DNA of 64,000 nucleotides. It comes from Pelomyxa schiedti. Lineage: Eukaryota > Protista > Evosea. Below the pieces are notes generated by a model. The model was not told the origin of the DNA, did not search any database, and saw only the letters and a program-made list of their open reading frames with translations. Below, piece by piece: positions 1 through 64,000 of the stretch. The position numbers were made by a program, and so were the translations under genes. How positions within the stretch are numbered: position 1 is the first letter of the stretch; each line of letters opens with the position of its first letter. The DNA is taken from contig JAHLWZ010000197.1 of the NCBI GenBank assembly GCA_020536535.1, positions 62,001 through 126,000 of the forward strand, written 5' to 3'.

Positions 1-2084
1 GGACAAAATACGATACAAGGGACTTCAAGACAAGGCGCAGTTGGACACTGAGCCAGACCTGTGGATCAGGATCGTGCCAGACAAGGAGGCGGGGACCATC
101 ACGATCTGGGACACTGGCGTCGGCATGACCAAGAGCGAGCTCATCAGCAACCTGGGGACCATCGCCAAGTCCGGCACCAAGTCGTTCATGGAGCAGCTCA
201 CGCAGGGGACCGCCGACATCAGCATGATCGGCCAGTTTGGCGTCGGGTTCTACAGCTCGTACCTGGTCGCCGACAAGGTGTCGGTGGTGTCCAAGGCCAA
301 CGAGGACGAGCAGTACTTGTGGGAGAGCAGCGCCGGCGGCGAGTTCACGATCACGCTGGACACGAGGGGCGAGCGCCTCAAGCGGGGCACCAAGGTGATC
401 CTCAAGGTCAAGGAGGACCAGCACGACTACCTCGACGTCAAGAAGATCAAGGACATCATCAAGAAGCACTCTGAGTTCATCCAGTACCCCATCTCGGTCT
501 ACGAGACCAAGGAGAAGGAGGAGGAGATCACCGACGACGAGGCCGAGGCCGCCGCTTCCGCTCCTGAGAAGACTGAGGAGCCGGCGGCCGCTGACAAGCC
601 AAAGATCGAGGACATATCTGATGACAAGGCCAAGCCAGCAAAGAAGAAGAAGAAGGTCAAGTCTGTGTCCCATGAGTGGGTCCAGGTCAACAAGCAGAGG
701 CCAATTTGGACGCGGAACCCGAGCGAGATCACCAAGGAGGAGTACGGCGCCTTCTACAAGACTATCTCGAACGACTGGGAGGAGCACCTCGCCGTCAAGC
801 ACTTTAGCGTCGAGGGCCAGCTGGAGTTCAAGGCCATTCTGTTTGTGCCAAAGAGGGCTCCGTTTGACCTGTTTGAGTCTAAGAGGAAGCTCAACAACAT
901 CAAGCTGTACGTGAGGAGGGTGTTTATCATGGACGACTGCAGGGAGCTTATACCAGAGTACCTCAACTTCATCAAGGGAATCGTGGACAGCGAGGACCTG
1001 CCGCTCAACATTTCCCGTGAGACGCTCCAGCAGAACAAGATTCTCAAGGTGATCAGGAAGAACTTGGTCAAGAAGTGCATTGAGCTGTTTGTGGAGCTGC
1101 AGGAGAACAAGGAGGACTACAAGAAGTTCTATGAGGCGTTCAGCAAGAATATCAAGCTGGGAATTCATGAGGACTCGCAGAACCGCGCCAAGCTGGCTGA
1201 GCTGCTCAGGTTCTACTCCACCAAGTCGCTGGACGAGATGACCACCTTTAAGGACTATGTGACCAGGATGAAGGAGGGGCAGAAGGACATCTACTACATC
1301 ACCGGAGAGAGCAAGAAGGCCGTAGAGAACTCTCCGTTCCTCGAGGGATTCAAGAAGCGCAACGTGGAAGTACTGTTCCTCACTGAGCCTATCGACGAGT
1401 ATGCCGTGCAGCAGCTCAAGGAGTTTGACGGCAAGAAGCTCATTGCAGTCACCAAAGAGGGTCTGAAGCTGGACGACCTTGACACGGAAGAGGAAAAGAG
1501 AAAGCAGGCCGAACTTGTTCAGCAGAATGAGACTCTTTGCAAGACCATTAAAGATATTCTTGGTGACAAGGTGGAGAAGGTATTTGTCAGCAACAGGTTG
1601 GTCACTTCGCCCTGCGTCCTCGTTACCGGTGAGTATGGCTGGAGTGCAAACATGGAGCGCATCATGAAGGCACAAGCTCTGCGCGACTCTTCAATGTCTA
1701 CCTACATGACTTCAAAGAAAATGTTAGAGCTGAATGTTGAGCATCCAATTATTACAGAGCTCAAGAAGCAAGCCGATGTGAGTAACTCAAACCCTAATAA
1801 CATATCTTTGCAACTTGGACTAATTCTTTCCGCAGAGGGATAAGGGTGACAAGACCGTGAAGGATCTTATCTGGTTGCTCTTTGAAACCGCTCTTCTCAC
1901 ATCTGGTTTCTCACTTGAGGACCCAACTGCGTTCGGCTCCCGCATTCACAGAATGATCAAGCTTGGGCTGTCCATTGAGGATACACCGGCACCAGAGGCA
2001 ACAACCACCACACCACCCCCACTTGAGTCTACAGGCACCTCCGAGGAGGCAGCGGAGACCACCAAGATGGAGGATGTTGACTAG
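1..2084 (+). CDS. HSP90: Cytosolic heat shock protein 90 (5' end outside window; one intron 1778-1835)
   Basis: The frame is open from the window start ([14 protein letters not shown]). It contains [20 protein letters not shown], the charged linker, [10 protein letters not shown] and [22 protein letters not shown]...CGCAG intron joins ORF 41-1843 to ORF 1857-2084. The protein ends in MEDVD, a variant of the cytosolic MEEVD motif. Confidence 0.98.
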
Positions 2085-2284
2085 AAGTATTTCCACAACA
2101 AGCACGCAGTACACCAGGCAGTAAAGTAGTGAGTTGTATGCACTTATTTTACCTTGCTAAATAAAAAAAAACCTTGTTTTTGGCTACACTTGGCTGTGAG
2201 TTTTCTTTGCAGAAAGAAACAACCTTCTAAAGAAAAAAAAACCAAGTAAAGAAAAGAAAGTATCTTGATACAGCAAGGTTAACT

Positions 2285-5108
<2,824 letters not shown>

Positions 5109-5277
5109 CTTTTCTTGTGTCAGATCTCCAATACCTCAGTGGTTACGATGCCAAACGGACTCGGTTTTTTGATCGCCAACCGAATTTTCAGGAAAAAAGC
5201 AAAAATATGTTTACCAAGTCCATGTTGTCAAAAAAAGTACTGGAAATTATATAAAAATAAAACAACCGAAGAACAGG

Positions 5278-5393
5278 ATGAGCTCGAGCGTCGATGTCAT
5301 CAACAACCCTGACGGCGTGTTTGTTGTGACGGATCTTCCCCAACGTCTCCAACAGGATATTGTGAGGGTAGCACAGGAACAGCTGGGGACAAA
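5278..5393 (+). other. Probable 5' exon of an unidentified, possibly disrupted gene
   Basis: MSSSVDVINNPDGVFVVTDLPQRLQQDIVRVAQEQLGTK is followed by a GTATGT donor and lies divergent from the dynamin start. No convincing downstream exons were found. Confidence 0.3.
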
Positions 5394-5751
5394 GTATGTT
5401 TGTTTGCCTGTTTGTTTTCACCACCTAGTGCTTTTTTTTTTTTTGTTCCTCTTTGTTATGGAAAATATATAATTGACCTGGATGCTGCTGTTCAATTATT
5501 GGTGGTTACAACTATCCCCCACTTCCAGTCAAAAGAAGCTGCCAAGATTACTCAGGCAGTCACATACTCCAGGATATCTTCTCACATTGTCTCTCCACCA
5601 AACATTCCTGCTCTGGAGCATCCATACAGCACTCCACCTACATCCAGTATGACACAGGGAGGCCCTCCAGCTGATGAAATCCAGGTGAAAGAAGACTTGT
5701 GCTTGGTGCTCAATGGGTCCCTGCTCCTGTTCTGCTGGTTCTTCATGAACT

Positions 5752-6192
5752 TGAGCTGGGGTTGTTTGTGTTGAGGATGCCACCTGGTTGGCACAACTGT
5801 TGAGGCATTGAAGCAGTTGGTCAAATGCATCATGGTGCTCTGGTCCAATGATCAATTCCCCAGTGCTCAGAAATGCATTTGTCAGTGGGGTGAGAAAGGC
5901 TCAGTACTTCTGGAGGTGACTGTCAACCCATTGGTGACCCTGAAGATGGTGCTGGACAAATATCACTACAGTGGTAAATGTTGGCAGTGATGCAACACAA
6001 GCTTCTTGTAGGTCAATCACCAGGTCACTGGCCAAACTGGGGAAGCCTTTCTCACCACACTGACAAATGCATTTCTGAGCACTGGGGAATTGATCATGGG
6101 CCAGAGCACCACAATTGTGTTTGACCAACTGATTCAATGCCTCAACAGTTGTGCCAACCAGGTGGCATCCTTGACACAAACAACCCCACAAC
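5752..6192. repeat. Imperfect long inverted repeat (~145 bp arms, ~140 bp spacer) inside a CpG-depleted degenerate element
   Basis: ~5755-5901 (ggggttgtttgtgttgaggatgccacctggttggcacaactgttgaggcattgaa...tgagaaaggct) is the reverse complement, with scattered mismatches, of ~6043-6190 (agcctttctcaccacactgacaaatgcatttctgagcactggggaattgatca...acaaacaacccc). Confidence 0.9.
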
Positions 6193-6954
6193 TGCAACCA
6201 CCATCCAGATGCACACACGGTTGTGCAGTTGGCTTTGGTGTTATGTCACCTCCAAATTTTACATCACCCAGCACCGACAAAAGTTCTCAGTAATTTTAAA
6301 CACAATGAAACTTTTTCGGCAGTTTTATGGAATGAACCAACATACAGACGGTATCTGTGTGAATGTGACTCCCAATGAATGAGTGAGTAATGGAGCTCAA
6401 ATGGCAGATTTGTGTGATTGGTTGTGGTGAGGGAGTCCCACTGCAGCCTCTGTTTTATGCCCCTGTGGGATCCCCTGTGGTACAGCTGTGTTACAACAGA
6501 TTTTGGTGGAATTTTGAAGGGGCCCATGGTATGTCGCTTTGGTGTTGATATCTGCATCACTTTGTGATAATAAAATCTGGTAAGCTGGAGGTAGATTCGT
6601 TGGCAAAATTGCCAGGCACTACATCCCCAGTTGGGAGCAATCTACAGGCTAAGAAGAAGCAATACAATAGCAGGCTGCCCTGCCATGATGCAAAGTGAAG
6701 AGGAGATAAAGACTCTGACCTAATTTTGTGCATAGTTTTCATTTGAATTGAACCCATGCACATTTCCTTCTCAGTGCTGTGGGATAACCTTTACCCCACA
6801 TACACCTCAGTCATCAAACGAGGCACTCTGATATCTTTCCAAATATCCACAATCAAAGAAACCTACCCCTATAGCTCCCACCAGTTCCTCAACAACATCA
6901 GTGTGCCTGTATACACAGGCCGGTACGAGCCCATGTCCACCAGCCTCCGTGTGT

Positions 6955-7330
6955 AATAATGGGAGTGGTTGTTGACCTGCGCATCAAATACCATGTCCTT
7001 GACCACCTTCAAGTGTCTGTGCTTGACAGCAGCATGGAGTGGTGTCCTTCCATTTCTAGAGTGCCTCTTCATAAACTCTAAATCGTAGAACCCCTTCCCT
7101 CCTCCACTGGTGCCTGGTATCTGTCCGTTTGGGACAGATATGCAACCGTTGTAGTAGTAGCAGTAGACATCTTCTTGTGCCTTCGCCTCGGTCTGGGTCC
7201 TCGCATCTGTGGCTATGCTCACCAAGAAAAGCTTCTTGGTCGACCAACAGCAGGGTCCTCACGGTAGCGGCGTCGACTTTGGCCGCGGCATAGAGGCCGA
7301 GGTCACGACTGTGCCTCTTAGACGGAAAGC
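6955..7330 (-). pseudogene. Ankyrin-repeat fragment, frameshifted or truncated
   Basis: NGRTPLHAAVKHRHLKVVKDMVFDAQVN matches the ankyrin consensus (G-TPLH-A...VV). An upstream ank-like segment (LYAAAKVDAATVRTLL) is in another frame, and the sequence runs into the degenerate CpG-poor region. Confidence 0.45.
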
Positions 7331-7494
7331 AACTGCACCTCGTGGCTCTGGTCTTGAAGCTCTCGTTCTTCCTCCAGGGGCTTGTGTTCGCCCCATTTGA
7401 TCGTTTCGCCCTTTCGTCTGATTCCCGTGGGTTGAAAATAAAGGAAAAGAACGCCCTGATCAGATAAGATCCCAACCGGCCGTAGGAGCGGAGG

Positions 7495-9311
7495 ATGGCT
7501 TGTTGTCGCTTGATTTTTGCAACTCTACTGGGGTTGTTGGTTGCGGTGGTGGTGGTGGGTGATTCAGATTTCGACGTGCGGCAACACACGTGCACAAAAA
7601 CACCGTATAGAAACGACCGGTTGTGGACTGTTTCATCTCCTGACGTAGATCCGGAAAATTGTGAAGTCGTGCACATAAATACCGTAACGAGACACGGATC
7701 TCGTTTTCCAACACAGTCCTCATGCGAGGTTTGATTTTCATCCTGTGCTTATAATTCACAAACAAAAATCTCTAGGAGTATGACCAGCTGGCAGCATATC
7801 TGGCTAAACAAAAGTCCCTCAAGCAGGGATACGAGTGGCTGTCTTCATGGCAAAATCCTTATACGATAGCTGTAAGTGGATTGCTGTGTGATATGGGAGA
7901 GAATGAGTTGTATGATCTTGGTACCAGGCTGGCCCAAGACTACCCCACATTTTTGACTCCTGATCTCACTCTGAATCAGGTTCCAGTTCAATGCACACAG
8001 GTAATTCTTTCTCCTATTTTGGGTTGTTTCAATAAATTTCAAGACAACAAGAACTGGGCAAAGTGCCACTTCCTTTCTACTTGCTTTGTCAGAAAATCTG
8101 GGTGGCCTCACCTCATGCAAACTTCCTGCATTTTCCATGTTTTCTGATACTAAGTCTATGGACAAAACCCTTCGCTTCTTTGATGCATGCCCGGCCTATG
8201 AAGCAGCAGTTTGCTTTGAATTCTTTGGGGTTTCTTGACACATACTGCAGATGGATGCTGGACTTGGTACAGAACAATCTGATTTATATGCAGAAAGAAA
8301 TATTCCGGCAGTTATTGCCGATGTGTCGGATCGCACTGGTTCAACTCGCCTTTATCCTTTCCAATTTGTCAATTAACTAACTCCTAGGCTTGACAATGTT
8401 GACGGGTGACTATATCTCAAATATGTGGGAACTATGCACATATGATATTGTGATGGAAAACAGCACCGATCAGTGGTGTTCATTATTCTCTGAATCGGAT
8501 ATACTGGTTTTTGAAACAATTGAAGATCTTGAAGTTTGTACTTTCTTTTTCCCGCTCGTTCTTATGATCCACAAAGCACTACTATGAGCATGTGGGTATC
8601 CTTTAAAACAACGTAAGTGAAATAAACTCTCAAAGGGGTATGGACTTGAAATAAATACCCAAATGGGATGTGCTCTCCTGCAAGAGGTTGTGGAAATTAT
8701 GGATGCAGTCTGGAACTATGACACCGACTCAGATTACTATGATGATTCAGCAAAATTTAGGTTGATAAGCGGTTTGAGGGGAAATTTTGAGATCATTTGT
8801 TAGATTTGCACATGCAGAAACTATAATGCCCCTTGTTTCCTTGTTGGTATGACTGAAACTCAACTTGCACTCCCACAAATTACTTGCCTTTCTAGGGACT
8901 CTTTAAAGACAACGTCACACTTACTGCCGATACCCCTGCTGACGTTTTAGCTGCAAGGCAGTGGAGAACCTCGATCCTCGCCATTTTTTCTGCAAACTTC
9001 CAATTTGTGCTCTACAATTGCACGGGTGTAGCCTATGTACGTACTACAGCCCCACTTTAACTTAATGTTTGTTCCAGGTCCACACAAGGTTCAACGAGCA
9101 GGACATTGTTCTTCCTGGGTGTCATGACTCTTTCTGCTTGTACACAACATTCAAGGACTCCTATGCCAGCATTCTGAACCTTGACTTCACCACCCTCTGC
9201 ACTGTACCATCGTCCTCTGCCATGCAATCAAACAACGTGGCTGTACCAAGACCCTCTGTGGCAACCCTCCTGTTTTTCCTGTCACTCTGCATTCTTGCAC
9301 TCATATTATGA
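7495..9311 (+). CDS. MINPP1: Multiple inositol polyphosphate phosphatase / phytase-like histidine acid phosphatase (multi-exon, secretory)
   Basis: There is an N-terminal hydrophobic signal. The catalytic motif RHGSRFP (RHGxRxP) is present, along with LRFFDACP, WCSLFS, FAHAETIMPLVSLLGLF and NFQFVLYNC. The hydrophobic C-terminus (TLLFFLSLCILALIL) suggests a GPI or TM anchor. Confidence 0.9.
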
Positions 9312-9488
9312 CTGGCCAAATACCACCCAAACGCACTCAACGTTTGTAGCAGTGTCCCCCAATACAACAAAAAGAATTGAGTTTTTGCCCATCACTTGTT
9401 TTGTTTGGTTTGTAAAACAAGTGGCGCTTCGAGGAAAATTTTCCAGGAAGAGGTGGCATCAATGTCAAAAACCTGGGTGGGAATCAAC

Positions 9489-10736
9489 TTACTGTTTGGG
9501 CAGGTACAGTTCATATAGGTTCTTACCTCCTCTCCAGAATTTTTCCACCAGGAACTGCAACTTGAATGAAAACCACGAATCACAATCCAACCCAGAAGTA
9601 GATGCAACAGCTTCAAAACCAGGAGAATTACTTCCATCCACATGACGCATGGAGTTGTAAACCACACTGCATCGCTGAATTGGCGATAATTCAGCACATG
9701 TGGGGCCAAAACCAAGCGGACTCTTCTTGTCTGCATAAATACGGCCCCAGCAGTCTGTAAAGTTGCTAGTGAGCAATGGAGTCACGGCAGCGGCCGTGTG
9801 TGATGTCGTTGGTCCGTTGTCACAGTGGTTTGGTGTTGGGTACTCCTCCAGCATTTTTTGTGCAAGTTCAGTCTGGGTCAACAAGCAATGGGAATGATAC
9901 CGAGCTGAGCACGAGGTGGGGCCACCAGAACCAAACAACCAGTGTAACAGAATCATTGGAATCACAAGGGAAGCTGTGGTGAATAAAAAGCCACGCCTTC
10001 CGCTGCTGTTCCGCATTGTGCAGAGTTTAGTGCACACCCAACACAGGGCGAGGTGGAGTGCTGATTCCACAATGAGAACACAACAGGAACCGGGAGAGTG
10101 CAGTGGCGAGGAGGGTGCGGTCAGAATTGGAGCTAGTGATTCGCACATTTGTTCAGTAGGCTCGAATTGAGGCAGCAGAGGGGCCTCGGCCTGGCACTGC
10201 AAGAATTTGTCTGGTCCCATCGATGATATCTGGGATGACACCACCATGTGAGAGCAAGAGCAATGAGGTAGTTGCTGCTGCTGCTGTTGTTGTTGTTGTG
10301 TTTGTGTAGAAGAAGGAGTAGAGGGGTCTTTCAGAGCAGAGGAAGAGGGTTTGCATTCACCTGTGAGGAATTGTGGGACACAAATTGGCGCGCAGGTGTG
10401 GAATTCTGCAGAGGAGAAGAGGCACGACAGGCACGTCTCCTCTACTGTGAAGCAGCTGTGTGCGAGGTTTGCCTTGAGACACTCGTACCGCAGTGTGTCC
10501 AGGGTGCCCTTATGGGTGCAATTTTGGTTTTTCAGTTTCGCTGTTTAATTTAACACCACCCAGTGGGCCCAGAGGAAAACAAAAAAAAATAAAATAAAAA
10601 AAATGATGCAAACCATGCAATTGAGTGTTGCATCGCGCAAGTGCGCCATCATCCAAGTGTCGGTGACCATCGTGGTACCTCCCATAATGAACACAAACGC
10701 CGACAGCACAAAAGCACGGCCCCACATCCACTTCAT
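9489..10736 (-). CDS. Hypothetical Cys-rich membrane or secreted protein (multi-exon)
   Basis: It has a hydrophobic N-terminus (MKWMWGRAFVLSAFVFIMGG) and a Cys-rich second exon (CLKANLAHSCFTVEETCLSCL). A 252-aa ORF carries hydrophobic segments. No family was recognised. Confidence 0.45.
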
Positions 10737-10769
10737 CTTTCGTGACGGCACCCAACTTGGGTTTCGGAA

Positions 10770-12819
10770 ATGGTTGAGTTGAGATTCCTCATGCTATGTC
10801 CTGGAGGACACTCACTTACAAAGGGAAGGGAGTGTGGGCTTGACAGTAGTTGCCGGCTGCCACACTGCGAATCAAATACGGAAAGGATTTATAAAACGAC
10901 AGATCTCGGAATGTCGTGTATTGGCAGCATGCAGGAGTTGTTGTCGTCGGGAGCTGTACCGCGTGCTGTGAAGCACATGGGGGCACTGTTTGAATATGCG
11001 TGTGATTGCGATCTGTGGACGGTAATCGAAGGCGCGTACAAAAGCGGCCCGCCGTTTTTTTTTTTTTTTCTTTTACATTTTCTTCGTGAGCGCTAACGAT
11101 TGCGTTCTGCAGCTACGAGATTTTGGCTGGTGAACTCACAACCACAGCTGGGATTTTTGAACTTGAAGATGTTGGTGGCTGCAATCTCGCATAGATTGGG
11201 GAACAGTCTCACCAGCAACCTTGTTGGGAGTGGTGATGAAGTGGCTGCTATGGAGTTTTGCGTCAAGTGCTTGTGCAGAATCCACGATCACCTGTCGAGT
11301 GACGAGGACATGGCCGAGGAAGAAGTGTCGGCAGCAAGCAAATCAGTTACTGCAAAGAGAGTACTCGAACTAGCTGACGAATTCCGATTCCAGGTACAAA
11401 TTCCCATTTGTGTATGATTGATCCTGCCCCGGCTTCACTTCTGCGTGGAGTAGCTCTAAATACTTCTCATCAGAGTGTGATACACCAAGCGTTTCTGAAA
11501 GGAGGCAGTTTTGAAGATCTTGTCAAACAGTTTTGCCCCATAATCGAACTGGAAGGTTCATTTAGCACATCGTTTGCCATTTTTTCCCCTCACCTCAACC
11601 AATTTAACAAAAGAAAAAAAGCTGTCGGATCTGGTTCAAAAGAATCCATGGAAGCGATTCCATAAAAAAATGAAAGCTTTCATACGCAGCTACCGCAACG
11701 AGCTGGGGAGAAGTGTTTTGGCAAATGTAACATTTTCTCAAGTTCATTTCACAGAGATCTAATCAGGTTTTTTGTTTGTCTTCAAGTACAGGTCCTCGAT
11801 GAACATATTGATGAATTGACAAGGAAGAAACCCCTCACGTGAGCTGAAATGTCCCACACTTAGTTTCTCTTGATCACAAATAACCCTTATCCAGCATTGC
11901 ACAACTGAAAGCGGAAAACCCTGAAATTGACTGGGATTCACTTGTTGAAGGACCTGATTCCACTCCAGAAGAGCTCATAAATAGTCACGTCAAGAATGCA
12001 GTTCAACCACCTCACATAAACGTCTCAGCCGAAAAACCCGACATGCCAGTCTCAAGTGGCACTTCGACCTCCACTACACACCCAGAGCAACTACGGAATA
12101 AAGGCAAGGATATCTCAAGGCAGACTGAAAAACCAAAGGCAAAACAACTGGAGGTTCAAGCGGAACAGATTCCAGAGAAACCTCTGCATCAACCCCATCC
12201 TCAACAACCTGTTCGTCCAGCCCCGCCCCCACTGCAACCGAAGCCCCAATTGCCAGCCAAACCGCAACCACCACCACAAATTCTCCCGAAACAACAACTG
12301 CAACCGTTACTGCAACCACAACCGCAACCGCAACCACAACCACAACCACAAGCTCAACCTCAGCCGTTACCACAGGCTCCAGCGCAACTACTGCAACCAA
12401 AGCAGGCTCAACCACCACCGCAATCACAGGCAGACACACAGGCACCTCCACAATCTCAACCGCAATCAGAAGTGCAGCCTCAGTCACAACCGGAACATGA
12501 AGCACACTCACAACAGTCCCCATCACCCTCCACACCCCCACAAACCCAGCAAGCCGAGCAAACCCTCCCGCTCCCCGACCCTATCCCTCCCAAGAATCCT
12601 CTTCCGCTTCCACTGCCGTTGTTACCCTTGCCCTCACCACTTCCTCTGCCCACACCAACCACCAAACCCAAACCGCAAACAATGAAAACTCCACGTGGGC
12701 CCCCTACAACAACCAACAAGGCTCAGACCCCAGCACCAACCACCAAATCAACTCCCGCAGGACCACAGTCCAAAAAGAAACGAGCCGCCACCACAGCCAA
12801 GAAAGGCAAGAAGACATGA
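10770..12819 (+). CDS. Hypothetical protein with Pro/Gln-rich low-complexity tail and basic C-terminus (multi-exon)
   Basis: A chain of plus-strand exon-like ORFs is separated by short pyrimidine-rich introns. It ends in a 258-aa ORF with QPQPQP and LPLP repeats and KKKR...KKGKK (possible NLS). Confidence 0.6.
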
Positions 12820-12960
12820 TCTTAACTTTATTAAAACTATTACGTTACACAGAACTTCTTTACTTGTTCGAAAACTCTAAAAACTGTATGGAACTAGTGA
12901 TTTGGGTTTGCTTTGTGGTTCTTGCATGTCCCACAGAGTACGCAAGGATTTGCCAATTCA

Positions 12961-14139
12961 TCAACAAAAGAGCACATGAACACTCCAAACATGAGAGCCA
13001 TCACTAAGGGGTGCTGCAATCTCCATTAATAGGGTTCCACTGACATCAGTCACTTGAAGAAGTCTGGTGGTATCTCTTGATCCAGGGGGCTGTGGTTCCC
13101 AGCTGAATATAAGTCCATTTTGCGCAAGTAAACCAGGATTAGGCGTGGGTGCCAATTGGAGGCTGAAGCATGGCGTTGAGGGGGCATTCACGTCGATTAT
13201 GTCTATAGTTAGTATGGGGCCCAAGATTTCTGGGTACATGCAGAAGTGTGATTCATCAACGCCAATGAGTGAGTTGTCTGTAGGAAGTTTCACCAACTTG
13301 GAAGCCGGCTTTAATAAAACATGAAACCCACCAAGTCCAGTGAGGTAGGCGAAGCTTCCTTGCTTGTCCCTCATAACATGGGGCACTACTTCCTGCAGCA
13401 TCCAAACATCAATGTTGACTGGCTCTCCAACACACCGAACCATCCCATCCGCGTCGAATGGGTTCTCCAAGTCCACAATGATGTGATTCAAGTCACCAGA
13501 TTCAGAAACACTTGAAATGACTGAGACCTCATCATAAAACCCAACAGCGTGATGCTGGAAGTGCGTGAACTGCACGGCATCCGGAAATTTAAATGGGAGT
13601 GTACCGCGTGAACCTGGCAATTTAAGCATGTTGCAACGTTCATCAATTCTCCAGACATTCAGTTCGGTATCTCGCAATAGCACGGCCCACTTCTTGTTGA
13701 CAGCAACCCTCTTTGGCATTCCGCCATGGCTTCTATCTGTGATACCCATAATGTCCTCCACCCCCGTCTTCTCCAAGTTCCACCTGACAAGCACCCTCTC
13801 AGGATCCAGCCAAACCACACTCTGCCCCGAGTTGCGATCCGCAGCCACCAGCCTAGGAACCACACCCAATGTCGGCGACACCCCAAACATCATCGACACA
13901 CCGTCCCCCGCTGTCACAGTCGCCACCCTCTCGGTCCTCACAACCCACTTCCTCCCCAGCTCGTTCTCCAGCAGCCCGTGGGTCAGTGCACCGGCCTGGC
14001 ACTTGCCTCTCACTCCGCGTCGTGGTGCTGAATTCCTGAGCACCAGTGCCAAGCCCAAGGCCACGAATTGTTCCTTGGCATCAATTAACACCCTAGGATA
14101 GGTTGTGGGTTGCTTTGGTTTTGATTCTTGTAGTCCCAT
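12961..14139 (-). CDS. Intronless hypothetical protein (392 aa), lineage-specific family style; MG start (possible N-myristoylation)
   Basis: Uninterrupted 392-aa ORF with an N-terminal DAKEQFVALGLAL helix and a beta-rich remainder. No function was recognised. Confidence 0.8.
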   Translation of the reverse strand: MGLQESKPKQPTTYPRVLIDAKEQFVALGLALVLRNSAPRRGVRGKCQAGALTHGLLENELGRKWVVRTERVATVTAGDGVSMMFGVSPTLGVVPRLVAADRNSGQSVVWLDPERVLVRWNLEKTGVEDIMGITDRSHGGMPKRVAVNKKWAVLLRDTELNVWRIDERCNMLKLPGSRGTLPFKFPDAVQFTHFQHHAVGFYDEVSVISSVSESGDLNHIIVDLENPFDADGMVRCVGEPVNIDVWMLQEVVPHVMRDKQGSFAYLTGLGGFHVLLKPASKLVKLPTDNSLIGVDESHFCMYPEILGPILTIDIIDVNAPSTPCFSLQLAPTPNPGLLAQNGLIFSWEPQPPGSRDTTRLLQVTDVSGTLLMEIAAPLSDGSHVWSVHVLFC

Positions 14140-14286
14140 CGTTACATCATAACAATGATTTTTCGACTAAAACGAGCTAAAGATCATTGGAGATGGCAAA
14201 ACCAACGAAGAATTAGCTGGCCCTTCGGTCCAACCAAAAAACGAACTACAAAGTACAAACAGGCAAAATAACATCGAATTATTATC

Positions 14287-15554
14287 ATGGCAGCAACATC
14301 AGCAGCGTCGTCTACAACACCAGCGAGCGACGAGAGCGTTTTCCAGTTGGTCCTCAAGAGGCACTCGTGCAAGGCCTTCGCAAATACGCCGATTCCATCC
14401 GCCGTGTCTGAGGAAATAGCTGCCAAGTTGGCTTCTCCTTGGGCCAAATCCAGTTGAGTTCTCGCCCGCACCCCCCCAAAAAAAAATCCCTACGAGGATC
14501 TCCCAGCTCCTTGCCTTAAAATTCGCCATCTCGCTGTTATGGGAGTGCGATTTGAAGTAGTGGCTAGCGAAACACTTCCTAGAGCTTTGAGTTGGAGTTT
14601 GGTTTTCTAAGAAAATGTGCAGATACGCCGTTTGGAAAGGGTGCTGCATTCAGGTTTGTGTATTCTCCTGAGCACTTGAGTGGGGGTGCTGTGGGGCATT
14701 CACAAGGTACAATTATTTGTGTATGCAAAACGGATGAAGCTGATCCAGTTATTACTGAGGTTTGCTTGTTTCCTTGACTTCTCTTCTTATCTGAGAATAA
14801 TTCCGTATTTAACTATTAACACTTGCACCGGGAAAGTTATGATACTAAGCAAATATTAGTTGGACCTTTCCTACGCATTTGCTAGAATTCATATTGAGTT
14901 AATCACAAGACTTGGACTGGGTGCGTGCTGGCTATCAGCAACGCTGAATTTCAAACGTGCTTCTGTTGTTGCAGCATGTGGGGCAAACGAAGTATGTGGC
15001 ACCTACTTCCTTCACACACGTAATTTTCCTAATTTCAGACAGAAAGTACCGTTTGGAACCCCTCTTGGCTATCCCGGCTCTAGTCTTATCTCTTCCGGAT
15101 TTAATTGGCTTCAAGGTGCCGGCACGAGAAAGCCCATAGATCACTTTGCAAAGAATGCAGATATGTCACCGCTGACCCTCCCTGACACTCATGAGTGGTA
15201 TCTTTTTTTCCACACTTCATACCCATTAACGTACTTCAGGTTCAAACCCTTGGAAAGTGTTCGCTGGGCACCAACAGCTTTCAACAGACAGTGTGTTCGA
15301 GTAGTATTTGCTGACACAACCAAGCACATCTTCCACTTCTATATTGAGGGCAGTAATCAATACGTCTTTCAGGACGCAGCCATTGCAATGTACCACTTTG
15401 GTGTGCACTACTTATCCTTTTTCATCCCTCAACTCATTCTATTTCCTTCCCAGAGAGTGTTGCCAACGAGATAGGGAAACAAGGCAAATGGACACGTGAA
15501 AACCTCACAAACAAAGGCACCAACACATACATCGTAACTTGGACACAAATATGA
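14287..15554 (+). CDS. Nitroreductase-family protein, two-domain (TM1586-like), multi-exon
   Basis: The N-terminal FMN-binding motif is VLKRHSCKAF (R-x-S-x-R/K-x-F). It continues LGLGACWL, TPLGYP, RKPI, VRWAPTAFNRQ (APSAxNxQ motif) and DAAIAMYHF. The spliced last exon is ESVANEIGKQGKWTRENLTNKGTNTYIVTWTQI*. Confidence 0.85.
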
Positions 15555-15621
15555 GGAAAATAAAGAGGAAACTTTTGCTTGAACTCAATTCTCTTTTTAA
15601 TTTAATTCACTTTGGCAAAAT

Positions 15622-17874
15622 TCAAAGGAAGCCTCTCTTTCGTAGCAGGGCATCAACAGTTGGCTTGCCTCCAAGAAAGCTCTCTATTTGCTCATTTGGA
15701 TCCTTTGAATTACCCCACTGCAGCACACAGTCCTTCAACCTCCTTCCATTTTCCCTGGTCAGTCCACCATGAGCCAAAATCCACTCGGAGGCAGTTGCGT
15801 CCAGTACCTCTGCCCAGATATAGGAGTAGTATCTTCCGGAGTACTCTGTGAAGGAGTGGTTGAAGTAGCAAGAATGATATCGGGGAGGAACAAGCTCCAG
15901 AAGCAGTCCGGCATCCTTCAAAGCCTTGGTTTCAAAGGCGTTGACCTCTTCCGGTGTGTGCGGTAGTTGAGCAGGTGGTGTGGTGTGCCACGCAACATCA
16001 ACAACTGTAGCGGCGAGGTATGAGCATGTCAAGTAGCCTTGGTTGAAGCGCTTGCTCTCTATCACTTTATCAACAAGTCCTTGCGGAATTGGCTCATTTG
16101 TTTGGTGGTGCTTCGCCATGTTAGACAAAACTCTTGGGTGCAGAGTCCACATCTCGTTAAGTTGAGAGGGGAACTCAGCAAAGTCACACCCCACAGAAAT
16201 GCCGCTAATAGAAGGATAATCCACATTGGAGAGCATGCCATGCAAGCCATGGCCAAATTCGTGAAACATTGTATTTACCCAGTATAGAGAAACCAAAACG
16301 GGCTTCCCAGGAGGGGGCTTGGGAATGTTGCAGCAATTGTATACGATTGGTTTCGTTCGTAGTAACTGCAAAATAGAGGAAGAAGGCGCATGTCAAAATA
16401 TCGCACTTATTTAGTCAAGAGCTACCTTGCTTTGGGGAACTATGTTTTCCATCCAGGCACCACCAGACTTGTTATCCCGGGCAAAAGGGTCAAATAAAAA
16501 TAGGGCAATCGCCTCATTGTTATCCTCAAAGACTTCAAATACCTTTATGCAGGTTAAAAGAAACATCTACGGAGTGACATTCGTAACTTGAACGTCCGGA
16601 TGGTAAGTTGGCAAATCAGGACGCTTTCTGAATGTAAGACCATACAACTCATGTGCGACATAGAATAGACCGTTATGAAGGACACTCTCTAACTCAAAGT
16701 ATTGCGATAACACTTCATCACTGAACTGAAATTTTCTTTGCATGACCTTGTTGGAATAGTACTCCCAGTCAGATGCTGCAAGTGGGGTATTTGTGCCCTT
16801 GTCTGTGTCCAGTTCCGACTGATTTTCAATGGTTTCCCTTTGCATCTGTTTCAAGGCTGCGGGGATGACACGCGAAATGAGATCATTTACATTGTGCGAG
16901 TTGCTTGCCATCTCTAATTCTGTTTCATAGTCGGCCCAGGATTTGTATCCAAGCAATTCCGCCTTCTTGGCCCGCAACGAGGCAATTTTGATAATATCTT
17001 CACGGGTATCATTAGGTCCGCCTGAGCTGTTGCGCTGACGTGAAGCGGTCAGCACTCGCTCACGTACATCGTGACGACGAAGCTTAGTGAGAACTGGTTG
17101 GGGGGTGGTATTCACCAACTGTATGACATATTTTCCAGGAAAACCAGCAGAACGTGCTGCTTCCTGTGCGGACAGTATTTCTTCATCTGTAAAGCCCTCC
17201 AATTCAGTGACGTCATTGCAAACAACACCCCTAGCAACACGTTCGGCTCTCAACTTCTGGGGGAAAGACGATTCCAATGAGGCAAGGGCAGCATTGATCT
17301 CCCCGAGGATTCTTTTATTCTCAGCATCCAAAGCTGCACCTTCTCGCACAAATTCGGTGTGTACTCTGCGCAGCAATCTCGTCTGTGTGGCCGTCAAGCC
17401 TATCCCAACAGCAGTTGCGGCAGTGCCTTCAGGGATATGATGCCGAAAAACAGAGTCAACTCGTCTCCACAAGCCGTCGTTGAACTTGATAGAGTCGTTG
17501 TGTAAGGCTATACGTGGGGCAACTTGTCTGTCAACTTCCTCATATTCGGGTGTGGAGTTTGCGTCAGCGAGAACTCGCAAAACCAATTTTGCTCTTCGTA
17601 ACTTTGCCCTCCCGGAAGAACACTCCAGTGCCACGACTGTATTTTCGAAAGTAGGCGCGCTCGAACCTCTCACGATGGCATCAACATCAGCGCTCTCGGC
17701 CACCATCCCTGTGTGTTACGTAAGTTTAGGGCAGGTTAATACGCGTTCACAAACGAGCGATCTCTCTCTCCAACCTGCATCAATGGCACTCGTTACGTGA
17801 GCAGGCGTGATTTCACCAAATGGCGGTAGTCCATACGGCAGTTCCTCCGACAGCACCGGGTTCCTTGCAGCCAT
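15622..17874 (-). CDS. dcp: M3A metallopeptidase, peptidyl-dipeptidase Dcp-like (multi-exon)
   Basis: The start reads MAARNPVLSEELPYGLPPF. Motifs include PTFENTVVALE, YFELESVL, LPTYHPDV, DPFARDNKSGGAWM, the zinc motif FHEFGHGLHGMLS, DFAEFPSQLNEMW and YYSYIWAEVLDA. Confidence 0.92.
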
Positions 17875-17979
17875 TGTTTTTTACCACTTTTACGCTTTTT
17901 GATCTCAAGAACGGGAAATACTTAGTTTTTTATGATCTACAAACGGGAAATTTTTTTTTACTATTCACCAGTGCCATGC

Positions 17980-20900
17980 TCACATCCTCCTGTACACAGT
18001 AGGAAATTGTGCATTTGATGTTGTTGGATTTTGTGGTTGTTGATATCCACGTGGCTGCGGCACAAACTGTGGTTGTTGTTGGGTTGTTTGTTGTTGGTTC
18101 ATGGGGGAGTAATGGGGTGTACCATACGGCGTGTGTTGAACTTGTGTGGGTGGTTGGTAACGGTACCCTTGTTGATTGATGGTTCCTTGGGCGGGGTTCA
18201 TGGGCATTCCAGTAATAGTTCCTGGGTAACCACCGGAATTATTCATGTACATAGGTTGTGGAATTCCGGGAGGAGTTTGTGGTTGCTGCTGTAGCCGGTG
18301 CTGCTGTTGCAGTTGCTGCGCAGAGGAGGTCAGGCCTATTAGCTGCTGGCCCGGGGTGAGTTTGTTGGAGGTGTTTGGGTAGTTGGCAGGGGTGAAGCCA
18401 CTGTAGTTCTGGAACTGCTGTGGAGACATTGAGGGGACTACACCAGGGGTACCAGTTGGGTTGGACGAGCGAGAACCATCTGGTAGGGTTGCGTAGGTTG
18501 TGGCTTGGAGTGGTGGTTGCTGTTGTGGAAGTTGTTGCTGAAGAAGTTGTTGTTGAAGAAGTTGTTGTTGCTGTTGCTGTTGATACAGAATTTGCTCTTG
18601 CTGCTGCTGAAGCTGCGCTTGTAGTATCAGCTGGTCAAGTTCATCATTAATTGGTGTTAGGTCTCCTTCCATTGTACTTTTCTCTGTATCCATCTCCATT
18701 GCTGCACTCTGCTGGCTTGATGCAAAACTCTGGGCTGTCTCCAGTAAATTCTTTGCTTCCGCTAGGTACTCTTGTACTTGCTTCTCAAGCAGTATAAGTA
18801 CTGTGCGGTCACCCGAAGCAGCCAGCACGGCGTTAGTCATCTCTGAGCACTTATGGGAAGCCTCATTACGAATCTGATCCAACCGACATTTGTGCTCTTC
18901 CAGTGCTGTCTCGTCAATCATCTGCATTTGGCTGTCTGCCTCTTCAAGCTTGTATTGGAGTGCCTGCATCTTTTCTGTGAACAAGCTGTGGCGTTCTGGG
19001 AATCTCTCGAGGCTTGTAATTCGTTGCTGGAGATCTGAAAGCATCTTCGTCATTGCTTGGTAGTTATCCCTCATATTTCCTAGATACATGTGGTAGGCAC
19101 CCTCTTCTTGTTTGAAGTTCCCTGCAATTTCTTCCATTTCTTGAAGCATCGTTTGGGCACGGTTATTGACAGGGCTTGGAATAGGTGGTACTGGGTGTGG
19201 AGGTATAACGCCTGGTTTGTCAATTGGGAGTGGAGCGGGCCTAGGTGGACCGATATAATTCAACGCCCCGTCAGTAACAGAGGATTGCAAGGGCGGTTCT
19301 ACACGGGTTTTTTTTAATCCTTCATAGGCAGAAAAAAAGAATTACCAGGGAGCTCTATACCATGCCAAGTAATCTCTCCCGGAAGATTTTTCTCTTCTTC
19401 TTCTTCAACAGGTTTTGGTGGAGGAAGAACAGACACCTGCAAGTTGTCAACTGGCTCGTGATACTATATTGTCAATGAGTGAACATAAAAATACTATGCT
19501 GAATCATACTTCATTTGCTGGGACAGTTGAAGCGTGCTGTTGGAGACAACGTGAGCATGCGGAAAAACCGAGAAATATATTCAAAAAAAAAAGAGAGATA
19601 ATGAACCACTGACATTGGCAATGGCCACAAGCAGACTGCCACATAGAGTATGAAGTTGCCGCATTAAATAGCAATAATTTCCCACTCTCAAATTTCCAAT
19701 CAAGGATTCTATATCCTTTTGTGTCACATTGTCTGTAACCTATGGATGTTGGGTGAGGTGTTCCCAGCAAATCTGGGCAGGAATAAAACAACGAGGATAC
19801 ATACAACTGCTGAGTAATCACCAAAAAGAGATTTTAGTGCACCTTCCTGGTTTAAACCCAGTTTCTCAAGCTTCAAAAACCCAACAATAGCATTTGCTAC
19901 TGCATGGAAGCGCTTTTTTACCTCAATTGTTCCTTTCAGGATCTTTTTTTTTGAGAGAAAATTTAATGGAAGTGGTGAGTAAGGTATTCATTTTTTGTAG
20001 ATGGTGTTCCCATACCTCTTCCACTTTCTTTGAGAAATTGGACTGAACAGATTCAGGGGGAGCCATGTCATACTTGTCAGGCATCCCAGCAAATAACCAC
20101 TGCTTCGCTCGGTATTTGGTCAAAACGTTTATTACAACGACCCCAATGCACGCAAAACGCTGATTCTTGAGGGGTGCAAGGGCGTTTGGCATCACCTTGG
20201 AAGGTAACAAGTGCGTCCACACTGCACCAAGGTAGGACTCGGGCTGATTTTCTGAGGGTTGAGAACGTAAACCACGTTGTAGGTTTTCAAGAAGCTGTGT
20301 CAGGAGCTGCATTAATTCTCTGATGTGTTCTTCAGTCTCTCCTGGATTAAAGATCAATTTTATGCAGGGAAGTGCATGTGGAAAAACCTTTGAGAGCTCT
20401 TTCGAACTGAGCGTAGCAGTGACTCTGCAACGGTCGCTTGAATTCAGGTTGCAACCTGGTGTATGTCATTGCTCAGGATAGGAATAAAAAAAAAAGATTA
20501 GGAGGAAGTGTGTACCTATTTAACTGAAGTTGAAGAGAAAAATCGAGTTGATCCTGACCTTCAGTACGCTCAAGTTCTGGATGCTAGAAAAAAAAAAGGT
20601 ATTAAAACAAGATCTGATGTTGTGGGACTGGAACTTGATCAGCTGGGATATCAAGGATGTCAAGAGGAAACACTGTTCTCATGCTCTCCACATCGGTCAA
20701 CATAGCTTTGCCAGCCAAATAGCGCTCAATCACCTGTTTGTGGGGTGTCGGCAATCACACCGAAGGGAAACTTGCACACATGTCTCTGAAGTCTGTTGGC
20801 ATCAAAATGTAAGTTACATCTTTTTCCATTGGCTGGAATTTGGCAATGTGTCACAAGGGTTCTTTCAATATCCTGCACAGGACCTCCCGTGACCAAAATT

Positions 20901-23900
20901 TCTATCGTGTGAAGGCAAATGTTATGGAGGGTAAGTGAAAAAGAAAGCGAACGGAGATAAGTTGAGTTCGGAATGGCATCAACGTTGTAGGAGCTGGAGT
21001 GAGATGATTGTTCGAAAATGAATCCAAAAGGGTTGATTTCATCTGTGGGTATTCTTAGATAATGTGGAAAAAAAGAGAGATTCCCGCCTGTGTCAGACTC
21101 ATTTCGAAGTTGAATCAGTGAGTTTTGAATTTCAGTCATTGTTCTGATGACAGTGAAAAGAAGGTCTCCTTTGGTCACATCTTTCCAACTCACTAACTCA
21201 AAAAATGGAGTCTCGGGTCCAATCTCCGGTATTTTTATACTGTAATAAAAGGGGAGTTACACTGAGTGGGAAGGTAGGCACGGACACATACTTGAGTTTT
21301 ACATCATTGAATCCTGTCACAATGGCCTTCCAAGCATCCAGGAATTTCAGGTAGGCTGAAGAAATAGACTCTTTATTTGCTGGGGAGTTGCAACCAACCC
21401 ATTCAACACAGTCAGAAAAAGTGCCAACAATTCGATCTTCTGTTGGGAAAATGAGTGGAATATCCAGATGGAAGCACCGTAGAAAACCTTTCATCAGTGG
21501 TGCAAACACAGAATTCAGCAGCTGGTAAAAATGAACCAAAGTAGGCAAGTGTGAGAAAACTCTCAACACAGGGGCTTTTTGCAAGAACGTTGCAAGAAGC
21601 CCGGTGGATGAAAGTTTTTTGCTCTGGCTCTGGATGAGGTCATAGAATTCGCCACCACCTATGATACATGAAGGAAGAAGTGCCATAGCTTCGGTCCGCC
21701 TTGTTGTGACATTTTTGGTTCCAGGTTTACTGTACCGGAAGAGGATTCCATCAAAACATTAGCATGAAGGAATGTGAATTCGAATTACATGTCTTCAAGA
21801 CTCAAGAGTTGCAGCGCTTCATGGTCTTGAAGAAGTGCGGTGAAAATTTCTTCTGACGTGATCTGGCCAAGGAAGAAGTCTCTGGCATTTACAGCCAGTG
21901 TCGAGCCAGGTGAGAGAAGCTGAAAAGAAGGAACCTTAAAAATTGAACAAAAGAAAGTAAAAATACCTGTGAAACAGCTTGGACAATCTCTGGCTTGATT
22001 TTGCGTAGTTGTGCTGAGAGGCCTATCGGCCCACTTAGAGTGGAAGCAAGGAGGCCCAGAAGAGTGGTCCTGCTGGCCGCTTTCTTCACTTGAAGTAAAA
22101 CGTGTTCTCCTTCTGGGGAAAGATGTGAAACACAATCGTGAGTGCGTAACCGGAACTCTTGATTGTTGTACCTCTTGGGAATGATGTAAGGATCTTATAA
22201 GCATCCTCCAGTGTTTTGATTTCCAACGTTTTACACGATTGGTCCCCCCTTGATGGGCACATGAATTTAAGCAGAATGTGATATAAAAGAAATTCCAGAG
22301 GCAAGTGTGTAGTTGGAATTTGGGTGGGGGAAAGAAGGTCTGGTGAGTATTGGTAAGTTTCTGCAGAAAATGAAGGTTTTGTATCTGCTATTAACTGTTC
22401 AGGAAGTGGTGAAAGCAATGGATAAGTGGTGCATATAAAAGAGAGAGGTTAGCCAATTTGGAATGTCAAGAAGTCCATACATCAGAGGTGAGCTGAAGAA
22501 TTTCAGAAATCCAAGCACTCGGTTTTGGTTCAAGCCATGAAAAAAGAAAGTTGGCAACCCAACCAATGTTTTCAGTGATTTTTTTGCAATAGACCCTCCA
22601 AACAGGATTACTTACGAAGTCTTCATGTGAATCATTGCAAATCTGTGAGTAATATTAGGAAACCCTCATGCACAAAGAAAAACGTGGAAAAGACTGAAAC
22701 ACAAACGGAACTAACTTGGAGGAAAGAAGAGAAATTGGCCTTGGCGTCATCGGAAAGCATTGACTTTTCTGATTCCTGAAGCATGTAGTCAACAACACTG
22801 CACATTGATTGTATATCTTCGCCTGTGGACCTGGAGGGATCAGGAGGAAGAAGGTTGAGGGCAAGGAGCAGTCCAGCTTTCAACCGTGTGCTGGGGGTGT
22901 AAGGTGTTGACACAAACTGTCCCAGTATTTGGGGCAAGCCAGGGTTCTGGGTGAGGAAAGAGAAAGTGGGCTTTAAACCTGGTGCCCGGTAATTGGAGAG
23001 GAACACAAACACAACGTGCATCGCATCAAGCTTCAGAATTGCATCGGGACTGTTTGAGAGAAGGGTGGCCAACTCGGGCCTTGACTTCAAGGTGCTGAAG
23101 AAGTGGTGGTAAACTTGGCCCCAATTCACAGTGGCATTGGAATCGAGCTTTGGCCCTCCAGTGAGGATTTCCTTTGTTAACCGCTCCCACAGCAGATCAG
23201 TGGTGAGTGTTGTGACCCACTTCTCCATCTCTTGAAGTTGGTTTTTCTCAAACCTTGGTGGCCTTCTGCACCTGTCAAACTGCTCTGGTGTCAGGGCAGG
23301 GTTAAGAAGCTGCAAAGGAGTGACAAGCGCCTTGAAATAACTGATTTCAGGTTCATAGAACCTCTTGATCACAAACAATTCAGGGATGTCTTCCACAAGG
23401 CCTATCTTGAACGCTCGGAGAGAACTGAGAATCATTTCCATGAACCGGCCCAGCCTGCCCTCTAAATCATCAGTGTTGGTGGAGCCCAAAAGCTTTCTGA
23501 ACTCTGAGATATGGAGGGTGGAGAGCTTCAGTGACCTGGTCACAAAATCCCGTTTGAACATGTCGAACAAAGGTTGGTTCGTGATGCTCTCAAGAAGTTC
23601 GGCAAGGAGCTTGTTTGACTTGATTGACTCGAGCACTTTCCCATGCAAAATTTGGGGAGAGGCTTTTTGATGGCGCAGCTCTCTGGCTGCACGAATGACC
23701 TGGGTGTTGACAAGATGTGCAATTGCATCATAAAAAGGGAGCTCAGGTGGAAATGGATGTGTCCTCAAGACAGTGACAGTGGGGGTAGAATTCAGCTGCT
23801 TGGAATTGGTGAGCACCGATTTCCCGAGTTGAGGGATTGGAATGGTGCAGTAAACGCGGTGGACCAACTCCAACAGTTTACCTTTATGACGATTATTAAA

Positions 23901-26900
23901 CATGTTCAGCACAGAATTGAGTCCAAATGAGGAAAGCATCATCTGGAGCATTGAGCTCACCAGTGGAGCCATGAAGTTGTGAAGAGAAGAAGAAATTGCA
24001 GTAACAAAGCTCACCACACAAGACCCACGGAACAACTCCGTGCTCGCTTCACACACGAGTTTATTGAGGAATCCAGAAGTCCAGGAACGGCTGAACTGCT
24101 CGAGAATCCCTTCATACAGAACTGGGTTCTCTTCGAAAAGTTGTTTCAGGATCTGGAACCTTTCCTCACTTTTTGCTGCAATAAGATTTTGTGGGGAACC
24201 ATGTGTGTCCACGTTGTTCGGTTTCCCATAAAAGTCCTTTGCCTGCTCATTGTCAAGTGTGGAGGTTGTTGTGTTGAGCCCACTGCCAGTCATGAATTTG
24301 CAAAACTGCTGAAGGAGTTCGAAGAAGAAACCTCTGAATGTGTCCACTTCTTGGGTTGAGGAATCCCGTTTCATGCGGTCAGACTCACTGTCCCTCAGGT
24401 TCAACCCAAACGCTCTCGCAAGCCATGGGCGTGGGTCGACTTCAGTGTGTGGATTTGCTCCAGACGAACCAGCCACAACACCCAATGCATCCACATAAAG
24501 GAAGTCCCAACCCTTGAGGAAAATTGCTTGGTAAGCACTCCCAGCTCTCAGCCCAATTTCTGGTGAGAAGTGCAGCAGGAGAACAGCAACACGGTGGAGA
24601 TGTTGCTCACGTTGTTGCTGTTCCTCCATTACTTTCCACCTTTCATTGATCTCATTCCTCAGGAAGTTGATTTGATTTGGAGTTGCAACTGATAGGTCAG
24701 CAACACACAACAAAAGAAGTTTCTTGGGAGAACAACAAAAATCATGGACACGGGAAGAACATTGTTGACTTGATGACATCTCACCAAGGCTCAACACTTC
24801 CATCCAATCCTCGGGGTTCTGCTCTGCCCCTTGTGGAACAGAACCAGTTTGAACAAGCACGTCAAACATCTTCCTTTGGAGTTTTTTGTCTGTTGGAAGC
24901 TTGATGATTTCAGCACTGGTTCGTGTGAACACACACCATTTTGACGCGTATTCCCCTCTCTGGGGAACAACCACTGTTGTTCCTGTTAGTTCTATTCCCT
25001 CTCCAGTTTGATCACCCGTGGCACCCAAGAATTTTGACGGTGCATGAGGAGCAAAGGAAAAATGTGCTTGACAGAGGTATCCAAGGAAACGGTAAAACGA
25101 GAAATGCTCCTGCTCCAAAAGGTAATTGTGCTTGTACCTCACTGGGAGCTGCTTGCAAAAGTAAATCGACTCTGGTTTTGCAAGCTGAAGAAGGTGAAGG
25201 TTGGCTGAGATCATGTATTCCCGCATGTTCTGCTCCCAATGATCTCGTGCACCAAAAAGTTCAAGTGTTTCGGGTTGAGTGCCAAGCAATGGGGGGAAAA
25301 GAGGGACAAGGGAATTGGGGTCTTCCTCTTGAGCCCGAAGTTTGCTCATTTCAAGTGTTCGTTCCAACACAGTGAGAACAAGTGAACTCACAGTTTCTTT
25401 TGGAGTCACACCATAAAACAGTCGACTGTTGGCTGCAGTGGTGTGCAGCTCATGTACCATATTCTGCGCCCCATTGCACAAGACTTCATAAGGATGCAAA
25501 GGTACCCGGCTTGTAGGGGAGATGAGTTTGGTGAGAGGTATCATCTGAAGCCTCTCAAAGAGTGCATCATCAATTCCAAGGCAGTATTTCTCAAACCGGT
25601 TGAGCAGGGGAGTAGGAATTGTCTGAAGGGAGGATTTCGGCACATGAACGATGACACGGAAGTTGTCATGAACAAGGCACGGCTGTGAGAACGACCCAGC
25701 AGCGAGATTGGCGTAACAAAGCCTTGTGCTGGAGTTGGTTGGATCCTTTGCCATATCTTGCTTGTTCTTTGGCATGATCGTATAATGTCGGTTGAAAACA
25801 TCATAAAAAGAGCTGTGGATGCTGGCAGAGTTCACCAAGACAATAGTTTCCCCCTTTTCCATTGCCACTTTGACTTTTTCCACCACTGCTGCTTTCACTC
25901 TCTGGTCACTGTCGTCTCGAAAATCCCCAATATAGCACACACTGGTTTGGTTGCGATCGCACAGTCCCAAGTCAAAAAGCAAAGATACTGCAACTTCGTT
26001 TTCAGTTGGATCGAGCTGTGGAAAAGATCAGATACAATTTTACTGGTGTTTTTTTTTTTTCAACACACACCAGCATGATGTATCTGAACGGGGCAGTGTT
26101 TGGGTCATCAGCATCAGTGAGTCTCTCTGCCAGACTCTCCTTGATGGAGGCAATCTCCGTTCTTCGTTGCTCAGTTGCAGGTTCTGTCCATAGTGGCTGC
26201 CCATATTTCTTCAGTGCTTCATTGATGTTGTAAAAGAAGTTGGCAACAAGTTTGTCAAAATCACTCTGAACAAGTCCCCCAAAGTTTCGACGTAATCCAG
26301 CAAGAACCACATCCTGGGAAATGTGGAAAGCATCTCCTGCTCTGTTTCCTTCTGAACAGTGTTTTCCAAGATAACGGAGGAAATAGACGAAGTCTCTGAG
26401 GTGGAAGAACCTTGCTGGGTAAGGTGACCCATAAAATCTATTCACTTCTGCCTGATAGGCTGTGCAAAGTGCTCCAAGAATTTCTCTTGTTGCCCAAGCA
26501 ATACCGCTTGTCTCATTCCCATATATGCACCCTGAAATTCAGAGTTACAAGCAGTGGGTGGGTGAGAAACTATTTTCTCAAACCTTCAGCCAAAGTCTGC
26601 AAATCTGTAAGTGGTGGCTCACTCTGTAACAACATCAGTGTTCGATTGGTCTTGGCCTCATCAAGAATCCTGTTGGACAACAACACTGAAGAAACTTTGG
26701 GGTGATCCAGCTTGAAATGCAAAATCTAGCAAAAAGAGTCAAAGGAAAAGATTTTGTTATCCTGCTTTGGTAGTTCACACCTTCAATGGAGACTTCTCCT
26801 CGTTGGGAAGTCCAACTTCATCAAGAAGGACAGCACAACGTTCTCTGGAGTTGGGAGGGAACGTACCTTGCCTCTGAATTGCAGATTCATAAACAGACTT

Positions 26901-29900
26901 GATTTCTGTATCGGTGGACTGCTCACTGCACTGATACCGGAAAGGGAGCACATGGTGCAAAGCCCGATAAAACTCTTTTGGAGATGTCTGTCCCTTCATG
27001 TTGTCAACAGCAACCTTGAAACTGAGTGTCTTGGAGCAACCACTGGGTAAAGTTAGACAATCAACGGGGGGATGTGAGAGCGTACGGAGGACCAACAATC
27101 ACCAAAGGAATCTTGGCATCAAGGCACACAACAGTGCAAAACAGGTTTTCCATGAATGCGTTGGTCTTGGCAATTCCAGGTGGAAGATGGGTGTTGTTGC
27201 ACAACGAGTTGAGTACACCCTTGTTGAGGTAATCATCCCACATGTTGAGATATTCCGGGGCATTGTTGAAGTTGCTGTTGATGAACTTCAGAAGGGAATC
27301 CTGAAACTGATCCCTTGTCCAAGGTGTTTTGGCTTGGGTTGCTCGAAGTGGATTCTCTGAAGGCACCCTGCTCTGCTGCTCAATGAAGTCCCGTGATGGA
27401 AGTCGAAAGTAATATGTCATTGCGATCGAAATTGCCTTTTTTTGGGTCAAACCAAAGAAAGAGGGGAGGAAAAAAAAACTAGGCAACCATTGCTTGCCAA
27501 TGAACGTGAGTGCCGTAATTTGATTTCGAAGGATTTGGAAGATTGCACATGAACTGCTTGTGTTGGAGAAAGTAAATGTAAAGATCAATGGCTCGAACAA
27601 TGTCTCGGATGCTGGCAGCAACACGGTGGATGTTGGCTCTATTGACAAAGTCTTGACCAAACAAGACAAGTGATGTGAATTGATTCGCACAGGTTTCATC
27701 AACAGCCGCGTAATCCTTCAGGCGAGATGATATCAAGCCGCGGGTGAAACTCTCCTCTTGCTGTTTTGTCAACTTGCCAAAGTCGACAGTCATCTTCTCC
27801 ATTGAGAGAGGAGGTGGTCTCACTGCAAAGGATTTGCTACCAGACTTGTTGGGGACGCCAACAAAGTCAAACTGGTATTGCTGTGAAATTGAAGACCTTT
27901 CCACATCCAGGTTTTGCCTTGCACGGTTAGCCGCGGGTGGAGCGGCACTGTTCTCGTTCTTGTTGAGTGCGGCCACAAAGAAGATGTTCTTGGGAAGTGG
28001 TTCGCCATCCAACCTTGAGTCACACATCACCTCCTTCACCATTCCAAGCAAGCTGGTTGATGTGCACTCGTCAATGAAGCAGACGACCTTCGCATCTTTT
28101 GGAAATCTTGTTAGTGACTCCTGGATCTTATTTATCCTTGATCTGAATTCATCTGCAGAAATACGCTGGTGCATGCGAATCCGGTGAAAGACTGTCTCAA
28201 ATTTGGCATTTCTAAATGACTTCACCAAATCAGCAAGAGTATTTGGATCCCACGGTTCTCCAGGATTGTCTGGCTGTTTTTTTTATAAGGGAGAGGATTT
28301 AAATTAGTTTCTGTTTTGGGGTGTTATGTATGTTCTTTGTTGACGTAGACTTTTGTATTGCCACTTACTTGGGGAGTCTCAGTCATAACTCTTAGAAGAG
28401 TACCCTCCCGTACAATGTATTTGCGCTTCTCCAAATTTTTCTTCACGAATTGTATAATCCCGCCCGCGAGCTGGGGGAGAAGGTCATTGTGGGTGTTGAA
28501 CAGGTCAAGCACAAATCGCTGGAAGTAATCATTGTCATCCAACCACTCAAGGCAGGTTTTTGCAGCTGTGTGTTGGGGAGCCACTATTTTCAGAGGTGCT
28601 TGAGGGATATCAGTTCGTGGTCTTTTTGGGCGGTCGGCATCACATTGAGTCCAAATCGCTTCACACTGAGCCAGTAAGGCTGGGGGAACAGCTGGGATTC
28701 CACTGAGCATTTTCGAGAGAACAAACTTCTTCATCTTGAAAGCCAAGTCAGGCATCATCTTTGCTCTCGAATTGATGATGATGCTGAATACATTTAGGAG
28801 TTCTGTTTTTCCAGTTCCTGTGCCTCCACAAAGGGTGAGATTGTGTCCTGCATTCATGTGGTCATAAACAAGTAACATCTTCAGTGCAAAATCGGGTGTG
28901 AGGATGTACTTCTCCCTCTCAATTATTTCCAAAAGATTTTCCATTCCAAACGCCAATTGCAATTGTTGCCGAAGTAAACCAGGGTTCTTTGCCATTGCCA
29001 ATGTAAAAATCATGTCATTTGGAAGAGATAGGCCTGGGGGAGGACGTTCCATCAAGGCAAGTGCCGTTGGAAGTTGGAGTCCTGCTGCATCTTTTCTCCG
29101 GGCGTTTTCTCGGGCAATGTAAACTTGTTTCTCAGAATCGAGAGTGGGATTGCACAAAAGGAAGCTCTCTTCCACAAGCATCTGAAAGAGTTTGCTGATT
29201 AACACCATTCCTTTGAGGTTGTGGGCCTCCTCGGGATTATTCTGGAGTTCCAGTCGTTGGTGGGCATGAAATGAAAGCCACGTGCATCGATCTGCAAGAA
29301 GTGATACAAAGTGGTGCTGCATCATTCTATCTGACTGGAGGGAAACAGTGGAAACAGTTGCTGGTTTGAAGGAATGGAAAAAGTCCTCGAGCACAGTTGC
29401 CGCAGGCCCAAAGGAAGGAGGGTTTGCATCAAGTTCTTCCACAAGGCCAGATGGTTTGTCAAGAAGGTTCTTCGCCTTGGCTTGCAAGAACTTCGCGACA
29501 AGTAAGGCACTGTTATCCACAACAAAAGGGAGATCACACTGCTTCACAAAGGCTCCAAGGTGGCTCAGGATGGGAATATTCTCAAGAACAAGCTCGGTGC
29601 TCTCAAATCCAAAACCTTCCAAAGCATCAGAGGCTGGTGCAGCTGCCAGCTCAACAAACAAGTTCCACCTGAGGTTTTCCCGAGAAAGGGGCACCATCTC
29701 ACCTGTCTCAGCGTCCCACACAACACTCCACATGAGCATGTTGTAAAAGAAGGTGGAAACGACATTCATGTCGGCATAAGCACTGATGTCGAAGTGAACA
29801 TTGGCCACAAAGGGAGTCCCCTCAGCACCACTAACAACTTTCAACATAGGGGACAGTTTTGGGATCACATCAGACACAGAGAAGCACTCGGTCATGCTGA

Positions 29901-32900
29901 TGCACAGTGGTTCCAAGTTCTGCTTGCACTGTTCCATTTTTGCCCGGATCTCGGTGCTTTTTCCAGTGCAGGGACCACCAGTGTAACACACCACACTTGC
30001 CTTCGCGTTCTCCATGATCTGCCTTGGGTTCAGACTTGATGTCGGGATTTTAGCTTTGACTTCATCCGACACCACTGACTGTTGCTTTACGACACTGTTG
30101 AAGAAAACATCAATTCCAACACGGGAGGTGAAGATCAGGAAAGTCTTTGCTTGTGGTCTGTCTTGCATCGCCATTTTGGAGGACCACTTGTACAGTTTCT
30201 GCCTGAGCTCCTCCATCATCTCGTTCACACCCACAATGGCAAATGTGAGGTGTGGAAAACTGTTGATGCATCGAAGAAGCCGCTTGAGGTCTGACTTGGT
30301 TGCATTCTTACCATAGAGAATCCTTGATGGATGTGGCTTCTGGAATTCAAAAATTTGAAAAAGCAAATGCAGTAGTGCGTTTGGTGTGAACCCTTCTGCA
30401 AGTTGGACAACGATGTCTTGTGAACTGTCGGATGTTGTGGTGCTTGTTGCCCCCATTGTTCCAGCTTGAACCGCCTTCAAATTGGCAACTTGAGTGACAA
30501 AGCAGCAGACAAGCTTCAACAATGAACATGGGTTCCAGATTGCACCCACACCTTCAGTCACAACTGCTGCAATTGCATCATCACCCACTGCCTCTGGTGG
30601 AGGCACTGGCACTGGCACTGGCTCTGGCTCAGGCCTCCCTCCAATGTCAACGATTGCTGACTCCAAGCATTGCAGCACTGTCTCTGGGGGAATGGTCTCC
30701 ACATCTGGGAAACATGCCCACAGGTATGGACCCACAAGAGCCTGAACCTTGTGAGTGACTGACTGTGGTGGCACAGAGGAAATTTCAGCTGCCACTACTG
30801 TGAGTGCGGCACCAAATCTTGTGAGTTGTCTTCCAGAGAGGAAGTTGAGACGGGGCTGCCTGTTGTACACTTCAACCATGAGTCCCTTCCACTCCGCAAG
30901 CTGTTGCTCCAACTAGTTGATTTTGAATTTGTTGTCAGGCAAACTTTTGGGAAAGGAAAGGAGACAACCAAAGTATGTGAAGCTTGCAAAATGTCAACAT
31001 TCATCAGCTCCCCCGGTTGATTAAGCATGTCTTCTTTTCCTTGGTATTGGGGATGGCCCATACTTTCCAATTCAAGGCGCATTTGGTGCATTTGCTGTTT
31101 GTTATTGTAAGTAATTGCTTGAAACAGTAGGCTCACCTCAGCCAAAGTGAAAAGACCAACGAAGTGCGCAACATTAGTTTCATCACTTTCCTCTGGGAAA
31201 AAAAAGGGTGAAAGTTTTTTTGTTGATCAATTAAAAAATAAGGAAGAAACCTGAGCTGCTGATGAAAATTTTCATTGCTCGAATCAAATTCATCAAAAAT
31301 GAGTGTGATTGGTCACTGGGACCCCCTCCTGTCTGGGGAACAACCAGAACAAGTGATTCTCCTTTTGGGTGAAGATGCAAACAACTTCTGTAACAGCCTT
31401 TCTCACGAAGAGAGGAAATGTCTATTTTTTGTTTGTGAGTGTTGCCAAATGAAAGGCTACAGATTATTGGAGAAAAGGAAAACATACAAGGCAACAACGC
31501 TTCAAGGTTCAAACTCCCTTGACGTGAGAACATCACTTTAATTTGCGGAAGATTCTCGTGGACAGTCTTGATTGTGTGAATTATTTCTGGAACATCATTG
31601 ACATCATTTCCAATCTCCGCAAGCAGTGCCTTGCACAACTCACTGAGTGGTGTGTTGCTTTGTTCCGGTGTCCGCAGTGACTGGAACACCATCATTGGCT
31701 TACGGGATGTGACGGCACAGAGTGCAAGGTCTTGCCCAAATTTCCATCTGTAGTTTTATGGTTAAAAAAAAGAAGTGGAGGCAATCTGCAACCCCTGGGT
31801 TGAGCCTTGAACAAGGGCATGTCTTTGTTCAAATTCTGTTGCTGTAAATGTCTGATTATTGTGTTTGAAAAAGGCTGTTAAGCTTGTAAGTGTAGACAGA
31901 GCATAGTACCTGATGCCACTCCAAAACATCACCAGCAAGACTGATGGCAGAAAATAATTCCAACTGCTGTGGTTCCATATTTCCAAGCTGAAGACAGTGA
32001 GAGTGTGAAAAGAAAAGCAGCACAGAATACCTGTTGTCTCACGTTAACTAACTCCTCTGTGCAAGCTTGCAGAGAGACTTGCGTTGATGTTAGGTTGCGG
32101 TGCACGTTTTCCAGTTTTTCAGCTGTAACGGTGCACAAAACAAATTGCTTGCAACAGTTGACAACTGCGGGAATGAATTCCAGGTATTGTATGAGAACAA
32201 GTCCTTCTTGGAGGAAATGAGCATGACTCAGCAATGTATCATCCCCCTTTTCAGAGAAGAACTTGGATCTGATAGTGTGCGTTAATTTTCCCTTACGGGT
32301 TACATGAAAACAGAGTTGCACACATAATTTGGCCCTCTTCCGTGCTTCCTTTGTTCTTCTCAGCTGCTTTTTGCAAGTCTCTTATCTGTGGTTGTGAGTG
32401 CATGTGGCATTAATTGAAACTCAGTTTGGTTGTATGCCAAACTACCAACCTGGCTAAGCCTCAAGTTTCCTTCAACAAGCTGCTGCAAGTCACGGACAAC
32501 CGCACCAACGATTTCCTCCAGATCGCCAGGTGGAATATCCTTGTCTCCCTGTATCCAAGAATCACAACTACATAGGCGGGAAAAAAGGGGAATAAATACA
32601 TAGCGCTTCTTTGTTAAATCTGTGAAGTAAACCTCAAAGAAAGCACTGCTGTTGACCAAGAAGTATCTCAACTGTTTTTGGTGGATTTCAATGACATAAG
32701 ACAACACAAGGAAAGAGGTGTAAAACATACAGCATGAAATTGCTGTGTATACAAGGGAATTGACTTGCGAAACTCGGCGCAGCAGTGCTCCATGTCACAC
32801 AGTGTGCCCGTTTCTCTCTGTGGTTTTTTTTAATATGTATTTCATGTGGTGAAGGGGGTGGTACATTGACATCAAATCCCACAGGTCTGAGATGGACTCT

Positions 32901-35900
32901 TCCTTTTTGTTCAAGCCAATACCGCACAATCTGCAGGTGATGAAGCTGCTCTTTGAACTCCAGGAAGCGCTTGTAAACTTGTCTCATGTCTGGCAATGTA
33001 ACATCTGGGAACAACGTTTTGCAGATTTCAACAAATTGCAAGTATTGTGTGCTCTCAACTGTGGGTTCCTTTCTTGGTGGCGCTGATGTTGCATTGTGAT
33101 GGTGGTGTGGTTGTTGCACATTTCTGCTCTGACTACGCACTGGCGCTCCTCCACCAGGTGCTTTACTTGGTGGGTTGGGGGTGTTGCTTGGTGTCACTGG
33201 AGGTCTTCACACGTCATGGAAACACGGTAAGACGAATTGAAGCTGACACAAATGTGAGGAAACATACAGTTGGTCACCAGCAAAATCTTTGACTTCTTGA
33301 AGCGTGACTCGATTGTCACAGATCCTGTCAACCTGTTCTCTGATGGTGTCACACAACTGTTTTTTTGGTTGTTCAGAGGCTTGTGGTAAGGCACAAAAGA
33401 TGTAAAGTTAATCTCACTTGTTGACAGCCTGTTTCATAGTTTCCGAAAAATGGGTGATCCAAATGCAAGTCCCTGAATCGCAACAAGGAAAGAACGGCTG
33501 GGGTGAGCTTCATGACTTCCTCAACTGCCATCATGCACCTTGGGCACACACTTTCGTTCAAAACTGCAATGATAAAAGAGCTCTCTCTCTCCCGTTTCGA
33601 GAGGTTGGGGAGGTGTCGTTCGAGCCATCCTCCAAGTGCACAAAGCTGTGCTGAGATCGATTTGCCTGGTGGTGTTTCGGCACTGTTCAAGAATTGACAT
33701 TTGAAGAAAAAGAAAAAAAAGTTGTGCTGTGGGGGTGACAACAGGATATATAATACCTGACAACAAGACAAGCTGGAGCCAAAAGTGAGAAAAAAGGAAT
33801 TCGACAAATGATGGGATACCAAAAGTCTTGAGCATGAGAAGGAACAGTGGTGACTGACTTTGGTCAGGTTTTTCCATTTCAGCCTGGAACAAAGACTTCA
33901 CGGTGTTTGGAAATTGCCTTGCAATTGGTTTCACATCAACCTGGTTTCCTTGAGATAAAAAGAAAAAAATGGGAAGAGGAAGGGTCAACTCACATCTTTC
34001 ATGATGTCTTTCAATACCATGATGTCACGATCATCCTCAAAAGAAAACAAGTTTGAGTATTCAGGGCAGTAAAGGGAAACCCGGATGAATGGAACAATGT
34101 TTCTGTGTGAATTGCATTGATAAATAGAAAGAAATGTGGGGTCAGGGCCACACTCACATGAAATTGCACCTGAATGACTTGTAGAGCAAGTCATGTAATG
34201 GGAGGAATTTAACCCTGGGATCACCAGACTGTGGATTGAAGTTGTGTCGGGAAACAAGGAGTTGAGCATATTTGTCCAACACCCAACCAATTTGATGTGA
34301 TTCCCACACAAGTGCATTCTTCTCCAGGACACTTTGGAGAAGTTTGAGTTCAAGGAACTTGGTTGGAATCCTGTTACCATTATAAGAGTGGAGAAACCAA
34401 GAAAGGGGAGAAGAATACTGCTTCAGCTCAGCAAAAGTGGAAGGTGGCGTTGTTTGGAAAAAATGAGCCACTGAGGCATCAAAAAACTTGAGAGTGTCTT
34501 CTGACAGAGTTGATCTGACAGCCTCAAGTCCATATTGGAGTGTTCTCTGGAGAGGGAGAAACAATAAAAAAGATCATGAAAAATGGTCTCCTCCTCCACA
34601 TTTTTTTTTGTTTCACAAAGACAGAGAACAAACCTCCAAAAAAGGGGCAGTCAGACACTGCTTCTGTGGTCTAAGAGTGAGACATGAGGAACAGGGAAAA
34701 AAGTAGAAAGCACAAACAGATCTTCCAGACCAGCAGCCAATGTGACCCACTCCAACCAATACCACCACAGTCCCATCCTCTGTGCATTGCCAGTCTCTCC
34801 TTGTCTCAGAGAAGGGCATGTGAGGTTGAGCAAATCCTGGTAATACTTGCTCAGGTCCTGAACAAAAAAAAAGGTGGTTGGGTTGAGAACCAAGAGGATT
34901 GTGATGGGAGGAGACAAACCCGAATTCCTTCTGTGTTACCAGTGGGAATGGAAAACCCACCAGGACAAATCCAATAGATGTTTTTCACAACAAGATCACG
35001 TGTTGCCTCTGCACTTTCGCGGTCTGCACCTCTGAGTTCCCTCTCAAAAAGCTTTACAGCACCTTGCAACACACTCAGTGACACCTTGGGTGGCATCTTT
35101 GCCGAGAGTTGCTTGTAAAGAACTGGTGGTCTGAACTCCCCCACAATTTGGGAGATGAAACATGAGAACTAAAACATATGTGCAAGCATGAAAAAATACT
35201 TGTTGAAAAAATCCACAAGAAGCATCGAAGAACTTCGTGAGAAGAATTGATCCTGGACAAAATTGTTCCATGCATACACAAGCTGTTCCCCACACAAGTT
35301 AAGCACAGAGTAAAACACGAGAAGAAAAAGGAGTCCACCTGGTTCTCATTTTGAATCCCTTTTTGGAACTGCAGTGTCAAATGCAAGATCTGAAGCTGAA
35401 GCTCACGTTGTGGCTGTTTGTTGTGTTGTCAAGTGAGAAGTGGAAAACAAGTAAGGATAGATACAGTCAAAAATGTGCGTTGGAGAAGAGCTGAACTTGA
35501 ACACCGGGAAGATAAAAGACGCAAAATGAGGTCAAAAAGAGAAGGATCATCTTGTTGAAGTACTTTCAATGACTGCCATAACGTGTAAATACAATAATAA
35601 TTGTAAGAGAAAACCATACAGTCATGATCGTATCATCTTTTGCTCTCACCATGGCCTCATCAGGTGATGGAGAATGAAAAATGGAATCACTAATTTGACT
35701 CACAACTTCATTAAGAAATTTCATCCCGGCTTCCCTGTCCTGAAGCTTCCCAACATCAAGTTCCCTGTGTGAAATAAGGAGAGGGGGAAAGTTAAGACCA
35801 TTGATTTAAAAAAAGAGAGAGAAAAGAGCATGCGGAAATACGCAACTCGAGGAGCCTCAGCAGCAGGTAAATGAAAAACGGGGCGTTGTCAAACACGTAA

Positions 35901-36256
35901 CTTCCATATCTGGAGCCGTGTCCCGGCAACATACCCAAATACCTCACCGCGGCCAACAACCCCCCGATGATCCACGACACGTGCTCTCCGAATTGTGGGT
36001 TGGTCTTCTCCTTGTTCCACTGGTCGAACTCGTTGAGCAACGTGATCACCTGCCGGGTGAAATTCTTGTCCAGAAGCACCGGCGCCACGAACGAGGAGTT
36101 GTGTTGCTCCTGCGGCGGAAGCGACGCGACGTACTTGCTCACCGCGTCGGGGACCACCGCCCCAAGCAACGTGTGCAGTTGCGTTGCGGCGTCGTCGGGC
36201 CCCGTTGATCCTTTGTTTCGGCCCATAAGCCTCCCTACAAACGGGAAGTGGTCCAT
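17980..36256 (-). CDS. Giant RNF213/mysterin-like multi-AAA+ ATPase (probable single gene, on the order of 5,000 aa, many introns)
   Basis: Walker A motifs: GGPCTGKS (~29960), GGTGTGKT (~28815) and GPP/GCSKT (intron-split, ~27040-27090). Walker B motifs: CFIDE (~28075) and VLLDEVGL (~26820). RNF213-like segments: YILTPDFALKML, ASIRDIVR, ENLFCTVVCLDAKIPLVIVGPP, FFHLRDF, LRRNFGG, GETIVLVN..FYDVFNRHY and CLVHDNFRVIV..PTPLLNRFEKY. At the 3' end, in-phase splice links (PANE|VSVLPPP...IELP|EPPLQSS) connect to the 436-aa Q/P-rich terminal exon. Not every junction was verified. Confidence 0.85.
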
Positions 36257-36466
36257 CGTTGTGTTACGTTTCCTTTGTTTGTTTTTGTGGTTTTATTTTC
36301 GATTTGTTTTTCCTTTTTGGTTTTTGCTCGGTGTTCGGCGGGGCACTGTGTTGGTTATTCCTTCTTTTTCGTGTCCGGAAACGAAGTTGGGTGGCGGGTG
36401 TTGGTCACTTTTTTGGGCCTGTGTTCCCCCCAATTGCTCCACCTCCATTTCGATTAGAAATAGCTA

Positions 36467-37781
36467 ATGAGAGACTCTTCGGGAGGTGTGGTTCTAAACA
36501 CGGGTTGCCGGCGCTGCGGTGCCGAGGGACACGTGGCCCGTGCTTGTAGTCGCCCGCGGCGTTGCGATCATTGTGGGAGAATCGGACACGTTAGGGCCTA
36601 CTGCCCCGGTTCGTATTTTTGGCATCTCGTATTTGGCTTCTAATAAACACTTTTCTTTGCCGTGTTTTGTTTTGTTTTAATTATGTCGTGTTATTTTTTC
36701 TTTTTTTATTATGTATAAATATGGATGGGATGTAGACAGACTTCATGAAATTCTGTGTCACCGTTGTGGTTTACGTGGTCATTATGCAAACGATTGTACA
36801 AGCGAGACTCCAAGTATTGGCGGTACCAACGGATCCTTGGTGTGCTGCCATTCTTGCAACAAACCAGGCCACTTCATGAAAGAATGCCCGTCTTCTGGAT
36901 TGGCTATGACTCTACCTCGCCACATTTCTTCTCTTGTACAAAATTCCACCAATAGTTCTACGGCAACTCCTGGAAGTTTACGATGCTGCGACTGGTGTGG
37001 CAGGACAGGCCATGTTCAGAGGGACTGCCCATTCAGACTGGCTGATCCCCTCGTACCGCCGAACGCTGTTTCCGCCGCTGATGTTGATGCCGTACTTCTT
37101 GGAGGAAGGCCAGTACAACCTATCGGCCGTACAACAACATCGGAGAAACAACCCTCAAGTGTGTGGGATTCTCTTGTGGCGGATGTAATAGCGAGGAAAC
37201 GTGAAGATCCATCTACTTGTCACAGTACTCCCATTGTTTCGTACCTTCAACCCGTGGAAAAGAAACCGAGAAAAGAACTTGTCAGTGCCTCTATAAGCAA
37301 ATCTGTCACGAGTACAAATACAAATGGCCCAGAAGTCTGTGACAAAAAGGAGAATCACAATCCGGAAACTTCCGCCAAGTCGTGCCCAAGTCCAAACACC
37401 TCAGAAGCCCCGAGTGCAATTCCTATAGAACCCAACACAACTCATTCCAACTCAGCTACACCAAATACTACCGCCGCTATTCCGCTACTAACAACAAAAC
37501 CATTAGATACAAACAGTAACCACGACAACATCCGAAAAAACACCCAACAACACCCACGAGTGAAAAAGAAATCAACAAACCCCACCAAAACACCAAATCC
37601 AAACAAAAACACCAAAACCAAGAATACAAAGACCAAGAAGAAAGTTGCCAACAAAATCCAGCCACCAACACCAACTACAGCCACAATAATAACAACCACA
37701 GCAACATCCAAATCAACCACAAGCACAACAACGTGTCCCAATCCACTTGAGTCCCTTTGCCTATACAACGACTCTGAGTGA
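36467..37781 (+). CDS. CCHC zinc-knuckle protein (5 knuckles; intron 36609-36735) with low-complexity Thr/Lys tail
   Basis: Exon 1 is MRDSSGGVVLNTGCRRCGAEGHVARACSRPRRCDHCGRIGHVRAYCP and splices in phase 1 to DRLHEIL. The remaining knuckles are CHRCGLRGHYANDC, CHSCNKPGHFMKEC and CDWCGRTGHVQRDC. Confidence 0.88.
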
Positions 37782-37907
37782 ACTTTTTGTCTCCCACCGT
37801 CCTTCACGTAACCAGATTTGTGCGTGCCAAACAAAGGACCAATCAACACTTGTTTATTTTTTTGCTTTCGAACGAACACCCCAAACAAAAAAGAAAAAAA
37901 CCGAAAG

Positions 37908-38595
37908 ATGACGGACTGGACTGCAAGGTTCTGCGGTTGCATGGACGACGTGCCTTCATGTATGCCTTCTACTGCGAGATCTGTGTTGGTGTTTGACGGG
38001 TGGTGTTACGATGCTTTTTTTTTATTTCTTTATAATTTACGAGAGATCTTAGGCTTGTGCTCGTGTTTCTTGCCGTGCGTGCAATACGGCAGAAATGCGG
38101 AGCGATATGGACACGGCATCCTTGGCGAGGAGTACGTTTGCATTTGCTCTTCAATATTTACGTAACCTCGTGTCTTACAAAAAACGCAAAGGAAACTTCC
38201 AAACTGCCTTGGTTTCATGTGTTTCAGCTTTTTCGGTCTCTCTTTCATCCCCACTTTGTTGCAGAGGACTTCCATACGCACAAAATACGATATTGAGGTT
38301 TGCCCCAAAATCTCTAATAAATGCTTATCATACTAAGTGTTGGTGTTTGTTTCTTGTTTTTTTTTATGTTCCTCCCACTCCCTCTACGTACGCAACACAT
38401 TCCCACAATCGCCCCCACTCAGTACTTCTCTCACACAAAACTACAATACCCACTGACACTGATACCTGCACACAGGGAGGACCAATCAAGGACTGCCTTT
38501 CATCGTTCTGCTGCACTTGCTGCACACTCTCTCAGCACCACAGGGAGCTCGTTAACCGTGACAAGCTGGTTCACGTCGTGCACTCGTCCTCTTGA
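37908..38595 (+). CDS. PLAC8/cornifelin (Cys-rich) family protein, multi-exon
   Basis: The segments MTDWTARFCGCMDDVPSC / LCSCFLPCVQYGRNAER / GGPIKDCLSSFCCTCCTLSQHHREL match the PLAC8 pattern (W...C.C..D...C, CLPC..G.NA, DC....C..C.L.Q..RE). Confidence 0.88.
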
Positions 38596-38802
38596 GTGCG
38601 TTGATACTCTGAGTGCGTTGTTATTCCAACCATTAATGTTTGTTGTGGAAAACACATGGAATAAAGCCAAAAGAAACCCAAGCAAAAAGTTGTTTGTTTA
38701 GAAACCAGTGGTTATTGGGTGTATTTTTTTTTTAATTTATGTGTATGTTTGTTGGGGTAGATGGTATTTACACGGTTGGGAGGAAGTAGCCGCGGCCGCT
38801 GT

Positions 38803-40071
38803 TCACTTTGCTTTGGCGTCAACGATAGAGTTGTCTTCAAAGTCCACGTCATTGGGAGTGCTGTTTGGAGCTAATGCTCGCCCGTCGTAGTGAAACTGGA
38901 GAGTTCCAAGTGGTTTCTTAACAGCCTGACTGAAAGCAGAAAAAAGTTTGGCAAACTGGGCAGTCTGAAAAGAAGTTAACGCACTAAAAGTGAGTGGAAG
39001 GGAAATTGAACCTTTGGCAGACCGTACTTGATAATGGTGTCTTCCAGCTGCACTTTGACTCTTACTATGTCTTGTTCCTTCTGAGTTGATTGCGTTAAAG
39101 CCTGTGTCGCTTCTGTGGGCTCCTCACTACTGGCGGGAACATTAACAACTGCTTCCAGTACTTGATTCGGGCTAAGTCCAAGAGACATGGGGGTATCAGT
39201 GGGTGAAACCGGTATTCCATCAACTTTGAGGGTGAGGTTAAACTCAGAAGTCCGACATTGCTTGGCGACAGTGCTTATTATCTGCTTCATTGGAGAAATC
39301 TACACCAGGTAAGACGTAGAAATAATGTAACAATCACTAACTACCTTGAACATTTTATAGGGACGTGTGCCTATCTCCGAGTGTACTTTGATAATAATGG
39401 TTGGATCTTCCTCCTCGGACTTGTCACCTTCTTCAACTAGCGTGCCAATAGCATTGGCTTTTTCAATAAGCTGTTTGTTGAGCCTGTAACAAGGAAATTA
39501 ATTCAGCCTTTTTGTTTGTACTGCGAGGAAAATACTCGATAGATTTTAGAGCAGCATAAGCAGCATCAGTAAGTCCAGAAATGCGTTCCGAAAGTTCCCA
39601 GTTCGTAGCTGTGGGTTCGGTGAGAAAGCGTTCACAATATTTGTTCTGTAGGTATGGGAAATACGCATGAATGAATTCTCCACATCTTCCATGGTGAAAC
39701 GTTCAACTACACGTCGTTTCCAACGCCTACGCTTGGGAAGTGGTTGTAATTGTGCGGTGGTCTCCTCATGCTTTTTGTCTTCAACAGTATCCTTGCGCCG
39801 TGCAGTTTTACGTGGCACAGTGGGCTTCGTAGTGCTGGCAGTAGTACTGGACGACACAATGCTGACACCCACATCCGCCTCCGACGAAGATTCATCGTCA
39901 CCAGATCCCTCGAGCCACCCTGGCGCAACTATTTTTTATTTAGTGATGGAAATGAGAAAAAGAGAAAGCGACGGGTTGCTCTCTGGGCAGGGGTTTCATA
40001 ATGTCAAACGAAAACACACAATGGGCCTGCTCCAACGCGCTTTCGGCTTCTTTGCGGATAAAGAAACTCAT
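38803..40071 (-). CDS. Tandem SUMO-like domain protein, Rad60/Esc2/NFATC2IP (RENi) family
   Basis: An acidic/basic disordered N-terminus is followed by two ubiquitin-like folds: LKVDGIPVSPTDTPMSLGL and FAKLFSAF...LQFHYDGRALAPNSTPNDVDFEDNSIVDAKAK*. There is no C-terminal GG. The start codon is uncertain. Confidence 0.75.
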
Positions 40072-40709
40072 TGCAGTGTCGGCTTTTTTTTAATTCTTTA
40101 CCTCTCTTTTACTCTCTTAGACTTCATTTCCCTTTGGGATTACCATTACTAATTACCCGCCAATAAATATTAAATATTTTCTTGGTTTTTTGTTTTATTA
40201 CCTCAACTGCAAATAACTTAATGCACGTGAACTACAAGCTTTGCTGTACAAATTTTCCCAATTGATAACACAACAATCAATACATCAGTGGCTATCTTCA
40301 CAGGAGACAATACTACAATGTTGGTAGGGACGCCAGGTCAGTGGCTGGACTGTGCCCGCATTTCCTAAATGTTCGATGCCTCCGGCAGCACCGGCTCCTC
40401 TTCGTTTCTTCGGTGGATTCTGTTCTCCCTCCACCAGGACACCTTGGATTTACGCAACAACTCCTTGGAATGGCGACACTTACAATGCCGGTATTCAAAG
40501 CGGTAATTCTCGACTTGCTCGGGCAAGTTGAGCCTTGGCTCAGCTCCAATGTGAGAAACTCCTCGAACTTAATACATCACCCATGAGATCGATGCACTAA
40601 GATATCTCCCCTGGCACTGTTAGTTGCTCATTAAACAAGATTTTGTTCGCGAACTACGGAAAGTTTTTGAATAAAACATTTTCCACTGAAACTCCAATAT
40701 TTTAAGCTT

Positions 40710-43700
40710 TTAGGAGAGAATATTGAGGTTGTAACGGGGAGAGGAGGCAGCATCGAGGAATGAGATCAAAGCACGAGCAGCAGCAGGCACGTCACGCAGT
40801 GCCATGTTGCAATAAACAAGACTCATCACTTCATTCACTGTGGCTTGAAGTGGTTCGAATGTGGGTGATGTCACTGAGGGAACAACGTCTGTGCCGAACC
40901 GCAGCCCGTTGTGCTGGAAGACATCTATCACAGTCTGCTTTTGCACCTCCAGAAGTGCTTGTTGAATGGTGGTGAGCAGGTCCTCCTCACGGACTGGCTG
41001 TACAGTTGCTGTTGCTGTTGTTGCTGGGGTTGTTGACTGGTCTGGCGGCTGTGTGCTGGGTGTGGTGGCAGGCTGGGCCGAAGTCGGAGGGGATGGATTC
41101 TGTGCCCGCTGTTGTTGTTGGATGTGGGTGACGAATGTGGTGATGACCTGGTGTGGGAGTGACAGGAGCGCACCGCAAGCGAGGAACGCCACGCGTGAGG
41201 TGGGCCGACTGTTGGGTTCCCGCTCAAGGAGCCACCCAACAAGCCCGGAGACCAAAGCGGGCGTGATTGTGGGATCGGTGTGAGGTTCGTGTGTGAGGGA
41301 GGAGCAGTCTGGGACGACGGGAGGGAGTGTGGTGTCTCGGATAAGGTTGCTGTTCACCTGGTTCTCATTGGTGAATGGATGCCAGCCGGAAACGGCTTCA
41401 AAGAGAACACACCCGACAGCCCACACGTCGTTCTTGAGAAGTGGGAATTCTCGTTCTGCTTGAATCACTTCAGGTGCCCGGTTTTGGGCATTCCCAGTGA
41501 ATGTTTCGCCCTTGGGCAAAACCAGAGGGTTCCCGTCTTCGCAGAACACGGCAGTTCCGAGGTCACAGAGTGCCCAGATGTTTCCTTTGATGTGTGGCCT
41601 CTCCATCAGGAGGATGTTGTCGGGCTTGATGTCACAGTGGAACCACCCTCGCGTGTTGAGGTGATCAACCGCACACAGCACGCAAAATGCGAGCTGGAGC
41701 AAATCCTTTGCGTGGCTAAGTGGTGGGGCCTGGTTCTGAAGAGACAAAGACTGTGCTTGTGTGGGTGACACTTCAGGATGTAGTGCCTCCCCGTTACTGA
41801 GCCGAGGAAAAATGATGGATTCCAGGGTGCACCTTCCCAGTTCCATTGTCATGAATGTAGTCCGCTGGTAAACTGTAATTGCTCTACGACCCTCACGGCA
41901 CCCTGACACCCAATTTCGGTTGGCATCAACGATTGTGTAGTCACCTCTCAAGCTCTCCTTGATGAGTGAGAGTGAAGTGTCACCACGGAAATGGTTGAAA
42001 ACATTTGTGAAGCACCAATGTGGGTGCATCACAGCAACTTCATATTCCCTTTCAAACTCTGTTCTCAATTGAAGGGTCCTCATTCCAGCACTGTAGTTGA
42101 ACATCATTTTCAATGCAACCTCAGTTGGCGCACTGTGTGCTCCCCTACTGACACTCGACCACTTTGGGAATGCAACAGGAACTTTGCACACAGTTCCGAA
42201 GGACCCGTTGGCAATGAAGGTTGCTCTTGTCAGATCGAGATCGTTTGTTTCCACGAGTGCCATCACTCCTTTCTGGAACCCACAGAGAACTGTTTCCAGG
42301 ACAGAAGCCATTGATAGGGTGTAGGCGTGTTCAAGAGCACTCTTTTGCGTATTGAGGGAATCATTCTTTTCGGCGATAAGTGCCGATTCCTGTTGGAGTA
42401 CACTGTAATTCTTCTCATGTGCCTCTCTTTGCTGCTGTAGTGCTGATTCTTTTTCAAGTTCAAGCTCTTTTTTTTGTTGTTCAAGAGCCTTGTGCTTATC
42501 AGTCGACAGCACCGCCTCGTGCTTCCTCAGGGCGGCCTGGTTTTCACTGTTGAGGGCTAAAGCTTGCTGCCTCAAGGCTTGTTGCATTTCTACCTCGAGT
42601 GCCCTTCTTTGTTTGTGTAATGATGTTTCCTTTTCGACTTCTAGTGCGGTTTTTTGTTGCTCAAGTGCAATTTTCTTCTCCATATCAAGCACAGCCTTGA
42701 GTTGAGTAAGTGCCACTTGTTTTTCATATATGAGACTGGGAGATTGCTGCTTTTGTATGCTTAATTGGTGGTGGGTCATTTCTGTAGAGGGATCCACTTT
42801 TTCTGTCTCGAGTTCACTTTCTTCATTCAGTGGCGATTTTTGTCGTGTCAGTGCCCTACACTCTTCAGAAACTCTCGTTTTTTCGTCCAGTGGCAAATGG
42901 GGGAGAATATCCCCAAACTGAAGAGGTGAACAGGGTATTACTCTATCAAAAGACTAACCTGTTTCTTTACATTGTCAAGCTGTTGTCGGAAAAGTCTGAG
43001 TGACACTTGGGATGTTGTGAGGGAGTGATGTAACTCTGAAAGTTCACCAGCTGTTTTAAGGTACAAATTAAATTGCTTGCAACAGGACACAACAGCGGGA
43101 ATGCATTCCAGGTATTGCATGAGAGCAAGTCCTTCTTGTATGAAAGAAGGGTAATTATGCAGCACTGAGAAGTACCCATCTCTGATGGCGTGTGGAAATT
43201 TTTCTTCAGGGGGATTATGGAAAAGAGTTACGCACATAATTTGGGTCTCCTCGGTGCTTCCTTTGTTCTTCTCGGCTGCGGCGTGCAAGTCTTTTATCTG
43301 GTTTGATTATTAGTGTTCAGTTTATTTGTTTGTCAATCCCACGAACCTGCCTGAGCCACAGTGTGCCATCGGTAAGTTGCTGCAAGTCGCGAACAACGTT
43401 ACCAACAATTTCATCAAGATCGCCAGGTGGAACCTCCTTCTCTCCCTGTATTAATAATAGGTCGCAGCAGGTAAAAAACAAAAAGGGGGGAGGTGAGAGG
43501 GGCGGGAGGAAGAGGTACATGGTGCGTCTTTGTGTAATCCAAGAAGTAAACCTCAAAGAAAGCACTGCTGTTGACCAAGAAGTATCTCAACTGTTTTGGG
43601 GAGTTTCCAAGTTAGAAAATACAGCACCAAAGAAAAAGGAGGGAGAAATACGGCACGAAATGTTTGTTCTCCCATGGGAATTGACCTGCGAACCTCTTTG

Positions 43701-46700
43701 CAGCACTGCTCCATGTCACACAACATGCCGCTTTCTCTCTGTGGTTTTTTTTTTTTTTTTGTGGTGAGTGAAGGGGAGAAAGAGGGAATGATTTTCACGG
43801 CACATTTACATCAAATTCCACAGGTCTGAGATGAACTCTTCCTTTTTGTTCAAGCCAATCCCGCACAATCTGCAGGTGGTGAAGCTGCTCTTTGAACTCC
43901 AAGAAGCGCTTGTAAACTTGTCTCATGTCTGGCAATTTGACATCTGGGAACAACGTTTTGCAGATTTCAACAAATTGCAGGTATTGTGTGTTCTCAACTG
44001 TGGGTTCCTTTCTTGGTGGCACTGCCGCTTCTGATGCTGTGTTGCTTGGTATCACTATTTTAAGTCTACACAGCAACACGATAAGAGGAATTGAAATTTA
44101 GGCAAATGCGAGGATACATACAGTTGGTCACCAGCAAAAGCTTTGACCTCTTGCAGTGTGACTCGGTTGTCACAGATCCTGTCAACTTGTTCTCTGATGG
44201 TGTCACACAACTGTTTTTTGGTTGTTCAGAGGCTTATGGTAATGTACAAAAGATGTAACTTGTTGACAGCCTGTTTCATAGTTTCCGAAAAATGGGTGAT
44301 CCAAATGCAAGTCCCTGAATCGCAACAAGGAAAGAACGGCTGGGGTGAGCTTCATGACTTCCTCAACTGCCATCATGCACCTTGGGCACACACTTTCGTT
44401 CAAAACTGCAATGATAAAAGAGCTCTCTCTCTCCCGTTTCGAGAGGTTGGGGAGGTGTCGTTCGAGCCATCCCCCAAGAGCACAAAGCTGGCTTGAGATC
44501 GATTTGCCTGATGGTGTTTCGGCACTGTTCGAGAATTGACATTTGAAGAAAAAGAAAAAAAAGTGGCACTGTGGGGGTAACAAGAGGGTATAATATACCT
44601 GACAACAAGAGAAGCTGGGACAAAAAAAGTGAGAAAAAAGGGGAATTCACCAAGTGATGGGATACCAAAAGTCTTGAGCATGAGAAAGAACAGTGGTGAC
44701 TGCCTTTGATTGGGTTTTTCCATTTCATGCTGGAACAACGACCTCACGGTGTTGGTAAATTGCCGTGACAGTGGTTTCACATCAACCTGGTTTCCTTGAG
44801 ATAAAAAGAAAAAAAAAAAGTGGGAAGAGGAAGGGTCAACTCACAATTTTCATTATATCTTTCAATACCACGATGTCACGATCATCCTCAAACGAAAACA
44901 GGTTTGAGTATTCAGGGCAGTAAAGTGAAACCCGGATGAATGGAACAATGTATCTGTGTGTATTGCATTGATAAATAGAAAGAAATGAGGGGTCAGGGCC
45001 ACACTCACATGAAACTGCACTTGAATGACTTGTAGAGCAAGTCACGCAATGGGAGGAATTTAACCCTGGGATCACCAGACTGTGGATCGAAGTTGTGTCG
45101 GGAAACAAGTATTTGGGCATATTTGTCCAACACCCAACCAATTTGATGTGGTTCCCACACATTTGCATGGCTCTCCAAGACACTTTGGAGAATTTTGCGT
45201 TCAAGGATCTTCACTGGAATTCTACCATCCCCATTTTCAGATTTCAGAAAGCAAAAAAAAGAGACAAGCTTACAGTTGGAGCTCTGCAAATGAGGAAGGT
45301 GGTGACAATTGAAGAAAATGGGTCACTGATGCATCGAAGAACTTGAGAGTATCTTCTGACAATGTGGATCTAATGGCCTCAAGTCCATACTGTAGTGTTC
45401 TCTGGAAAGGCAAAACAAAGAGAGGAGGGAAAAGTAACAACAAAACAAAAAACAAAAAACAAAAAACCAAACCTCCAAGAAAGGAGCGGTGATAGACTCG
45501 TTCTGTGCTCTGGGAAGGAAGTGAGAATGAAGAAAAGGAATTGGAAGGCGCAAACAGATCTTCCAGACCAGCAGCTAATGTGACCCGCTCCAACCAGTAC
45601 CACCACTCTCCCATCCTCGGTACATTGTCAGTCTCTCCTCGTCTCGGAGAAGGGCATGTGAGGTTGAGCAAATCATGGTAACACTCGCCGAGTTTCTAAA
45701 TAAAAATAAATAATGGTGGTGAGTTCCAGAAACGGTGGGTTGGGAGATGGAAAGATGAGGAAAAAAAGATGATTGGAGGAGACAAACCCGAGTTCCCTCA
45801 GTGTTCCCTTTGGGAATAGACCAGCCACCAGGACAAATCGAATAGACGCTTTTCACAACAAGATCACATGTTGCCTGTGCACTTTCGCGGTCTGCACCTC
45901 TGAGTTCCCTCTCAAAGAGCTTTACAGCACCTTGCAACACACTCAGTGACACCTGTGGTGGCATCTTTGCCGAGAGTTGTTTGTAAAGAACTGGTGGTCT
46001 GAATTCCCAGAAACAGGTGAGAGAAGGTTCAACAAACAAATTGACAAAACATACTTGTTGAAGAAGTCAACAATAAGCCTGGGAGAAATTCGTGGGAAGA
46101 ACCGGTCCTGAACAAAACTGTCCCATCGATTCAGGAGCTGGTTGTCAACAATAAACAAGGAAAAAAGGTGTTCCACAAAAGAGGGAAAGAAAAACCTGGA
46201 ACTCATCTTGGATCCCTTTTACAAAATTCAGCGCCAAGTGCAGGATTTGAAGTTGAAGTTCACGTTGTGGCTGTTTGTTGTGTAAGTGAGCAAACAGAAA
46301 TTAGGAATAAGGAATACAGTTAACAAGGTGCGTTGTAGAAGAATACTTGAACACCTGGAAGCCAATAGGCCCCCAATGAGGTCAAAAAGAGAGGGATCCT
46401 CTTGTTGAAGCACTTTCAGTGACTGAATGAGCTGTTAAGAACATTAAATTTATAGAGAGCTCACTCTTAGGATTACGGCATCTTTTGCTGCCACCATGGT
46501 CTCATCAGTAGAGGGAGATTGGAAAATGGTGTCACACAGACAACTGGCAACTTCAACCAGACATTCTCCTGTCTCCTTTTCTGGCTTCCTGCAAATTCCA
46601 TCTTCCCTGAGAAAAACCAGTTAAAAAAAAGAGGAAGAGCAAACGATACAGTTCGATTCTGGAGAGGAAGATAACTCGAGCAGTCTCAGCAACAGACAAA

Positions 46701-47121
46701 TTAAGAACATGGCATTATCAAACAGGTGACTACCAGAGACAGAACCACGCCCAGGCAGCATCTTTAGACCCCGTATGGCCTCCGTCAACCCCCCAGCCAT
46801 CCACGACACGTGTGTCCCAAAATCGGGGTTGTTCTTACTTCCGTTCCATTGGTCAAACTCATCCAGCAACTTCATTACCTGCGCCTTGTCCACCAAAGTA
46901 AATGGTGCCGTGGATGTCAATGTCGGCGCTACTGCTGGTGTTGGTGTTGCTGTAGCTGCTTTTGGCGCTGTTGGTTCAGCGGGACTGGCTGGAAGTGAAT
47001 CTATTCTCTCCCGGGCAACTCCTGGCATACCAGACAAAAGAATGTAGAACTGTGTCGCGGCGTCTTTCGGCCCCGTCGTCCTCTTGCCACCACCTGTAAG
47101 GAAACGAAACAAGCCAGCCAT
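40710..47121 (-). CDS. Chimeric gene copy 1: RNF213-like N-terminal module + coiled coil + PINK1-like non-RD protein kinase
   Basis: Exons 42959-47121 are paralogous to 32031-36256 of the giant gene. After intron 42918-42958, the terminal exon encodes IANGSFGTV, ALKMMFNY, HCDIKPDN, DLG, GNAQNRAPE and KNDVWAVG. Confidence 0.88.
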
Positions 47122-47200
47122 TGTTGTTCAGGTTGGAAAAAAAGTTCGTTCGCCGTCTTCTGGGAAGAACACTCGAGAATCACAAAAATTTGGGCCTTCT

Positions 47201-50200
47201 TTAGGAGAGAATATTGAGGTTGTAAAGGGGTGACGAGGCAGCATTGAGGAAAGCGAACAAAGCACGAGCGGCAGCAGGCACATCACGCAACGCCATGTTA
47301 CAATAAACAAGCTTGATCAGTTCCTTCACAGTGGTGTCAAATGGCTGAAACGTGGGTGATGTCATGGACGGCACAACATCAACACCAAAGCGCCGGCCGT
47401 TGCGTTGGAAGATGTCAGTCAAGTTCTGCTTGTGCACCTGTAGAAGAGCCAGGTGCATGGCCGCGACCAGATCCTCAGGAATCGGCTGCGGTTGTGTGGG
47501 TGAATTCAGGGGCGCCCCTTGTGGCTGTTGCATCTCTAGTTCCGGAATTTGTTGTTGGTAGTCGAGGAACGTCATGATGAGCGGGAGCGGGAGGGAAAAC
47601 AGAGCGCCGCAGGCCAAGAGTGCCTCGTGCGAAGTGGGCCTGCGGCTGGGGTCCCGCTCAAGCAGCCACCCAACAAGCCCGCCAACGCATGATGGTGTAC
47701 TTATGGGATCCGGCTGGCCACTGGCGCTTGGATCAGAGTTGCCAGAGAGGGAAGATACCTCGGGGATGAGGGGAGGGAGTGCGGTGTTGCGTATAAGGCT
47801 GATGTTAACTTGGTTCTCAGTGAATAACGGGTTCCAGCCGGCAACGGCCTGAAAGAGAACGCAGCCGACGGCCCACACGTCGTTTTTGAGAAGCGGGAAC
47901 TCCCGAAGTTGCTGGGTGACTTCAGGTGACCTGTTCCCTGGATTTCCACTGAAGGACTCACCTGGGGGTAAAACCAGAGGGTTCCCGCCTTCGCAAAATA
48001 CAGCGGTTCCAAAGTCACAGAGAGCCCAGATGTTTCCTTTGATGTGTGGCCTCTCCATCAGCAGGATGTTGTCAGACTTGATGTCACAGTGGAACCACCC
48101 TCGCGAGTTGAGGTGGTCAACCGCACACAGCACGCAAAACGCGAGCTGAAGCAGGTCCCTCGCAGTGTCGAGCACAGAATGTTGATGTTGAATACTGCTG
48201 AACTTGGAGGAAATTATGGATTCCAGTGTGCACTTTCCCAGCTCCATTGTCATGTACGTGGTTCGCTGGTACACTGTGATTGCTCTGCCACCCTGACGGC
48301 ATCCTGATACCCATTTACAGTTTGCATCCATTACTGTATAGTCCCCTCTCAATTTTTCTTCAATCAAAGACAGTAAAGTGTCACCTTGGAAATGGCTAAA
48401 TACATTTGTGAAGCACCAGTGTGGGTGCGTAACTAATAATTCATACTCCCTTTGGAACTGTGTTTTAAGCTGGAGGGTCTTCATTCCAGCACTGTAATTG
48501 AACATCATCTTCACTGCAACTTCTGTTGATAATCTATGAGGGCCACCAGTGGTCTGTACCAGATTCGAGAGTACAACAGGAACTTTGCACACAGTCCCAA
48601 ATGAGCCGTTGGCAATGAAGGTTGCTCTTGTCAGGTCAAGTTCGTTCAGTTCCACCAATGCCATAGCACCTTTCTGGAATACACAGATAGCTACTTCCAG
48701 GTTATTAGCCATCTCCAGGGTGTATATTTGTTCCAGTGCACTGTTTTCCAATGTGAGAGATTTGTTCCTTTCAGTATTGAGTGCTCGCTCCTGTTCAAGT
48801 ACACGTTGCATCTCCGCTGACGAACTTCTTGGCTGGTATAGTGGGCTTTCTGCTTGAAGGGCAATATTTTGTGGTTCCAGGGAATTCTGTAGTATTTTGG
48901 GTAAAATATCCTCGAACTAGATAGTATGGTGAGAAACAAAAGGTTGGCAAAAGCCTAACTTGTTTCTTCAGATCTTCGATGTGTTGTGGGATTGTCTCCA
49001 GTGAGACCGGCGATTTTGTGAGGGAGTGGTACAAATTTAAAAGGTCATCAGCCGCTTTAATGCATAAATTGAATTGCTTGCAACAGTAGACGACAGAGGG
49101 AATGAACTCAAGGAATCGAATGAGATCAAGTCCTTCTTGGAGGAAGTGAGCAAAATTCAATGATTCTTGCCCCTTTTCTGAGAAGAACTTGTGACTGATG
49201 ATAGTATGTTAGTGAAGTTTTTTGAGTATGGGTTTTTTAGCTACTGGCAAAAAAAAAAAAAAAAACAATTGTCACATACATAATTTGCCCTTCCTCCGTG
49301 CTGCCGTTTTTTCCCGTCGCGGCTGCTTTTTGTAAGTCTTTTACCTGTGTGGCGTGTGTTGGTGGCCTGTGTGTCAAGTTTTATCAGAAATTTCAAACCT
49401 GGTTTAGCCCTACAGTGCCATGTGCAAGCAGCTGCAACTCACGTGCAACTGAACCAACAATTTCCTCCAGATCGCCTGGTGGAACATCCTTCTCTCCCTA
49501 AAGTACACTGTATCAGCCCCTACCACACCATAAAAAAAAAAGACTCAAGGCAGTAGAGACAGAATTTTAACGGGAAAGAGGTGGGTGTGTACATAGTTCC
49601 TCTTTGTTAAGTTCATGAAGTAAACCTTAAAGAAAGCACTTTTCTTCACCAAGAAGTATTTCAGCTGTTTTTGGGAGTTGCCAAGGGAGATAAGACACAA
49701 AAGGGAAAAAATACAGCATTAAATGGCTGTTCACGCAAGGGAATTGACTTCCGCAACTCAGTACAACGCTGTTCCAGGTCACATAATGTGACAGTTTCAC
49801 TCTGGTTTTTGTTTTGTTTTGCTTTATTTTTGGATATGATCCAGGAATAGTGCAGTCTGGTGGATGTGTTGCAGTCATTTGGCAAAAGAGTGGAGTAACA
49901 ATACATTGATATCAAATTCCACAGGTCTGAGGTGAACTCTACCGTTTTTTCCAAGCCACTTCCGCACAGTCTGCAGATCATGAATCTGGTTTTTTAATTC
50001 CAGGAATTGATCATAGACTTTCCTCATATCCGGCAAGGCCACTTTTGGGAACAATGTTTTGCACACATCCACAAGTTGTGAATATTGGGTGGTTTCCACT
50101 TCTAGTCTTGGTCTGTGCAACAAATTATGTGTGAAGCACTCAGAGGATACATACAGTTGTTGTTCACCAGCAAAATCTTTGGCCTCTTGTAGGGTGACTC

Positions 50201-52913
50201 TCCTGTCACAGATTTTGTCGACTTGTTCTCGGATGGTTTCGTGCAGCTGCTTTGTGTGAGTATTTCTTCTTTCTATGTGCAGTTTTTCTCACCTGTTGAC
50301 ACCCAGCTTCATAATTTTCAAAAAAAGGGTGGATCAAAGCCAAATCTTTGAATTGAAACAAGGACAGAACAGACGAAGAGAGTTTAGTGACTTCATCAAC
50401 TCCCATCATGCACCTTGGGCACACACTTTCCCTCAGAACTGCAATGACAATCGAACTCTCTCTCTCCTCCTTTGAAAGGTTGGAGAAGTGTGATTCAAGC
50501 CAGCCTCCAAGTGTACACAGTTGTGTTGAGATGGGTAGGCCTGGGGGCATTTCAGTGCTGTTTCTTTGAGTAAGAACCTCTCAATTTTATTGAAGGATTA
50601 TCAATGACATACCTGACAATAAGAGATGCTGAAAAAGGGAAGAACAGTGAGAATAAGGAGAATTGATGAGGTCTTACCAATTGCTTTGAGCATGAGAAGG
50701 AATAGTTGTGACTGTCTTTGTTCTGGTCTTTCCATTTCACACTCAAACAAAGATCTTACAATCTTGGGGAATTGCCTTGACAAAGGTTTCACATCAACCT
50801 TTTTTGTTTGGTCAGACTAAAAAAAAAAAGTTCACGCACATCTTTCATGATGTCTTTCAAGAAGATGAGGTCATGGTCATCCTCAAAGGAAAAGAGATTG
50901 GAGTATTCAGGGCAGTAAAGGGCAATCCGGATGAATGGAACAATATTTCTGTGAGACAAATAAGAAATGAGAGCCTGTGGATACACACATGAAACTGGAA
51001 TTGAATGACTTGTAGAGCAAGTCTTGCAATGGGAGGAATTTGGGCCTGGGATCACCAGACTGTGAGTTCTGGGAAACAAGGAGTTGAGCATATTTGTCCA
51101 ACAACCAACCAATTTGAGTTGGTCCCCACACAAGTGCATTTTTCTCCAAGATACTTCGGAGAATTTCAAGTTCAAGGAACTTGATTGGGATCCTGTAGTT
51201 TGTTATGGGGAAATCAAGGAAGTGAATGTGTATACTGCTGGACAACAGAAAATGGAGAAGGCGGTGATGATTTAAGAAAATGGGTCACTGTTGTGTCAAA
51301 GAACTTGAGAGTGTCTCCTGGCAATGTGGATCTTACAGCCTCAAGTCCATACTGGAGTGTTCTCTGCAAGGATAGAATTAAAAAAACAGGATACCTCAGG
51401 TAAGAAAAATCTTATGAACCTCGAAAAAAGGAGCAATCAGGGCCTGTTTTTGTCCTCTAAAAACTTATGTTTCAAAATGGAGACAAAGAAAAATTGGCAC
51501 AAACAGATCTTCCAGACCAGCAGACACTGTGATGCACTCCAACCCAGACCACCACAATCCCAACCTTTGAGCATTGGTCTCTCCTTCTTTGACAGCAGGG
51601 ATTGTGAGGTTGAGTAAATCGCAATAGCACCTGCAAAGTTCCTGCAATAAATAGGGTTTGGATTTGAGTATTCTGTGAAGATGACAAACCTGGGTTACTT
51701 CAACACTTCCATTTGGAACTGAAAACCCACCAGGACAAACCCAGAAGATATTTTTTATGACCAAATCATGTATTGCCTCAGTTTTAATTGACCTTTCAAT
51801 CAACTTAACAGCACCTTGCAAAACAGTGATTGAAACCATTGGCGGCAATTTTGTGGAAATTTGCTTATAGAGAACTGGTGGCCTTCACTCTGTAATTTAA
51901 TATGTAATATCAAAAGCATAACAGTACCTGTGAAAGAAGTCAAACAGATTTGTGGCTGAAGTGACTTGGATAAACTGGCCAAGAAAAAACTTGTTCCATA
52001 AAGATAGAAACTGTTAACACTTGAGTTGAGATTCTCAAAGGAATGGCCTCACCTGAGACTCATTTTGGATACCTTTAACGTAATGCAATGCCAAGTGGAA
52101 AATTTGAAGTTGGAGTTCATGTTGTGGCTGTGACTGGCATTAAAGGAGGGACTGCCAACAGGTGAAGAAGGAAGAAAGGTACATTTAAGAAAGTGTTTCT
52201 CATAAGGGTCTCATTTGAACACCGTGCAGCCAAAAGATTCATTAACAAGTCAAACAGAGAAGGATCGTCCTGCTGAAGCCCTTCCAATGACTGACCTATC
52301 TATTAAAACCACTGGCAATCTTGAACAAACATACAGAAATGATGAGCTTATCTTTCTCGAACACAAAATCTTCCTCGGAAGATGGAGAATGCCAAATTGC
52401 ATCACTGACAGGGCTCACAACTTCATTGAGAAATGTCAGACCTGCCTCTTTTTGCATCTCTCTCTCAACATTCAATTTCCTGCCAAACCAGTCAGATGCA
52501 CGAGAGAAAGATCGGAAAAGAAAAAGAAAAACCAACTCTAGCAGCCACAGCAACATGTAAATTACAAATGGAGCACTGTCGAACAAGTGGCTGCCATATT
52601 TTGAACCCTGGACAGGGAGGATCGCCAGCCACCGAACGGTGCTCACCAGCCTGCTAATTATCCAAGACACAAACTCCTCAGTTTGTGGGGTGGACCTGCT
52701 CCCCTTCCAATCGTCGAATTCACTGAGTAGCGTGGCGATCTGCCGAGTGAAGTTCGGGTCCAACAGCGCGGTTGGTTTTAGGGTGCTGCTCCCGGGCTGC
52801 TGTTGCCGCCGTTCGGGTAGGCTCTTGAGCAGGTCGATAACTCTCATGGCTGCGTCTTGGGGCCCGGTGGAGACTTTTTGACGCTGACCCAAAACGCGAG
52901 CAAAGAAAGCCAT
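47201..52913 (-). CDS. Chimeric gene copy 2 (most divergent; short coiled coil): RNF213-like N-terminal module + kinase
   Basis: It starts MAFFARVLGQRQKVSTGPQDAA and has the same exon series. The junction intron is 48917-48959. The kinase motifs are AVKMMFNY, HCDIKSDN, DFG and GNPGNRSPE. Confidence 0.88.
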
Positions 52914-53038
52914 GCAGGCGCCGAAGAGCCTCGATCACAACTTGATTTTTTTTTGGGCGACAAGAAACAACTTTCTTGCTTTTTCTTCAAAAAAAGAAAG
53001 AAGAACCCCTTCAGTGCCTATTTAGTTGAAACAAGCCT

Positions 53039-56000
53039 CTAGGAGAGGAGATTGAGGTTGTAACGGGGAGAGGAGGCAGCATCGAGGAATGAGATCAAAG
53101 CACGAGCAGCAGCAGGCACGTCACGCAGTGCCATGTTGCAATAAACAAGACTCATCACTTCATTCACTGTGGCTTGAAGTGGTTCGAATGTGGGTGATGT
53201 CACTGAGGGAACAACGTCTGTGCCGAACCGCAGCCCGTTGTGCTGGAAGACATCTGTCACAGTCCGCTTTTGCACCTCCAGAAGTGCTTGTCGGATGGCG
53301 GTTATCATGTCCTCAGAGATCGATTGCGTGGGTTGAGGGTGTTCACTTGTTGCAGTTGCCGAGGTTGATTGGTTTGGTGGTTGTGTTGACGTGACCGAAG
53401 GGGCCGAATTCTTCTGTGCTCGCTGCTGTTGGATGTGGGTGACGAATGTGGTGATGACCTGTTTCGGGAGTATCAGAAGTGCACTGCAAGTGAGGAGTGC
53501 CTCACGTGAATTGGGGCGTCGGGTGCACTCGCGCTCAAGGAGCCACCCAACAAGCCCGGAGACCAAAGCGGGTGTGATTGTGGGATCGGTGTGGGTGTCA
53601 TGTGTGAGGGAGGAGCAGTCTGGGATGACGGGAGGGAGTGTGGTGTCTCGGATAAGGTTGCTGTTCACCTGGTTCTCAATGGTGAATGGATGCCGGCCAG
53701 AAACGACCTCGTAGAGAACACACCCGACAGCCCACACGTCGTTCTTGAGAAGTGGGAATTCTCGTTCTGCTTGAATCACTTCAGGTGACCGGTTTTGGGC
53801 ATTCCCAGTGAATGTTTCGCCCTTGGGCAAAACCAGAGGGTTCCCACCTTCGCAGAACACGGCAGTTCCGAGGTCACAGAGAGCCCAGATGTTTCCTTTG
53901 ATGTGTGGCCTCTCCATCAGCAGGATGTTGTCGGGCTTGATGTCACAGTGGAACCACCCTCGTGTGTTTAGGTGGTCAACTGCACACAGCACGCAAAACG
54001 CAAGCTGGAGCACATCCTTTGATTGACAAAGTGGATGATGCTGGTTCTGGGGAGACATGGATTGCAGTTGCTGTGATGTTGGGAGAGTGGGCAACACTTC
54101 TGCTGTTTGCTGCTCAATGTTGACGATTCTTGAAGAAATTATGGATTCCAATGTGCACTTTCCCAGTTCCATTGTCATGAACGTGGTTCGCTGATAAACT
54201 GCAATGGCTCTCCGACTGTCGCGGCACCCTGATACCAAATTGCGGTTCGAATCCACAATAGTGTAGTCACCTCTCAAGGACTCCTCAATCAGAGTGAGTA
54301 AAGTGTCACCACGGAAATGATTGAAGACATTTGTGAAGCACCAATGTGGGTGTATCACTGAGACTTCATATTCTCTTTCAAACGCTGTTCTCAATTGGAG
54401 GGTCCTTGGACCAGCACTGTAGTTGAACATCATCTTCAACGCCACCTCTGTCGGGGCACTGTGGGCTCCACTGCTACGCAGCCACTTGGGAAGAACAACA
54501 GGAACTTTGCACACGGTTCCAAATGACCCGTTGGCGATAAAGGTCGCTCTTGTGAGGTCAAGTTCGTTCAGTTCCACAAGTGCCATCACTCCTGTCTGGA
54601 ACCCACAGAGGACTACTTCCAGGTTATGTGCATCTATAGTGTAGGTATGTTCTAGTGCCCTCTTTTCTATGATGAGAGATTCGTTCCTTGCAGTGTTAAA
54701 CTCAGATTCTTGTTGCTGCAGTGCACTGTGTATCTTCTCAAGTGCATTTCTTTGCTGTTGTAGAGAATTTTCTTTTTCCAATTCAGTTACTTTCTTTTGT
54801 TGCTCAAGTGCATTTTGATTCTCGGTTGTAAACATAAGCTCTTGTTTCCTAAGTTCCCCTTGTAGTTCCGCTTCGAATTCACTTCTTTGTTGAAGCAAAG
54901 CCTTTTCTTTTTCAACTTCAAGTGCGATTTTTTGTTTTTCAAGGGCGTGGTGCTTCTCAGTGTTAAGCAGATCTGATAATTGTGTGAGTGCACACTCCTT
55001 TTCACGGTTATGTTTGGCAGCCTGCTCTTCAAGAGCGCGACACAAAGTTTTTTGCTGTAGAAAGGCATTTGGCTTTTCAGACATTGCAACACGATCTTGC
55101 TCCCCCATAAGTGGGAGTAAATGGGATAGAATGTCCTCAAGCTAAAATGGTGAGAAATTTTTGTTTTATCAGAATGACCTGCCTGTTTCTGCACTTTGGA
55201 AAAGTGTAGCGGACACAATTTCAGTGAAACTTGAGAGGTGGTTAGGGAGTGATGCAAATCTGCTAAGTCCTTGGCCGTTTCACTGCATAAATCGTATTGC
55301 TTGCAACAGTATACAGCAGGAGGAATGAAATCCAAGTATTGAAAAAGAGTGAGGCCTTCTTGGAGGTAATGCTCCAAGTCAAATGACGGATCGTAACCCA
55401 ACTCGGAAAAGTACTGAGTTCTATAATGTTCATTAGGATAAATGCTTTGTCAATCACACACATAATTCGGAATTCGGTAGCAATTCCTCTGTTCTCCGCT
55501 GCTTTTTGTATGTCTCTTATCTGGTTTGGCGCGTTAATTGATGATTTTGAGACCACCCATTGACGGCTATTTGTCAAATCACAACCTGGTTGAGCCTTAG
55601 GTTACCAGTCTGAAGTTGCCTCAAATCAGCTGTAACTGCAGATAGAATTTCTTCAAGGTTATCTGGAGGCACTTCCTTATTTCCCTGAAAGATACAAATG
55701 GGCAGCCCTTAAAACCAGGAAGGAAATTATACATAGTTCTTTTTTGTGAAGTCTATGAACCAAAACTCAAAGAAGGCACTGCCATTCACCAAGAAGTATT
55801 TCAACTGTTTTTTGGGGAAATTTGGCGAGCTAAGACAAACAACGTGAAACGAAGGAAAATACAGAATTAAATGGCTGATCACGCAATGGAATTGCCTGGC
55901 GAAGCTCAATGCAACACTGTTCAACACCGCATAATGTTTCTCTCTAATTTTTTAAAAATGTCGTTGTATATTAGATGAAAGGAAATAGTAATGGGCATGT

Positions 56001-59000
56001 CTGCTGAGTGGTACATTGACATCAGAGGTGACAGGTCCGATGTGAACTCTTCCTTTTTGCTCAAGCCAATCCCGCACAACGTGCAGGTGGTGGAGCTGCT
56101 CTTTGACCTCCAGGAACTGACAGTAAACCTGTCCCATGTCCGGCAAATTCACATTAGGGAACAGTGCCTTGCCTATCTCAACAAGTTGAGCATATTGTGT
56201 GCTCTCCCCTGTGGGTTCCTTTTTCGATGACATTCCTGTTTGTGCGATGTGGTGATGTGATTGCTGATCACGCACTGGTGGTCCTGCAGATGTTTTGCTT
56301 GGTGTGTTGGGGGTGTTGCTTTGTGTAGCTATCGTAGGTCTACACCATTGTGAGAGGAAAGGAATTTGATGGTACCAAAAAGAGTACACATACAACTGTT
56401 GTTCTCCAGCAAAAGCTTTTACCTCCTGCAGGGTCACTAGTTTGTTGAAGATTCTGTCAACTTGTTCTTTGATGGTCTCACACAACTTGGTTTTTTTTTT
56501 AGAAGGTGGTTGTAAGATTCAGAGGTCTCACCTGTTGGCAGCCTTGTTCATAGTTTCCAAAAAAAGGGTGTTCTAAGTTCAAGTCCTTGCATTGGAACAA
56601 GGACAGAACAGATGGAGTGAGCTTCATGACTTCATCAACTGCCATCATGCACCTTGGGCACACACTTTCCATCAGAACTGCAATGACAATTGAACTCTCT
56701 CTCTCTTGTTTTGAGAAGCTGGAGAGGTGCAGTTTGAGCCATTCTCCGAGGGTGCAAAGCTGTGTGGAGATTGGTTTCTCTGGAGGGGTTTTGATGCTGA
56801 CAAGAAGAGAGGCTGCAGAAAAAGAAGAATGAGGCCAAAAGAACTCTAAAAATGAGATTGCAATACCAAAAGTCTTGAGCATGAGAAGGAACAGTGGTGA
56901 CTGTATTTGGTCAAGCTTTTCTGCTTCACACTGCAACAACCACCTCACGGTGCTGGGAAATTGCTGTATCAATGGTTTCACATCAACCTTGTTTGTTTAT
57001 TCTTGAGACAAAAAAAAGGGAAGGAAAGGGGGTTCACAAACATCTTTCATGATGTCTCTCAATAAGCCTACATCATGGTCATCCTCAAAAGAAAAGAGAG
57101 TCGAGTATTCAGGGCAGTAAAGTGAAATCCGAATGAATGGAACGATGTTTCTGTTCGCTTCGTCATGGTTTGACTGATACGAGAAATAAGAAGAGAGAGT
57201 TGAGTACAAACATGAAACAGGACTTGAAAGATTTTCGGAACACATCATTCAATGGGAGGAATTTGAGCCTCGGATCGTCAGACTCTGGGTTGAAGTTGTA
57301 TCGAGAAACCAGTTTTTGTGCATATTTGTCCAACACACAACCAATTTGAAGTGGTTCCCACACAACTGCATTGTTCACCAATACACTTCGGAGAAATTCG
57401 AGTTCAAGGAACTTGATGGGAATCCTGTCACCAACACTGTCAAAGAAGAGAAAGAAACAATGAGATGAGAATACTGTTGGAACACAATGTATGAAGAAGG
57501 TGGTGACGATTGAAGGAAATGAGTCACTGATGAACCAAAGAACTTGGAAGTGTTTATTAAAGTGGATTCGACAGCCTCAAGTCCGTACTGGAGTGTTCTC
57601 TGAAGAATCATGATGTGAGATGAGTGAAGGAAAGAAAGCAGAGAGATACAGAGAAATAAGCAAACCTCCAAGAAAGGAGCAGTGAGAGACTGCCTCTGTC
57701 CTCTGCATAAAGAAATGAGGAAGAAAAAGCCAATTCAGGAAGGCACAAACAGATCTTCCAGGCCAGTAGTAGCCAATGCAATCCACTCCAACCAATACCA
57801 CCACTGTCCCATCCTCTGTGCATTGCCAGTCTCTCCTTGTCTCAGAGAAGGGCATGTGAGGTTGAGCAAATCATGGTAACACTTGCTGAGTTCCTGAAAA
57901 AATAGCCGCGATTGTATGAGTGAGAAATGAGGAGATAAAAAAGAATTGCGGAGGAAGGAGACCAACCCGAATTACATCAGTGTTCCCTTTGGGAATGGAA
58001 AAGCCACCAGGACAAATCCAATAACTGTTTTGCACAACAATATCACATGTTGCCTCTGCACTTTCCCGGTCAGCACCTCTGAGTTCCCTCTCAAAGAGCT
58101 TGACAGCACCTTGCAACACACTCAGTGACACCATTGGTGACATCTTCAATGAGAGTTGCTTGTAAAGAACTGGTGGTCTGAACAGGTGAGAGAAGGTTCC
58201 ACAAACAAATTGGAAAAAACACACTTGTTGAAAAAATCAACAATAAGACTGGGAGAACTTCGTGGGAAGAACTGTTCTTGAACAAAATTGTTCCATGCAT
58301 AAACATAAAGGAGCTGGTTTTCAAAAATAAACCATAAATAAAGGCAGTGTTTAAAAAAAAAAAACCTGATGGTCATTTTGAATCCCTTTGATGAAGTTCA
58401 GTGTCAAGTGCAAAATTTGAAGTTGAAGTTCATATTTGGGCTATTTGTTCAGCTGGCAAGTGAGCAGTCAAAAAAAAAAAATTTAGAATGATACAGTCAG
58501 ATATGTGCTTTGCAGAATAGCCACATTTGAACACCTGCAACCTAAAAGCTGCACAAGCAAGTCAAACAGAGAAGAATCTTCTTGTTGCAGCCCTCTCAAT
58601 GCCTGTGGCAAGGTGTTAAAGAAAACCAAGAAAAACAACAGGAAAATAGACAGTTAAGATGACGTCATCTTTTTCAGCCACCATTGTTTCGTCAGGTGAT
58701 GGTGAATGAAAAATGGAATCAAGGACTTCACTTGCAGCTTCAATCAGAAAATTGAGAGCCTCCTCCCTCTTCTGCAGAGTTTTCTCGAAAGAAAGCTCCC
58801 TGTGGAAAGTATAAACACAGAAGGAAGCTGTCTTGTTGTGGGGCATTGTCTTCAAAAACAAAAATGCAATTACAGCAGCCACGCAACTCGAGGAGCCTCA
58901 GGAGCATGTAAATGAAAAACGGAGCGTTGTCAAATAAGTAACTTCCATATCTGGAGCCGTGTCCCAACAGAGTAATCAAATACCTCACCGCGGTCAACAA

Positions 59001-59300
59001 CCCCCCGATGATCCACGACACGTGCTCTCCGAATTGTGGGTTGGTCTTGCTCTTGTTCCACTCGTCAAACTCGTTGAGCAGCGTGATCACCTGCCGGGTG
59101 AAATTCTTGTCCGGAAGTGGTGAGTGCAAGGGCGACGGCAAGTTGGGCTCTTCCGGTGGCAATGACGCGATGTAGTTGCCTATCCCGTCCTTTATCGCCA
59201 CCCCAAGTAGCGCATTCAGTTGCGCTGCGGCGTCGTCGGGCCCGGTCGTTGATCCTTTGGGACGACCCATCAGACGGCCGAGAAACGGGATGTAATCCAT
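53039..59300 (-). CDS. Chimeric gene copy 3: RNF213-like N-terminal module + coiled coil + kinase
   Basis: It starts MDYIPFLGRLMGRPKGSTTGPDDAAAQL, very close to the giant gene's start. The junction intron is 55142-55182 (GC-AG), followed by a 689-aa terminal kinase ORF. Confidence 0.88.
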
Positions 59301-59677
59301 GCTCTGGTTTGGCGAGGTGACTTCGTGTAGCTGTAGTTCTAATCACTGATGTATTTCTGGGAAAACTAGGAGTAGATTCTCCTAGTTTAGTGCCCGCGCA
59401 AGGCGGGAACAACATTGTAGTTGCTCAAGCAACCAAGTAGTCAACAATATACTTGTTTGTATTCGGGCTTCTTTCTCCCTTACACAAGTAAAACAACAAC
59501 CATCAACCCCAGCACACTCACAGGGGAGCTGTGTGCTTTGTTAGCCAGTGGAACATTTTGCTGAAGACAGCTTAGGGTTTTCCATGCCGCAAAGCTGATG
59601 CCATCTGGTCCTGGGGCTGATTTGGATTTGAAGGAGAGAGCATATCTGGATCAGTGGGCGGTGATTTTTTTCCCTAT

Positions 59678-59749
59678 CAAAAAGTGTATCATCACCGCCC
59701 AAAATCACCGCCCGGGCGGTGATTTTGGGCGGTGATGATGCACTTTTTG
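59678..59749. repeat. Near-perfect 72-bp palindrome built from GGGCGGTGAT units
   Basis: caaaaagtgtatcatcaccgcccaaaatcaccgccc|gggcggtgattttgggcggtgatgatgcactttttg has 36-bp arms, no loop and one mismatch. Another gggcggtgattttt unit sits at ~59656. Confidence 0.92.
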
Positions 59750-59760
59750 CAGTCAAATCT

Positions 59761-59860
59761 NNNNNNNNNNNNNNNNNNNNNNNNNNNNNNNNNNNNNNNN
59801 NNNNNNNNNNNNNNNNNNNNNNNNNNNNNNNNNNNNNNNNNNNNNNNNNNNNNNNNNNNN
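59761..59860. other. Assembly gap (100 N placeholder)
   Basis: Run of 100 N. Confidence 1.
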
Positions 59861-62800
59861 TGATGACCTGTTTCGGGAGTATCAGAAGTGCACTGCAAGT
59901 GAGGAGTGCCTCACGTGAATTGGGGCGTCGGGTGCACTCGCGCTCAAGGAGCCACCCAACAAGCCCGGAGACCAAAGCGGGCGAGATTGTGGGATCGGTG
60001 TGGGTGTCATGTGTGAGGGAGGAGCAGTCTGGGACGACGGGAGGGAGTGTGGTGTCTCGGATAAGGTTGTTGTTCACCTGGTTCTCATTGGTGAATGGAT
60101 GCCGGCCGGAAACGACCTCGTAGAGAACACACCCGACAGCCCACACATCGTTCTTGAGAAGTGGGAATTCTCGTTCTGCTTGTATCACTTCAGGTGACCG
60201 GTTTTCAGCATTCCCAGTGAATGTTTCACCCTTGGGCAAAACCAGAGGGTTCCCGTCTTCGCAGAACACGGCAGTTCCGAGGTCGCATAGAGCCCAGATG
60301 TTTCCTTTGATGTGTGGCCTCTCCATCAGGAGGATGTTGTCGGGCTTGATGTCACAGTGGAACCACCCTCGTGTGTTGAGGTGATCAACTGCACACAGCA
60401 CGCAGAACGCAAGCTGGAGCACATCCTTTGATTGACAAAGTGGATGATGCTGGTTCTGGGGAGACATGGACTGCAGTTGCTGTGATGTTGGGACAGTGGG
60501 CAACACTTCTTCAGTTTGTTGCTCGATGCTGGCGATTCTTGAAGAAATGAGGGACTCCAATGTACACTTTCCCAGTTCCATTGTCATGAAAGTCGTTCGT
60601 TGGTAAACTGCAATGGCTCTTCGACTGTCGCGGCACCCTGAGACCCAATTGCGGTTCGAATCCACAATTGTGTAGTTACCTCTCAAAGACTCCTCAATCA
60701 GAGTGATTAAAGAGTCACCACGGAAATGGTTGAATACATTTGTGAAGCACCAATGTGGGTTTATCACCGAGACTTCGTATTCTCTTTCAAACTCTGTCCT
60801 CAGTTGGAGGGTCCTTGTGCCAGCACTGTAATTGAACATCATCTTCAACGCCACCTCTGTCGGAGCACTGTGGGCTCCACTACTACGCAGCCACTTGGGA
60901 AGAACAACAGGAACTTTGCACACAGTCCCAAATGAGCCGTTGGCAATAAAGGTTGCTCTTGTCAGGTCAAGTTCGTTCAGTTCCGCAAGTGCCATCACTC
61001 CTTTCTGGAACCCACAGATAGCTACTTCCAGGTTATGTGCATCTATGGTGTAGGTATGTTCTAGTGCCCTCATTTCCATGATGAGAGATTCATTCCTTGC
61101 AGTGTTAAACTCAGATTCTTGTTGCTGCAGTGGACTGTGCATCTTCTCAAGTGCCTTTCTTTGCTGTTGTAGAGAAATTTCTTTTTCCAATTCAGTTGCT
61201 TTCTTTTGTTGCTCAAGTGCATTATGCTTCTCGGTTGTAAGCATAAGCTCCTGTTTCCTAAGAGCCCCTTGCAGTTCCGCTTCGAGTTCACTTCTTTGTT
61301 GATGCAAAGCCTTTTCTTTTTCCACTTCAAGTGCGATTTTTTGTTTTTCAAGAGCGTCGCGCTTCTCAGTGTTAAGCAGCACTGACAATTGTGTGAGTGC
61401 ACACTCCTTTTCACGGTTGTGGTTGGCAGCCTGCTCATCAAGAGCGTTACACAAAGTTTTTTGCTGTCGAAGCTTGTCAGAAAATGCAACACGGTTTTGC
61501 TCCCCCATAAGCGGGAGTAAATGGGACAGAATGTCCTCAAGCTAAAATGGTGAGAAATTGTTGTTTTACAGCTGACCTGCCTGTTTCTTTACTTTGGAAA
61601 AGTGTAGTGGACACATTTTCAGTGAAACTTGAGAGGTGGTCAGGGAGTGATGCAAATCTGCCAAGTCCTTGGCTGTTTCACTACATAACTCGAATTGCTT
61701 GCAACAGTAGACAGCAGGAGGAATGAAATCCAAGTATTGAAAAAGAGTGAGGCCTTCTTGGAGGAAATGCTCCAAGTCAAATGACGATTCGTCACCCAAC
61801 TCGAAAAAGTACTGAGTTCTATAGTGTTCATTAGGGTAAATGTTTTGCTGCTTACGTGGGGTCAGATGTTGTGCAATACATCAAGCACACACATAATTAG
61901 GAATTCGGCAGCGATTCCTCGGTTCTCTGCTGCTTTTTGTATGTCTCTTATCTGTGTTGGAACGTTAACTGATGACCACTCATTGAGGCTTATTTGTCAA
62001 ATCACAACCTGGCTGAGCCTTAGGTTACCAGTCTGAAGTTGCTTCAAATCAGCTGTAACTGCAGATAGAATTTCTTCAAGGGAATCTGGGGGCACTTCCT
62101 TATTTCCCTGAAAGATACAAATGTGCAACCCTTAAAAACAGGAAGGAAATTATACATAGTTCTTTCTCGCGAAGTCTGTGAACAAAAACTCAAAGAAAGC
62201 ACTGTCGTTCACCAAGAAGTATTTCAACTGTTTTTTGTGGAAATTTTGCGAGCTGGGACAAACAACGCGAAACGAATGGGGAAAATACAGCATTTAATGG
62301 CTGGTCACGCAATGGAATTGCCTGGCAAAGCTCAATGCAACACTGTTCAAGGTCACATAATGTTTCGCTCTGGTTTTTTAAAATATCGTCGCATATGAGA
62401 TGAGAGGAACTAGTGCCGAGCGGTACATTGACATCGGCGGTGACGGGGCCGAGGTGAACTCTTCCTTTTTGTTCAAGCCAATCCCGCACAATGCGCAGGT
62501 GGTGGAGCTGCTCTTTGAACTTCAGGAACTGACAGTAAACCTGTCCCATGTCCGGCAAATTCACATGTGGGAACAGTTCCTTGCATATCTCAACAAGTTG
62601 ATCATATTGTGTGCGTTCCATTTTCGATGGCCTTCCTGTTTGTGCGATGTGGTGATGTGATTGTTGTCCGCTCTGATAACGCACTGGTGCTCCAGTAGAT
62701 GTTTTGCTTGGTGTGTTGGGGGTGTCGCTTTGTATAGGTCTATCATCGTAAGAGGAAAGGAATTGAAGGTACCAAAGAGAGTACACATACAGCTGTTGTT

Positions 62801-64000
62801 CACCAGCAAAAGCTTTTACCTCCTGTAGGGTCACTCGTTTGTTGCAGATTCTGTCAACTTGTTCTTGGATGGTGTCATAAAACTGAACTTTACAGTGAGT
62901 TGTTTGTTGGGTTTAGTGTGGAGTGATCTCACCTCTTGGCACCCTGTCTCATAGTTTTTGAAAAAAGGGTGTTCTAGGTTCAAGTCTTTGAGTTGAAACA
63001 AGGACAGAACAGATGGAGTGAGCTTCATGACTTCATCAACCACCATCATGCACCTTGGGCAAACACTTTCCATCAAAACTGCAATGACAATCGAACTCTC
63101 TCTCTCCTTTTTTGAGAGGCGGGAGAGGTGTGGTTTGACCCAGTCTCCAAGTGCACAAAGCTGTGCTGATATTGATTTCCCTGGTGGTGTTTCGATGCTG
63201 TTCGAGAATATAAGTATGCCCACACAACGTGTGGTCAACATGAAGAAACAAGAGCATATTGTGTTGAGGAAAAGAAAAAATAGAGATGCAATACTTGACA
63301 AGAAGAGAGGCTGGAGAAAGAAGAAAAAGAAAAGTGAGGGAAAAAGAATTGAACAAATGATGATGAGATACCAAAAGTCTTGAGCATGAGAAGGAACAGT
63401 GGTGACTGACTTTGATCGAGTTTTTCCATTTCAAGCTGGAACAATGACCTCACGGTGTTGGTAAATTGCCGTGACAGTGGTTTCACATCAACCTGGTTTC
63501 CTTGAGATAAAAAGAAAAAAAAACAGTGGGAAGAGGAAGGGTCAACTCACATCTTTCATTATATCTTTCAATACTGCAATGTCACGATCATCCTCAAACG
63601 AAAACAGGTTTGAGTATTCAGGGCAGTAAAGTGAAACCCGGATGAATGGAACAATGTTTCTGTGTGTATTGCATTGATAAATAGAAAGAAATGAGGGGGT
63701 CAGTGCCACACTCACATGAAACTGCACCTGAATGACTTGTAGAGCAAGTCACGCAATGGGAGGAATTTAACTCTGGGATCACCAGACTGTGGATCGAAGT
63801 TGTGTCGGGAAACAAGTATTTGGGCATATTTGTCCAACACCCAACCAATTTGAAGTGGTTCCCACGCATTTGCATGCCTCTCCAAGACGCTTCGGAGAAT
63901 TTGGAGTTCAAGGAACTTGATTGGGATCCTGTCACCATTATAAGAGTGGAGAAACCAAGAAAGGGGAGGAGAATACTGCTTCAGCTCTGCAAACGTGCAA
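59861..64000 (-). CDS. Chimeric gene copy 4 (5' part beyond window; 3' end lost in assembly gap)
   Basis: The kinase exon is nearly identical to copy 3 up to the N-gap. The junction intron is 61542-61580 (GC-AG). Upstream exons are paralogous to the shared module and continue off the window end. Confidence 0.85.

Follow-up and report, generated by a model that had tools for sequence, protein, structure and literature searches.

Within a 64,000-nt stretch of Pelomyxa schiedti contig JAHLWZ010000197.1 (the window), the N-terminal module of a giant RNF213-type AAA+ gene recurs at the front of four further genes, where it is joined to a coiled coil and a PINK1-like kinase. We read the module as a candidate targeting scaffold with swappable ubiquitin-pathway effectors, perhaps acting on cytosolic endosymbionts, and give this reading a probability of roughly 0.4. 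Gene models and sequence comparison reveal two families in Pelomyxa: one of RNF213-type giants that normally begin with this module, and a large one of PINK1-like kinase cassettes without introns. So far as our literature search shows, the module–kinase combination, here from one species, is described nowhere. The search found no RNF213–PINK1 or other RNF213–kinase fusion and no survey of PINK1 beyond animals, in line with the initial annotation of this DNA, which knew of no such fusion.

An RNF213-type giant gene without ligase motifs

The giant gene (17980–36256, reverse strand, as are all genes below) comprises 51 exons encoding 5,132 aa in a frame kept open by canonical introns. Its N-terminal module (32031–36256; 21 exons, 1,020 aa) is predicted to be an all-helical solenoid with bundles, and a spliced RNA contig fitted best to exons 6–7, within the module. 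The AAA+ core (25550–30912) carries Walker A motifs near residues 1582, 1966 (human K2426, AAA3) and 2495 (human K2775, AAA4) and intact Walker B motifs. This core is dynein-like, with AAA3 and AAA4 Walker A/B motifs in register with those of RNF213, and a paralogue matched RNF213 with E = 7e-48. The last exon (17980–19298) encodes a helical domain and a Gln/Pro-rich tail. The public annotation splits this gene at 27482. We rejected that split, since the frame is restored by a 52-nt intron and two paralogues run through this point uninterrupted.

The initial annotation likened the giant to animal RNF213, an AAA+/E3 protein that coats and ubiquitylates invading bacteria; the AAA+ part of this comparison stands. 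Neither the giant nor two full-length paralogues had a Pfam RING match or a CxxC pair after the core, and profile and motif searches of the giant recovered no RZ finger with its catalytic cysteine. The RZ model does match a relative from Soliformovum, so the RZ search was capable of working. With neither finger, the giant is not an E3 by motif. The helical scaffold of the RNF213 E3 module had no sequence match in the giant family, whose C-terminal region gave a model of low quality (pLDDT 43).

Four genes join the module to a kinase exon

In genes A to D, a 39–43-nt intron links the module in frame to an intronless exon encoding a coiled coil and a kinase. Gene A (40710–47121) has its module at 47121–42959, a 41-nt GT-AG intron and a kinase exon at 42917–40710; gene B (47201–52913) has its module at 52913–48960, a 43-nt GT-AG intron and a kinase exon at 48916–47201. 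Gene C (53039–59300) has its module at 59300–55183, a 41-nt GC-AG intron and a kinase exon at 55141–53039, whilst gene D (59861–64000, with its start at 65847, beyond the window) has a module running to 61581, a 39-nt GC-AG intron and a kinase exon from 61541 into an assembly gap. Each kinase exon matched Pkinase (E about 1e-23). The junction intron occupies the codon position that it has in the giant, and the opening codons beyond it resemble the giant's next exon. Separately, the final L of LRLLEL, one of the motifs quoted in the initial annotation, is intron sequence.

In self-BLAST, the five module copies were 65–89% identical in DNA to one another, as were the four kinase exons. Spliced alignment gave modules of 1020 (giant), 998 (A), 966 (B), 1012 (C) and 1010 aa (D), with no stop or frameshift in any of the five. 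The 20 module introns share position and phase, apart from one intron each in B and C that was not called. The claims that an RNF213-like giant and four genes have a common N-terminal module, and that it is coupled to alternative back ends (AAA+ core, or coiled coil and kinase), were thus borne out by alignment and intact gene models, and that of exon-for-exon recurrence held apart from the two uncalled introns.

The gap (59761–59860) consists of 100 N and hides the end of kinase D. It adjoins a 120-bp palindromic repeat (59641–59760), which has a second copy upstream of gene D and more than 25 copies in the genome. The final 137 codons of kinase C have no counterpart in D, equating to at least 411 nt against the 100 N, and the letters after the N run showed no homology to the kinase tails of A, B or C. 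None of the contigs built from four runs bridged the gap, so three kinases are complete and D is open-ended. The gap falls behind the catalytic motifs of D, and all module–kinase junctions are clear of it. We rejected the annotated 2,417-aa protein Pelo_2547, a join of D and C over the unbridged gap.

We considered that the fusions or the mosaic pattern arose in the assembly of amplified DNA from seven cells, or that module and kinase are separate genes. Whole-genome amplification was indeed used, a gap lies inside the array and a further copy on contig C1382 resembles A closely enough to be its allele. However, a single contig built from raw DNA reads covers the D junction (60989–61770) with zero differences, the exons are only 39–43 nt apart with conserved splice sites, and the fusion was seen at at least seven loci on five contigs, among copies differing by 5–40%. 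The public annotation unites module and kinase for B (a single 1,523-aa protein, KAH3765630.1) and for loci on C70 and C347. No RNA contig spanned any module–kinase junction; one from an RNA run matches gene A's kinase tail at each of the 20 diagnostic differences, by count. We regard either alternative as very improbable.

The module is conserved and exchanges segments with the giant

The module is under net purifying selection, with a pairwise average dN/dS of about 0.37 compared to 0.18–0.25 for the kinase lobes; by segment, the averages ranged from 0.27 to 0.39 and none exceeded 1 (dS up to ~0.9). The first 60 residues were the most variable stretch. These pairwise averages point to net purifying rather than diversifying selection, and net positive selection was not seen in them. 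That every copy has retained 1,000 codons and 20 introns under such constraint indicates a function for the module in the kinase genes.

The structural model of the module, built from residue 1 onward, contains no beta-sandwich, and Pfam returned no CBM20 match. Given this and the net purifying selection, the idea of a common sensor module was not supported as stated, and a sensor role can at most be inferred. The module had no sequence match to RNF213. A Foldseek search with its model placed RNF213 second and sixth (E = 1e-4, TM ≤ 0.2) amid generic solenoids; VIA-align, whose length limit the RNF213 chains exceed, returned generic helical repeats only, and the ESM Atlas returned nothing by features for either module half and generic TPR/Vps35 solenoids by shape (TM by query ≤ 0.35). 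Among 1.84 billion representatives, searched with single exons or database-returned proteins as queries, the first half matched only Pelomyxa proteins, besides one lectin match (E = 4e-4) rejected as chance. Homologues of the module were found upstream of the core in other giants, including relatives outside Pelomyxa (E = 1e-8 and 1e-14). The module's position before the core and its all-helical fold would fit the N-arm stalk of RNF213, albeit with weak structural likeness (TM 0.20).

The giant's module is 92–100% identical to parts of the D and A modules, and trees of module segments conflict (AU p ≤ 0.012), indicating by sequence that the giant and the kinase genes exchange module segments. 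This exchange would also fit a decoy or dominant-negative role, in which module–kinase proteins and module-only forms block the sites where the giant docks, or serve as bait for effectors of the symbionts, and so hold back an RNF213-like attack on the symbionts that the cell houses. A methanogen in the cytosol is essential to the host and has to be tolerated. The junctions of C and D need a GC donor, found in 1.6% of introns in the genome, and in both a GT donor 4 nt downstream would yield a module-only protein ending module-Ala-Ala-stop. Yet the GC donor outscores the GT donor on a locally trained matrix, no RNA contig supports either, and the catalytic motifs of the kinases are intact, making a decoy role improbable.

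The kinase is PINK1-like and widely fused

By profile comparison, the kinase resembles PINK1, an enzyme linked to Parkinson's disease. For the whole kinase profile, PINK1 was the top match among solved structures (65.5 bits versus 51.5 for ROCK2), the N-lobe profile matched PINK1 only (E = 0.01) and hhalign against PINK1 gave 99.3%; with a single kinase sequence as the query, PDK1 ranked slightly above PINK1. The catalytic motifs VA(L/V)K, FxREYE, HCDIK, CD(L/F)G and R(A/S)PE are intact in A to D, and HCD is family-wide, not peculiar to the array. The position of PINK1 Ser205/228 is occupied by Met, Met and Pro in A, B and C and by Thr in D, with an invariant Thr two residues further. An insertion lies at a similar place to the ubiquitin-binding insert 3 of PINK1, with an invariant Arg before beta5 and little sequence identity. 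Judged from sequence, the mitochondrial targeting sequence and transmembrane anchor are absent, replaced by the module and coiled coil. A metagenome scan with the kinase matched only two insect PINK1 genes.

Matches to the kinase family number at least 36, on about 30 contigs. Its members are joined in this genome to many unrelated fronts, actin and an MSP domain among them, and the clade of the array kinases also includes a fusion to a RING-B-box-NHL protein. Pairing with the module may therefore be one of many. These fusions would fit an account in which a mobile, intronless coiled-coil–kinase exon inserts in frame into many genes. The module would contribute no more than a promoter, a location or bulk, and the array would grow through unequal crossing-over, functionally unconnected to the giant or to defence. 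The cassettes are intronless compared to a genome average of 7.4 introns per gene, the module in module–kinase genes varies from ~450 to ~1,000 aa, and RNA coverage is weak. A mere by-product is nonetheless difficult to square with so long and intron-rich a module held under purifying selection in all copies at dS of up to ~0.9, and we consider this account doubtful.

Module, core and kinase occur in three pairings

Three giants on C347 lack the module, beginning in the linker, and their equivalent of the giant's last exon continues in a single frame into a coiled coil and a kinase of the A–D subfamily. Module, core and kinase therefore occur as module–core, module–kinase and core–kinase genes. 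Further module–kinase copies lie on C70 and C1382, with shorter ones on C344 and C347; for loci on C448, C526, C579, C781 and C791, the assessment used match coordinates and P0023 alone. The PINK1 likeness of the kinase, its many fronts and its place at the end of the three module-less giants had escaped the initial annotation.

Relatives elsewhere (GCA_049309645.1 and two metagenome contigs) share the core subfamily at 26–32% identity, and two of the three carry a USP/UCH (ubiquitin hydrolase-like) tail; the ~15–25 kb read around them held no module–kinase neighbour. Across these predicted proteins, RNF213-type giants outside animals bear differing tails: Gln/Pro-rich, PINK1-like kinase or USP-like.

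The module–kinase and core–kinase genes might be complementary halves of a module–core–kinase ancestor, the former supplying the stalk in trans to the C347 giants through coiled coils and PINK1-type kinase dimers, each copy with a different specificity. The C347 giants start without a module whilst the module–kinase genes carry one alone, the coiled coils of both are related, their kinases form a single clade (support 100/100), and PINK1 autophosphorylates via a face-to-face dimer. However, no complete module–core–kinase gene occurred among the loci read, the tree does not order the internal branches of the clade, neither half contains the first ~150 linker residues, and recombination links the modules to the kinase-less giant but is not visible with the C347 giants. 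Such halves seem unlikely. The same holds for a bolder proposal, in which an RNF213-type machine is split into stalk–kinase, core–kinase and stalk–core genes, PINK1-type ubiquitin phosphorylation replaces ligation, and stalk variants renewed by gene conversion sort tolerated from unwanted cytosolic symbionts. If true, this would tie RNF213 to PINK1, which are studied separately in animals, in one ancient surveillance logic, and would make the isolated stalk a natural tool to ask if targeting by RNF213 resides there.

A proposed targeting scaffold with swappable effectors

The gene models and sequence comparison show that one kinase subfamily joined the RNF213-like family, and that recombination then produced the module–kinase genes (A to D and those on C70, C1382, C344 and C347) and the three module-less core–kinase genes, beside kinase-less module–core giants like that in the window. 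Under our preferred reading, the module, as the probable equivalent of the RNF213 stalk, would serve as a targeting or docking scaffold that brings the kinase, but not the ATP-sensing ring, to the giant's surface or complex. By phosphorylating ubiquitin, a ubiquitin-like domain or some partner there, the kinase would adjust a ubiquitin-based response. The most probable setting would be the management of prokaryotes free in the amoeba's cytosol, of which P. schiedti has two (PMC10579272); an immune role is plausible given this endosymbiont biology. In human RNF213, CBM20 and the neighbouring stalk form a suspected recognition surface, and how such varied pathogens are recognised is an open question (PMC11549300).

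We counted in favour of this reading the intact frames, shared introns, common junction codon, purifying selection and the public annotation of B, C70 and C347; the pre-core module homologues, PINK1 profile rank, insect PINK1 genes as sole metagenome matches, single kinase clade and conflicting segment trees; and the USP-type tails in relatives, the human CBM20–stalk surface and the cytosolic prokaryotes. Against it count the lack of a junction-crossing RNA contig, the GC donors in C and D, the weak RNF213 fold likeness with no sequence match, the absence of CBM20, RING, RZ and net positive selection, the Ser205/228 loss, the divergent insert 3 and the other fronts.

The probable stalk equivalent has been detached and placed on a kinase at least seven times, and the open frames and purifying selection suggest a self-contained unit with its own job. 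Deletion of the RNF213 N-terminus causes aggregation (PMC11549300), making the role of the stalk hard to test. The locus also has PINK1-like kinases that are predicted to act outside mitochondria, in an anaerobic host of cytosolic symbionts. The scope is one species, with the kinase fused to many other fronts.

Comparison with known systems

Modular innate-immune arrays include NLRs with integrated kinase or decoy domains and receptor-kinase clusters. Non-RD kinases have been linked to innate immunity (PMC3085482). The Pelomyxa array resembles these in its tandem paralogues, one part with alternative partners, segment exchange and non-RD kinase. It differs in having no NB-ARC/NACHT, LRR or transmembrane part, in that the shared part is an RNF213-like front, and in showing no visible net positive selection.

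RNF213/mysterin of human and mouse is similar in size (~5,100 aa), in its dynein-like core and in the long helical N-terminal region ahead of it. In contrast, the Pelomyxa giant lacks CBM20, RING and RZ, its tail is helical and Gln/Pro-rich (or a kinase in paralogues), and the family is multigene with its front reused in kinase genes, which is not known for RNF213. PINK1 was the best match among solved structures for both kinase lobes, including the KMMFNY motif; the C-lobe match reaches the helix leading into the C-terminal extension, and the catalytic Lys, Glu and both Asp are intact. The Pelomyxa kinases differ in HCD versus HRD, the replaced Ser205/228 in A to C, the divergent insert 3, the dozens of paralogues and their place behind a 1,000-aa module and coiled coil rather than a mitochondrial targeting or transmembrane segment. 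Finally, the three protist relatives share the core subfamily and homologous pre-core and post-core helical regions, but two of them end in a ubiquitin hydrolase-like tail in place of the kinase.

Module copies and junctions with the kinase exon

To compare the module copies, the module (M) of the giant gene (17980..36256, minus strand; module 32031..36256) was hand-curated (21 exons, GT-AG throughout, 1,020 aa) and used as the reference for spliced alignment to each copy. The assembly behind the window comprises 52,367,397 bases in 5,337 contigs (published as 52.4 Mb and 5337 scaffolds, with 7.4 introns per gene and 1.59% GC-AG introns; PMC8887013). The five copies of the module and the four exons encoding kinases in the initial annotation proved to be genuine repeats. 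Modules of the neighbouring minus-strand kinase genes A, B, C and D (998, 966, 1012 and 1010 aa) contained zero stops or frameshifts, and their recurrence was indeed exon for exon, introns matching in codon and phase except for one uncalled in B and one in C.

A phase-0 intron of 39-43 nt followed the last module exon in all five genes. The next exon opens LGNM in the giant, FGDL in a paralogous giant and FGDI, FEDI or LEDI in the kinase genes, which places the break point a few codons into that exon, with the old acceptor retained. The junction donor was GT in A and B and had to be GC in C and D, where a GT four bases further on leads to a stop after two extra residues; in both genes GC outscored GT (matrix trained in this analysis). 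Public annotation likewise has the module leading into the kinase in B (KAH3765630.1), on contig C70 (Pelo_889) and in a short-module gene on C347 (Pelo_4334); this is a separate prediction, yet from the same DNA and so not independent. Within the window that annotation also errs, merging D with C across an assembly gap (P0018, Pelo_2547) and cutting the giant at 27482 (P0019, Pelo_2541).

One DNA contig spanned 60989-61770, including the D junction, with zero differences, so this junction is no scaffolding error. No RNA contig crossed a module-kinase junction in four runs of a single study, whose coverage was sparse (5-7% of the words of gene A). Among RNA-run contigs, one of 811 nt (depth 18) showed 20 differences from D, the same count as for kinase A with the listed positions identical; another (311 nt) matched the last module exon of D, and a third (191 nt) had the codon-344 intron of the module removed and best fitted the giant (11 and 4-5 differences). 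Those without splicing could derive from DNA. Overall, we consider it very improbable that the fusions are an artefact.

The gap (N run, 59761..59860) lies at the end of kinase D and touches none of the module-kinase junctions. Kinase D is short of 137 codons that C has, the sequence past the N run is no kinase tail, and no contig bridging the gap was found. Abutting it is a palindromic 120-bp dispersed repeat (59641-59760) with >25 close copies in the genome, often at contig ends and mostly 95-100% identical to each other; read depth was 500-1200 here versus 20-100 nearby. This repeat resembles the terminus of a young non-autonomous transposon. A further copy upstream of D (C197:128336-128462) means that it may long have been part of the repeated unit instead of having inserted into kinase D. 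The adjoining stretches (59336-59640) are likewise repeated.

Segment exchange and selection

The giant's module was 90-97% identical to that of D across codons 137-445 (several introns 89-100%) and 92-100% identical to those of A and C1382 over most of codons 517-720, whilst D and C shared 89-94% across codons 692-1020. Trees of three module segments disagreed, and each segment rejected the topologies obtained from the two others (AU P <= 0.012). This pattern indicates that the giant and the kinase genes have undergone gene conversion or unequal crossing-over with each other. In the comparison of dN/dS proposed in the initial annotation, pairwise values were 0.37 (module) and 0.18-0.25 (kinase lobes), showing that the copies are maintained as functional; net positive selection was not seen by this measure, in which averaging and recombination may mask selected sites.

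The giant and its module

The giant was open through 51 exons (5,132 aa). Its long exon matched RNF213 at E 7e-8; across AAA3-AAA6, a full-length paralogue of the giant matched RNF213 at E 7e-48. The giant's Walker A motifs align to both working sites of human RNF213, K2426 and K2775, and Walker B motifs are present. RING, RZ finger and CxxC pair were absent after the core in the giant and two paralogues. The proposed RNF213-like giant is thus retained as an RNF213-type ATPase, but by motif not as an E3. In place of an E3, RNF213-type giants of other eukaryotes carry a UCH/USP-type deubiquitinase region at the tail, clear in L042 (6999-8528) and weak in L044 (15292-19060), with no Pfam match in L043 (15251-18250); these tails keep the giant's family within ubiquitin biology. 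In a metagenome contig, the RNF213-like giant is succeeded by another multi-AAA gene (L044:20338 onward, L045:12798 onward).

Module homologues precede the core in other P. schiedti giants (C11, C448, C526, C579, C791), making the module the usual front end of this family. Giants from outside Pelomyxa have a homologue of its last third in their pre-core region; for the first half, no relatives beyond Pelomyxa were detected. Two stand-alone proteins, P0024 (Pelo_1620) and P0025 (Pelo_6685), consist only of the first ~300 module residues, in which no Pfam domain was found. Assuming colinearity, the AAA3 offset (about 450 residues) places the module at human RNF213 ~455-1475, which published domain limits assign to the stalk and linker start (PMC7311170). 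For the annotated B module, the AlphaFold model (pLDDT 78, pTM 0.51) was helical throughout, a ~420-residue solenoid followed by bundles, with no CBM20 sandwich. Foldseek ranked RNF213 2nd and 6th among 350,542 chains (E 1e-4, TM 0.2), amid generic solenoids. Homology to the RNF213 stalk is therefore likely from position, and the modelled shape hints at it weakly.

Head to head with the giant lies a CCHC zinc-knuckle (CNBP-like) gene (36681-37778, plus strand). On C11, a relative (19881-20462) also adjoins the giant that carries the module; the gene pair was therefore probably duplicated as a unit. In the window, the giant and gene A flank a SUMO-like (Rad60-SLD) domain gene (38806-39123, minus). 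Ordinary neighbours included Hsp90 (2-1840, plus), dynamin (2288-4187, minus), an ankyrin-repeat gene (6872-7258, minus) and an M3 peptidase (15625-17715, minus). Three long open frames of 311-401 aa (9492-10544, minus; 11884-12816, plus; 12964-14166, minus) had no Pfam match.

A PINK1-like kinase

Insect and human PINK1 took the first ten places with the kinase family profile (65.5 bits versus 51.5 for ROCK2), and PINK1 was the sole match among kinases to the N-lobe profile. Profile alignment to one insect PINK1 gave 99.3% over 323 columns, and insect PINK1 genes were the only matches in a metagenome search. Catalytic residues are intact. Unlike PINK1, which has HRD, the array kinases have HCD; non-RD kinases are mostly linked with innate immunity (PMC3085482), but here HCD runs through the whole family. 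Kinases A-C also lack the Ser at the 205/228 site, and insert 3, required by PINK1 for ubiquitin, is divergent. With catalytic residues intact, it is quite improbable that the module-kinase (M-K) proteins serve as decoy or dominant-negative regulators of the giant, whose module they share.

At least 36 matches to the family were counted on ~30 contigs, and its fusion partners also include actin, an MSP domain and a RING-B-box-NHL protein. Such mobility would fit M-K genes arising as a side effect of a kinase cassette that moves around the genome, an explanation we regard as rather unlikely. Kinases linked to RNF213 parts form, with the RING-NHL kinase, a single well-supported clade. The TRIM-like protein P0013 (Pelo_3218; RING, B-box, NHL) carries a C-terminal kinase of that clade, much of whose N-lobe is apparently missing as annotated.

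Three building blocks and comparison with known systems

Contig C347 holds three giants whose core (G) is 80-85% identical to the window's. In all three, a single open frame at the end encodes the helical domain known from the last exon of the giant, together with a coiled coil and a kinase (K). Two were traced upstream and start in the linker without a module, one of them <1 kb from the preceding gene's stop; the third is truncated where the contig begins. One C347 last exon is annotated as a separate gene (Pelo_4332); the G-K splice is therefore deduced from homology to the window's giant. Architectures in the genome thus include M-G (window, C11), G-K (C347), M-K (A-D, C70, C1382) and short-M-K (C344, C347), and no complete M-G-K gene was seen in the loci surveyed. 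M-K and G-K could be complementary halves of a split machine, which we find unlikely.

Beyond the demonstrated architecture, intact frames, purifying selection, exchange and PINK1-like kinase, we propose that the module may be a docking scaffold, which would bring an AAA+ ring in some proteins and a kinase in others to one common site (probability about 0.4). In human RNF213, CBM20 and the adjacent stalk are strongly positively selected, with pathogen recognition suspected (PMC11549300). P. schiedti harbours a methanogen and a deltaproteobacterium free in the cytosol, and its vesicles contain a probable parasite (PMC10579272); with cytosolic prokaryotes present, it must regulate any such system. 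No RNF213-part/kinase fusion of this kind was found in the literature searched, mainly openly accessible papers. Both parent families are already known, as is domain shuffling in tandem arrays; what is new at this locus is that the front module occurs detached, that M-K and G-K forms complement each other, and that segments are exchanged with the giant.

Follow-up and report, generated by a model that had tools for sequence, protein, structure and literature searches.

A tandem array of four kinase genes

The window analysed here, a 64,000-nucleotide stretch of contig JAHLWZ010000197.1 from Pelomyxa schiedti, an anaerobic amoeba, contains an array of four head-to-tail paralogous genes on the minus strand, with a spacing of ~6.2 kb (Table 1). 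Each gene comprises about 20 small exons followed by one large last exon, whose product runs from a coiled coil through a kinase domain and a low-complexity linker to a helical C-terminal tail. The four large minus-strand ORFs reported in the first-pass annotation (40710-42896, 47201-48811, 53039-55108 and 59541-61508) are all present in the sequence, as are the kinase motifs listed for them.

Table 1. Features of the kinase array and of the adjacent gene, in window positions
Feature	Position	Strand	Basis or remark
Array gene copy 1, complete	40710..47121	-	First-exon ATG at 47121; last exon 40710-42917 including the stop codon
Array gene copy 2, database protein P0027 (1523 aa), 21 exons	47201..52913	-	Exact exon-by-exon P0027 mapping
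Array gene copy 3	53039..59300	-	First exon near 59291-59300 by first-exon homology; last exon 53039-55141
Array gene copy 4, incomplete	59861..64000	-	N-terminal exons continue beyond the window end
Assembly gap	59761..59860	.	Coding sequence of the two sides not continuous
N-terminal module (~950 aa), 20 small exons, copy 2	48960..52913	-	P0027 exon mapping
Paralogous N-terminal module, neighbouring RNF213-like gene	32031..36241	-	Colinear with P0027 residues 3-952, 42-77% identity
PINK1-like kinase domain, copy 1	41154..42290	-	Pfam Pkinase E 4.5e-23; alignment A1
PINK1-like kinase domain, copy 2	47561..48691	-	Pfam Pkinase E 5.3e-23; alignment A1
PINK1-like kinase domain, copy 3 (modelled copy)	53465..54613	-	Pfam Pkinase E 2.2e-23; AF2 pLDDT 90.3; PINK1 top by fold
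PINK1-like kinase domain, copy 4	59874..61022	-	94% identity to copy 3
Low-complexity linker and conserved helical CTE-like tail, copy 3	53042..53464	-	Alignment A2; high-pLDDT helices; PINK1 alignments reach the chain C-terminus
Linker and tail equivalents	40713-41153 (copy 1), 47204-47560 (copy 2)	-	
Coiled-coil-like segment before the kinase, copy 3, rich in E/K/Q/L	54614..55141	-	Translations, composition
Coiled-coil-like equivalents	42291-42917 (copy 1), 61023-61541 (copy 4), shorter 48692-48916 (copy 2)	-	

The first exon of copy 1 is homologous to residues 1-116 of P0027. The intron preceding the last exon is of the GT-AG type in copy 1 (the exon 20/21 junction; 41 nt, 42918-42958) and copy 2 (43 nt, 48917-48959, with the last exon at 47204-48916 plus the stop codon), and of the GC-AG type in copy 3 (41 nt, 55142-55182, joining in frame) and copy 4 (39 nt, 61542-61580). 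The last exon of copy 4 starts at 61541 and is truncated by the assembly gap at 59860. On the left of the gap lies sequence (59301-59760) with a 72-bp palindrome at 59678-59749; it differs from the expected tail, and no homologous stretch was found for it in the other copies, the tails of copies 1-3 included. To the right of the gap, 59861-60100 follows copy 3 colinearly at 98% identity. It follows that the 655-aa ORF of copy 4 ends in ~110 codons of read-through across the Ns into unrelated sequence; the genuine tail of this copy is either absent or hidden inside a gap of more than 100 bases. In the database, model P0029 joins parts of copy 4 and copy 3 into a chimera.

In a single-cell RNA-seq run, a 402-nt contig matches the copy 2 tail exactly; no splice joints between the N-terminal module and the kinase exon were seen in the same data. 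An internal ATG in copies 3 and 4 could yield a kinase-only product.

Kinship of the kinase domains with PINK1

The array kinases carry VALKMMFNYSAG (in copy 2 the variant VAVKMMFNYSAG) and HPHWCFTNVFNHF, the latter followed by an insertion of ~42 residues. The activation segment reads GNAQNRAPE in copy 1, GNPGNRSPE in copy 2, GNAQNRSPE in copy 3 and GNAENRSPE in copy 4, and further motifs are KNDVWAVGCVL..G.HPF and LLERE/D....RP. The Gly-rich loop, the beta3 Lys, the alphaC Glu, the catalytic Asp and Asn, the DxG Asp, the APE-like Glu and the subdomain XI Arg are invariant in alignment A1. The catalytic loop is HCD, not HRD, and DLG stands in place of DFG (copy 2 has DFG), with the metal-binding Asp kept. 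The kinases look catalytically competent, and dN/dS between the array copies (0.14-0.22, with dS 0.19-0.93) shows purifying selection. The conserved C-terminal tail is predicted to be helical, with helices at 390-409, 440-464, 489-503 and 505-519 in the AF2 model of copy 3 (pLDDT 90.3, pTM 0.92).

We searched the PDB with a family profile built from 12 members. All chains of PINK1, the Parkinson's-disease kinase (KinBase family NKF2), came first (69-81 bits, E 6e-22 to 4e-18) and ROCK2 next at 51 bits, leaving a gap of 30 bits between PINK1 and other kinases that spans both lobes. An HMMER search covering 1.84 billion representatives ranked Pelomyxa paralogues at the top, then relatives from protists and metagenomes (100-200 bits), then metazoan PINK1 at 64-80 bits for the full domain; generic kinases in the same search reached just ~30-45 bits per domain. 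In the HMMER alignment to Tribolium PINK1, 'falkmmfnyd', 'gGntalmaPEi' and 'ysKaDlWavGaiaYEi' face the motifs of the family, and the insect PINK1 motifs given in the first-pass annotation prove to be correct.

To place the family we used an IQ-TREE phylogeny of 98 rows under LG+C20, with the kinases most similar to the query as the outgroup. A PINK1-like superclade is separated from generic kinases with support of 100/96. It consists of clade A, which holds PINK1 and protist sequences (98/92), and clade B (98/90), where the window kinases fall together with Paratrimastix and uncultured or environmental eukaryotes; the Pelomyxa grouping is monophyletic (98/94). Clades A and B, defined here as one PINK1-like superfamily, are united by PINK1 as the best match in profile and fold, by monophyly and by a K-M-M-[FWY]-N beta3 motif. 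In its K-M-M-[FY]-N form the motif was found in about 47 collected proteins, and those included in the tree lie nearly all inside the PINK1-like superclade. Clade B is greatly expanded in Pelomyxa, with dozens of loci, and the N-terminal partners of its Pelomyxa kinases are LRR, ARM, TRIM-NHL, actin or RNF213-like. Another Pelomyxa kinase, located on a different contig (G000:C676), matches PINK1 with E 5e-24 and falls in clade A, on the PINK1 side of the tree, with the protist rows.

Fold comparison gives the same ranking. With the copy 3 model as a query, the top 24 Foldseek matches are all PINK1 (24/24), and the alignments cover mostly ~530-555 columns (403-556 overall) versus ~365-395 for nearly all other kinases among the matches listed. 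VIA-align 2 yields Z-scores of 25.2-27.5 for PINK1 and aligns 325-369 residues with it, and no other kinase exceeds 293; the gain over any other kinase is about 60-80 aligned residues, with a small margin in Z (27.5 vs 25.5). The largest of these alignments, with 369 residues, pairs the model with 6EQI, a structure of PINK1 bound to ubiquitin. The PINK1 fold alignments extend to chain residues ~566-581 of the model. An hhalign comparison of the wider clade B with metazoan PINK1 runs over 372 columns through the CTE (E 6e-51), and profiles of the window subfamily's own tail give no alignment to the CTE of either PINK1 or clade B. The CTE likeness is thus found at the level of the fold for the modelled copy 3 and at the level of sequence for the wider clade B.

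The PINK1-specific relatedness proposed in the first-pass annotation is therefore upheld by profile ranking, fold ranking and the tree, in which the kinases group with the PINK1-like superclade (100/96) and not with an unrelated family. The relation needs one qualification: they belong to sister clade B, not to clade A with animal PINK1. As judged from these sequence comparisons, the likeness to PINK1 is well above chance, and the array kinases are PINK1 relatives in a protist sister clade, not orthologues.

The N-terminal module and its RNF213-like neighbour

The array adjoins an RNF213-like giant gene (window 17980-36256), which begins with a paralogue of the N-terminal module. The homology stops exactly at one conserved intron, that of the exon 20 donor (32031 in the neighbour); after exon 20, the AAA and E3 body of the neighbour is replaced in the array genes by the coiled-coil/kinase/tail exon. 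Exon mapping and Pfam reveal no dynein-like AAA core and no RING/RZ E3 module in the array genes. On this exon structure, the N-terminal module of the neighbour is best regarded as the source or sister of the array front part: the array module would have been duplicated from the front of the RNF213-like giant gene, with the fusion at an exon boundary.

It had been suggested that the kinase is fused to the N-terminal part of an RNF213-like protein. This stands insofar as the module is an exon-for-exon copy of the front of the adjacent gene; in the module itself no RNF213 likeness was detectable, nor any match in Pfam, PDB sequences or Atlas. The link between the module and RNF213 runs through one weak AAA match of the neighbour (31 bits, E 5e-7).

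A hydropathy scan found no TM-like window before the kinase; the sole exception, at residue 564, is borderline and buried. Neither a presequence nor a membrane anchor lies ahead of the kinase, the place being taken by the ~950-aa module and the coiled coil. The earlier observation that a mitochondrial presequence or TM segment is missing here agrees with both the P0027 exon mapping and the scan.

Candidate substrates and comparison with known systems

In PINK1, Ins3 is located between beta4 and beta5 and forms the ubiquitin-binding pocket; Ins2 has a proximal part, made of a strand and a helix, and, distally, a conserved loop that contains a His (Hs His271). The ~42-residue insert of the array kinases sits at the Ins3 position (beta4-beta5) and is modelled as a helix and a hairpin with pLDDT >90. 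No sequence likeness links it to PINK1's Ins3, with which hhalign does not align it. Proximal Ins2 is absent, with only ~8 residues from the alphaC Glu to HPH; the distal 'HP[HN]' can be aligned to PINK1 and hardly varies. Ubiquitin recognition by PINK1 needs an autophosphorylated Ser at K+9 (Hs Ser228, Tc Ser205, Ph Ser202) (PMC5679756, PMC8828467). At this position, counted from the beta3 lysine, the four array copies have Met (twice), Pro and Thr, and the residue varies within the family. At K+11 nearly all members carry a Thr, which stands opposite Tc Ser207, a PINK1 autophosphorylation site (PMC5679756).

Could a generic kinase family that evolves fast have come to resemble PINK1 by convergence or by chance? 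The single-sequence search, which ranks PDK1 first with MNK and GRK also ahead of PINK1, is in line with this, as is the N-lobe alone, which finds no match as a query. However, the 30-bit profile gap over both lobes, the 24/24 Foldseek ranking, the superclade support of 100/96, the clade B-PINK1 profile alignment through the CTE and the near confinement of the K-M-M-[FY]-N bearers in the tree to the superclade make such an origin very improbable. We give hardly any credence to the opposite extreme, that these are true PINK1 orthologues watching the hydrogenosome-like organelles of the amoeba. While no solved and named family is nearer than PINK1 and Pelomyxa does have mitochondrion-related organelles (PMC8887013), the array kinases group in the sister clade and not with PINK1, lack a presequence or TM before the kinase and have dozens of paralogues in the genome, and the G000:C676 kinase of the same genome is nearer to PINK1. 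The gap and palindrome beside copy 4 and the chimeric gene model P0029 might suggest that the duplicates are decaying or that the assembly, made from an amplified single-cell genome, is at fault. This is scarcely credible for copies that differ from each other (dS 0.19-0.93, dN/dS 0.14-0.22), that all have open frames and conserved splice sites, and whose unit is covered by independent DNA-run contigs.

It is instead probable that each array gene joins a module derived from the RNF213-like gene, by fusion at an exon boundary, to a coiled coil, a competent-looking PINK1-sister kinase and a helical tail. Through the N-terminal module and the coiled coil the protein would be positioned or oligomerised in the cytosol, perhaps close to the RNF213-like protein, and the kinase would phosphorylate a small folded substrate. 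By analogy with PINK1, ubiquitin or a Ubl would be the leading candidate, an assignment that we make tentatively and regard as doubtful, an ordinary protein substrate being at least as likely. Canonical PINK1 phosphorylates ubiquitin or the parkin Ubl at Ser65, and ubiquitin with Ser65 is encoded in the Pelomyxa genome. Given the non-conserved Ser228 equivalent and an insert at the Ins3 position without sequence likeness to that of PINK1, ubiquitin-kinase activity is a plausible hypothesis only. Close to an even chance goes to ordinary signalling kinases with substrates other than ubiquitin or Ubls, whose insert and tail have no role beyond folding or regulation; the diversity of partners (LRR, ARM, TRIM-NHL, RNF213-like) would then be a sign of a sensing or immune-like network specific to the lineage. 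The non-conserved Ser228 equivalent, the non-RD HCD loop, the unalignable Ins3 insert and the large family with differing partners all fit this account. It sits less well with an insert of similar size, predicted to be ordered, exactly at PINK1's ubiquitin-binding Ins3 position, with the longest VIA alignment being that to ubiquitin-bound 6EQI (369 residues), and with the nearly invariant K+11 Thr opposite Tc Ser207 (PMC5679756).

A broader proposition, which we consider unlikely, is that clade B comprises cytosolic ubiquitin/Ubl kinases, exon-shuffled here onto the targeting arm of an RNF213-like ubiquitin ligase. Phospho-ubiquitin signalling would in that case predate animals and would not be tied to mitochondria; it would serve amoebal cell-autonomous defence or selective autophagy, with the LRR, TRIM-NHL and ARM fusions as further inputs.

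LRRK/ROCO-type kinases likewise combine a kinase with ARM, LRR or ankyrin scaffolds and show lineage-specific expansions in amoebae. Unlike these, the array kinase is PINK1-like, not TKL, and comes without a Roc-COR GTPase. The pseudokinases SgK223 and SgK269 have an N-helix and a C-terminal region (PMC8828467), and the array kinases resemble them in the helical C-terminal region predicted to pack on the C-lobe. However, SgK223 and SgK269 are dimerisation scaffolds, whereas the array kinases keep all catalytic residues; in fold searches of the copy 3 model the two were not near the top. With animal PINK1 (Tribolium 7MP8/8UDC, Pediculus 6EQI/7T4K, human 9EIH) the array kinases share the beta3 motif [AV][LI]KMM[FW]N, the distal Ins2 His-Pro, a beta4-beta5 insertion at the Ins3 site, the GNxx..[AS]PE segment, K[AN]D.WA.G and a predicted helical C-terminal extension on the C-lobe. 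Canonical PINK1 has a mitochondrial targeting sequence, an outer-membrane signal and a TM directly before the kinase (PMC8828467); the array proteins have none of the three and carry the 950-residue partner and the coiled coil. They further differ from PINK1 in HCD/DLG versus HRD/DFG, in the missing proximal Ins2 and non-conserved Ser228/Ser205 site, in extra low-complexity inserts in the C-lobe (between model helices 161-177 and 204-222, presumably alphaD and alphaE) and before the tail, and in having dozens of Pelomyxa paralogues versus one gene. With the RNF213/mysterin-like neighbour, they have the first ~20 exons (residues 3-952) in common, with the order unchanged as far as the shared intron.

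The kinase array and the adjoining RNF213-like gene

The window belongs to a 52.4 Mb single-cell genome assembly from Pelomyxa schiedti, an anaerobic amoeba; the size and the contig count of the assembly both agree with the published ones (PMC8887013). Comparison of the window with itself resolves a tandem repeat of four minus-strand units (copies 1-4), the fronts of which also resemble the sequence at 32.6-34.5 kb. The four large ORFs are spaced by about 6.2 kb, the intergenic spacers measure 79 and 125 bp, and every kinase motif listed in the first-pass annotation is found in translations of the four. The database protein P0027 (1523 aa), the only spliced product in the analysis and taken unaltered from the database, is an exact match to copy 2 and is encoded by 21 exons with introns of about 45-60 nt. 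Exons 1-20 yield ~950 residues; in the large last exon a coiled-coil-like stretch is followed by the kinase, which a low-complexity linker separates from a conserved tail. All four copies keep the exon 20/21 junction, with the reading frame intact.

Coordinates of the array and of other features (window positions unless a contig or locus is named)
Feature	Position	Strand	Remark
Copy 1 large ORF	40710-42896	-	ORF scan of window
Copy 2 large ORF	47201-48811	-	ORF scan of window
Copy 3 large ORF	53039-55108	-	ORF scan of window
Copy 4 large ORF	59541-61508	-	ORF scan of window
Exon 20/21 intron, copy 1	42918-42958	-	GT-AG
Exon 20/21 intron, copy 2	48917-48959	-	GT-AG
Exon 20/21 intron, copy 3	55142-55182	-	GC-AG
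Exon 20/21 intron, copy 4	61542-61580	-	GC-AG
P0027, 21 exons	47204-52913	-	copy 2
P0029	53039-64000		copies 4 and 3
RNF213-like neighbour, first ~20 exons	36241 to 32031		colinear with P0027
Palindrome	59678-59749		abuts assembly gap
HSP90	41-1843	+	elsewhere in window
Peptidase M3 gene, split	15622-17706	-	elsewhere in window
CCHC zinc-knuckle protein	36711-37781	+	elsewhere in window
PINK1-like kinase, 384 aa	L007:3339-4493	-	contig C676
PINK1-like kinase, 644 aa	L007:4505-6439	-	contig C676
Ubiquitin-domain matches	C711:61483-63291		example contig

Residues 3-952 of P0027 align colinearly, at 42-77% identity, with the first ~20 exons of the neighbour, the RNF213-like giant gene adjoining the array, and the homology ends exactly at the exon 20 donor. 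Since it extends no further, the array genes would consist of the neighbour's front with a kinase exon replacing its body. A PINK1-related kinase fused to the N-terminal part of an RNF213-like protein had been proposed at first pass: the module common to array and neighbour, colinear to exon 20, upholds the fusion, but the link between the neighbour and RNF213 itself is one weak AAA match (31 bits, E 5e-7), the only one found. The N-terminal module has no match in Pfam, PDB sequences or the ESM Atlas. By sequence, the array encodes PINK1-superfamily kinases that are intact and joined to a module which an RNF213-like protein has in common with them; it is a clean case of a domain swap, at an intron, between a kinase and an RNF213-like gene.

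Copy 4 is interrupted by an assembly gap. To the right of it, copy 4 is 98% identical to copy 3; to the left, neither the expected tail nor any sequence found in the other units is present. Because the flanks are discordant, the tail of copy 4 is either missing or hidden, and its '655-aa ORF' ends in an artefact. The 72 bp palindrome abutting the gap (97% perfect) may have arisen by amplification or scaffolding in the single-cell assembly, as an artefact. The public model P0029 (2417 aa) is chimeric: it begins in copy 4, crosses the gap, continues with the N-terminal exons of copy 3 and ends before the copy 3 kinase exon.

Relationship of the kinases to PINK1

Pfam returns only a generic kinase for the window kinases. 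In a single-sequence phmmer search of the PDB, PDK1, MNK and GRK come out on top, with no PINK1 among the top 60; the N-lobe alone as query gives no kinase match, and word-index searches recover only Pelomyxa paralogues, unnamed metagenome proteins and generic kinases, with no named PINK1. A family profile of 12 members places all PINK1 entries of the PDB first (69-81 bits; best other kinase 51 bits), in alignments that cover both the N-lobe ('alkmmfny') and the C-lobe. Among these sequence searches, the PINK1 signal is visible with the family profile only. A full HMMER scan of 1.84 billion representatives ranks Pelomyxa paralogues above protist and metagenome relatives (100-200 bits), followed by animal PINK1 (64-80 bits over the full domain), with generic kinases at about 30-45 bits per domain. 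The label PINK1 is confirmed by a named sequence among the matches, Haliotis 'Pink1, mitochondrial-like', with which Gryllus and Globodera proteins group in the tree; the names further include Rhizamoeba, Gefionella and Paratrimastix.

The phylogeny that the first-pass annotation had suggested as a check (98 rows, 339 columns, LG+C20) separates a PINK1-like superclade from generic kinases with support of 100/96. Within it, clade A unites animal PINK1 with some protists (98/92), and its sister, clade B, holds all Pelomyxa rows, Paratrimastix and environmental eukaryotes (98/90); Pelomyxa is monophyletic at 98/94. As the window kinases fall in clade B and animal PINK1 in clade A, they are relatives of PINK1 and not its orthologues. 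The PINK1-like identity read from the motifs thus stands as kinship in profile, fold and tree, but not as orthology.

Contig C676 of the same genome (G000) carries a pair of adjacent PINK1-like kinase genes. The 384-aa kinase, a member of clade A, is nearer to PINK1 than the window kinases are, and its top PDB match is human PINK1 (E 5e-24; next family 3e-7). The ~235-residue N-terminal part of the 644-aa kinase appears Ubl-like by eye and has no Pfam ubiquitin match.

An AlphaFold2 model of kinase plus tail, computed from a 75-row alignment, reaches pLDDT 90.3 and pTM 0.92. Foldseek ranks 1-24 with this model are all PINK1, mostly spanning ~530-555 columns (range 403-556), versus ~365-395 for nearly all other listed kinases. 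With VIA-align 2, 325-369 residues of PINK1 are aligned, reaching its C-terminus (Z 25.2-27.5), compared with 293 residues or fewer for other kinases (Z up to 25.5); the margin in Z is small, and the weight lies on the extra aligned length. In a profile-profile comparison, the alignment of the wider clade B to animal PINK1 continues through the C-terminal extension (372 columns, E 6e-51). The tail profile of the window subfamily finds no usable match in the PDB, the PINK1 CTE or the clade B CTE; this tail has diverged too far for sequence alignment.

Paralogues, expression and possible substrates

No catalytic residue varies, and dN/dS between array copies is 0.14-0.22, which marks them as working genes. 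In a single-cell RNA-seq run (Logan contigs), one 402-nt contig falls on the copy 2 tail as an exact match and short pieces map to the conserved core; these contigs show no splice joints.

Paralogues on other Pelomyxa contigs (P0008, P0039, P0037, P0004) carry RING/B-box/NHL (TRIM-like), LRR_6 (annotated NLRC3), ARM and full actin fusions, and a Paratrimastix paralogue (P0046) is joined to ankyrin repeats. The varied fronts suggest that the family is a modular one for signalling, perhaps of an immune-like kind. Metagenomic clade B kinases are encoded on compact contigs (the JGI contigs L002, 112 kb, and L003, 11 kb; also L008) on which nearly all genes are without Pfam matches or ankyrin genes are present, a make-up that resembles a giant virus or some unknown protist. 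The contigs of P0053 and P0060, which carry split genes for actin and CTP synthase, are clearly eukaryotic.

Ubiquitin with Ser65 is encoded in the Pelomyxa genome. That the window kinases might phosphorylate ubiquitin or a Ubl is no more than an analogy with PINK1, a reading that we consider rather unlikely; caution is due because the equivalent of Ser228, the PINK1 autophosphorylation site, is missing and the insert at the Ins3 position is unalignable. The genome has more than 150 ubiquitin-domain matches, for example on C711, C202, C106, C830 and C166; among them are many poly-ubiquitin arrays, on at least a dozen contigs.

Comparison with PINK1

The searched literature treats PINK1 as a mitochondrial ubiquitin kinase of animals that is present in single copy; among evolutionary studies, the newest one found sampled Metazoa only (bioRxiv 10.64898/2026.09.05.749644), and reviews report PINK1 absent from Entamoeba and Monocercomonoides (PMC9796589, PMC6759080). 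The literature searched on PINK1 in Amoebozoa, protists, LECA and NKF2 contains no description of clade B or its architecture, an absence that is not proof of novelty. In this anaerobic amoeba a large, selected family has the PINK1 fold, including the odd insert of the N-lobe and the C-terminal extension. One genome holds both a near-canonical PINK1 branch and a sister branch, the latter joined to immune-type or scaffold modules instead of a mitochondrial anchor. Such soluble, presequence-free relatives offer a concrete set for dating the origin of ubiquitin-kinase activity.

Measured against published feature definitions (PMC5679756, PMC8828467), the window kinases differ from PINK1 in having neither presequence nor transmembrane segment, as already noticed at first pass, in lacking the proximal Ins2 and in reading HCD in place of HRD. 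At K+9, counted from the beta3 Lys, the Ser of PINK1 is replaced by Met, Met, Pro and Thr in copies 1-4, and a Thr at K+11 is nearly invariant in the family alignment. At the Ins3 position they carry a ~42-residue insert, which cannot be aligned to that of PINK1. What they share with PINK1 is the beta3 motif and alphaC Glu, the distal Ins2 'HP[HN]' loop, the activation segment GNxxNR[AS]PE followed by KNDVWAVG, and the helical extension.
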